Positions 1-36,384 of a DNA stretch of 36,384 bases are shown one piece after another. The stretch is from Raillietiella orientalis. Lineage: Eukaryota. Made by a program: the position numbers and the translations under genes. How positions within the stretch are numbered: position 1 is the stretch's first letter; every line of letters starts with the position of its first letter. The stretch spans positions 248,001-284,384 of the forward strand of contig JAYWIR010000088.1 in NCBI GenBank assembly GCA_036172245.1, written 5' to 3'. The notes below the pieces were generated by a model, which ran no database searches, was not told where the DNA came from, and was given only the letters and a program-made list of their open reading frames with translations.

Positions 1-110
1 TGCAGACGTGTTTCCGCGTCTATCCGCGCCAACGATCGGGCAACTTTGTGCCTGCGGTTTTGCTCGCACTTGTGTGTTCCTGTGCAATCTGCCAAGTAGC
101 ATAGTGCAAC

Positions 111-1210
111 ATGGCCAGTACACAGGATAGTGTGAAGGAGCAAGCCACTGGATGCACTTCAGCTGCACTTGAAGTGGCCGCATCCTCCGTAATGGTTTCC
201 TCGCCCCCGGTGCGGAGTTACGCCGCCGTTACCTCCCAAAGACCAGGACCCTGCGATGCGGAGTTCCAGGCATATGTGTCATCAGGATACATGCCTGCAC
301 TCCGTTATAAGGTCAGTGGGCCACTTAACGAGAGAATCGGTCGTGAGCTCAATGATGAGCTCGTCCGGATAGGCGTTCGCGAGGAGGAACTCCTTGCCAT
401 AATGCCTGCTGGCAGGATGGAATATACAAAGATTCGGTGCAAGAACGCAGCACTTGTGCAGCGCCTTCTCCGTACGCCGTTGACCATCAATGGCAAGGAA
501 GTCCTACCTACCGCGATGGACGACTCTTCTGTCGTTCAATTGTGCGAAATCGAACCGGAAATCTCCGACCGCGATGTCGTAACTGTGCTGGCGAAGTTCG
601 CCACCGTGCACGCTCTGTGGAGAAGGCCAAATCCTATAAAGGATTTCCCCTCTGTCCACATTGGACAAGCCTCCGCGCGGATCGCCGTCGCGAACAGGCG
701 TGTTGTGCCTGAGCAGCTGCAGGTGAACGGCACGGTCGTTCACCTGTGGTTCATAGGCCAGACTCGCACGTGCGAGCGGTGCGGCAAGGATGGGCACCGA
801 ATTAAAGAGTGCCCCTCTCCAAGATGCCGCTATTGCAGAGATTCCGGGCACGAAATCAAAAAGTGCCCGGTACTTGCAAGAAAAAGAGCCGCAGCGGAAA
901 TTCGTCGGGTTCAAGAGACCACTGCACGAAGAGCCGCAGCGGCAAATAAAAAACGTCCGCAAAAACTCACAAAAAACCACGAGCGATCCGTGGATGGAAA
1001 GAAACCATCCCCGCCCGCAACGCCCCGAAAGGGGGAAGACACGGCGGGGAAGCCAATTAAAAAGCGGCGCGAGGGTTTAACGCGTGCCGTGCCCTCCTTC
1101 CCTGCCGAACTCGCAGGCACCTTTTCGAGCCAGGAACAAGGAAATCTCCGTAACACCCTGGAGGGAAAGGTAGGAAAACAGGAAGATCGCAACAATGCGA
1201 AGACTTCTTG
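111..1210 (+). pseudogene. ORF1 (gag-like nucleic-acid-binding protein) of A, C-terminally truncated
   Basis: Two CX2CX4HX4C knuckles (CERCGKDGHRIKEC, CRYCRDSGHEIKKC). The ORF 111..1502 runs on into ORF2-derived DNA after about 1210. Confidence 0.88.
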
Positions 1211-1212
1211 CC

Positions 1213-2079
1213 CCGTTCCGTTGTGCCTGGTTGCAGGAAACAGTTCGAACGTGGGGACAGTTCGGCATGCAACGCTCTTAACAGGAACGAAGGTTCCTGT
1301 CTGGGGGTTACAGAAGTTGCACGCTCCGCGAGATCCTGGAGGATCCAAAGAAGAGAGCGTGGGCAGGAAGAACCCCCCTCGCTGCTGCGCTGCCCTCCCT
1401 GAAGGAAGATCTGGACAGCGATGTTGCGGCGAAGTGGGAGGTTTCAGTTACAATCTCCGGAAAGGAGAAGATAGGAGAGTGGAAGACGGGGCAGCTAACT
1501 GATGCTGGGTCCCCGAGTACGCCTCCCAATGGACTTCTGCGCTGGGGCGCGCTGCTCGATGTTCCCATTGAACATCTGAAGTGGCCTCCGGTGCTCATGA
1601 ACACTTCCGCCCTCCCCTTAAAATGGCAGGAGTCGGCTCTCCTGTTGCAGCACTGGGGACTCCCCTGCAACGCCCGCCGACACCACTGGACCTGGAGAGC
1701 GGTGGACTCCAATTGCGTCAGGTGTGGGGAACGTGAGTCCCTCCCCCACCTGCTAGTGGATTGTGTTGCCCTTCGGCCCCTTTGGTTTCGCCTTGCCGCG
1801 GCCATCGGAATCCCCTGCGGCAACCCCAGGGACGCACTGAAAGCCCTCTTGGTTGCCGACGCCCTTCGGCCAGCGGCCTCGTTAGCAGTTTTGTGCTGCC
1901 TACCCGGGATCGTCACCGCTTGGAGCAAGGCTACGGGAGGAAAACGCGACCAGGGTGCCATCCAGTCAGCCTCCCAGTTCCTGAGGAGCGCGTCCCGATG
2001 GCCCCACCTAGATCCAGGAATACAGAAGGAGCTTGCCGGGATCCTGCAAAGGATGCAACGGCCCCACCAGCAACTGTGA
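1213..2079 (+). pseudogene. ORF2 C-terminal fragment of A with Cys/His finger
   Basis: LPLKWQESALLLQHWGLPCN...CVRCGERESLPHLLVDC. Closely matches the reverse complement of 10853-11715. Confidence 0.88.
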
Positions 2080-2295
2080 TTTCTTCCCTTACCCTCCCAA
2101 CTTTTCTTTTCTTTTTTGTTGTGTTTTCTGTTTTTCCCCTTCCCCCTGCTGCCGTGGTGGATCGTACCGGTCTGCGAACCGGTGACCCGGCGGGCTCTGT
2201 GTTTGATCGTGCGTGGCTGGAGCAATGGTCCAGCCACTGCACGTCTTTGTAAATGTTTATTTTACAATAAACGCCCCGGCGAAATCCGTGTGAAA
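2080..2295 (+). promoter_or_regulatory. Structured 3' UTR of A: pyrimidine tract, stem-loops, palindromic poly(A) signal, terminal hairpin
   Basis: Stems at 2149-2193 and 2208-2243, gtttatt/aataaac at 2255-2272, terminal ccccggc-gaaa-tccgtgtgaaa. Homologous blocks occur at five other 3' ends. Confidence 0.75.
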
Positions 2296-4013
2296 ATCGA
2301 ATGCTTTGCGGAAGTCGACAGCGACGGCGAAGGCTCCCGCCGATTCCGCCCCACCCTCTACCGGGTCTCTCTGGTCAGAGAGGTGCTCAAGGCTCTCTTG
2401 ACCGTCCTGTGCAACGCGCTGTTGCAACTGCCACCATGTGCTGGCGAGGAGCACGTTGGCTTCCATGGTTCGCCAGGGAACAGCGTATGTTTGCTCCGGG
2501 CTGATCACGGAATCCGCCACCGGTCCTAAACGCTCAGCCCACAATTTGGCATACAACTTTGCGTCCGCATTCACCACTGTCATGGGGCGCCAGTTGCTAA
2601 TGTTGCGTAAGTCTCCTGACTTCGGCAGGAGACGTACTTTTGCTGATCGGAACGAGGCGGGAACTTGGCCGTGTTCGTGGATCAGCGTACTTAGCCTGAG
2701 CACCAGAGGGGCCAGCTCTGTCGCGAAGTGCTTGTAAAACTCCGCGGGCAGGCCGTCCTCCCCTGGTGCGTTTCTTGTCTTTAATTTACTGATGGCGGAG
2801 ACAATCTCTGCCACCGTAAATGGTTCCGACAACCTGGAACATACTTCCTCCCCGATCGCGGGAGCCCCATCCGGCAGCAACCGCTGCGCGAATTGGCACT
2901 CGGGTGTTAATGGCGCGTACAAGGAGGAATAAAACTCCCGCACGATGCGGCTTACCTGGGCTGGGCTGGAGCGTTCTTGACCCTGATGGTCCAGCAATCA
3001 GGCCGAGCCTGACTGCCAGGCCTGCCTCTCCGCCTCAGCTTTGAATTCCGCCAGGCGACGAACGTCCGGACGTCCGGAATACCGGCGGGCCTGAAGGTAG
3101 GCTCGCTCGTTCCTGACACCTTCTTCGATGCCCGGAGGAAGACGCTCCAGGGGAAACTGTTCGCAAAACTCGCTGACTGAGCACTTCATTTCGTCCCAGT
3201 CCGCGAGCGTCTGAAGATGTAATTCTCGCAGGAAGGCGCGTAGATGTTCCGCCGCTCCTGCGAGGCGCAACCAGTCCCCTGGCAGGCGCCACGTTTTCAG
3301 GGGAGGGCCTTTATTTCGCGGATGTAACTCCAGCACGAGCCGTGGATGTTCGGACAGCTCTGCCGGGAGCGTTCCACGAGTTCCCACCCGCGTGCACAGG
3401 TGGTTGTCGAGGAACATGTGATCGAGGTTCCGATCTCTCCCGGGATCACCGGCCAACAAGTTGCGCGCATTCATTTCTGCGCACAACTCGTTGACCAGCT
3501 GTCCTCGCCTGTGGGGCGCACCTGCTAGCAGGCGGAGATTGAAATCGCCCGCAATGAGGTGCGCCCTCCGTACGCCTGCTTCAGCCAGGCAGTCTCGCCG
3601 CAGGGATTCGAGGAACGCAGTGCGTTCCTCGGCCCCGTGGTTGCTCACTGGCGCGTATATGTTCGTCACAACGAGGTCGATCGATTCGGACCACTTGAGA
3701 ACAAGCTGTCCAACTCGACCGTCCCCGTCGAAGCGAACGCTACGCAGAGAGTTTTCGACTGCCGGCTTCAGCAGAAAGCCACTCCGCAGGAGTAGTCTGT
3801 TCCGTTCGTCCACAGTAGCCGCCCTCCTGTGATTCTTTCGAAATCCTGGCCTGCTTCTGTTGTGAGCACGTGAGTCTCTTGCAGTAGGGCCAGGTCGAAG
3901 TCTCGCAGAATGGCGGCTACGTCTCGCCTCTTCCCGTCGCTGCTCAACCCGTTGACGTTCCAACAGGTTATTCGCAAGCGGCTAGAGGAGGCGAGTCCAC
4001 GCAATGGTGTTGT
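2296..4013 (-). pseudogene. ORF2 of B: APE endonuclease plus RT N-terminal part (frameshift near 3780, stop at 3000-2998)
   Basis: Motifs WNVNG, LLQETH, NIYAP, GDFN, LDH, SEH, then APGEDG, LLPKSGD, WRPMTVVNADAKL, DFRKAFD. Confidence 0.92.
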
Positions 4014-5752
4014 TATGGTGAAGTGGAAGAAACCGCCTCCTGTTCAGAAGACGGGTGGTCCGGGTCCATGTCGTTGGAGTGTTCAGGAGCATCGCTCACT
4101 CCGTCGGCCGTGGACTGTGTTAACAGTTGGTAAAGGATGCTCTCAGGCACGGAGTCGCATTGTGCAACGCACATGGACTCTTCCTCGCTGTCAGATGCCA
4201 TTTCGACCTCTTCCTGAGAGGTGACAGCACGCCTACGAGCACCTGTTGCATTTTTATATTTTCTTTTCGGCAAGCCAACGGAGGGCGAGTTCCCGCTTTC
4301 GGCGTCAGACTCGGAGGTTTCCGGGTCTTTTGCCGTAGCCGGACGTCGAACGGCCTTCTTCTCGGCCTTGACGGGCTGCCTCAGGAAGGCAGCCAACTCT
4401 TCCGCGGCTTGCGCGAAGTTTGCATCAGAGATGCGTTCCACGTCATCACGGATTTCGTCGCCTGTTGGCGAGTCGGGTGACGTAACAACCGATTCGATAG
4501 CGGCAACTGGCGCGCTATCGTTCGGAACCGCAGCGGCTGAGCTTTCGCTCGCCACTACAACGCTTCCAGTGGACTGGACTGGAACAATAGATTCGATCGC
4601 GGCAACGTGTGCCGCGCTTTCGATCGCGACCGTAGCGATTTCGCCGTACGAAGCCGGAACCGCTTTATCGATCGACCCCGCGGGTGCGGTATCGATCGAT
4701 GGTTTGCTTGTGGAAGCCTTCGCGCGAACGCGATCGATGTGCAGGGTGGAACGGCGGACGGTTTTTGCCACCATTTTCACCGTTTTCTTGGGGACCTTAC
4801 CTTTCCCTTTGCTCTCCTTTTTCACCAACTGCCAACTGTTTTCGGCGACAGTTTCGCCTTCCTCCGGTTTTTGTTCCACTGGCGTCGATATCTCGCCTGT
4901 CTGGGAGGTTTCACTCGATTGGGGATCCTGTTTTTCCGGATCCTGTGGCGACTCTGTTCTCTTGTTGCCAACAGGAGTGGAAGCAAAACGAAGAGGGCAC
5001 ACGTTTCTTACGTGGCCCTTGTTACCGCAGCGTAGACACACGATGTTGGGGCACCTCCGTTTAAGGTGCCCTGTAGTCTCGCAGTTTCCGCAAAATTTGG
5101 GTTTCCCTATGTACCACAGATCGATGTATTCTTCATCGACCTGAAGTCGGTGGGGTAAATTACTATCTTCGCGGACTGTCACACGCGTGGCGGCATAGCC
5201 ACTGAACGCCCTAGTATAGCCCAGGGTGTTCGGCTTAGCCCACAGAGCGTGGACGGTCCCGTACTTTTCCAGTTCCTGCCTAACGGCATTTTTCGCCATT
5301 CGCATCGTCAACCCGGTCAGGTGGATGACGATCGATTTGTCGGCAGTAAACGGGAAGATCCTTCTCCCGTTCACGGTCACCGGGCATCTCAGCAACTGCT
5401 GAGTCATTCTTGCAGTTCTGCAGTTCAGCTCGACTAGCTGACCGCCACTGCGAATGGAAAGGCCGAGAACTTCTTTCGGCACTTTCAGTTTTTTAAATTC
5501 CGCGGCAAACGTTCTCAACATCGCGGGAGAATAAAGCCCACCTACCTTATACAGTAGGGCCGGGTAGTATCCGTGGGACTCATAGGCCCGCTGTTCCTCG
5601 CATGGTGGCGGCGCGGGAGCCGCCACCACCGCACTGCCAGCCCTCGCCGGGGCGGGGGACGAATCTGTAGGGGAGATGGCCCCCACATCCATGGGCTGAG
5701 GGGACGAGGCACGCCCGTAAACCTTTTCCGCACTGGCGGTGTCCTCAGGCAT
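4013..5752 (-). CDS. ORF1 of B, open reading frame intact
   Basis: The first ATG (MPEDTA) matches paralog starts. Knuckles CGNCETTGHLKRRC and CLRCGNKGHVRNVC, low-complexity acidic C-terminus, TAA at 4015-4013. Confidence 0.88.
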   Translation of the reverse strand: MPEDTASAEKVYGRASSPQPMDVGAISPTDSSPAPARAGSAVVAAPAPPPCEEQRAYESHGYYPALLYKVGGLYSPAMLRTFAAEFKKLKVPKEVLGLSIRSGGQLVELNCRTARMTQQLLRCPVTVNGRRIFPFTADKSIVIHLTGLTMRMAKNAVRQELEKYGTVHALWAKPNTLGYTRAFSGYAATRVTVREDSNLPHRLQVDEEYIDLWYIGKPKFCGNCETTGHLKRRCPNIVCLRCGNKGHVRNVCPLRFASTPVGNKRTESPQDPEKQDPQSSETSQTGEISTPVEQKPEEGETVAENSWQLVKKESKGKGKVPKKTVKMVAKTVRRSTLHIDRVRAKASTSKPSIDTAPAGSIDKAVPASYGEIATVAIESAAHVAAIESIVPVQSTGSVVVASESSAAAVPNDSAPVAAIESVVTSPDSPTGDEIRDDVERISDANFAQAAEELAAFLRQPVKAEKKAVRRPATAKDPETSESDAESGNSPSVGLPKRKYKNATGARRRAVTSQEEVEMASDSEEESMCVAQCDSVPESILYQLLTQSTADGVSDAPEHSNDMDPDHPSSEQEAVSSTSP

Positions 5753-5847
5753 TTCTGCCTTGAAAACACCGCCCAAACACCACACAACCTACAAAATCGC
5801 GCTCAAATGCAGGAGCAGCAAAAAAAACACGTCTGCCGTCACTGCGG

Positions 5848-6630
5848 TTTTCACCCGGATATGCCGGGGCATTTATTTCGAAAAATAAAAATACATTAAT
5901 TTTTCCAGTGGAGAACCCGAAGGCGCACCATGCCAAAACAGCTTGCTGGTTGCCGGCGCTAGGCCGGAGAGGTCCTTCCCATGCGCGGGGATGGGAAATA
6001 AAGAAAAACAAAGAAACAAAAAGTTCAAATGTTCAAATGCGAACGCCTCGAGTGCAACAATGATGTCGCGGTCCGTGATTCTCGGTCGAATGACCGAGTG
6101 CTGGACCACGAAAGATTGGTCCTGGACCCAGGGGATGGCCTCCTTACCCCTTATTTTCAGGGGGGTTCGCAGTAGGCGCTGGACGAGGGCTGCATCCTTG
6201 CAGTGCACCTCCCAATGGCCTACCGCCTTTACTGGCATAAGCGCTAGGAGATCGTCCTTTCGGACCCCAACGCGTTCCAGCTCGCTCCAGAGCTGGTGGC
6301 TCGTCCCATCCCGGTACGCAGCACTGACCTTGTAGGCCATTGGGGCGTTGTAGCCACTCACGGCGTACGCCCGCAGCTCTGCCTTGTCGGGTGGGGCTCA
6401 GTGAGCCGCCGCTGCCTTAGCAACGGCGGCAAAACTTCTCGATGGAGGCGAGGGACTATCGGTGGAGGCTTCCACTCCTCCCGAAGATCCTGCGACGCAG
6501 CGGGATTCCTCCACCTCCATTTCTGCGGACACTGGCTTCATTTTCAAATAAAAAATCGCACCACACCCAAAACGAACAGCCGCAAAGATGCATTAAAGAC
6601 GGAGCGCAAGAATGCACGTCCGAAAAATGA
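5848..6630 (-). mobile_element. Element C: about 780 bp non-autonomous deletion derivative with both termini
   Basis: 5' end tcatttttcggacgtg. ORF1 N-terminal remnant at 6541 to about 6040 (GYNAPMAYKV...VQRLLRTPL) joins directly to a T-rich 3' UTR, AATAAA and terminal hairpin cccgg-catat-ccgggtgaaaa. Confidence 0.85.
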
Positions 6631-6922
6631 AGGGGGTCGGCTGTACTGGCAATGCGGCCTCCGCAACACCTGCGCGGTCGCGTTCTTCGTCAAGCCAGCC
6701 ATCGTCACTGCCGTGAAGGGTGCACTCTTTGAGGACGACAGTCGGGTCGACCAGCTGATTGTCAGGTGGTCCGACTCGATCGATCTGATCGTCACAAACG
6801 TGTATGCCTCCAGCGGCAGACAGGGCTACAGCTAACGAACCAGGTTGCTGGAAACCCTGAAACGCGACTAGCTACGGAAATCAGCGTGCGAAAGGCTCAC
6901 CTGATAGCGGAAGATTTCAATC
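6631..6922 (+). pseudogene. Fragment D: isolated endonuclease-domain segment
   Basis: GGRLYWQCGLRNTCAVAFFVKP...NVYAS...HLIAEDFN, homologous to 26262-26555 and 34860-35150. Confidence 0.88.
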
Positions 6923-6999
6923 GAGTGCGGACGTGTTTTCCTTCGCTCTCGCCTCCGTGCTTTCATCCGCTTCATCTTGGCGTCGTACATTTTGACGAC

Positions 7000-8921
7000 G
7001 ATATCGACCCAACCCGAAGCAACTAAAGTTGGAGGAACAGCATCCGGATCTGAATCGCGGAACCGACGGCCGCCCCCACTACGTCTTTCTCGCGAATGGA
7101 GAGGAGTTTTGCTGACGTTGCTGCCACAGCAGCCGTCAAAGGGAAACCACTCGACGAGTCGGAGTTGCGGGCATAAGTAGCCCAAGGCTATAGACCTGCT
7201 CTCCGATATAAGGTGAGTGGTTTTCTTTCTGCGCTCGACGGGAATCAGTTCAACGATGAACTGACCCGTGTTGGCGTGCGGGAGGAGGACCTCCTCGCCA
7301 TTATGCCCGTAAAGGATATGGGCTATTTCAAGGTGCGTTGCAAAGACGCTGCACTTGTGCAGAGCTTGCTGCGCACCCCGTTGTCGATCCGTGGCCAGAA
7401 GGTCTTCCCGGCCGCCATGGACGACTCATTTGTGGCGGAGATTTTCGACATCGAGTCGGAAATCTCCGATATTGATATTCGGAACGCGTTGGCGAAATTC
7501 GCCACGGTCCATGCGCTGTGGAGGGTGCGTAGCAACCTCAAGGACTTCCCGTCCATACACAGCGGAGTCGCTGGAGTCCGGCTTAAAATGCCGGACCGCC
7601 GTCTGCTGCCCACCAAACTACAGGTGAAAGACACGGTCGTTCACCTGTGGTTCGTGGGCAAAGTAAGAACGCGCGAGCAATGCGGAAAGGAGGGGCATTG
7701 TTTGGATAAATGCCCCTCTGGAAAATGCCGTTATTGCAAACTATCGGGACACCAATTGAAAAATTGCCCGGATCTTTTGCGAAAAAAGGCAGCCGCGAAG
7801 CTCCATTTTAAAAAACAAAGCGCGGATAAAAAGAAAAAATCAGGGAAAAACCTGGAGACCTCACGGCAGAAATTCCGAAAAAACGCGAGGCGGAATGTCG
7901 CCCCAAAGCAGCAGCAAACCTCGCAAGCGAAGCCCTGAGCGCCCTCTCTCTTGGCAGGGGAGCCGCAAAAGAAAGGGTGCGGGGAATCTGGGGCAATAAT
8001 AAGTCCCCCTAGGCGCAATAGCTGTCTTTCCCAAGCCCGCTCGGCTCTCTCGGAGTTCGAGCAGCCGGCGGGGACGCCAATGGACAACGGCGGTAAGGAC
8101 ACTTCCAGTACCGTCAGATCCATTCCTTCACCTCCTGCAGTGGCTGAGAAGCCCAAATCGGGTAAGAAGGGTTGTGCCGTGTCGACTTCGAAAGTCGACA
8201 AAAAAAATCCGCGTCGCGATCCAACACCGCGAAAGCGGAGAAAAATCTCACGCCGTCGCAGTCGGAGAGCAAGCTCTGGACTGGCGCGGATGCCATGCCA
8301 ACGGAGGGATTAAAAGCCCTTCCGAAAGCAGCGTCCATGACGAGCGTGTCGGAGTCATCGAAAGTGCTCCCGTCCAAAGACGCGGATGGCTTCAAAGATG
8401 GCAATGGAGCACAATCTCCATTTACGGCGCCACGCAAAGTGAGGAACCGTAATGAAGTAAAGAAGACTTCAGCAAAGGTCCCTCGGGCAACTGCGCGTGA
8501 GCACGCTGAAAACGCGCGCGCAGGGAAAGCAGCCGTCACCAAAAGCGATGCTCTGGAGACGGAAAAAGACAACAGGACAGCTGTCAATCCAGCAGAACCT
8601 GTCACTGCTTCGCGGAAGGCCGAAACCCGATCGAACATGCGCCGGTCGGACTCCGAAATGGATGCCGTTCCGATCACCGAGACGAGGACAACTCGTTCGA
8701 AAGCGTGTGCGCGCCTATCAAAAGTAGGCAGCGAGGCAACGCTCGCCGCGAAGCAGCGCGAAGTCTCCACGAAACCCGACGGGGTTAAGCCTGGCGTGGA
8801 GGAATTGCATGCATGCAGCACGACGGAGGACGGTGGCAACCGTCATCTCCAGCCAATCGTGCTGCTCGCCGTCTGCTCGCCGGATAAAGCGAGCAAAAAG
8901 CCGCCACCTTCCCAGCAGTAA
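7000..8921 (+). pseudogene. ORF1 of E1 (disrupted; start approximate)
   Basis: ORF 7213..7938 is clearly similar to ORF1 of A. Knuckle CRYCKLSGHQLKNC. Internal stops and frameshifts. Confidence 0.82.
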
Positions 8922-10636
8922 TGCGGGGAATCGCGTCTTCTCGTCGTCTGTCCGTAACGTGTTGGAACGTGAACGGACTACAGAACGACGAGAAGGGGCG
9001 ATTAGTAGCCAACGCCCTGCGCCCCTTCGACCTCGCGCTCCTGCAGGAGATTCACGTAATCTCCGACGTGAAGGCAGCCGAAATCGAGGAGCGCGCAGGG
9101 GAAACGCTACATTGGCGGTGCGGCGGCGCACACACGTGCGGCGTCGCGTTCATCGTAAGATGAAAAATGGCGGAAGCGGTGCGTAGTGTTCGTTTCGATG
9201 ACGACGAACGGATAGGCCAGCATGTCATCAAGTGGTCCGAGTCTATCGATCTCATCGTTACGAACGTCTACGCGCCGTGTGGCTCTCGCTACCTCGAAGA
9301 AAGAGTAGCTTTCTTTGGTGAGGTGCAGAGCCACTGGCTCAACAACTCCGGCTTCCAAGTGGCGCACCTCGTCGCTGGGGACTTCAACGTCCGCCTGCTG
9401 TCCGACGATTGGAGCCGCCCGAGGGAGCGCGCGCTGCCCATCGAGATGTGCGCGTCCGTGCACGCCGCCAACTTGATGGTCAGCGAACCTGGAATGGAAA
9501 GATCTCTCGATCACGTTTTCCTCGATGGAAACCTGCATTCGCGTGTGGGTAGCAGAGGAAGATTGTTGACTAGGCTTTCCGACCACCACAGGTTGGAGTT
9601 TGGGATCCTTCCGCCAGGCAGGGGGCCTCCGTTGCAAAACTGGAGGATACAGGTGGATTGGCATAGCCAACCGGAGGCTGCGGAGCATCTACGTGGATAC
9701 CTCCGAGGCTTTGCCATTCAAGAACTTGCGGACTGGGACGATCTGAAAAGATCTGTCCGCGAGTTCTGCTGCCAATTCCCCTTGCACCGGCTTCCACGCG
9801 GTTTCGGAGAGGGCGTGGCCAACAGCAGAGACTTTCTGCAGGCCCGCACGTTTTCGAGACGCGCGGATGTCGGGCGTCTCGCGGAGTACAAGGCGAGAGC
9901 CGAGCGCCAGGTCTGGCAGTCCGGAGCAGCATTCCTGTTCGACGACAAGGACCAGGAATGTTCGGCCCCAGCCGAAGTACGCCGCATTGTGAGACTCTAC
10001 TACTCCTCGCTTTACGCGGAATCCCCGACGGAGGATATTCTCTCTGAGATACTCCTGTCTCAGGATGCTGGTGTTGTCGGCGAGGAGGAACGCGAACGTC
10101 TGAACGAGCCCTTCACGGCGGATGAATTTTAGTCCGCCATCGCTGGGCTGAAGAGACGAAAGGCGCCAGGCGAGGATGGGCTCCCTGCAGAGTTTGATCA
10201 GTGCTTTGCAGTGGAGCTCATTCCCTTGATGCTGAGACTCGCGACGCTGATGAGTGAATCCGGGAATGTCCCGGATTCCTTCCGCTCAGCGAAGGTGCGT
10301 CTCCTGCCGAAAGGCGGAGACTTGCGTCAACTTAACAACTGGCGTCTGATCACCTTGGTGAACTCGGACATCAAGTTGATTTCCAAGCTGTGGGTCGCGC
10401 GGTTAGAAAGTATCGCGGAATCTGTGGTGAGCCTGGAACAAACCTACGCGGCTCCGGGACGATCCATGGAGGCGAACATCCTTTTCGCGCGTACATGTAT
10501 GCAGCTGCAGGAAGTTGTTGCGCAGCAAAGACAGGCTGCTGCGAAAGTCACTGCCGCATGCAAGAACAGGCGCCGACGGCAGGAGGGAACGCCAGGTGCC
10601 TTGGCGCTCGCGGTCGATCTCCACAAGGCGTTCGAT
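8921..10636 (+). pseudogene. ORF2 of E1, endonuclease plus RT N-terminal part (in-frame stops at 9161 and 10130)
   Basis: Motifs WNVNG, LLQEIH, NVYAP, GDFN, SLDH, SDH, LLPKGGD, DLHKAFD. Confidence 0.92.
10622..10635 (+). repeat. Target-site duplication of E2, left copy (cacaaggcgttcga)
   Basis: Identical 14-mer at 22116-22129. The other paralogous KAFD sites in the window differ at 2 or more positions. Confidence 0.85.
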
Positions 10637-12987
10637 TTTCACCCGGATTTCTCCGGGTCGTTTATTTAAAAAATAAACTTTGTAAACAAATTATTAATGG
10701 CTGTGGCAATGCTCCAGCCAGAAGCTAAGAACCACGGTGCCTGCCAATTCACCGGTTTCTAGACCGATACCGTCCACCAAGGCAGCAGGGGAAAGAAGAA
10801 AAACAAAAACACTAAAGAAAAAAAAAAAAGGGTGGGAGAGAACGGGAAGGGATCACTGTTGCTGCTGGGGCCGCATCATCCTTCTCAGGATGCTGACAAG
10901 CTCTTGTTTGTTGTGAACATCCAGGTGGGGCCATCCCGACGCCCTTCACAGGAATTTGGAGGCGCACTGGATGGCGTTTATATCGCTAGGTCCTCCCGTC
11001 GCCGTGCTCCAGGCGGCGACGATCCCACGAAGGCAGCACAAGTCTGCTATGGAGGACGCTGGCCGCAGGGCGTCGGCAACGAAGAAGGCTTTTAGAGCGT
11101 CCCTGGGGTTGCCGCAAAAAATACCGATGGCCGCGGCAAAGCGGAACCAAAGGGGCCGAAGGGCAACACAATCCACTAGGAGGTGGGGGAAGGACTCCCG
11201 TTCCCCACACCTGACGCAATTGGGGTCCACCGCTCCCCAGGTCCAGTTGTGTCGGCGGCCGTTGCAGGGGAGTCCCCAGTGCTGCAACAGGAGAGCCGAC
11301 TCCTGCCATTTTAAGGGGAGGGCGGAAGTGTTCATGAGCACCGGGGGCCACTTCAGATGTTCAATGGGAACATCGAGCAGCACGCCCCAGCGCAGAAGTC
11401 CATTGGGAGGCGTACTCGGGGTTTCAGCGTCTGTTAACTGCCCCGTCTTCCACTCTCCTATCTTCTTCTCCTTTCCGGAGATTGTTACTGTAATCACCCA
11501 CTTCGCCGCAGCATCGCTGTCCAGATCTTCCATCAGGGAAGGCAGCGCAGCAGCGAGGGGGGTTCTTCCTGCCACGCTCTCTTCTTTGGATCCTCCAGGA
11601 TCTCGCGGAGCATGCAACTTCTGTAACCCCCAAACAGGAACCTTCGTTCCTGTTTGCCGCGTTGCATGCCGAACTGTCCCCACGTTCGAACGGTTTACGG
11701 CAACCAGGCACTACCGTTCAACGGGCGACAGGTGAACAATCCTGGGTTTTTCGGATACAGCGCAGCCACCCTCCGTAGCTGGAGTCCGCATCGGTTGACG
11801 CGGCGACGGAGTGCAAGAAACGACGTCAGTCCCGTCTTGCCGGTGGCTTGCTGGAGTAGGAGACGTGCAGGGACGCACCAACAGGTGCACCACAACTCTG
11901 GAACGAGTGCCGACAAGCGGAACTGGAGCTGAAGCTCCAGCCGCTCCAGCGTCAGGAGGCCCAGACCACCATCCCGACGAGGAGCGCACAAGTCCTTTAA
12001 GCGGACTCGGGCCCTAACGTTGCCTCAAGGGGCGATACGGAGAAGGTCCTTCGTCCGCTTTTTGATCCTCTCTGTAAGGGGGCAAAAAAAAATGCAGGGA
12101 GCGGAGGAGAGGAGCCGCGAACGTGTTGCAAACCGCGGCCCGTTCAGGCAGGGAAAACCTGCCGCCTCGGAACGGGCCGATAGCCGTCTCTACTTTTTGG
12201 AGGCAGCCGGACCACGCTTCCGCAGGGGAGTAGTCCCCCAACGGCACACCAAGGTACTTGAAGTACCTCACCGTGGGGATCCATAAACGGACCCAGTCCT
12301 GCTGCCCTGCCCACGCCGCACCAACTGGCATCACGGACGACTTCGCCCTGTTCACCGTGAGTCCGGTTCCCCGATGCAGCAGGTCGAAGAACTCCTCGAC
12401 CGCCGCAGCCCGGGTGGACATAGGGTGCAGCAGCAAAAGGTCGTCCGCGTATGCTGAAACGGCCGGCGTACCGGCACAGTCGTGCGGCAGGTGCGCCAGA
12501 GTTCCCCTGTACGCTCTCAGTACCAACTCAAAGTAGGTACTGAAGAGCAAGGGGTCCAGGCTGTCTCCCTGCCGGATACCAGGTCGCACCGGCACGCCGT
12601 GCACGGTCTGCCCGCTGAAAGTAACTTCGATGATCGCGTCGCTCCAGCAGGAGCGCAGATAGGCCACTAATGAGGACGGGAAGCCCAAGCGTTCGAGAAG
12701 CTCCAGAAGGAGATTCTGGTCGACGCAATCGAATGCTTTCTGCAAGTCGATTGCGACCGCAAGGGCTCCCTTCCCCACCCGTCCATCCAACCCCCTGCCG
12801 GCGCACGCATTGGAATTCCGGCTGCGCACCAAGCTCCTTTCTTGTTGGAGCTCTAGCCAGGCGGATGCGTGGAACAGGTTCGCCTCCATGCTTCGCCCGG
12901 GAACAGCATAAGTCTGTTCCCGGCTGATGAAGATGTTGGCAACCCTTCCCAGACGCTCTGCCCAAACCTTAGCCAGCAACTTGGCGT
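10636..12987 (-). mobile_element. Element E2, 3' half (RT core, C-terminus, 3' UTR)
   Basis: AKLLAKVWAERL, DLQKAFD, GIRQGDSL, AYADDL, KYLGV, CVRCGERESFPHLLVDC, stop at 10855-10853. Terminal hairpin acccgga-gaaa-tccgggt. Confidence 0.92.
12973..12987 (+). repeat. Target-site duplication of E3, left copy (ccagcaacttggcgt)
   Basis: 14/15 match to ccagcaacctggcgt at 18884-18898, directly flanking both termini of E3. Confidence 0.8.
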
Positions 12988-13156
12988 GCGGACGTGTTTT
13001 TGTAGCGCTCCTGCGCGCCTGGTGTAAAGCGTTTGGTTTCTTTTGTGTATGTGTGTGGAGAATCTGCGGTGTCCAATGGCAGAAATACCTGAGGACACCG
13101 CGATGGATATAGGAGGGGGAGAGGCTTGCCCCTCTCCCCAACCCACGGGGGTGGGG

Positions 13157-13348
13157 GCAACCGCCCCCACGGAGGCGACGGCAGCCGCACCCCTGAAAAA
13201 GGGGGCAACCGTCGCCTCGGTAGCAAGGGCAAAGGCCCCCTTGAAAAAGGGGGCAAAAGCCCCCCTGGAACAGGGTGCAACCGCCCCCTTGAAAAAGGGG
13301 ACAACCGCAACCGTGGAAACTGGCGCAATTGTTTACTTGAAAAAGGGG
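13157..13348 (+). repeat. Coding 24-bp tandem repeat, 8 units (ATAPLKKG-like)
   Basis: Consensus gcaaccgcccccttgaaaaagggg. Confidence 0.88.
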
Positions 13349-14778
13349 GCACTTGCACCCTCGAATGCGTCTTCGGCATCGCCAAAGACCTGGAGTCCAG
13401 TGTCTGCAGCCCCATCTACTGGAGCCCTCGCCGAGCAGAAAGCCTACCTGGAGCAGGGATACAAGCCGTCCCTGAAATACAAGGTAGGCAAACTGTTTGT
13501 CGGAAACACCGCTTGCAACTTCGAAAGAAAGTTGCAGCGGTTGAACGTAAAAGAGGAAGACCTGGAAGGTCTTTCCGTGTTGAGTGGTGGTCAGCGGGTG
13601 GAGCTGACTTGCAGAAATGCAAGCCTTGCTCAACACCTCCTGAATACGCCAATCACACTGGAAGCCCGAAAGGTTTTCCCGGTAACGGAGGATCGCTCCG
13701 TGGTGACGCACCTCACGGGAGTCACCCTCCGCATGGCGAAAGCCGACGTGCAGGAGGAACTCGGAAAATACGGAACGGTTAACGCGCTATGGCCCAAGCC
13801 CAACGTCTTTCGGAGTTACGAAAGACTGTTTAGTGGCATGGCTGGTGCGCGTGTAACCGTCCACGAAAACGGTGGGCTACCCCACAAACTAGACGTCGGC
13901 AACGAGACCGTCGACGTCTGATACGTGGGCAAGCCCAAGTACTGTGGACACTGTGATGCCACAGGGCACCTGAAAAAGCGGTGCCCTCACATCCAGTGTT
14001 TCCACTGTGGAGAGAAGGGCCACCTCCGCAAAGTGTGCCCGAAGCGCGAACCTCCGGCTCACGCTGCTTTGAAAAAGGCCAAAGGGAAAGGCGCGGAGGC
14101 TACGGAAAACCCTGCGAAGTTACCCGTGAGGCGGAACCCACAGCCGGAGCCCGAGCTGCAATCGCCGATCGTGGAATCTATCGACGACGCTGAAAAGAAC
14201 GAAGGCTGGCAGAAGGCGAAGCCTAAAGCTAAAAAACCAAAGAAAACCGCAGGATCGACAGCGGAACCCGCGACGTCTCCTTTAAATAGGAGACAACGCC
14301 GCGCGTTGATTCGCGAATGTTCGGTCGCTTTGGAGCGTGTGTAGGTAGCCGAGACCGCCAACGGGGGAGATATCCCCCGCGTCGACGCCGACGATAACGC
14401 GATCACGGAAGGCGAACCCTCTGTGCAAACAGAGGGGGAACCGCGCGACGCGCTCGCCGCGATCGACGAGGCCGCCTTCCAGCAGGCGGCGGAAGAGCTC
14501 GCGGCCGAACTCGCCGACCGTAAAAACGGCGCGCGAAAGGCCTTGCGAAGGCCGGCCGCGACCAGGGCACCTTCGACAGGTGACCACGAACCGGATGCCG
14601 GAAGTGCGTCCTCTTCCACGGAGGCGCCTCCGAAGAAGACTGGACGGAAGTCCAGGAATCCCAAGAGGGGCATCCCGACAAAGAAGGAGGGGGACGCACC
14701 GGCATCCGAGGGGGAAGCCGGCAGCGTGGGAACGGAGGGAGGGATTTTCCCACCCTCCGCTACCTAGCAGCTGGAGAC

Positions 14779-15008
14779 CCCGATGGAGGAGGGGGATAAG
14801 GTGAGTGATTGCCGCCCCCACCCAACGGTGGAATCTGTCCAGGAGATAGCCATGGAGGAGGGGGAGCAGACAGCTGACAACCGCTCCCCCCTGCCGTCCA
14901 ACGCAGCCGACGAATCGGCCCCCATGGAAGAGGGGGAGCAGGTGCGTGGAACCCGCCCCCTTCAACCGTTGCGGTCCGCCGAGGAAGCGGCCCCCATGGA
15001 GGAGGGAG
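14779..15008 (+). repeat. Four spaced (P)MEEG acidic repeats at the ORF1 C-terminus
   Basis: atggaRgaggg recurs about every 70 nt. Also seen at 25845-25993, 31126-31355 and 34442-34590. Confidence 0.8.
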
Positions 15009-15090
15009 AACCGGTGCGCGTTGATCCCGTTCCTCCATCCGTCCCGCCCGACCAGGTGGCGGGAGCCCCATTGCCACTTTCCCAGGAGTA

Positions 15091-18000
15091 AAACCTGGGC
15101 TCGCCTGTCGCCGTCGATTACGCGTGGCCTGCTGGAACGTGAACGGGCTGCGCGACGACGGCAACAGACAAGACACGGCCGCCACCCTGCGTGACTTCGA
15201 CCTGGCACTCCTGCAGGAGATCCACGTGATCACCGCGGAGAACGCCCAGGAGATCGAAAGGATCGCAGGGGGACGGTTGATGTGGCAATGCGGCACCAAA
15301 TACACCTGCGGCGTCGCGTTTTTTATGAAGCCGGCAGTCGACGCAGCCGTGAAGAGCGTGCGCTTCGACGAAGCCGGTCGTGTCGGCCAGCTGATTCTCA
15401 AATGGTCCGACACGATCGACATCGTCGTAACAAATGTGTACGCTCCGAGCGGTCCTACCAGGTACCAGGAACGTAAGGCGTTCCTGGAAACCCTGAAGCG
15501 CGACTGGCTGGTGGAAGCGAGCGTGCGCGTGGCTCACCTGATAGCGGGAGACTTTAATCTCCGCCTTCTATCAGGTAAGCCACACGCACAAGAACGGACG
15601 GCTAACGAGTTGTGCGCCGCCATGCGCACGCGCAACTTGTTAGGGGATCTTTCGGAAATGGTCAGCAGCATCGACCACGTCTTCCTGGATGTCGACCTGT
15701 GTTCACGGGTCGGCAAACGAGGGAAAGTTGCGTGGGAGCTGTCTGACCATTTCCGGTTGATATTCGAGGTGTGCCCGCGCGACAAGGGTTCCCCATCCAG
15801 GGCGTGGCGTCTGCCTGGGGACTGGACGCGACTCTCAGGTGCGAAGGAACACCTTCGCGAATTCCTGAGAGGCGTCACCCTCCGCAGTCTCAAGGATTGG
15901 GACCTCTTCAAGGCCTCGGTCCGCGAGTTCTGCGAGGAGTTTCCCCTGCACCGCCTGCCCCCCGGATTTGGGTAGGGGGCTCGGAACCATAGGGCTTATT
16001 TACAAGCCCGCCGGTACGAGAGGACCCCCAATGTCCGTCGCCTGGCAGAGTACCGAGCCGAGGCCGAACGTCAAGCCTGGCAATCCGGATCGGCCAGCTT
16101 GCTGGACGACCAGGGCCGGGAGCACTCGGCTCCGGCTAGAATACGGCACCTCGTGCGGCGTTTTCATTCCTCCCTTACGCCAGGGCGCCCCCGGACCAAG
16201 ATACCTCTTGGCGCTTGCTTCCGAACGGTGCCCCGGCAATAGGGGAGGAGGAGAAGGAAAGCCTCGACGAGCCTTTTACCACCGGCGAAATTCTCGCCGG
16301 TATCAAAAGGCTGAAGATACGGAAAGCACCAGGGGAGGACGGCCTGCCTGCGGAGTTTTTTCAATGCTTTGCGGGAGAGTTCGCACCCCTGGTGCTTGAG
16401 TTGACAAGGCTGATCCGAGATGAAGGCGATGTACCCGCCTCGTTTCGGTCAGCCAGAGTGAGGCTCGTTCCGAAAGGAGGAGACCTCAGGAAACTCAGCA
16501 ACTGGCGTCCGATCACAATTGTGAACACGGACGCCAACTTGATAGCCGGACTGTGGGCTTCGCGTCTGGGGCAGGTTGCCAATTCCATAATTAGCCCGGT
16601 GCAGAATTACGCTGTTCCCGGGCGAAGTATGGAGGCCAACCTCTTCTTCGCGAGCACATGGTTTCATGTGCAGAGTAGTCAAGAAAAGGAAGAGGGAAGG
16701 ATTGGCAGCCCCGCTTTAGGGGCGTCAGCCGGGCAGGGACAGGACTCCCAGGTGGGGAAGGGAGCCCTAGCGATCGCAGTCGATCTGCACAAAGCGTTTG
16801 ACTGCGTGGACCAGGATCTCCTGCTGGAGCTCCTGGGACGCATGGGCTTCCCTCCCTCCCTACTGACCTACCTGCGCTCTTGCTGGCGCGGCGCGCTGAT
16901 CAATATCTCTTTCAGAGGTCAAATGGCGTACGGCGTGCCGGTACGGCGGGGCATACGGCAGGGCGACAGCCTCAGTCCCCTGCTCTTTAGCACCTACTTT
17001 GAGTTGGTGCTGAGAGCGTACAGGGTGACTTTGGCCCCCTTGCCGAGCTCGTGCCCCGTCACGCGCGCCGTAGCAGCGTACGCCGACGATCTTTTGCTTC
17101 TGTTGCCGATGTCCACCCCGGCGAAGGCGGTCGGGGATTTCTTCGATCTGCTTAGCCACGGGACCGGACTTACGGTGAACAGGGCGAAGTCGACGGTGGT
17201 TCCAGACGGTGCGGCGTGGGCTGGTCAGCAGGACTGGGTCCGCTTAAGGATCCCCACGGCGAGGTGCTTGAAGTACCTTGGTGTGCCGTTGGGGGACTAC
17301 TCCCCTGCGGAAGCGTGGTGCGGCTGCCTCCAAAAAGTGGAAGCGGCGATCGGCCCGTTCCTGGAAGAGAAGTTCCTTCTTCCGGAACGGGCCGCGGTAT
17401 GGAACGCGTTTTCGGCTCCTATCCTCCGCCCCCTGCTTTTTGTTTGCCCTGTCCCCAGAGAGTTGAAAAAACGGACGAAGGACCTCCTGAGAATTCCCCT
17501 TTGGGGAAGAGGGGGGCCCCGAGTCCCGTTGAAGGACTTGTGTGCTCCACGTCGGGATGGCGGTCTTGGCCTCTTGACGAAGGAGCGAGTAGAGATTGAG
17601 CTGCGGTGGCGAACCGTCGCCATCGCAGCGAAGTTATGGAGCACTTCTTGGTGCGTTCCGGTCCGACTTCTTGCCAGCCGTGTATCCGGAACGGAGGGTC
17701 TCGCGTCCTATCTTCTGTGCCGTGGCAGGAAGATCAAGAGATGCGGACTTCTCCTGGGACGCATTGCAACTCTGGCTAGGGAAAACGGCTGGATGGTATG
17801 CAGCCCTGCCAACTCCTCCGCATGTCTGGAGGAGGCAGCTGGCACGTAGGCGAAGATTAATGAAAAAAATGAAGAGATGTGGAACTGCCTGCGACGCGGC
17901 GCCTATTCCCGCTGCACTCTGCGGAAGATACACCAGTGTCCCGTGAGAAGCACGTGGGCAGAGGCAACCCCCCTAGCTACGGCGATGCCCTTCCTGAGGA

Positions 18001-18677
18001 GGGCGCTCTCCAGCAGCCGCAAGCCTAGGGGGCAAGTCTCCTGCCGCATCGCAGGCAAGGAGAAGTTGATCAGCGGCTGGTCCACGGGTGAACTGGCGGA
18101 CGCCAGTATCCCTACTGTCCAGCCGAGAGGACTCCAGAGATGGGGTGAGCTACTCGGCATCCAGCCGGATGACCTCAAGTGGCCCCCGGTATTAATTGGA
18201 TCTAGGATCCTCCCCCTGAAGTGGCAGGAGTCGGCGCTTCTGTTGTTGCATTGGGGTCTACCCTGCAACGCACGTCGCCACCACTGGACCAGGGTTCGTA
18301 TAGATCCTACCTGCATCAGGTGTGGGGAACGGGAAACACTCCCCCACCTCCTTGTTGATTGTACTGCACTCCGACCCCTGTGGGAACGTCTTCGTGCCTC
18401 CCTACGGATCCAGGAGGGCAGCCAGCCCAGAGACGTTTTTCGGCTTTTGTTCGTGCATGATGCCCTGCGGCCAGCCGCTACCCTGGCTGCACTTTGCTGC
18501 GTACGCGGGATTGTGACGTGCTGGAGCAACGTCAGAAGACCGAGCGACGACAGGAATGCCGTCGTACTTGCAGTCCGCTAACTGCGGATTGTGACCAGAT
18601 GGCCCCACCTGGGAATTACACGGACGGACCTCGAGGGCATCCTGCGAAGGATGGACCCTCCTCTCAGTGGTCAGTGA
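15091..18677 (+). pseudogene. ORF2 of E3: APE endonuclease, reverse transcriptase, C-terminal Cys/His finger (stops and a frameshift)
   Basis: WNVNG, GDFN, SIDH, SDH, KAPGEDG, WRPITIVNTD, DLHKAFD, GIRQGDSLSPLLF, AYADDL, KYLGV, CIRCGERETLPHLLVDC. Confidence 0.95.
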
Positions 18678-18883
18678 TCCCTCCCCAACCTTCCCAAATC
18701 TTTTTGTTTTTACGTTTTAATTTTCTTTTTGTTTTTTCCACCACCCCCTTCCGCTGCCGAGGAGAGTCGCGCCGGTCTGCGTACCGGCGACCCGGCAGGT
18801 CCAGTTGAGTTGGCCGTAGTGGGGCCTCGTTCCACGAATCAGAGAGAAATTTTAATAAGCGCCCCGGCGTGACCGGGTGGCAA

Positions 18884-20345
18884 CCAGCAACCTGGCGTCC
18901 GCATTCACTATTGTGATGGGACGCCAGTTGTTCATGCTCCTCAGATCTCCTCCCTTAGGGGGGAGCCGCACCTTTGCCGAACGAAACGAGGCGGGAACGT
19001 CACCTGTTTCGCGTATCAGCAAGGTGAGTTGCTGTACCAGGGGGGTAAGCTCAGCCGCGAAAGTTTGTTAAAACTCCGCGAGCAGTCCGTCCTTCCCTGG
19101 AGCCTTTCGCCTCTTGAGCTTTCCGATGGCCGAAAGGATCTCGTCCATCGTGAAAGGCTCGTCGAGACTCCTTTTCTGCACCTCCCCGATCGCTGGAGCG
19201 CCTTCCGGAAGCAGGAGTCGTGAGACGTTCCTCTCCGGAGGTGCCCTGGCATACAGGGAGGAGTAGTAACTCCGCAGCAGGCCGCGGATTTGCGCAGGTG
19301 CCGAGTGCTCCTGGCCCTCATCGTCCAGTAAGCTGGCTGATCCGGACTGCCAGGCTTGCCTCTGGGCTCCCGCTTTGTATTCCGCTAGCCTGCGGATGTC
19401 GGGGGTCCTGACGTAACGACGGGCCTTCAGGTAGGCTCGTTCGTTACGGACCCCGGTCCCGAAACCCGTAGGTAGGCGCTGCAGAGGGAACTGGTCGAAG
19501 AGCTCCTGGACCGAGCGCTTGAAGCGGTCCCAATCTAGGAGTGTCCGCAGCCTGAAGCTCCGTATGAACGTGCGGAGATGTTCCGCCGCGTCCGAGCGCT
19601 TCAGCCAGTCCCCTGGGAGACGCCACGCTGACGAGGGGGGGCCCCTGTCGCGCGGATGGATCTCGAGGACTAGCGGGCGATGGTCGGACAGCTCGCACGG
19701 TAACTTGCCGCGCCTGCCCTTGCGAGGGCACAGGTGCTCGTCAAGAAACACGTGGTCAATGCTGTCTTCCATGCCCGGTGCACTGGCGAAGAAATTACAG
19801 GTGTGCACAGCCATGCACACCTTGTTGACCAGGTCACGCTCGGGATTCTGCCCATCTGGTTCCAGACGAACGTTGAAATCGCCTGCAACCAGATGGGCAT
19901 TCCGCACGCCTGCCCCGGGCAACCAGTCGCGATGGAGGGCAAGGAAAAACTCTTTCCTCGCCCTCCTGGTCTTCAGGTCCGCGCCGCTCGGTGCGTACAC
20001 TTTCGTGACGATCAGATCGATCGAGTCGGACCACCTGAGAGTCAGCTGGCCGACACGACCGTGATCGTCGAACCGCACGCCCCGAGCCGCGGCCTCGACG
20101 GCTGGCCGAAGCAGGTAGGCGACACCGCAACTTTTCGCTCTCCCACACCTGTACCATAGCCGCCCTCCGGAGATCCGTTCGATCTCTTGCGCTTGTTTTG
20201 CAGAGATCACGTGGATCTCCTGCAGCAGCGCAAGGTCGTAGGACTCGAGAAAGGCGACCATGTCTCGTCTCCAGCCGGCGTCTGTCATGGCGTTCACGTT
20301 CCAAACGGCGATGCGCAGACGACGGCGGGAGGAGATTCCCGGCAT
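18884..20345 (-). pseudogene. ORF2 of E2, endonuclease plus RT start (stop at 19070-19068)
   Basis: WNVNA, LLQEIH, VYAP, GDFN, SIDH, SDH, KAPGKDG. Confidence 0.92.
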
Positions 20346-22021
20346 TACTGCTGGGAAGATTAAGGTGTGGGGGAGCCCTCCTCTTGCGAGGCGGGCGGGA
20401 TGTCCATGGGGGTTTCGGCCTTCTCAGGCACCTGAGGCACCTGTTCGGCCTCCACCCCCTCCATCCCTTCCGTGTCTGTGCGTGGGAGTCTCTCGGGCGA
20501 CGGGTCCAGAGAGTCTCTTACGCTCATGGCACCCTCGCTTGCGGAAGCCATCTCTTCCCCTTCGACGGGGGAGACGAGCTTTCTTGGCTTTGTGGACTTA
20601 CGTCCAGCCTTCTTGCGCGGTGCCGTGTAAACGGAGGCTGCGCTTCCGGCCTCCACCTCGGGGTCGGAAGTGGGGGACTCCTGAGGAAAGGCCGGACGCC
20701 TTACGGCCTTCTTGCCAGCCTTGGAGGGTTCTGGCTGCAACGAGGCTGCCAGCTCCTCCGCAGCTCGCGCGAAGGCTACGTCATCGATGGTGGTATCGAT
20801 GACGGACGCCGTCGCCGGCTCGCTCCATTCGCTATTGACTGTGTCAACAGAGGGGAGGTCGTCGGTAGCGGCGAGTTCTTTCCGGCAGCGTTCGGCAACA
20901 TCGAGAACGCGTTCGACAACGACGCTGCACTCTTTAATCATCGTGCTACCCTGCTTTTTGATCTTCTGTTGGTAGGCGAATTTCTTTTCCATCCTCCTCT
21001 CCTTCTTTGATTTATCGGCCGTTGCCACTTGCGACCCAGTCTCCTGACCGGCTCCCTCAACTTTTTCGGCGTTGTTCGCCGGGGTCTAGGGTGCAACCTG
21101 GGTCTTGGGCGCGGGTGGCACAGCCTTCGCGGCAGCTTTCGCCGCCAGCCTTTTCTGCAGAAGCCGGGTGCGGTTTTTAAGGTTTCTCTTGGAAGCCACC
21201 CGCACTGCTGCTTTCGGGCACACCTCCCTCGTGTGGCTTATTGTGCCGCATACTTGGCACTGCACATTGGGACACCTCTTTTTGAGGTGGTTCGACGTAT
21301 TACAGAAGCCACAGTATTTCGGCTTCCCCACATACCAGAGGTCGACGGTTTCGTCTTCGACCACCAGCTTGTGGGGAAGAGTGCAGCCCTCCCGAACGGT
21401 CACGCGCGCAACAGTGAGCCCGTGTTGCAGCCCCGTGTAGTCCTCGAAAGGACTCACTTTCGTCCACTGCGCGTGGACCGTTCCGAACTGTTCCAAAGCG
21501 GCGCGAAAGTGTTCTTTGCGCATTCGCGCGGTGACGCCTAACAGGTGGACCACCATGCTGCGGTCCGCCGTAGTGGGGAGAAGCCTGCGCGTCCCCATCA
21601 CAACGGGGGTTTCAAGCAGTCGTTGGGCCAGCTCTGCATGTTTGCAGATGACCTCAACGTACTGACCCCCGCTGCGGATGGCCATAGCGCTAAGCTCCTC
21701 CACTTTCACATCGAGAGCGCGCATGCCCTGCGAGGAGGCGCGCGCGCTCTCTAAAGAATATAAATTGCCTACCTTGTAGAACAATGAGGGGTTGTACCGC
21801 TCCTCTACATAGGCCGACAATTCCGCCGCGGCTGCAGGCGATGGCGCCGACTCAACAACGTTCCGCGCCGGCGCTTCAGCGGGAACCGATTCTGTGGGGG
21901 CGGATGCCCCCACCTCAATCGCCTCTGGGGGCGACGTTGATGCCGCCTCCTGGCTCTCGATCGCCTTTGGGGGCGGCGTTGTCGCTGCCCCCTGGCCATC
22001 CCTGGTGGTCGCGTCAGGCAT
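20345..22021 (-). pseudogene. ORF1 of E2 (disrupted)
   Basis: MPDATT start. Knuckles CGFCNTSNHLKKRC and CQVCGTISHTREVC. Stops at 21088-21086 and 20362-20360. Confidence 0.88.
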
Positions 22022-22115
22022 CGCTGCCTGATCGACCAACGAACCACACGACGCTTGCACTGGGGAAGACTTCTTGGCACGAGGAGCATCGAGAGAACAC
22101 GTTCGCCCTAGAGCG

Positions 22116-24221
22116 CACAAGGCGTTCGACTGTGTAGAACAGGAACTCCTCTTGGAGCTCCTGGTTCGCATGAGCTTCCCACCCTCCCTGATTTGCTACC
22201 TGCGCTCTTGGTTGCGGAATGCGATAACTATCGTCTCCTTCAACGGTCACAAGGTGCATGGCGTGCCGGTGGGGCGGGGCATAAGGCAGGGAGATAGTCT
22301 CAGCCCCCTGCTCTTCAGCACCTACTTTGAGTTGGTGCTGAGAGCGTAAAGGGTGACTCTGGCCCCATTGCCGAGCTCGTTCCCCGGCACGCCCGCCGTT
22401 GCAGCGTACGCCGACGATCTTCTGCTCTTGTTGCCAATATCCACCCCGGCAAAGGCTGTCGGAGATTTCTTCGATCTGCTCAGCCGCGGGACCGGACTGC
22501 AGGTTAACCGGGCGAAGTCGTCGCTTGTGCCAATAGGCGCGGCGAGGCCAGGGCAGCAGGACTGGGTCCGTCTGGGGATCCCCACGGCGAGGTGCTTCAA
22601 GTACCTTGGTGTGCCGTCGGGGGACTACTCCCCTGCGGAAGCATGGTCCAGCTGCCTCCAAAAAGTCGAGACGGCGATCGGACCGTTCCTGTAAGGCAAG
22701 TTTCACTTGCCGGAACGGGCCGCGGTTTGGAACGCCTTCACGGCCCTCATCCTCCACCCCTTGCTTTTTGTTTGCCCCGCCCCAGGAGTAGTTAAAAAGA
22801 GGACGAAGGACCTCCTCCGCATCGCCCTTTGGGGCAAAAGGAGGCCCCGAGTCCCTCTGAAGGACTTGTGCGCTCCGCGTCTGGACGGCGGTCTTGGCCT
22901 CCTGACGCTGGAGCGCGTGAAGAAGCAGCTGCGGTGGCGAACCTTCGCCATCGCAGCGAAGATGTGGAGCACCCCTTGGTGCACTCCGGCCCGTCTCCTG
23001 GCCAGCCGTGTATCCCGGTGCGATGGACTCGCGTCTTTTCTTCTGAGCCGTGGCCGGAAGTTGCGAAGATGCGGCCTACTGCTCGGGCGCATGGCAACAT
23101 TGGCCAAGGAGAACAGCTGGATGGTTTGCTGCCCCGCCAACTCCCCCGCCTGGCTGGAGGAGAATATTGGAACGTGGGTAGTGGTTAACCAGAGAAGCTA
23201 GGAGACGTGGAATCGTCTCCGATGCAGCCCCTACTCCCGCTGCACGCTGCGGAATCTCCTGGAGAGTCCAGCAAGATGCACGTGGGCAGAGACGACCTGC
23301 CTAGCTACGGCGCTGCCCTTCCTGAGGAGGGCACTTCACAGCAGCCGGACGCCAAGGTGGCAAGTCTCCTGCTGCATCGAGGGACGCGAGAAGTTGATCA
23401 GCGGCTGGACAACAGGAGAACTGGCCGACGCCACGACCCCGAGCGTCCAGCCGCGAGAATTATTAAGATGGGGCGAGCTGCTCACCATCCCCAGGGATGA
23501 GCTGAAGTGGCCCCCGGTGATGAAGGAATCCAGGATCCTGCCCCTCAAGTGGCAAGAGTCGGCGTAGCTTTTGTTGCACTGGGGTCTACCCTGCAACGCG
23601 CGCCGCTTCCACTGGACGATAGGAACTGTGGATCCTGCATGTGCCAGGTGCGGGGAGCGGGAGTCTCTCCCCCACCTTATTGTGGATTGTGCTGCCCTCC
23701 GACCCCTTTGGGAACGTTTCGAGACGACCCTCGGGCTCCCTACGGGGAGCACCCCTAGAGACGTTCTTCGGCCCCTTTTCGTGAAGGACGCACTGCAGCC
23801 AGCCGCAGACATCGCAGCCTTGTGCTGTGTCCGTGGAATCGTGGCGGCATGGAGGGACGTTAATAAAGAAGGAGTGGGTCCACAGGCGAGGGCTGTCATC
23901 CCGTATACCCAACGCTTCTTGCGAAGAGCTGCCGGATGGCCCCAACTAGGAGATATGCGGAGAGACCTCGAGGGCTTTCTTCGAAGGATGGGCCCTCCTC
24001 ACAGCGACCAGTGATCCCTACCCTTCCCTGCAAACTCTTTTTGTTTTTTTATTTCTTTATTTTTCTTTTTGTTTTTCCCCTCATCCCCTTGCGCTGTCGG
24101 GGAGTGCCACGCCGGCGGCGTCCCGGTGTCCCGACAGGTCCTGTGTTTACGGCCGTGGTGGGTCCTTGTACCACGCATGTAAAGTTTATTGATAAACGCC
24201 CCGGGCGTACCCGGGTGATAA
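22116..24221 (+). mobile_element. Element E1, 3' half (RT core from HKAFD, C-terminus to stop at 24014, 3' UTR)
   Basis: Begins with the right TSD copy. GIRQGDSLSPLLF, AYADDL, CARCGERESLPHLIVDC. Terminal cccggg-cgta-cccgggtgataa. Pairing with the 5' half rests on the TSD. Confidence 0.85.
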
Positions 24222-24239
24222 CGCCGAATCGCTTGGCGA

Positions 24240-26891
24240 GTGGATGTGTGTTTCCTTCGCTCCCGAGTGAGTCGACAGGAAGCGGTTGTTTCTTTGTGTG
24301 TGTTCGTGTGGAACATCGTTGGTGTTCGATGGCAGCGATGCCTGAGGACGCCACGATGGAGGTAGGTGTGGGGGAGGCTTGCCCACCCCCACATCCTACA
24401 GAATCAGAAGCGTCCGCCCCGGAATCGCCCTCGCCGCCCAAGGCGAGGAACTGGAGCGCCATGGTGGCCGCGCCGAGCGCGAAACCGTGGCCGAGATGGC
24501 GGCCTACCGGGCAGCTAGGTACAAGCACAGCCTGGTGTACCAGGTAGGCAATCTCTTTGACGGGTGAACTGCACGCGCTTTTTCGAAAGCGCTGCAGAAC
24601 GCCAACGTGTTGGAAGAGGATCTTGACGGTCTATCCGTGCTCAGCGGGGGTCAGCACGTCGCGGTTGTCTGCAAGGACATCACCTTGGCGCAAAGCTTGA
24701 TAACCACCCCGCTGAACGTGGACGGACGCAAGATCCTACCAGTCACGATGGACCGCTCCGTAGTGGTTCATCTGACAGGGATCACCAGCCGCATGACGCG
24801 GTCTGCGGTTGGTGATCAGTTAAGAAAGTATGGAGATGTTCACGCGGTATGGCCAAAGGCCACAATCTTCGATGGCTACGATAGCCTTTTCGGAGGGCAG
24901 GCCGCCGCGCGCGTGACGGTGAAGGAGAGTGGGCTTCCCCACAAACTAGAGGTCAATGGCGAAGTCGTAGACCTCTGGTACGTGGGGAAACCCCGCTTTT
25001 GTGGCTACTGCAATGCAGTAGGACACTTGCGCAAGCGGTGCCCGAACATTGTGTGCCACTTATGCGGGGAGAAGGGCCACGTACGCCGCGTATGCCCTAA
25101 ACGCCCCACTCCGGTGCCGCCTGCTGCAAAGAAAGCACAGGCAAAACGCGATGAACTGGTGGAAAGACCAAAAAGAGATACTGGCCGGCAGCAGCCGCTA
25201 GCCCCTGTTCCTCCCACACAGGCGTCGGAAGAAAAACCCTCCGAAGACGCGGGAGTCCAAGACGGCTGGCAGCTGGTCAAGGCCAGGAAGGAGAAAAAAA
25301 TGCCCCCCGCGGAACCCGCGAAAGCGGTAAAAAAGACAGCCGGCAAGGCAAAAAAACCTGGGCCGCGCTCCAAGACCATGCGGGAGTGTACGGTAGCACT
25401 GATGCGCATAGCCGTTCCCGAGATTGCCACCCGGGGCGACGAGCCTTCCCTCGCCGTTTCCGGGGAGCCCGAGGTTCGCGAAGGCGAACCCTCTGTTTAC
25501 ACAGAGGGTGAGCCCCGCGAAATAGCGGCGGTCGAAGCCGCGGACGCCGCGTTCGCGCAGGCGGCCGAGGAGCTCGCGGTCACTCTGGCCGAGCGTGGGA
25601 ACCCCTCGCGCAAGGCAGTGCGAAAGCTGGCTCCGCCCAAGAAGGCCCACGCAGGTGAGTTCGACCTGGAAGCCGGAAGTGCATCCTCCTCCTCGGAGGC
25701 ACCCCCCAGGAAGTCGGGACGCAATTCCCAGAAACCCAGGAGGCGCCTCCCCTCCACGAGCGAGGAGGAGAAGCAGGAAGCTAGCGGTAGCGTGGGAATC
25801 CCGGAGGGGGAACTCCCACGCTCGGAAGCCGTCGAGCCGGCCACCCCCATGGAGGAGGGTGAGCAGGAGGGCGAAGTCCTCCCTGCAGTCGCAGAGCCTA
25901 AACAGCCCGCCCCCATGTAGGAGGGCCAACAGGTAGGCGCGACCCCACCTGAGGGTGACCCGCTCGACGCGCCGTTACCCATGGAGAAGGGGGACCAGGT
26001 GCAAGCTTCGCCTGACTCTCCTCCTCCACCTAGCGTCCCGCCCCAACAGGCGGCGGACGCCGCATCGCCATCTTCGCAGGAGTAACAGCTGGGCTCGCCA
26101 GTCGCCGTCGGATTCGCGCCGCCTGTTGGGACGTCAACGGGCTGCGCGACGACGGTAACAGGCGAGATACGGCCGACACCCTGCGTGAGCTCGACCTTTC
26201 CCTGCTGTAGGAGATCCACGTGATCACCGCGGCAGACGTCCAGGAGATCGAGACGATCGCGGGGGGTCGGTTGTATTGGCGAAGCGGCCTCCGCAACACC
26301 TGCGGGGTCGCGTTCTTCGTGAAGCCGGCCATCGGCGCTGCCGTGAAGGGCGTGCGCTTCGATGACGACGGTCGTATCGGCCAGATGATTCTCAGCTGTT
26401 CCGAATCGATCGATCTGATCATCACGAATGTGTACGCCCCCAGAGGCAAAAAGGCTCATCTCGATTGTACCAATTTGCTGGATTCCCTGAAGCGCGACTG
26501 GCTGGCGGAAACAAACGTGCGAAAGGCTCACCTAATAGCTGGAGACTTCATTCTCCGCCTGGTAACAGGTGAGCCTGAAACACAAGAGAACGCGATGAAC
26601 GAGTTGTGCGCCGCCATGCGGGCGCGCAACTTGTTCGCGGGTGAGAGGGAAATGATCCGCAGTATCGACCACGTCTTCCTTGACGCTGACCTGTGTTCAC
26701 GGGACGGCACACGAGGGAGATTGCGTCGACGCTGTAGGACCATTCCCCGCTAATTTTCGAGATGCCACCTCGAGACAAGCGACCGCCATCTAGGGAGTGT
26801 AGTATGCCGGGGGACTAAACGCGACTCTCAGGTGCGAAGGAACACCTTCGCGAATTACTGAGAGGCGTCACGCTCCAGAGTCTCTCTTCAA
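24240..26891 (+). mobile_element. Element F: 5' part (ORF1 24329-26085, endonuclease 26085-26891), decayed
   Basis: 5' gtggatgtgtgttt. Knuckles CGYCNAVGHLRKRC and CHLCGEKGHVRRVC, motifs NVYAP, GDF, SIDH. Ends at the (WD)LFK-coding ctcttcaa. Confidence 0.9.
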
Positions 26892-29232
26892 ACCCGGTAC
26901 GCCGTGACGTTTATTTGTTCAAATAAACTCATATAAACTGTGAATGGACCAGTAGTCCAGCCACGCCCTGGAAACATTCAACCTGCCGGGCTACCGGTGC
27001 ACAGACCGGCGCGGTCGACCTCGGCAGCAGAGGAAAGAAGGAATCAAAGAAAAACAAAACAAAAAAATAAACAAAACCGGGGAGAGAGCGAAAAGGGATC
27101 ACTGTCTGCTGGGAGGGTCCGTCATCCTATGGAGGATGCCGGCAAGCTCTCGCTGAATGGTGGGTTCCAGATGGGGCCATCGCGTCGCTATCCTCAGGAA
27201 ACGGGCCGCGTACACGGTGGCGTCCCTGTCGCTGGACCCTCCCGTCGCTTTGTTCCAGGCCACGACGATCCCGCGTAGTCAGCACAGGGCTGCAAGCGAG
27301 GCCGCCGGAGGCAGAGCATCACGGACGAAGAGGGGGTGCAAAGCGTCTCTGGGGTTGCCTCCGGGGATCCCCAGGACGGCGGCAAAGCGTTCCCACGAGG
27401 GACGGAGGGCAACACATTCCACTAGCAGGTGGGGGAGGTATTTTCTCTCCCCGCACCTGACACAATTGGGGTTGAGACCCCCCGCGTCCAGTGATGTCGG
27501 CGGGCATTGCAGGGGAGGCCCCAATGCAACCCCAGGAGTGCCGACTGTTGCCACTTCATGGAGAGGGTGCGCGAGTCCATGAGCACCGGGGGCCACTCCA
27601 GATGTTCCTCCGGAACATCCAGTAGCTCGCCCCAGCGCAAGAGTCCGTGTGGGGTGGTACTCGGGGTCCCAGCGTTGGTGAGCTGACCCGTTCTCCAATC
27701 TCCGATCTTCTTTGCCCTGCTGGCGATCTTGACAGTAAGCTCCCATTGTGCCGCGACGTCGCTGCCCAGATGTTCCCGTAGGGTAGGCAGTACCGCAGCA
27801 AGGGAGGTTCTTTGTGCCCACGCTCTCCTTCGGGGATTCTCGATGATTTCTCGGAGCGTGCGGCGGGCATGCGGCCCGAGCAGAGCTATTCGCTCGTGTT
27901 GCGGGCTCTGCTCCTGAATCATCGCCCACGTGCGGACGGTTTCCTGCAACCAGGCAGGACGGTTCGCGGGGCGTACGAGGATCCGCGCCGAGTTGTTCTT
28001 CACGAGCTTGGCCGCCCTTCGAAGTTGAAGTCCGCAGTGGCAGATGGGGCTTCGAAGTGCAAAGTAGGACGAGAGTCCCGCATTGCCGGTGGGCCGCTCG
28101 ACGAGGAGACGTGCAGGGAGGCACCAAGGGGTGCACCAATTTTCTGCCATAAAGGCAGCAACTCAGAACTGGAGCTGTAGCTCCAGCCGCTCCAACGTCA
28201 GGAGGCCCAGACCACCATCCCGACGAGGAGCGCACAAGTCCGAAATACGGAATCGGGGCCTCCCTCTGCCCCAAAGGGCGATCCTCAGGAGGTCCTTTGT
28301 CCGCTTTTTAATCCTCTCTGTGGGGGGGAAAACAAAAAGCAGGGGGCGGAAGAGAGGAGCCGCGAACGTGTTCCAAACCGCAGCCCGTTCAGGCAGGAAA
28401 AACCTGCCGCCTCGAAACGGGCCGATCGCCGTCTCTACTTTTTGAAGGCAGCCGGACCACGCTTCCGCAGGGGAGTAGTCCCCCAACGGAACACCAAGGT
28501 ACTTGAAGTACCTCACCGTGGGGATCCCCAAACGGACCCAGTCCTGCTGCCCTGCCCACGCCGCTCCGACTGGCATTACGGACGACTTCGCCCTGTTCAC
28601 CGTCAGTTCTGTTCCCCGACTCAGCAGGTCGAAGAACTCCTCGACCGCCGCAGCCTAAGTGGACATAGGCAGCAGCAGCAGAAGGTCGTCCGCGTACGCC
28701 AAAACCGCAGGCCTACCGGGGCAATCGCACGGCAGGTGCGCCAGAGTCTCCCTATACGCTCTCAGCACCAATTCGAAAAAGGCGCTAAAGAGCAGGGGGC
28801 TCAGGCTGTCTCCCTGCCGTATGCCGCGTCGCACCGGTACTCCGTGCACGATTTGCCCGCTGAAAAGAACATTAATGAGCGCGTCGCGCCAGCTGGAGCG
28901 CAGGTAGGCCAACAAAGAGGCCGGGAAGCCCAAGCGTTCCAGAAGCTCCAGCAGGAGATTCTGGTCGACGCTGTCGAATGCTTTGCGCAAGTCGACAGCG
29001 ACCGCAAGGGCTCCCTTCCCCACCCGACCGTTCCGTCTCCCGCCAACGGACGCACCGAAATTCCGGCTGCTCAATAAGCTTCTTCCTTTTCGGAGCTCTA
29101 ACCATGTGGAAGCGTGGAACAGGTTCGCCTTCATGCTCCGCCCGGGACCAGCATAAGTCTGTTCCGGGCTGATGAAGATGTTGGCAACCCGTCCCAGATG
29201 CTCTGCCCACATCTTGGCTATCAACTTGGCGT
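26892..29232 (-). mobile_element. Element G: 3' half (RT from DAKL, C-terminus to stop at 27101-27099, 3' UTR)
   Basis: AKLIAKMWAEHL, DLRKAFD, GIRQGDSLSPLLF, AYADDL, CVRCGERKYLPHLLVEC. AATAAA and a degenerate terminal hairpin. Confidence 0.92.
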
Positions 29233-32200
29233 GCGGACGTGTTTTTTCCGCGCTCCTCTGCGCCTGTTGTAAAGCGTTCTTTTTCGGTAGTGCTTGTGTG
29301 TGGAGCATCTGCGGTGTCCAATGGCAGAAATGCCTGAGGATACCGCGATGGAAGTCGGCGGGGGAGAGGATTGCTCCTCTCCCCAACCTATTGAGGTGGG
29401 AGCAACCGCCCCCACGGAGGAGAGAGCAACCGCTCCCTTGAAAAAGGGGGCAACCGCCTCTCCGTAAACGAGGGCTACTGCCACCTTGAAAAAGGGAGCA
29501 ACCGTCCTCGTGCAAAAGGCCGCAACCGCCCCCTTGAAAAAGGGGACAACCGCCGCCTTGGAAAAGGCCGCAACCGCCCCCTTGAAAAAGGGGACAACCG
29601 CCGCCTTGGAAAAGGCCGCAACCGCCCCCTTGAAAAAGGGGACAACCGCTGCCTCGGAAAAGGGCGGAAACGCCTCCTTGAAAGAGGGGGCAACCGCGTC
29701 CTTGGATCCACCTGCTCCATTAACGAAGACCTGGAGCTCCGTGGCTGCAGCGCCATCTCCTGCTGCCTTAGCAGAACAACGGGCCTACCGGGAACAAGGA
29801 TACAAGCCGTCCTTGATTTACAAGGTAGGAAACCTGTTTATAGGGAACACCGCTCGTAACTTTGAAAGGGAGTTACAGCGGTTGGATGTTAAAGAGGAAG
29901 ACCTGGAAGGTCTCTCCGTGAAGAGTGGGGGCCAGCGGGTGGAGCTGACGTGCAAAAATGCAAGTCTGGCTCAACGCCTGCTGAACACTCCCATCACTCT
30001 GGAAGGCCGAAAGATCTTCCCTGTAACGGAGGACCGCTCCATTGTTGCCCACCTTACGGGAGTAACTCTTCGCATGACCAAAGCTGGCGTGCAGGAAGAG
30101 TTACAAAAACATTGTACGGTGCACGCGCTCTGGACCAAGCCCAACGCCTTCCAAACATACGGAAGACTGTTAAGTGGCATGGCTGCAGCGCGTTTGACGG
30201 TCCACGAAAACGGTGGGCTGCCTCACAAACTCGACGTCGACAACGAGGTCGTCGACGTCTGGTACGTGGGCAAGTCCAAGTACTGTGGGCACTGTGATGC
30301 AACAGGACACCTGAAAAAACGGTGCCCCCACATCCAGTGCTTCCACTGCGGCAAAAAGGGCCACTTGCGGAAGGTGTGTTTTAAACGCGAAACCCCGGCT
30401 CCCCCTGCTTTGAAAAAAGCCAAAGGGAAACGCGCGGGGCGATCGGACAAGCCTAAGGAGGCACCCGAGAGGCGGAACCCACAGCCAGAGCCCGAACCCG
30501 TGCAGCAAGCGCCGGTCAAGGGTACTCCCGACGACGCTGGAGAGAGCGAGGGCTGGCATAAGGGGAAGCATAAAAGTAAAAAATTAAAGAAAACCGAAGA
30601 ACCGACAGCGGAACCCGCGACATCTTCTTTAAATAGGAGACAACGCCGCGCGCTGCTCCGCGAATGTTCGGTCGCTTTGGAGCGAGTGGAGATCCCCGAG
30701 ACCTCCACCGGGGGAGATATCTCCCGCCTTGTTGACGCCGAAGCCGCAATCAAAAAAGGCGAACCCTCTGTGCAAACAGAGGGGGAGCCGAGCGACGCGC
30801 TCACCGCAATCGAGGATGCCGCTTACCAGCAGGCGGCGGAAGAGCTCGCGGCCGAAATCGCAAAGCGTGAGAACGGCGCGCGAAAGGCCTTGCGAAGGCC
30901 GGCCGCGAGCAAGGCACCTCGGACAGGTGAACACGAACCGGATGCCGGAAGTGCGTCCTCGTCCGCATAGGCGCCTCCCTAGAAGACTGGACGGAAGTCC
31001 AAGAATCCCAAGAGGCGCATCCCGACAAAGAAGGAGGGGGACGCACCGGCATCCGAGGGGGAAGCCGGCAGCGTGGGAACGGAGGGAGGGATTTTCCCAC
31101 CCTCCGCTACCGAGCAGCTGGAGACCCCGATGGAGGAGGGGGATAAGGTGAGTGATTGCCGCCCCCTCCCAACGGTGGAACCTGTCCAAGAGATAGCCAT
31201 GGAGGAGGGGGAGCAGACAGCTGACAACCGCTCCCCCCTGCCGTCCAACGCAGCCGACGAATCGGCCCCCATGGAAGAGGGGGAGCAGGTGCGTGGAACC
31301 CGCCCCCTTCAACCTTTGCGGTTCGCCGAGGAAGCGGCCCCCATGGAGGAGGGAGAACCGGTGCGCGGTGATCCCGTTCCTCCATCCGTCTCGCCCGACC
31401 AGGTGGCGGGAGCCCCATTGCCACTTTCCCAGGAGTAACACCTGGGCTCGCCTGTCGCCGTCGATTAGGCGTGGCCTGCTGGAACGTGAACGGGCTGCGC
31501 GACGACGGCAACAGACAAGACACGGCCGCGACCCTGCGTGACTTCGACCTGGCACTCCTGCAGGAGATCCACGTGATCACCGCGGAGAACGCCCAGGAGA
31601 TCGAAAGGATCGCAGGGGGACGGTTGATGTGGCAATGCGGCACCAGATACACCTGCGGCGTCGCGTTTTTTATGAAGCCGGCAGTCGACGCAGCCGTGAA
31701 GGGCGTGCGCTTCGACGAAGCCGGTCGTGTCGGCCAGCTGATTCTCAGGTGGACCGACACGATCGACCTCGTCGCAACAAATGTGTACGCTCCGAGCGGT
31801 CCTACCAGGTACCAGGAACGTAAGGCGTTCCTAAAAACCCTGAAGCGCGACTGGCTGGCGGAAGCGAACGTGCGCGTGGCTCACCTGATAGCGGGAGACT
31901 TTAATCTCCGCCTGCTATCAGGTTAGTCACACACACAGGAACGGACGGCTAACGAGTTGTGCGCCGCCATGCGCACGCGCAACTTGTTAGGGGATCTTTC
32001 GGAAATGGTCAGCAGCATCGACCACGTCTTCCTGGATGTCGACCTGTGTTCACGGGTCGGCAAACGGGGGAAAGTTGCGTCGGAGCTGTCTGACCATTTC
32101 CGGTTGATATTCGAGGTGTGCCCGCGCGACAAGGGCTCCCCATCCAGGACGTGGCGTCTGCCTGGGGACTAGACGCGACTCTCAGGTGCGAAGGAACACC

Positions 32201-32945
32201 TTCGCGAATTCCTGAGAGGCGTTACCCTCCCCAATCTTAATGATTGAGACCTTTTTAAGGCCTCGGTCCGCGAGTTTTGCGAGGAGTTCCCCATGCACCT
32301 CCTGCCTCGAGGATTTGGGGAGGGCATCCGTAACGGACGAGCGTACTTGTATGCCCGTCGTCACGCGAGGACCCCCAATGTCCGTCGCCTGGCAGAGTAC
32401 CGAGCCGGGGCCGAACGTCGAGCCTGGCAATCCGGATCGGCCAGCTTGCTGGACGACCAGGGCCGGGAGCACTCGGCTCCGGCTAGAATACGGCACCTCG
32501 TGCGGCGTTTATATTCCTCCCTTTACGCCAGGGCGCCCCCGGACCAAGATGCCTCTTGGCGCTTGCTTCCGAACGGTGCCCCGGCAATAGGGGAGGAAGA
32601 GAAGGAAAGCCTTGACGAGCCTTTTACCACCGGCGAAATTCTTGCCGGTATTAAAAGGCTCAAGAGGCGGAAAGCACCAGGGGAGGACGGCCTGCCTGCG
32701 GAGTTTTTTCAATGCTTCGCGGTAGAGTTGGCACCCCTGGTGCTTGAGTTGACAAGGCTAATCCGAGATGAAGGCGATGTACCCGCCTCGTTTCGGTCAG
32801 CCAGAGTGAGGCTGCTTCCGAAAGGAGGAGACCTCAGGAAACTCAGCAATTGACGTCCGATCACAATTGTGAACACGGACGCCAAGCTGATCGGCGGACT
32901 GTGGGCTTCGCGTCTGGGGCAGGTGGCCAATTCCATAATTAGCCC
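29233..32945 (+). mobile_element. Element H: E3-family copy, 5' part (ORF1 29321-31438, ORF2 31438-32945), decayed
   Basis: Colinear with 12988-16597. 5' gcggacgtgtttt. Ends at VANSIISP. Confidence 0.92.
29402..29689 (+). repeat. Coding 24-bp tandem repeat, 12 units, with a 48-bp higher-order period
   Basis: gcaaccgcccccttgaaaaagggg alternates with acaaccgccgccttggaaaaggcc at 29522-29665. Confidence 0.9.
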
Positions 32946-34683
32946 AGAGGACACCACGATGGAGGTAGGCGTGAGGGAGGCTAGCCCCCCCCCACGACCT
33001 ACAGAATCAGGGGCATCCGCCCCGGAATCACCCTCTTCGCCCAAGACGAGGAGCTGGAGCGCCATGGTCGCCGCGCAGAGCGCGGAAACCTTGGCTGAGC
33101 AAGCGGCCTACAGGGCCTCCGGATATAAACCATCCCTCGTTTATAAGGTAGGAAACCTGTTCGACGGTCGCACTGCGCGTGCCTTTAGCAAGGCACTACT
33201 GGAATTCCCCGTGCGTGAGGAGGATCGTGACGGCCTCGCCGTACTCAGCGGGGGGCAACGCGTGGAGGTCGTCTGCAAATACGTAGCCCTAGCGCAGCCC
33301 CTCATCAACACCCCGCTGAATGTGGCTGGCCGAAAGATCCTACCCGTTAGCATGGACCGCTCCGTTGTGGTCCATCTAACGGGGATCACGAACCGCACGA
33401 CGCGCTCTGCGGTGAACGCGGAATTGAAGAAATACGGAGATGTGCACGCGCTGTGGCCAAAGCCAACCATTTTTGACGGCTATAACAGCCTCTTTGGTGG
33501 CCAGGCAGCAGCGCGTGTCACTGTGAACGAGGGTGCTGGGTTACCCCACAAACTGGAGGTCGGGAAGGAGCCCGTCGACCTCTGGTACGTAGGGAAACCC
33601 CGCTATTGTGGCAACTGCGATGCAGTAGGGCATGTGCGCAGGCGGTGCCCGAATATCGAGTGCCACTTGTGCGCGGAAAAGGGACACGTCCGTCGTGTGT
33701 GCCCTAAACGCCCCACCCCGGTGCCACCTGCTGCCAAAAATGCACAGGTGAAAAAGACGAATAAGGTAGAAAGACCTCATCGCGAGAATGGCCGGCCCCA
33801 GCAGCCTTCTCCTCCTCCTCCAACCCAGGCGGCAGCGGAAAAAACCGCGAAAGACGCGGGCGAGGAAGAAGGATGGACGCTGGTAAAGGCCAGAAAAGAA
33901 CCCAAAAAGGGTTCACAAGAGAAGGCGGACAAAAAGTCGGTCGCGAAAGCGAAAAAACCTGGTCTCCGATCTAAAACTCTCCGCGAGTGCTCAGTAGCAC
34001 TGGAGCGCATCAGCGTTCCCGAGGCTGCCACCCGGGGCGACGAGCCTCCCCTCGCCGTTTCCGCCGCGCCCGAGGTTCGCGACATGGAACCCTCTGTTTG
34101 CACAGAGGGTGAGACGCGCGACGCGCTGGCCGCCGGCGAGGACGCCGCCTTCGCGAAGGCGGTGGAGGAGCTCGCGGCCACGCTGGCTGAGCGTGAGAAC
34201 CCCTCACGCAAGGCCGTGCGAAGGCCGGCTCCGCCGATGAAGGCCCCCACAGGTGAGTGCGAACTGGGGGCCGTAAGTGCATCGTCCTCCTCGGAGGCAG
34301 CCCCCCGAAAGAAGGGACGCAAGTCCCAAAAGCCGAGGAAGCGCCTCCCCTCCACGAGCGAGGAGGAGAAGCAGGAAGTCGCCGGCAGCGTGGGAATCCC
34401 GGAGGGGGAGCTCCCACGCGCGGAAGCCGTCGAGCAGGACACCCCCATGGAGGAGGGTGAGCAGGGCGGCGAAATCACCCCTGCCGTCGCGGACCCTGAG
34501 GAGCCCGCCCCTATGGAGGAGGGCCAGCACGTAGGCGCGACCCCACCTGAGGGTGAACCGCCCGACGCGCCGTCACCGATGGAAGAGGGTGGCCAGGTGC
34601 TAGAGGCACCTGTCCCTCCTCCTGCACTTAGCGTCTCGCCCCAACAGGTGGCGGACGCCGCACAGCCGATTTCCCAGGAATAA
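32946..34683 (+). CDS. ORF1 of I, open, fused in frame to an upstream RT fragment of H
   Basis: ORF 32869..34683. Knuckles CGNCDAVGHVRRRC and CHLCAEKGHVRRVC. Next ATG at 32959. Confidence 0.82.
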
Positions 34684-36384
34684 CACCTGGGCTCGCCTGT
34701 CGCCGTTGAATCCGCGTGGCCAGTTGGAACGTCAACGGGCTGCGCGACGACGGCAACAGACGAGATACGGCCGACACCCTGGGTGACTTCGACCTGGCCC
34801 TGCTGCAGGAGATCCAGGTGATCACCTCGGCAGACGTCCAGGAGATCGAGGCGATCGCGGAGGGTCGACTGTATTGGCGATGCGGAGCCCGCAACACCTG
34901 CGGGGTTGCGTTCTTCGTCAAGCCGGCCATCGACGCTGCCGTGAAGGGCGTACGCTTTGATCACGACGGTCGGGTCGGTCAGCTGATTCTCAGCTGGTCC
35001 GACTCGATCGAATTGATCGTCACGAACGTGTACGCCCCCAGCGGAAAAGGGGGATACAGCGACCGTATGAGGCTGCTGGAAACCCTGAAGCGCGATTGGC
35101 TGCCCGACACGAATGTGCGGAAGCCACACCTGATAGCTGGAGACTTCAATCTCCGTCTGCTGTCAGGTGAGCCCGAAGCACAAGAACGCACGGCCAACGA
35201 GTTGTGCGCTCACATGCGCACGCGCAACTTGTTGGCAGACGCGGAGGGAATGGACCGCAGCATCGACCACTTCTTCCTGGATGTCGACCTGTGCTCGCGG
35301 GTCGGCAAACGGAGAAAAGTTGCGTCGACGCTGTCGGACCATTCCAGGATCATCGCCGAGGTTTGCCCGCGCGACAAAGCACCCCCGTCCAAGGCGTGGC
35401 GGCTGCCTGGGGACTGGACACGGCTCTCAGGTGCGAAAAAACACCTTCGCGAATTTCTGAGAGGCTTCACCCTCCGCAGTCTTCAGGACTGGGACCTCTT
35501 CAAGGCCTCGGTCCGCGAGTTCTGCGAGGAGTTTCCCCTGCACCGCCTGCCCCCCGGATTCGGGGAGAGGGCTCGGAACCATCGGGCTTATCTACAGGCC
35601 CGCCAATACGAGAGGACCCCGAATGTCCGTCGCCTCGCGGAATATCGAGCCGGGGCCAAACGCGAAGCCTGGCAATCCGGGTCGGCCAGCTTGCTGGACG
35701 ACCAGGGCCGGGAGCGATCCGCCCCACCCGCGATCACACACCTCGTGCGACGTTACTTCTCCTCCCTCTACGCTAGGGCACCCCCAGAGCGGAACGCCTC
35801 GCGGCTCCTGCTCCCGGATGGAGCCCCGGCAATAGGGGAGGAGGAGAAGATCAGCCTCGACGAGCCTTTTTCTACCGGTGAAATTCTCGCCGGTATTAAA
35901 AGGCTCAAGAGGCGAAAGGCGCCCGGGGAGGACGGCCTGCCTGCGGAATTCTTTCAATGTTTCGCGGCAGAGCTGGCACCCCTGATGCTTCAGTTGACCG
36001 GGCTGATCCGAGACGAAGGCGACGTTCCCGCCTCGTTTCGGTCAGCCCGTGTGAGGCTCCTCCCGAAAAGAGGAGACCTGAGATCCTTGGGCAATTTTCG
36101 TCGGATCACAATCGTGAATACGGACGCCAAGCTGAACGCTGGAATGTGGGCTTCGCGTCTAGGACAGGTGGCAGACTTCATAATTAGCACGTAGCAGACG
36201 TACGCTGTTCCCGGGCGAAGTATGGATGCCAACCTGTTCTTCGCGAGCACATGGTTCCATGTGCAGCGCTGCCTGAACGACACAGGGGGAAACATTGGCA
36301 ACTCCACTTTGGGACCGGCAGCTGGGCTGGGAATGGATACCCGGTCTGGAAAGGGGGTCCTAGCGATCGCGGTCGATCTCCACA
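34683..36384 (+). pseudogene. ORF2 of I, partial (endonuclease plus RT start; stop at 36192-36194)
   Basis: WNVNG, NVYAP, GDFN, SIDH, SDH, KAPGEDG, NTDAKL. Confidence 0.9.

Follow-up and report, generated by a model that had tools for sequence, protein, structure and literature searches.

How did two L1-like LINEs come to lie at the same nucleotide of the reverse transcriptase (RT) codons in two dissimilar host LINEs? The question is raised by a 36,384-nucleotide stretch of contig JAYWIR010000088.1 from Raillietiella orientalis, the whole of which is called the window here and numbered from its first base. Nested clusters of Zepp-like LINEs and target-specific LINEs are both already known, and the latter have been described for rRNA, snRNA, and tRNA genes, repeats, and a DNA transposon.

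A LINE-only island

Only L1-like LINEs, inserted one within another, make up the window, whose GC content is 59.5%; LINE pieces cover all of it except the first base and 31 spacer bases. In the full-length element H, the Exo_endo_phos profile scored 46.8 bits (cutoff, 24.5) and the RVT_1 profile scored 77.5 bits (cutoff, 29.6), with similar scores in other copies; zf-RVT reached 23 to 24 bits, under its cutoff of 27.5, and zf-CCHC 18 to 24 bits, around its cutoff of 20.8. ORF2 encodes an APE-like endonuclease (EN) followed by RT, as in L1-group APE-type non-LTR retrotransposons. Among PDB chains, the RT matched human L1 ORF2p best, with an E value of 8e-36 compared to 1e-15 for R2. The best named database relatives were L1-like proteins of Chara and plants, at 24 to 26% identity, and matches in the ESM Atlas were to generic RT clusters only.

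The first insert (A, positions 2 to 2296, plus strand) is a 2.3-kb non-autonomous, internally deleted chimera, whose 5' portion (2 to ~1205) carries an E1-like 5' untranslated region (UTR) and ORF1 and whose 3' portion (~1205 to 2296) carries the ORF2 C terminus and a 3'UTR with the terminus CCGTGTGAAAA; its 5' flank and TSD fall outside the window. It abuts the first host (B, 2297 to 5836, minus strand), which comprises a 5' end at 5836, ORF1, the APE endonuclease, and the RT N terminus. The second host is a single plus-strand element in two parts, E1 (6927 to 10635; 5'UTR, ORF1, EN, and the RT as far as TTCGA in KAFD) and I (22116 to 24221; RT from KAFD on, C terminus, and 3'UTR). I resumes the reading frame of E1, and joining the two restores an open RT frame reading ...AVDLHKAFD and then CVEQELLLELL, to be compared with HKAFDCVDQDLLLELL in H. 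Inside this host lies the second insert, a full-length minus-strand element of 5.6 kb (11.5 kb with the nested H) consisting of G (18884 to 22115; 5' end, ORF1, EN at 19458 to 20381, and RT N terminus) and E2 (10636 to 12987; RT from the DAKLLA region, C-terminal zinc-binding region, and 3'UTR), with the reading frame continuous from G to E2. The two parts are divided by the 5.9-kb element H (12988 to 18883, plus strand), flanked by a 15-bp target site duplication (TSD), CCAGCAACYTGGCGT, at 12973 to 12987 and 18884 to 18898. G/E2 is in turn bracketed by the 14-bp TSD CACAAGGCGTTCGA, with plus-strand copies at 10622 to 10635 and 22116 to 22129. Nested insertion with TSDs at each level was therefore found twice, H in G/E2 and G/E2 in E1/I.

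Elsewhere in the window, Q lies 11 nucleotides ahead of the 5' end of B and I lies 20 nucleotides ahead of the 5' end of J, both head to tail. Identity between elements runs in mosaic blocks of 63 to 99% island-wide, which is evidence of recombination, of gene conversion, or of assembly switches from one paralogue to another and weakens arguments from identity only.

Both inserts end at the same nucleotide of the KAFD codons

At the first junction, the last base of A is 2296 and the first base of B is 2297. The plus strand at 2281 to 2310 reads gaaatccgtgtgaaaa/tcgaatgctttgcg (slash, junction), and the minus strand reads cgcaaagcattcga/ttttcacacgg, so that B is interrupted after TTCGA of its KAFD codons. 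At the second junction, E1 ends at 10635 and E2 begins at 10636, and positions 10622 to 10646 read cacaaggcgttcga/ttttcacccgg. On the insert strand, both junctions are ...GTGAAAA/TCGAA, and both are seamless. Because the insert terminus ...CCGGGTGAAAA, with four A's, is also present in Q next to an unrelated flank, the T of "GAT" can be assigned to the insert, which leaves TTCGA as the last bases of the host. The copies of the TSD around G/E2 agree at 14 of 14 positions and end exactly at the junction. The preliminary description had reported insertion at one KAFD nucleotide in two host families; both junction reads confirm this, at the sites described, although the junction positions it gave were off by one base.

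The window has 6 copies of the sequence AARGCNTTYGAY, all of them RT KAFD codon blocks, where shuffling predicts 0.21. The shorter GCRTTCGA occurs 8 times, 5 of them at KAFD sites, and TTCGAY by itself, counted on both strands, 49 times. There are five independent KAFD sites in the window, of which three are unoccupied, namely, those in the RT of E2 itself (12728 to 12739, minus strand), in H (16791 to 16802, plus strand), and in K (28973 to 28984, minus strand).

The elements were also compared at their 3' ends, where a poly(A) tail was not found in any of them and a hairpin is followed instead by three or four A-rich bases (GTGAAAA, GTGGCAA, or GTGATAA). A and E2 share a 3'-terminal module, i.e., a CCCGG...CCGGG hairpin with an (A/C)GAAAT loop and then GTGAAAA, and both GAAAT-loop 3' ends in the window are located at KAFD. 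H, I, and K have other loop types, other insertion sites, and three different 3' flanks. K, which shares 79% identity with E2 in ORF2, is inserted into the endonuclease region of J; Q has the same terminal 11-mer as the KAFD inserts but the loop CATAT, and its site is not KAFD. In single folds, the CCCGG/CCGGG stem formed in 4 of 6 3' ends and was significant alone only for E2 (z = -4.5), while an automatic alignment of all six ends was of poor quality and yielded no informative consensus fold. The 3' end of the insert RNA is not complementary to the primer strand. Stringent 3' recognition by some L1 lineages is noted in the available part of PMC3472496.

We favor, with some reservation, the reading that separate target-primed reverse transcription (TPRT) events placed two L1-like LINEs at the same RT nucleotide and that the site recurred through an endonuclease preference. 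The same two TPRT events may have lacked any sequence preference and coincided by chance, aided by a hot zone from EN to the RT N terminus. Indeed, all host breakpoints that could be placed fall at H-equivalent positions ~15235 to 16801, about 1.6 kb of the 5.9-kb unit, and the nick sites of other inserts have no motif in common (H, GCTGG^C; K, GTCTC^A). By our own arithmetic, uniform insertion into a ~6-kb unit would give the same nucleotide and orientation in about 1 in 12,000 per pair, or ~0.2% over the ~28 pairs among the ~8 junctions of the window; even when insertion is confined to the 1.6-kb zone with two orientations, the figure is still about 1 in 3,000 per pair. Chance would also leave it a coincidence that the two KAFD inserts carry the same 3'-terminal module, absent from inserts at other sites, and we consider this explanation improbable.

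Evidence for two independent insertions

A further alternative is a single ancient insertion, after which the composite was copied and gene conversion or paralogue assembly switching later gave the inserts a younger appearance than the hosts. The preliminary description had argued against duplication from similar inserts in strongly diverged hosts, predicting a sharp fall in identity at the junction. We compared positions 1223 to 2295 of A with the reverse complement of 10636 to 11710 and found 911 of 1,069 positions identical (85.2%), versus 660 of 1,073 (61.5%) for B at 2297 to 3369 and E1 at 9563 to 10635; the shuffled control gave 43%. The fall was not sharp at the junction, which is itself flanked on both sides by short conserved blocks. 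The largest step, from ~95% to 72%, lies near 1850 within the insert: A and E2 are 93.4% identical over 1223 to 1850, as expected of the close relatives they had been taken for, but only 73.6% identical over 1851 to 2296. Their last 31 nucleotides are 90% identical, compared to 64% in the UTR immediately upstream. By BLAST, 1220 to 4003 and 11714 to 8922 align as one block of 71.9% identity spanning the junction, as a copied composite would. Copying of composites does appear to have taken place in the island, as the E2-H and K-M junctions are identical without an identity step (81/85/87%) and look like a single event later copied, and the mosaic blocks described above are common.

The comparison of neutral sites tells against a copied composite. 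Host third codon positions, with 214 of 486 identical (44%), are much more diverged than the insert 3'UTR, with 155 of 215 identical (72.1%; Fisher P = 6e-12), and the identity drop across the junction is visible at such sites. Over 481 codons, identity between B and E1 at codon positions 1, 2, and 3 is 64.9, 75.3, and 44.0%, respectively, with a dN of 0.356 and a dS of 1.98; a second, independent frame assignment gave 63, 74, and 47%. Nucleotide identity of the hosts is ~61%, and their proteins are as strongly diverged as had been described, with amino acid identities of 32% for ORF1 and 54.9% for EN-RT. The pattern, as read from codon positions, points to host divergence under purifying selection. 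Since an RT cut at KAFD is not functional, divergence concentrated at third positions, impossible for a dead composite, indicates that B and E1 split as functional lineages before they were interrupted. The inserts also differ in structure, A being a chimera without EN and RT and G/E2 a full-length element that contains H; their 5' parts are unrelated, with an ORF1 amino acid identity of 32%. We therefore think it quite unlikely that a single insertion gave rise to both junctions. Altogether, independence of the two insertions, as proposed earlier, is well supported at the sequence level by the third-position divergence of the hosts, the TSD that G/E2 has of its own, and the unrelated 5' parts of the inserts.

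We give a similarly low probability to homology-guided homing, in which a master copy sited at KAFD was read through at its 3' end and the antisense-KAFD flank of the transcript annealed to a nick near KAFD in another LINE. In this model, no sequence-specific endonuclease is needed for daughters to reproduce the junction. Conservation near the junction is highest in the KAFD codons, with B and E1 matching at 11 of 14 positions in the TSD region and at 47% of the next 100 nucleotides, and the seamlessness of both junctions fits as well. Against homing, the identical TSD copies of G/E2 end exactly at the junction, as with a plain nick, and no transduced flank was seen in the window. The TSD, which flanks G/E2 alone, and the origin of the arms from different lineages rule out twin priming as well as synthesis by a hairpin or snap-back. 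A fixed site per lineage (an H-like family at DAKLLA codons) is unsupported, as the 3' flanks of H, I, and K all differ and E2-H and K-M look like a single copied event.

Proposed mechanism of insertion

The junctions show that the host sense strand was nicked at 5'-AAR GCN TTC GA^Y and that the 3'-OH of the nicked strand primed cDNA synthesis on the 3' end of the insert RNA, so that the inserts are antisense to their hosts. For G/E2, a second nick 14 bp upstream yielded its TSD. We infer that the endonuclease mobilizing the GAAAT-loop/GTGAAAA type of 3' end prefers the KAFD-codon sequence; as this sequence codes for the conserved KAFD motif, all LINEs of the island offer it. A, which has neither EN nor RT, must then have depended on enzymes supplied in trans, presumably those of a G/E2-type element recognizing its 3' end.

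The two events suggest a preference of one lineage for the KAFD site. The earlier word "targeted" rests on these two events, and it is weakened by the three empty KAFD sites and by the search for copies outside the window described below; the location of Q and K elsewhere and the lack of complementarity to the primer strand also speak against targeting. If the preference were for the 6 bp of TTCGAY, a repeat hit would be only mildly improbable, short of true site specificity.

Further copies outside the window were not found in metagenome, prokaryote-contig, and protein searches. A metagenome scan with the 3'-end pattern returned 22 loci, all unrelated, bacterial looking, and without a BLAST match to the window; prokaryote genome contigs scanned with the C terminus of E2 gave 66 pattern stretches, none encoding a relative; and the read-through junction peptide (...KAFDFHPDFSGSFI) gave 17 near-length and 147 longer candidates, none of which scored. 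Among the 150 proteins listed in a full HMMER search with the junction ORF of B, there was no filled-site copy; only P0001 was close (60%), with an intact KAFDCVDQ, and P0046 and P0047 were unrelated LINE gene models. Sequencing run X1 contained 0.17 of the sampled words, and its contigs show relatives that neither confirm nor deny filled sites.

Relation to known LINE systems

LINEs of the Tx1 and R1 clades likewise have an APE endonuclease and enter a multicopy target at one nucleotide, a likeness that rests here on two events; Tx1L, for example, resides in the Tx1D DNA transposon. The target in the window differs in that it would be a protein-coding RT motif of other LINEs, and a LINE preferring the RT codons of a rival would be a new variant of target-specific LINEs. 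Abutting LINE segments in opposite orientation also recall L1 twin-priming inversions, in which, however, a single RNA gives rise to both arms and one TSD pair encloses them, whereas here the arms come from different lineages and the TSD brackets the antisense element only.

By description, the island resembles those of Zepp and ZeppL in green algae (Coccomyxa, Chlamydomonas, and Chlorella), which are L1-group LINEs in nested islands. LINE-only islands of green algae coincide with centromeres. Zepp arrays are reported to consist mostly of 3' ends left by 5' truncation, whereas many pieces in the window have 5' ends and were cut by later inserts; unlike Zepp, several lineages only 60 to 80% identical coexist in the window. 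The available part of PMC3446292 describes nested Zepp clusters of 1.5 to 42 kb with a high GC content (61%) and reports no fixed nucleotide target. Tandem dimers of transposable elements, as presented in bioRxiv 10.1101/158386, arise by double insertion when a nick site is reused after a first insertion, and the head-to-tail pairs Q-B and I-J in the window recall them; such dimers reuse one physical site, while the KAFD case concerns a homologous site in two host copies.

More speculatively, and with doubt on our part, the GAAAT-loop/GTGAAAA lineage may possess an EN specific for antisense KAFD codons and thus be a "hyperparasitic" LINE, one that resides inside rival LINEs and disables them. 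Such specificity would then provide the mechanism that is missing for the seeding and growth of Zepp-type LINE-only islands, themselves candidate centromeres. If this is true, a LINE with the most conserved RT codon block of its rivals as a safe haven would represent a new target class and direct competition between retrotransposon lineages, and it could explain in molecular terms both Zepp-like insertion into existing copies and the formation of LINE-only islands.

Composition of the window and nested arrangement

Six-frame ORFs of the window (GC 59.5%, CpG not depleted) gave recurrent sets of zf-CCHC (ORF1), Exo_endo_phos (APE endonuclease, EN) and RVT_1 on both strands, together with sub-threshold zf-RVT matches, also on both strands. 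Pieces were mapped by tblastn with element H as ruler, combined with the junction sequences, and positions 1-36384 resolved into a single nest of L1-like LINE pieces, in which two spacers of 11 nt (5837-5847) and 20 nt (24222-24241) are the only non-LINE sequence. Piece P (6623-6926, plus) appears to hold B (2297-5836, minus) with A (2-2296, plus) inside it; Q (5848-6622, minus); a host split into E1 (6927-10635, plus) and I (22116-24221, plus), containing an element split into E2 (10636-12987, minus) and G (18884-22115, minus) by H (12988-18883, plus); and J (24242-26887, plus), which would hold K (26888-29232, minus), which in turn would hold M (29233-32945, plus), with N (32946-36384, plus) innermost. 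Several lineages are present, with mutual identity of only 60-80%. The closest solved structure to the RT is human L1 ORF2p (8e-36; R2, 1e-15); named database relatives (Chara, plant L1-like proteins) share only 24-26% identity, and one metagenome protein 68%.

Host breakpoints lie at 2297, ~5837-5847, 6623, 6926, 10635, 12987/18884, 26887 and 32945; all that could be placed fall within H-equivalent ~15235-16801, from EN to the RT N-terminus, about one-quarter of the unit, and the majority of inserts run antisense to the element that they interrupt. In H (13153-13351) and M (29398-29706), self-BLAST revealed tandem repeats of 96-bp period within the N-terminal portion of ORF1. The window starts 1 base before the 5' end of A (GCAGACGTGTTT; positions 1-3) and ends in GTCGATCTCCACA (36360-36384), 11 bases before the KAFD nick site of N; both ends thus sit at element landmarks, probably as assembly breaks at repeats.

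Insertions at the KAFD codons of reverse transcriptase

Both junction strings reported in the preliminary description, of inserts at the codons of the conserved RT motif KAFD, were recovered. The sequence AARGCNTTYGAY occurs six times in the window against 0.21 expected, each time at the RT KAFD block; because E1 and I hold both copies of one duplicated site, the matches represent five independent sites. The insert 3' ends read CCG(T/G)GTGAAAA, and Q carries the same terminal 11-mer next to an unrelated flank; therefore, the host ends at TTCGA, and the exact junctions are 2296/2297 and 10635/10636. The E1 terminus reads ...CTC CACAAGGCGTTCGA, and the identical 14 bases recur at 22116-22129, immediately beyond the 5' end of G, which lies on the minus strand; at this point the RT frame resumes in I (HKAFD CVEQELLLELL; HKAFDCVDQDLLLELL in H). 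G stops at H-equivalent ~16545 and E2 begins at ~16530; between them lies full-length H, flanked on each side by a 15-bp target-site duplication (TSD), CCAGCAACYTGGCGT, with one mismatch (12973-12987 and 18884-18898), at the antisense DAKLLA codons of the G/E2 RT. The TSDs and frame continuity therefore place H inside G/E2 and G/E2 inside E1/I at the KAFD codons. Altogether, the KAFD junctions are ordinary insertions by target-primed reverse transcription within the nest, in which the host sense strand was nicked after TTCGA and the nicked end used as primer, leaving the insert antisense.

Probable independence of the two events

It had been proposed that closely related inserts entered strongly diverged hosts, and that a sharp drop in identity at the junction would support independence. 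The overall difference held, with A versus E2 at 85.2% (911/1069) and B versus E1 at 61.5% (660/1073; shuffled control, 43%), but several steps were found rather than one. The inserts are close relatives over A 1295-1790 (93-98%) but not over 1889-2167 (72-74%); identity is 64% over 2168-2265, then 90% in the terminal 31 nt. The hosts share 47% in the first 100 nt from the junction and 56-69% farther out. In the low-identity stretch, A, E2 and K are roughly equidistant; therefore, at least one insert is recombinant, or the assembly switched between paralogues.

Identity between B and E1 at codon positions 1/2/3 was 64.9/75.3/44.0% (dN 0.356, dS 1.98; 481 aligned codons), and 63/74/47% under a second frame assignment. 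Since divergence weighted to third positions arises only with ORF2 under selection, the hosts diverged before their RT was interrupted at KAFD by insertion. When neutral sites are compared across the junction, the insert 3'UTRs are 72.1% identical (155/215) versus 44% for host third positions (214/486; p = 6e-12), and the suggested ORF1 divergence of the hosts was borne out by B and E1 proteins only 32% identical. The inserts also differ: G/E2 is full length, unlike A, a 2.3-kb element whose ORF1 (52% identical to that of E1, 32% to that of G) joins, near 1205, a C-terminal ORF2 segment with protein 84% identical to that of E2. Descent of both junctions from a single ancestral composite cannot explain the codon pattern, neutral-site contrast, ORF1 divergence and differing inserts together. 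Because composites have been copied and sequence exchanged, we argue from codon positions, TSD and insert structure, not identity levels, and on these grounds the two KAFD insertions are very probably independent, as originally suggested.

Q (775 bp) and A are short and internally deleted, retaining the 5'UTR, part of ORF1 and the 3' end with EN and RT absent; both are likely non-autonomous riders.

Copied composites and possible reuse of nick sites

The E2-H and K-M junctions are identical (...CTTGGCGT followed by GCGGACGTG). Across them, 10636-16800 and 26888-32945 share 81/85/87% identity without a step, and the pair alternates between blocks of 63% to 99%, a pattern that suggests a copied composite modified by gene conversion, recombination or assembly switching. 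Two head-to-tail pairs were observed: on the minus strand, the Q 3' end lies 11 nt ahead of the B 5' end (5837-5858), and on the plus strand, the I 3' end lies 20 nt ahead of the J 5' end (24210-24250). Such spacers of about TSD length are as expected if a nick site was reused after an earlier insertion. CTTGGCG occurs 11 times in the window (both strands); three copies (12980-12986, 24232-24238 and 29225-29231) precede the 5' ends of H, J and M, respectively, by 1-3 bases, and those at H and M are part of the host TSD.

In sequencing run X1, which shares part of the window's words, a 3755-letter contig matches 6893-10635 with 121 differences, P-E1 junction included, ending exactly at 10635 with 7 letters over; in a B-like contig, 18 other letters precede a match from exactly 2297 (2297-2671). 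KAFD sites of relatives in X1 may be empty or otherwise filled.

Probable preference for the KAFD site

Assuming uniform insertion, a second insertion at the same base and orientation has odds of ~1 in 12,000 per pair. Preference is favored by the terminal module common to A and E2 (terminal 31 nt 90% identical), by the E2 3' hairpin (-13.2 kcal/mol, z = -4.5), and by H, I and K, which have other hairpin loops and other flanks. Against strict specificity stand the number of events, only two; three unoccupied KAFD sites in the window; Q, which has the same final 11 bases with a different loop and is inserted elsewhere; and the 49 occurrences of TTCGAY alone in the window, a frequency at which a short preference would already make a second insertion at one site fairly likely. 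GCRTTCGA is almost restricted to KAFD sites (5 of 8 occurrences in the window). Metagenome, prokaryote contig, junction-peptide and HMMER protein searches found no further junction copies beyond the window, and the open-access literature searched contained no description of a LINE that targets RT codons in other LINEs.

Nested, LINE-only and GC-rich, the window resembles the islands of L1-clade Zepp/ZeppL elements described in green algae (PMC3446292). The Tx1 and R1 clades contain target-specific APE-type LINEs, and transposons are among their targets (PMC4640811). A real preference for the KAFD site best explains the present data; because it is drawn from two events, we regard the statement as a whole as modestly favored.

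Follow-up and report, generated by a model that had tools for sequence, protein, structure and literature searches.

Self-nesting LINE clusters mark centromeres in several green algae. Zepp of Chlorella and Coccomyxa and ZeppL of Chlamydomonas are, in the descriptions examined, L1-clade LINEs that nest into existing copies (PMC8226300, PMC3446292), and for Zepp and L1-1_CR the listed 3' end is (A)n (PMC3747384, Table 3). A preference for own copies, with the formation of arrays, has also been reported for CNL1 of Cryptococcus and DIRS-1 of Dictyostelium; in the parts of these reports considered here, CNL1 is an R2-like, telomere-associated element with "precise sequence specificity undefined", and DIRS-1 is a tyrosine-recombinase element that inserts "without apparent sequence preference" (PMC12810828, PMC5633606). 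Additionally, the Tx group has been described as target-specific (PMC3747384).

The 36-kb stretch of Raillietiella orientalis DNA analysed here (the window) resembles Zepp and ZeppL, as far as these are described in the sources examined, in that its L1-like LINEs cluster by insertion into existing copies, and it is GC-rich (55-65%), like Zepp (61%). Unlike the (A)n of Zepp and L1-1_CR, the 3' ends in the window consist of a hairpin, and poly(A) was not found in any of the six (6/6). In the descriptions examined, Zepp arrays are mostly 5'-truncated 3' ends, whereas the inserts in the window mostly keep their 5' ends; several diverged families are mixed in the window, unlike in Zepp and ZeppL as described, and the same descriptions mention no nucleotide-level target inside the RT gene. 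Unlike CNL1 and DIRS-1 as reported in those parts, the window elements are APE/L1-like and their insertion positions are exact. As in R1, TRAS/SART, Tx1L and Keno/Mutsu, insertions share the same nucleotide, one orientation, a constant target site duplication (TSD) and many full-length copies, and there are tandem arrays with a target-length spacer, as in target-specific APE LINEs. Tx1L reportedly targets another transposon, Tx1D, and to our knowledge the known APE LINE targets are rRNA, snRNA or tRNA genes, telomeres, microsatellites and a DNA transposon. In contrast to these, the target here is RT coding DNA of the same superfamily, carried by the inserter itself, and two sister lineages each have their own site within one gene. 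The window is probably a nested and tandem L1-like non-LTR cluster in which at least two lineages use target-primed reverse transcription to insert into the RT genes of other copies at fixed DNA sequences.

Organization of the locus

At least four diverged L1-like LINE families are nested in the window, with P lying within M, M within N, and M' within R. Domain searches and the ORFs give every family an ORF1 of the CCHC type together with an APE endonuclease, an RT and a C-terminus resembling zf-RVT. PF03372 (APE) scored 46-47 bits in all three ORF2 N-terminal pieces (cut-off 24.5) and PF00078 (RT) 77.5 bits in ORF2, while zf-CCHC in ORF1 (19-20 bits) and zf-RVT in ORF2 (23.6 bits) fell under their curated cut-offs of 20.8 and 27.5, with both motifs visible by eye. 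The solved structure closest to the RT was human L1 ORF2p (E 8e-36), with R2 at E 1e-15 or weaker, and the closest named proteins to the window RTs were Chara braunii RTs (24-26% identity). An Rfam search over the window returned no ribozyme and no other family.

All eight junctions between an element terminus and an antisense ORF2 reported in the first-pass annotation are present. Its placing of six of these at two sites stands as regards position, although the six are fewer than six events, as detailed below. The junctions and TSDs bear out that insertion at the two antisense RT-motif sites is precise to the nucleotide and fixed in orientation. The termini in different families are homologous as element ends, and most inserts have complete 5' ends. 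Target-primed insertion at specific sites is well supported, on 5-7 independent events altogether in one window and TSDs from two elements (P and M).

Insertions at the KAFD codons

The antisense (H/R)KAFD codons of the RT motif A region carry the junctions at 2296, 10636 and 22116. Element A (105..2295, + strand) consists of an N-clade ORF1 (105 to ~1217), a sense joint at ~1218 and an ORF2 C-terminal/3' module, and at 2295|2296 its 3' end AATAAACGCCCCGGCGAAATCCGTGTGAAA (...CCGTGTGAAA) meets antisense ...AAAGCATTCGAT of element C (2296..5837, - strand). C is a singleton family with the 5' end GGCAGACGTG, ORF1 at 5788-4013 and an ORF2 with APE and RT that stops directly after the KAFD codons at 2296. 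At 10636|10637, the ORF2 end ...AAGGCGTTCGAT of N-left (6923..10636, + strand; 5' end (CGAGT)GCGGACGTG, ORF1, APE and RT as far as KAFD) meets the inverted 3' end of M (...CCGGGTGAAA), which belongs to M-left (10637..12987, - strand). M-left is the 3' half of M; it extends between the DAKL codons and a hairpin 3' end whose tail is GAAA. The 5' half, M-right (18885..22115, - strand), comprises 5' UTR, ORF1, APE and RT as far as DAKL, and its 5' end meets, at 22115|22116, the + ORF2 beginning ACAAGGCGTTCGAC at the KAFD codons of N-right (22116..24222, + strand), which has a P-group-like RT and runs to a hairpin 3' end with the tail ATAAC.

A and M-left join KAFD at the identical nucleotide (GAAA|ATCGAA; 2295|2296 and 10636|10637), and M is flanked by a 14-bp TSD, 13/14 identical (ACAAGGCGTTCGAT at 10623-10636 in N-left and ACAAGGCGTTCGAC at 22116-22129 in N-right). 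The junctions 10636 and 22116 are probably the two ends of a single M insertion, and the independent insertions at KAFD number two to three. N-left and N-right differ in their similarity to P (57-64% vs 74-82% nt identity) and the two outer flanks of N have no TSD, so that rearrangement or mosaicism must be invoked for N.

Insertions at the DAKL codons

Antisense DAKL codons are found at the junctions 12987, 18884 and 29232. Element P (12988..18884, + strand) is full length, with 5' UTR, ORF1, APE, RT, zf-RVT-like C-terminus, hairpin and the tail GCAAC, and it sits antisense in M. Its 5' end at 12987|12988 and that of P' at 29232|29233 show the same arrangement, antisense ...AACTTGGCGT meeting the 5' end GCGGACGTG, while at 18884|18885 the 3' end of P (...CCGGGTGGCAAC) meets CAGCAACCTGGCGT. 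The junctions 12987 and 18884 are both flanks of one insertion, P in M, with a TSD of 14 bp, 13/14 identical (CAGCAACTTGGCGT at 12974-12987 in M-left and CAGCAACCTGGCGT at 18885-18898 in M-right); as 3 nt could belong to either host or element, the stagger is given as 11-14 bp. P' (29233..32945, + strand) extends from the 5' UTR to the RT, where it is broken at IISPE, and its host M' (26892..29232, - strand) is a 3' half from DAKL to a 3' end that lies elsewhere than at KAFD. P' is 95-96% identical to P at the nucleotide level in APE/RT and 75-86% in the 5' UTR/ORF1, and M' is 79-84% identical to M-left in the RT and only 71% in the C-terminal/3' module.

An additional DAKL-type junction pair, missing from the first-pass list, occurs in tandem at 24217-24240. 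Here a spacer of 17 nt (24223..24239; GCCGAATCGCTTGGCGA) separates the 3' end of N-right from the 5' end of R (24240..26891, + strand; P group), which comprises 5' UTR, ORF1 and APE and is interrupted in the APE-RT linker by the 3' end of M'. In our reading, two elements inserted here one after the other, and the spacer is what remains of their shared antisense DAKL target. The ...CTTGGCG of the spacer also flanks the 5' ends of P and P', and R is thus a third P-group 5' end with this flank, though the target is down to 17 nt. Including the tandem pair, there are 3-4 independent insertions at DAKL. The association between site and type of inserter also held, on small numbers: the M/A-type module is present at all three KAFD junctions and P-group termini are present at all five DAKL junctions.

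Other junctions and 3' ends

The two remaining antisense junctions lie outside these sites. At 26891|26892, the 3' end of M' meets the antisense APE-RT linker of R in the (WD)LFK region. At 6631|6632, the 5' end of X meets a + APE fragment beginning GGRLYW; X (5848..6631, - strand) is an internally deleted element of 784 bp that has a 5' UTR and a fragment of an N-clade ORF1; its hairpin 3' end, with GAAAA as the tail, is located 10 nt from the 5' end of C. The fragment, a P-group APE remnant (6632..6922, + strand) from GGRLYW to AEDFN, is bounded by the antisense 5' end of X and the sense 5' end of N-left. The latter, at AEDFN (6922-6926), is one of three sense junctions absent from the first-pass list. 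Another is at 32945, where Q (32946..36384, + strand; P group), 5'-truncated by ~105 nt and running past the window end, is joined at IISPE to the RT of P' in sense and in frame. The third, at ~1218, falls where the ORF1 frame of an N-clade element still continues, so that the statement that no terminus falls in an ORF1 applies to the eight antisense junctions only.

All six 3' ends have the form AATAAAYGCCCCGG-N4-5-CCGGGTG followed by a tail of 3-5 nt. On-site ends amount to 2/4 for the M/A-type 3' ends and 4/5 for the P-group elements. Several ends depart from the site rule: M' carries an M-type RT yet ends in the APE-RT linker of R, X has a GAAAA tail yet sits elsewhere than KAFD, and the 5' ends of N-left and Q form sense junctions at other positions. 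Two further candidates were rejected. The 10-nt spacer between X and C (CCGCAGTGAC) matches an antisense APE 10-mer at 9/10 positions, and ~2 such matches are expected by chance (hand arithmetic). GGRLYW was considered as a recurrent site, and the joint in related sequence data (18879->20182), 14 nt upstream of GGRL, misfits a 14-bp TSD with the GGRLYW junction of the window.

Evidence from other sequence data

Related sequence came from a single sequencing run with words common to the window (share 0.11), and the joints given here are among those listed for it. One contig joins 12916 to 18888, an M-like element without P and hence an empty site; another, of 3755 nt, covers 6893-10635 at ~97% identity and ends at the KAFD junction; and in a third, a P-like 3' end meets antisense APE off-site, at the GGRL-proximal position mentioned above. 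In a metagenome scan the 3' hairpin motif occurred at 43 loci, none of which (0/43) had tblastn or blastn similarity to the elements, and we therefore regard them as chance hairpins. When residues 120-178 of P0028, the read-through peptide at KAFD, were searched against proteins, 16 candidates came back, none scoring. The ORF spanning a DAKL junction had only two matches at E<=1e-30 by HMMER against 1.84 billion representatives, both unnamed proteins, and an external copy of the junction was not found among the best matches; none of the best 150 reached upstream of query residue 247, the junction being at ~residue 266.

Proposed mechanism and alternative explanations

In the mechanism that we favor, insertion at fixed RT-gene sequences, carriers of the GAAA-tail 3' module (A, M) insert into the (H/R)KAFD codons on the antisense strand, and the P group (P, P' and R, with N-right by its 3' end) does so into the DAKL codons, likewise on the antisense strand. 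Staggered nicks of ~14 bp at both sites (11-14 at DAKL) may be made by a putative sequence-reading APE endonuclease, possibly aided by pairing between the nicked target and the 3' tail of the RNA. Each new copy would carry fresh KAFD and DAKL sites, a self-renewing target leading to cluster growth, and subsequent unequal exchange or template switching may reshuffle flanks and modules.

A more far-reaching version, which we regard as doubtful, is that sister lineages each evolved an endonuclease/RNA system homing to a different conserved RT-motif codon block of other LINEs in antisense, and that lineages would escape via near-synonymous changes in the site that they themselves carry. The two occupied DAKL hosts have exactly GCCAAGTTG, and each of the five unoccupied DAKL copies, the three of the P group included, deviates from it by at least 1 nt. 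The proposal that the elements exploit the least mutable DNA of their relatives found no support in the conservation of the 14-nt windows: KAFD ranks 161/1421 at the nucleotide level (four families), and DAKL 589/1421 (four families) or 626/1409 (five families). Nor was there support for strictly cross-family, competitor-disabling targeting. The KAFD-inserting 3' module is in the same clade (ORF1 clade A/N-left/X) as one of its hosts, N-left, and the intact KAFD DNA of M-left is identical to the occupied site in C, which makes self-targeting as likely as rival-targeting. Taken as a whole, the first-pass interpretation is partly supported.

It is unlikely that the site is chosen mainly by nucleic-acid pairing, through a read-through transcript or a short 3' tail priming at nicks, with a relaxed endonuclease. 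Read-through 3' sequence reportedly aids precise R1/R2 insertion. In the window the tail type follows the site: A and M-left, at ATCGAA..., have GAAA(A) tails, and P and N-right have (G/A)(C/T)AAC tails; in addition, the P tail GCAAC recurs inside the TSD of P, and the KAFD site follows the 3' module though A is without endonuclease and its ORF1 clade is unlike that of M. However, the complementarity is of 3-5 nt only, the GAAAA tail did not bring X to KAFD, and the constant 14-bp staggered TSDs suggest a defined nick pair.

Very improbably, segmental duplication or unequal exchange within a repeat cluster later multiplied one or two chance nestings, so that recurrence of the junctions would reflect descent and not target choice. 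Composite repeats do run across the junctions (a match of 83.7% between 10761-16597 and 27003-32945, and one of 71.9% between 1220-4003 and the reverse complement of 8922-11714), identity flanking the DAKL junction is alike on both sides (84-86%), and ZeppL centromere clusters of Chlamydomonas reportedly change through unequal exchange, according to the part of the source considered (PMC9977147). Nevertheless, the KAFD hosts C and N-left are separated by a dS of 1.99-2.25 (dN/dS 0.16-0.18, 59-62% nt identity), whereas the inserts A and M-left (C-terminal/3' modules) differ by a dS of 0.26 (90% nt identity), which is impossible for a single duplicated unit. The M/P and M'/P' composites form an identity mosaic ranging from 63% to 98% in 250-column windows, which argues that the DAKL events are independent, and R, with an unrelated neighbour upstream, shows the same 5' flank. 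Furthermore, pN/pS was 0.20-0.50 in all compared segments and neutral divergence was rejected in 10/10 host or insert comparisons (binomial P 0.027 to 3e-15), which suggests that the copies diverged as active lineages and not as dead duplicated DNA; judged by these substitution patterns, every host and insert pair appears to have diverged under purifying selection. Descent by duplication at KAFD is largely refuted, and the recurrent junctions are not copies of one event. For a ~6-kb element, each extra independent event has a chance of ~1 in 12,000 of hitting the same nucleotide in the same orientation (hand arithmetic). As a side observation, gene conversion from active copies could imitate purifying selection.

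Assembly artefacts, that is false joins between repeats at conserved motifs, are extremely unlikely even though the region is highly repetitive and the flank mismatches (N-left/N-right; the two parts of A) could reflect collapsed copies, since false joins predict same-orientation homology and not complete termini against antisense codons with TSDs, and the independent run contains both the 3755-nt contig stopping at the KAFD junction and the P empty-site contig. Two other geometries were rejected: a composite element, with the antisense M half as a 5'-transduced part of P, is disfavored because the 3' flank of P continues M with a TSD and because just 17 nt of target accompany the same 5' flank in R; twin-priming inversion has the wrong geometry, the inverted part being the 3' half of the host beside a complete 5' end.

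Implications

How nesting LINEs find each other is left open in the descriptions examined, and the answer from this window would be exact RT-motif targeting. Such a target would be multicopy, harmless to the host and regenerated at every insertion, and it would represent a new target type for site-specific LINEs, namely the catalytic gene of the element superfamily itself. In addition, the locus may offer two closely related natural endonuclease/3'-end pairs with different 14-bp specificities, which could be useful for understanding how APE-type LINEs read DNA. Lastly, if sister lineages did evolve homing to different RT-motif codons, each insertion would kill the resident RT while planting a new target, and the resulting transposon arms race over coding DNA could seed centromere-like LINE clusters.

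Composition and relationships of the LINE copies

GC content was 0.55-0.65 throughout the window, and six-frame ORFs and Pfam searches showed that its repeated units carry an ORF1 with two CCHC knuckles and an ORF2 that encodes an APE endonuclease (PF03372, 46-47 bits), a reverse transcriptase (RT; PF00078, 77.5 bits) and a zf-RVT-like C-terminus (23.6 bits, below the Pfam cut-off). Human L1 ORF2p was the closest solved structure for both the RT piece (E 8e-36) and the endonuclease piece (E about 1e-4), and the alignment with it placed NTDANL opposite L1 NIDAKI and HKAFD opposite L1 EKAFD, in the region of motif A. Public protein sets contain almost no members of this lineage: one protein was 68% identical and the others, including the best named relative, from Chara braunii, at most 30%, and only 2 of 1.84 billion representatives matched at E<=1e-30.

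The copies were ordered by tblastn with pieces of P (12988-18884, +), the sole full-length element, and by self-blastn. P splits another copy into M-left (10637-12987, -) and M-right (18885-22115, -), which are flanked by N-left (6923-10636, +) and N-right (22116-24222, +). P, its relative P' (29233-32945, +), Q (from 32946 to the end of the window, +), R (24240-26891, +) and N-right form one group, with 74-96% nucleotide identity. M-left and M' (26892-29232, -), the copy that contains P', have the RT in common (79-84%), whereas their C-terminal/3' modules diverge (71%). The 3' module of the copy A (105-2295, +) is 90% identical to that of M-left, whereas its ORF1 groups with those of N-left and the copy X (5848-6631, -; 49-57% at the amino acid level) and reaches only 32-33% with M-right; an M-like 3' module on an N-left/X-like ORF1 indicates that modules were exchanged between lineages. 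Along the M/P composites 10637-16700 and 26892-33050, identity changes from 63-77% to 82-94%, then 75-86% and lastly 94-98%, and this mosaic pattern, together with one 3' module (90% of nucleotides) on ORF1s of different clades (32-33% of amino acids), points to LINE families having often recombined or switched templates with one another.

X and A are internally deleted, X (784 bp, next to an APE remnant at 6632-6922, +) to the 5' UTR, an ORF1 fragment and the 3' end, and A to ORF1 and the last ~1.1 kb. Both are without the endonuclease and RT core and resemble non-autonomous derivatives that were mobilised in trans. A 24/48-nt tandem repeat occupies 13153-13308 in P and 29398-29704 in P', within the N-terminal part of ORF1, with 5.4 and 12.8 copies of the 24-mer, respectively. 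In addition, an open frame of 609 codons (32854-34683, +) fuses an RT fragment of P' (RPITIVNTDAKL...IISPE) in frame to the ORF1 of Q over a sense junction with few-nt microhomology.

The element ends are homologous across families. The 5' ends read (CG[T/A]G)(T)GCGGACGTGTTTT, a pattern also expressed as (CGWG)GCGGACGTG-like, and the 3' ends AATAAAYGCCCCGG-N4-5-CCGGGTG (N4-6 in the search form), with a CCCGG/CCGGG stem that folds in four of six. A, M-left and X have a GAAA(A) tail, whereas P and N-right end in (G/A)(C/T)AAC; poly(A) is absent. The GCGGACG of the conserved 5' termini (12988, 29233, 6927) also occurs, perhaps by chance, as GCGGACG(CC) on the RT sense strand, where it codes for (N)ADA just ahead of the DAKL target (DAKL codons, for example, at 18905-18888). 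The host sequence that would have come after the junction is thus, in reverse complement, the 5' end of P.

Antisense junctions at two RT motifs

The eight junctions between element termini and relatives that were claimed by the first-pass annotation are all present as stated. At the RT codon block KAFD (2296, 10636, 22116), the 3' ends of A and M-left join the antisense strand at one identical nucleotide (...GTGAAA followed by ATCGAATGC and by ATCGAACGCC, respectively), and the 5' end of M-right adjoins GTCGAACGCCTTGT. At the DAKL block (12987, 18884, 29232), ...AACTTGGCGT precedes the 5' ends of P and P' and CAGCAACCTGGCGT stands directly after the 3' end of P, three nucleotides (CGT) being assignable to host or element alike. 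Both P (CAGCAACTTGGCGT / CAGCAACCTGGCGT) and M (ACAAGGCGTTCGAT / ACAAGGCGTTCGAC) are flanked by 14-bp repeats, which are target-site duplications of one insertion each. Six junctions at two sites are thus correctly placed but are not six events, since the duplication around P makes 12987 and 18884 one event, and 10636 and 22116 are probably another. A further DAKL-type case lies between the 3' end of N-right and the 5' end of R, where a 17-nt spacer (24223-24239) ends in ...GCTTGGCGA; its ...CTTGGCG is the 5' flank common to P and P', and the spacer is what would be left by two successive insertions into one target. Three of the six KAFD sites and three of the eight DAKL sites in the window are occupied.

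The site also tracks the type of inserter, as had been proposed: the GAAA-tailed module of the M/A type is found at 3/3 KAFD junctions and P-group termini at 5/5 DAKL junctions (Fisher P, calculated by hand, 1/56 by junction and about 0.1 by event). Four termini depart from this rule: M' ends in the APE-RT linker of R, X is not located at KAFD, the 5' end of N-left lies in sense at AEDFN, and Q is in sense and 5'-truncated.

Independence of the insertions

The independence of the junctions, on which the first-pass annotation itself made its proposal depend, was examined by dS, identity and pN/pS. Composite repeats do extend over the junctions (10761-16597 and 27003-32945, 83.7%; 1220-4003 and the reverse complement of 8922-11714, 71.9%), as would duplicates of a single dead unit. 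However, at KAFD the hosts, C (2296-5837, -) and N-left, differ by a dS of 1.99-2.25 (dN/dS 0.16-0.18) and the inserts, A and M-left, by 0.26, with nucleotide identities of 59-62% and 90%, respectively; identity along the DAKL composite varies from 63% to 98% (250-column windows); and non-synonymous changes are under-represented in all ten segment comparisons (pN/pS 0.20-0.50, binomial P 0.027 to 3e-15). These data argue strongly against descent from one duplicated dead unit, and the pN/pS values indicate that the copies diverged under selection as active elements before landing here, although gene conversion by active copies could give a similar signal. Counted conservatively, two to three independent events took place at KAFD, where C received A and N received M, the higher figure holding if N-left and N-right represent separate hosts. 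For DAKL the count is three to four: M was entered by P, M' by P', and the remnant target by R and N-right.

One public sequencing run only had words in common with the window (share 0.11), and 487 of its 752 aligned pieces were less than 90% alike to it, which indicates that the run comes from a relative. Among the joints listed, one contig links 12916 to 18888, an M-like element without P, others change from N-left-like to P-like near KAFD (10476->16761), so that N may be one mosaic family, and one off-site joint places a P-like 3' end on the antisense strand of APE, at a distance of 14 nt upstream of GGRL. Another contig (3755 nt, ~97% identical over 6893-10635) ends 7 nt beyond the KAFD junction. 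Summed contig depth was 520 in the bin 10679-11275 and 4-53 in the others, with A-rich loose ends at 10791-10829; the peak is probably a low-complexity A/T stretch common to unrelated repeats. No relevant match was obtained in a metagenome scan for the 3' hairpin motif or in two junction-directed protein searches (the KAFD read-through peptide and an ORF across the DAKL junction).

Target choice and cluster growth

The idea that these elements home to the least mutable DNA of competitors does not agree with the conservation ranks of the 14-nt targets, 161 of 1421 for KAFD (four families) and 589 of 1421 (four families) or 626 of 1409 (five families) for DAKL; the most conserved windows of this length code for WNVNGL, LQEIHV and PGEDGL. 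Strictly cross-family targeting is not clear either, as the intact KAFD DNA of M-left equals the occupied site of C and an N-clade-type 3' module lies within N-left. Nor do termini spare ORF1, because the junction at ~1218 is inside its reading frame. The adaptive story around insertion into competitors is not supported. The antisense orientation follows from a fixed target that is asymmetric, and related copies inserted in sense would presumably be lost more readily by recombination.

Self-nesting has been reported before. Excerpts of the published texts describe Zepp, which "targets existing copies" (PMC8226300) and forms a single nested cluster on each Coccomyxa chromosome (PMC3446292), several L1 families in Chlorella centromeres (PMC11005252), CNL1, which enters its own copies with "precise sequence specificity undefined" (PMC12810828), and DIRS-1, which self-targets with no apparent sequence preference (PMC5633606). 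In contrast to Zepp and ZeppL, which have poly(A) according to Table 3 of PMC3747384, the elements described here lack it, and unlike both most of them keep a complete 5' end. The full texts searched, which did not include the primary Zepp papers, gave no account of antisense targeting of RT-coding DNA motifs with single-nucleotide precision. The finding combines two known types, target-specific LINEs and self-nesting LINE clusters.

Within this one window, site-specific antisense homing into the RT codons of relatives is well supported, and the reading with the best support is that two defined sequences serve as sites of target-primed reverse transcription in a fixed orientation. Nicks at both targets would be staggered by about 14 bp, with specificity presumably provided by the APE endonuclease, by short pairing of the 3' tail of the RNA, or by both. 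Later unequal exchange, which a passage of PMC9977147 reports for Chlamydomonas ZeppL clusters, would shuffle flanks and modules, and the clusters would grow because every insert brings new targets.

Follow-up and report, generated by a model that had tools for sequence, protein, structure and literature searches.

Three LINEs nested one inside another

How do three LINE retrotransposons come to lie one inside another, in alternating orientation, within DNA made of nothing but LINEs? The stretch analysed here (the window, 36,384 nt) consists entirely of at least 12 LINE copies or fragments, nested or abutted, with no other sequence. A first-pass annotation had described three of them, E1, E2 and E3, as a three-level nest, and the junction sequences, which could be read directly, confirm that this nest is real: E3 (plus strand) lies inside E2 (10636–22116, minus strand), which lies inside E1 (6923–24221, plus strand). 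Excision also returned the lengths first proposed, namely 5896 nt for E3, 5570 nt for E2 minus E3 and one duplication copy, and 5804 nt for E1 minus E2 and one copy.

Each of the two inner elements made a short target-site duplication. The copies flanking E3 (15 nt), CCAGCAACTTGGCGT (12973–12987) and CCAGCAACCTGGCGT (18884–18898), are equal at 14/15 positions, and the minus-strand reading over both gives the peptide ...NADA(K/R)LLAKVW. The 14-nt duplication made by E2, CACAAGGCGTTCGA, has the same letters at 10622–10635 and 22117–22130 (14/14), and removal of E2 restores the E1 peptide from DLHKAFD into HKAFDCVEQ. By our own arithmetic, matches of 14/14 or 14/15 at fixed junctions would arise by chance with a probability on the order of 1e-8. 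The 14–15 nt stagger is consistent with target-primed reverse transcription, and the order E1, E2, E3 follows from the geometry together with the duplications. Stop codons in the reverse transcriptase (RT) part, counted against the uninterrupted outside protein relative P0088 (68% identity), agree with E3 as the youngest: one in 594 aligned residues in E3, three plus a frame change in E2, and four in E1. At the protein level, this outside relative is colinear over both split sites. In E1 the 5' part ends at P0088 residue 234 and the 3' part begins at 230, and the two parts of E2 overlap near residues 137–156.

The E1 5' part (6923–10635, plus strand), delimited by its 5' motif, its ORFs and a tblastn match with P0088 ending at 10636, comprises the 5' UTR, ORF1 with CCHC knuckles, the APE domain and the N-terminal part of the RT up to the motif KAFD. 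Its 3' part (22117–24221, plus strand) begins with the right duplication copy and carries the RT from KAFD on, the C-terminal domain, the 3' UTR and the 3' motif (24201–24221). The E2 5' part (18884–22116, minus strand), placed by its APE match, termini and junctions, contains ORF1, APE and the RT up to the motif NADAK; the RT from NADAK on, a putative Cys-rich C-terminal domain, the 3' UTR and a terminal hairpin-like motif make up its 3' part (10636–12987, minus strand), placed by the 3' motif at 10636–10656 of the minus strand, the RVT_1 and zf-RVT matches and the junctions. E3 (12988–18883) holds both termini (3' motif at 18864–18883), its Pfam matches and no inserted element, and frame breaks in the ORF list show its ORFs to be broken. 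All three elements have the APE and RT parts of ORF2, a putative Cys-rich part and a hairpin-like 3' end without poly(A). They also retain their 5' termini, as had been noted, with the common 5' motif GCGGACGTGTTTT in E1 (6927) and E3 (12988) and its variant GCGAACGTGTTCT, behind 9 additional bases, in E2. The four bases before the E1 motif (6923–6926) could be assigned to no element.

An island of copies within copies

Further copies lie on both sides of the nest. Upstream, ZA (1–2296, plus strand) joins a 5' UTR and ORF1 to an E2-like C-terminal/3' part, lacks APE and the RT core, and ends at the KAFD site of B (2297–5837, minus strand). B is the 5' part of a diverged element and is split at the same KAFD nucleotide as E1. 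C (5848–6622, minus strand; 775 nt) is internally deleted but keeps both termini, with a 3' motif at 5848–5867 of the minus strand, and an ORF1-like ORF. Between the 5' ends of C and E1 lies H (6623–6922, plus strand), a 300-nt piece of APE from yet another copy, recognised by alignment to E3, E3', G and F. Downstream, 18 nt of the NADAK site of an otherwise unseen minus-strand host, K (24222–24239), separate the E1 3' end from the 5' end of G; on both strands of the window, the sole match of at least 14/18 to this 18-mer is the antisense NADAK site of E3' (32879–32896). G (24240–26888, plus strand) has a full 5' end (motif at 24240), and its APE region is interrupted where the 3' end of E2' (26889–29232, minus strand) has entered. 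E2' represents the 3' part of an element resembling E2, and the NADAK nucleotide at which it is split is the one used in E2. The E3-like element E3' (29233–32945, plus strand; motif at 29233) starts at the same NADAK nucleotide as E3. F (32946–36384, plus strand) is joined to E3' in the same orientation and continues past the end of the window.

The head-to-tail spacers are 10 and 18 nt long, and a pattern that required head-to-tail ends to lie exactly 15 nt apart gave no match. The 10-nt spacer between C and B (5838–5847) was considered as a piece of the host H, for which sequence alone gives no support: at least 37 positions in the window match it equally well at 8/10.

All six visible 3' junctions are antisense to their hosts (ZA in B, C in H, E1 in K, E2 in E1, E3 in E2 and E2' in G). 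F in E3' is the exception, being sense-oriented, and on its 5' side E1 adjoins the APE region of another copy that likewise runs in sense. With insertion nearly always antisense to the host, the initial nick would be made in the sense strand of the host copy. The alternating orientation described for the nest is indeed present, but it is a consequence of this general rule.

An APE-type LINE family with conserved ends

ORF2 has the L1-clade arrangement of an N-terminal APE-type endonuclease followed by the RT. Pfam PF03372 (APE) scored 46.8 bits in E3 and 46.9 bits in E2 (cut-off 24.5), and PF00078 (RVT_1) scored 77.5 and 62.1 bits, respectively (cut-off 29.6). The APE match of E1 is weak and under the cut-off (17.1 bits), as are the matches to the Cys-rich C-terminal domain PF13966 (zf-RVT; 23.6 bits in E3 and 23.4 bits, cut-off 27.5). 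The best outside relatives carry APE, RVT_1 and zf-RVT.

In the window the 5' motif has 9 matches (0.67 expected), six of them element starts, and the 3' motif has five (0.05 expected), all of them element ends. Eight of the nine visible 5' ends carry the 5' motif or a variant (ZA, B, C, E1, E2, E3, G and E3'); only F, which lacks ~100 nt, is 5'-truncated. The poly(A) or A-rich 3' tail of the L1 clade is absent: five of the six visible 3' ends finish in CCGKGTGNNAA directly at the flank, and the sixth, that of E2', in a degenerate form of it. LINEs of the stringent type have a conserved 3' stem-loop and no poly(A) tail. The family resembles them in its conserved GC stem near a 3' end without poly(A); unlike in them, the stem, predicted in 4/6 ends, is invariant in sequence and so has no covariation support, and one of the six folds stands out from shuffled sequences (z = -3.8). 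Rfam at gathering scores returned no matches, and no known ribozyme was found at the 5' ends.

Evidence from outside the window is thin, consisting of one protein relative, P0088, and one run, X1, of short contigs. The relatives that bear names are RT proteins from plants and charophytes (21–26% identity), and the nearest representatives outside the family are at most 35% identical. A metagenome scan with an RT alignment gave 32 pattern matches and no relatives, one with the 3'-end pattern gave 29 loci, none homologous to the window by blastn, and a scan of genome contigs gave 30 pattern matches and no relatives.

E1 as a probable modular element

The first-pass annotation treated E1 as a single element and raised the question of whether the halves of E1 or E2 derive from different family consensuses. 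For E1 the answer is divided. Its 5' part is 54–67% identical to E3 up to the break, with 63% in the last full 150-nt bin, whereas the first two 150-nt bins past the break reach 74% and then 90%. Closeness to E3 flips at the same point, E2 being nearer on the 5' side and E1 on the 3' side. Identity to P0088 is 54% in the 5' part and 65% in the 3' part. The two outer flanks differ in host and strand, being an APE region in sense orientation on the 5' side and the 18-nt NADAK site, antisense, on the 3' side, with no target-site duplication of E1's own.

The step in identity, the flip, the P0088 values and the outer flanks would fit two elements, each with an E2-like insert at KAFD, that subsequently recombined within those inserts and so became joined. 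Against such a history, both E1 halves carry the same private variant of the duplicated 14-mer (G at position 6), which is absent from E3, B, E2 and E2'. This common variant speaks for an E1 already in one piece at the time of the E2 insertion. Modular structure is also seen in other copies: ZA combines an E1-like 5' part (68%) with an E2-like 3' part, and E3 and E3' are 81% identical in ORF1 and 96% in APE. Such identity patterns show apparent modular exchange between lineages in the window. We therefore consider the joining of two elements unlikely; on present sequence comparisons, E1 more likely represents a modular, recombinant lineage.

Independent insertions at the same nucleotide

The insertions are not untargeted, a point beyond what the annotation covered: the same nucleotides are reused elsewhere in the window. 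At KAFD, both visible 3' junctions (E2 in E1 and ZA in B) fall at the identical nucleotide. At NADAK, the same is true of all three 5' junctions (E3, E3' and G), the nucleotide that joins E2 to E3 being that which joins E2' to E3'; the 5' ends of E3 and E3' adjoin CTTGGCG(T) and that of G adjoins CTTGGCG(A). What the annotation inferred is partly supported: its order and stagger stand, and the evidence on the halves of E1 is divided.

Repeated junctions could also arise if older composites had been copied, by segmental duplication, gene conversion or retrotransposition together with the insert, with a single insertion per site. The NADAK pair taken alone would be compatible with a copied or converted composite. 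E2 with E3 and E2' with E3' are colinear over ~5.8 kb, and both sides of the junction are about equally diverged (host side 78–93%, insert side 82–85% identical). The mosaic of identity along this alignment, 56%–98% per 300-column bin, likewise suggests exchange between them. The KAFD pair behaves differently: the hosts E1 and B are 60–64% identical over 1.2 kb, whereas the inserts E2 and ZA are 72, 84, 94 and 95% identical in successive bins away from the junction, a contrast that excludes a copied composite at this site. The 3' flanks of E2 and E2' differ, as the two elements lie in different hosts and sites (KAFD of E1, and APE ~15891, in E3 coordinates, of G). Of 15 aligned duplication positions, 5 differ between E2 and the third NADAK host, K, as counted by eye.

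The divergence between copies is shaped by selection. dN/dS lies between 0.20 and 0.49 in 19/19 pairs, and in DNA-level alignments mismatches are in excess at third codon positions (p<0.01) in 8/10 comparisons, the two tests that were not significant being E3 APE against E3' (p=0.50) and the E2 C-terminal part against ZA (p=0.06). Such concentration between E2 and E2' (p = 1e-3) and in ORF1 between E3 and E3' (p = 3e-8) is unexpected for dead composites. Together, the host–insert contrast at KAFD and the selection-shaped divergence indicate independent insertions, and copying of composites is an improbable source of the repeated junctions.

Site-specific LINEs such as R1, R2 and the Tx1 group reuse a target nucleotide independently, leave short defined duplications or deletions and form head-to-tail pairs that share a spacer; they insert into host genes or other repeats, and each family usually has one site. 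The family in the window likewise reuses the same nucleotide in independent insertions, with short defined duplications and head-to-tail spacers. Unlike these groups, it targets its own coding sequence, and it has no single target: at least two sites are exact, at least three further junctions occupy unique positions (~15559, 15891 and 16597 in E3 coordinates), and a region at ~15230–15260 (E3 coordinates) is also used. The sample behind these statements is a single window with ~10 events. Inspection by eye yielded no convincing recognition motif common to the sites; a weak R^CYRWG occurs on the strand that is nicked in three of the junctions. Guidance by R-loops, that is, targeting by RNA–DNA homology, found no support: the duplicated stretches stand at the 42nd–78th percentile of nucleotide conservation among copies, and exact positions recur in hosts only 60% identical.

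Three chance insertions in a repeat-rich region, with coincidental reuse of sites, would be unremarkable in so far as nested transposons are common in such DNA and three junctions occupy unique positions. However, by our own arithmetic, ~10 insertions form 45 pairs, each with a chance of ~1 in 11,600 of coinciding in nucleotide and strand within a 5.8-kb element; ~0.004 coincident pairs are expected, at least three are seen, and 6/6 visible 3' junctions are antisense. Untargeted nesting is accordingly very improbable.

The run X1 bears on the assembly. Three of its contigs carry uninterrupted E2-like sequence over the NADAK site, and one contig of 3755 nt, in which 121 letters differ, spans the junction of H with E1 up to the E1 break; none spans an E2 or E3 junction. 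The contigs, all of them short, derive either from a relative or from a paralogous locus, most at less than 95% identity; the run contained 0.12 of the sampled words, and most joints link homologous positions of paralogous copies, which makes them uninformative on the locus. Wrong stitching of diverged repeat copies is scarcely credible, for although the window is 100% repeat and the E2 and E3 junctions are known from the assembly alone, both junction pairs have near-exact duplications across which the reading frames continue, the copies (60–90% identical) are distinguishable, and the independent X1 contig carries the junction of H with E1.

A LINE family that inserts into itself

We consider it probable (roughly 70%) that the nest, itself real, is the work of a LINE family with a preference for a small number of sites within its own copies, which thereby grows a LINE-only island. 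In this model, successive rounds of target-primed reverse transcription by one APE-type family would have produced elements of ~5.6–5.9 kb, with CCHC knuckles in ORF1, an ORF2 made up of APE, RT and a putative Cys-rich C-terminal part, a common 5' motif and a conserved GC-stem 3' end (...GTGNNAA) without poly(A). The 36-kb island, made solely of family copies, would grow by preferential insertion into those copies, nearly always antisense to the host copy and at a small set of sites, two of them well defined within the RT motifs NADAK and KAFD and others in the APE region. A strand-specific preference for the sites may reside in the endonuclease or in some other part of ORF2 that binds DNA, the shared termini may allow mobilisation in trans of short elements without APE or RT (ZA and C), and E1 would belong to a modular (recombinant) lineage. 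Seen in this way, the nest first described is simply what the family's self-insertion ordinarily produces.

LINEs that insert into themselves have been described before. Zepp of Chlorella and Coccomyxa and ZeppL of Chlamydomonas are L1-type LINEs found at putative centromeres; according to published accounts, nested Zepp clusters measure 1.5–42 kb with 61% GC (PMC3446292), Zepp-type arrays consist mostly of 3' ends owing to frequent 5' truncation (PMC8226300), and ZeppL is ~8.3 kb long (bioRxiv 10.1101/2025.03.28.645958). Likened by description, these elements share with our family insertion into their own copies and clusters made nearly of the element alone, and the 36,384-nt window is such a cluster of copies within copies. 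In contrast to their mostly 5'-truncated arrays, 1/9 visible 5' ends is truncated here, and the elements are 5.6–5.9 kb long rather than the ~8.3 kb of ZeppL. Nucleotide-exact sites in coding motifs and an antisense rule do not appear in the portions of their descriptions consulted. Cnl1 of Cryptococcus also prefers insertion within itself and forms nested arrays, which are described as tandemly oriented, mostly 5'-truncated and subtelomeric (PMC9942834). Here, in contrast, 6/6 visible 3' junctions are antisense and F alone shares the orientation of its host, E3'; most copies are full length. Within the literature accessible to our search, nothing relevant was found for a LINE that is antisense, site-exact and self-targeting. 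By analogy, the family appears to be a variant of Zepp- or Cnl1-like self-targeting that is here site-exact and antisense.

Self-targeting LINE clusters are thus already known from green algae (Zepp, ZeppL) and Cryptococcus (Cnl1). The window supplies nucleotide-exact, strand-specific targets in conserved coding motifs, in hosts down to 60% identity, and with such targets the choice of own copies by LINEs becomes testable. Short derivatives without APE or RT employ the same sites. Site choice may follow the 3' module: the four NADAK events involve an E3-like module wherever the module is visible, and both KAFD events an E2-like 3' module. Tentatively, lineages may home, strand-specifically and to the nucleotide, into the catalytic-motif codons NADAK and KAFD of the RT genes of other lineages, each insertion both finding a harmless landing place and disabling a rival. 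LINE-only islands that renew themselves would result from such targeting, and they might act as centromere-like regions or as sources of small RNAs.

A nest within a larger LINE island

The first-pass annotation had described three LINEs inserted one inside another (E3 in E2, E2 in E1), and direct reading of the junctions bore it out in every checkable particular. E3 (12988-18883, plus strand) lies between copies of the duplication CCAGCAAC(T/C)TGGCGT at 12973-12987 and 18884-18898 (14 of 15 positions equal), and E2 (10636-22116, minus strand) between copies of CACAAGGCGTTCGA at 10622-10635 and 22117-22130 (14 of 14). E1 occupies plus-strand positions 6923-24221, its 5′ motif starting at 6927. 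Excision rejoins the reverse transcriptase (RT) peptides NADA(K/R)LLAKVW (minus) in E2 and DLHKAFDCVEQ (plus) in E1, leaving E3, E2 and E1 at 5896, 5570 and 5804 nt, and the proposed order, E1 before E2 before E3, is right. The nest is thus real; by itself it is ordinary. Nine extra bases in E2 (22108-22116), between duplication and 5′ motif, may be untemplated, or the source copy may have started further upstream.

Self-comparison, mapping to E3 coordinates and junction sequences were used to parse the surroundings, and the nest proved to be one part of a larger island; no sequence other than LINE was found across the window. The first element, ZA (1-2296, plus), lacks the endonuclease (APE) and RT core: it has a full 5′ end and ORF1, which give way near 1190-1220 to C-terminal and 3′ sequence resembling E2. 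The window's first base lies 1 nt before the ZA 5′ motif, and the record start may coincide with an element boundary. There follow B (2297-5837, minus), a 5′ part only; a 10-nt spacer (5838-5847); C (5848-6622, minus), a 775-nt deleted form that keeps both termini but, of ORF1, only the N-terminal part; and H (6623-6922, plus), an APE fragment. Where C is flanked by its host H, about 17-20 nt of H are missing at the expected duplication. Beyond the nest (6923-24221; plus, minus, plus) lie an 18-nt spacer (24222-24239), G (24240 to ~26888, plus), the E2-like E2′ (~26889-29232, minus), the E3-like E3′ (29233-32945, plus) and F (32946-36384, plus), whose 5′ end is short by ~100 nt. F joins E3′ at 32945/32946 in the same orientation; F may have inserted in truncated form, or a deletion may have fused two adjacent copies.

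The window holds no N bases, and its G+C content is 54-68%. The same protein set recurs among stop-to-stop ORFs on both strands, with reading frames broken in every copy. Pfam matches comprise APE (PF03372; 46.8 bits in E3, 46.9 in E2, 17.1 in E1), RT (PF00078; 77.5 and 62.1 bits) and a Cys-rich C-terminal part (PF13966; 23.6 and 23.4 bits, under the 27.5-bit cut-off). Two CCHC knuckles are visible in the translated ORF1-like protein, and none of three ORF1 pieces matched a Pfam family. These are APE-type LINEs. The N-terminal ORF1 region carries a 24/48-nt tandem repeat (13142-13308 and 29398-29704), the 48-nt unit being present 3.2 times in E3 and 6.2 times in E3′.

The termini are conserved. 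With at most one mismatch, the 5′ motif GYRGAYGTGTNTT occurs nine times in the window versus 0.67 expected; six matches are element starts (2, 5836 on the minus strand, 6927, 12988, 24240 and 29233), the remaining three lie inside elements, and variants of the motif open E2 and C. All five matches to the 3′ motif CCGG-N4-8-CCGKGTGNNAA (0.05 expected) are element ends (2296, 5848(-), 10636(-), 18883 and 24221), and a degenerate form ends E2′. No poly(A) tail is present at the element 3′ ends. A GC stem of 5-7 bp is predicted in four of six 3′ ends; a hairpin structure is unproven, because only one fold of the six exceeds shuffles and the stem is invariant in sequence.

Antisense insertion at reused target nucleotides

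Each of the six visible 3′ junctions, the points at which reverse transcription begins, shows an insert antisense to its host. The ten host-insert relations comprise eight antisense (that of B depending on the weak 10-nt spacer), one sense (the truncated junction of F with E3′) and one mixed (E1). The alternating orientation seen in the first pass therefore amounts to this antisense rule acting three times.

Target nucleotides are also shared. The B|ZA junction aligns with the E1|E2 3′-end junction, and E2′|E3′ with the E2|E3 5′-end junction, both with zero shift. Within the window, the spacer before G matches one place best (14/18), the NADAK site of E3′ in antisense, and the G 5′ end adjoins the spacer at the same nucleotide at which E3 and E3′ 5′ ends adjoin their hosts. 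Measured upstream from G's NADAK point, the E1 3′ end is 18 nt away; measured likewise from its own point, the E3 3′ end is 15 nt away. Users of the split KAFD site are thus E2 and ZA; those of NADAK are E3, E3′, G and the E1 3′ end. Two head-to-tail pairs, E1|18 nt|G and C|10 nt|B, have spacers of duplication length, as would be expected from repeated use of one nick site.

Independent insertions versus copied composites

At KAFD, the hosts E1 and B share 60-64% identity in four 300-nt bins, and the inserts E2 and ZA 72, 84, 94 and 95% in bins going away from the junction; there is therefore no single duplicated block. The outer flanks of E2 and E2′ differ as well. dN/dS was 0.20-0.49 in 19 of 19 pairs, in protein-selected alignments that can bias it downward. 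In DNA-level alignments, a control free of that bias, third-position mismatches were in excess (p<0.01) in eight of ten comparisons, and not significantly so for E3 APE versus E3′ (p=0.50) and the E2 C-terminal part versus ZA (p=0.06). It follows that most of the divergence arose while the lineages were active.

Conversion or exchange might account for the likeness of E2|E3 to E2′|E3′: taken by itself, this pair diverges about equally on both sides, and the colinear stretches (10600-16700 and 26850-33050) form a mosaic of 56%-98% identity per 300-column bin, a sequence pattern that suggests module exchange or gene conversion between copies. Independent insertion at NADAK is supported mainly by a third, otherwise unseen minus-strand host, K, known from the remnant at 24222-24239.

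E1 was taken in the first pass as one element, and comparison with E3 divides its halves. Identity to E3 is 50-69% in 150-nt bins of the 5′ part, with 63% in the full bin nearest the break, whereas the 3′ part begins with bins of 74% and 90%; the closeness ranking of E1 and E2 to E3 flips there too, as if E1 came from two elements. However, an identical 14-mer occurs in both halves, in a variant that the homologous 14-mers of E3, B, E2 and E2′ lack, and modular make-up is general in the window (ZA, E3 versus E3′). The flanks of E1 also differ, the 5′ one being sense H ending in GDFN codons and the 3′ one the antisense NADAK remnant, so E1 lacks a duplication of its own; insertion with a large target deletion, or later rearrangement, would be needed.

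Outside the window, few family members turn up in public protein sets: only P0088 (68% identity, 619 aa) and P0135 (76%, 132 aa), the next representatives reaching ≤35%. P0088 is unbroken through NADAK and KAFD and colinear with both split elements. Related copies abound in the public sequencing run X1 (535 contigs, all short, with 0.12 of sampled words present). One contig of 3755 nt covers 6893-10635, showing 121 differences, and ends at the E1 break, and uninterrupted E2-like sequence crosses the NADAK site in three contigs. In one contig an E3-like 3′ end is inserted antisense in an E2-like APE region; provided that the C/B spacer derives from H, this insertion lies 16 nt from the spacer's homologous position. 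None of the X1 contigs bridges this locus's E2 or E3 junctions. X1 word depth reaches 445 in the bin of an A/G-rich tract in the E2 3′ UTR (10790-10830), versus 2-43 elsewhere, probably a low-complexity pile-up.

Mechanism and known systems

In the likeliest mechanism, ORF2 cuts a resident copy on its sense strand, at one of a small number of preferred positions. Reverse transcription would begin at the conserved 3′ end, with a second nick 14-15 nt off, and copying would usually extend to the 5′ end. The deleted forms ZA and C, which keep both termini, were presumably copied in trans. No recognition motif common to the target sites was found. Guidance by RNA-DNA homology is disfavoured because the targets, at the 42nd to 78th percentile of nucleotide conservation, are not peaks.

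Self-targeting nested LINE clusters have been published for Zepp and ZeppL (PMC8226300, PMC3446292, PMC9940879, bioRxiv 10.1101/2025.03.28.645958) and for Cnl1 (PMC9942834). Unlike both, as described in these reports, the present family inserts antisense, at exact sites in RT codons, mostly full-length and without poly(A); among the papers listed by literature searches, none described this combination. What makes the nest interesting is the targeted, strand-specific self-insertion behind it, based so far on one window.
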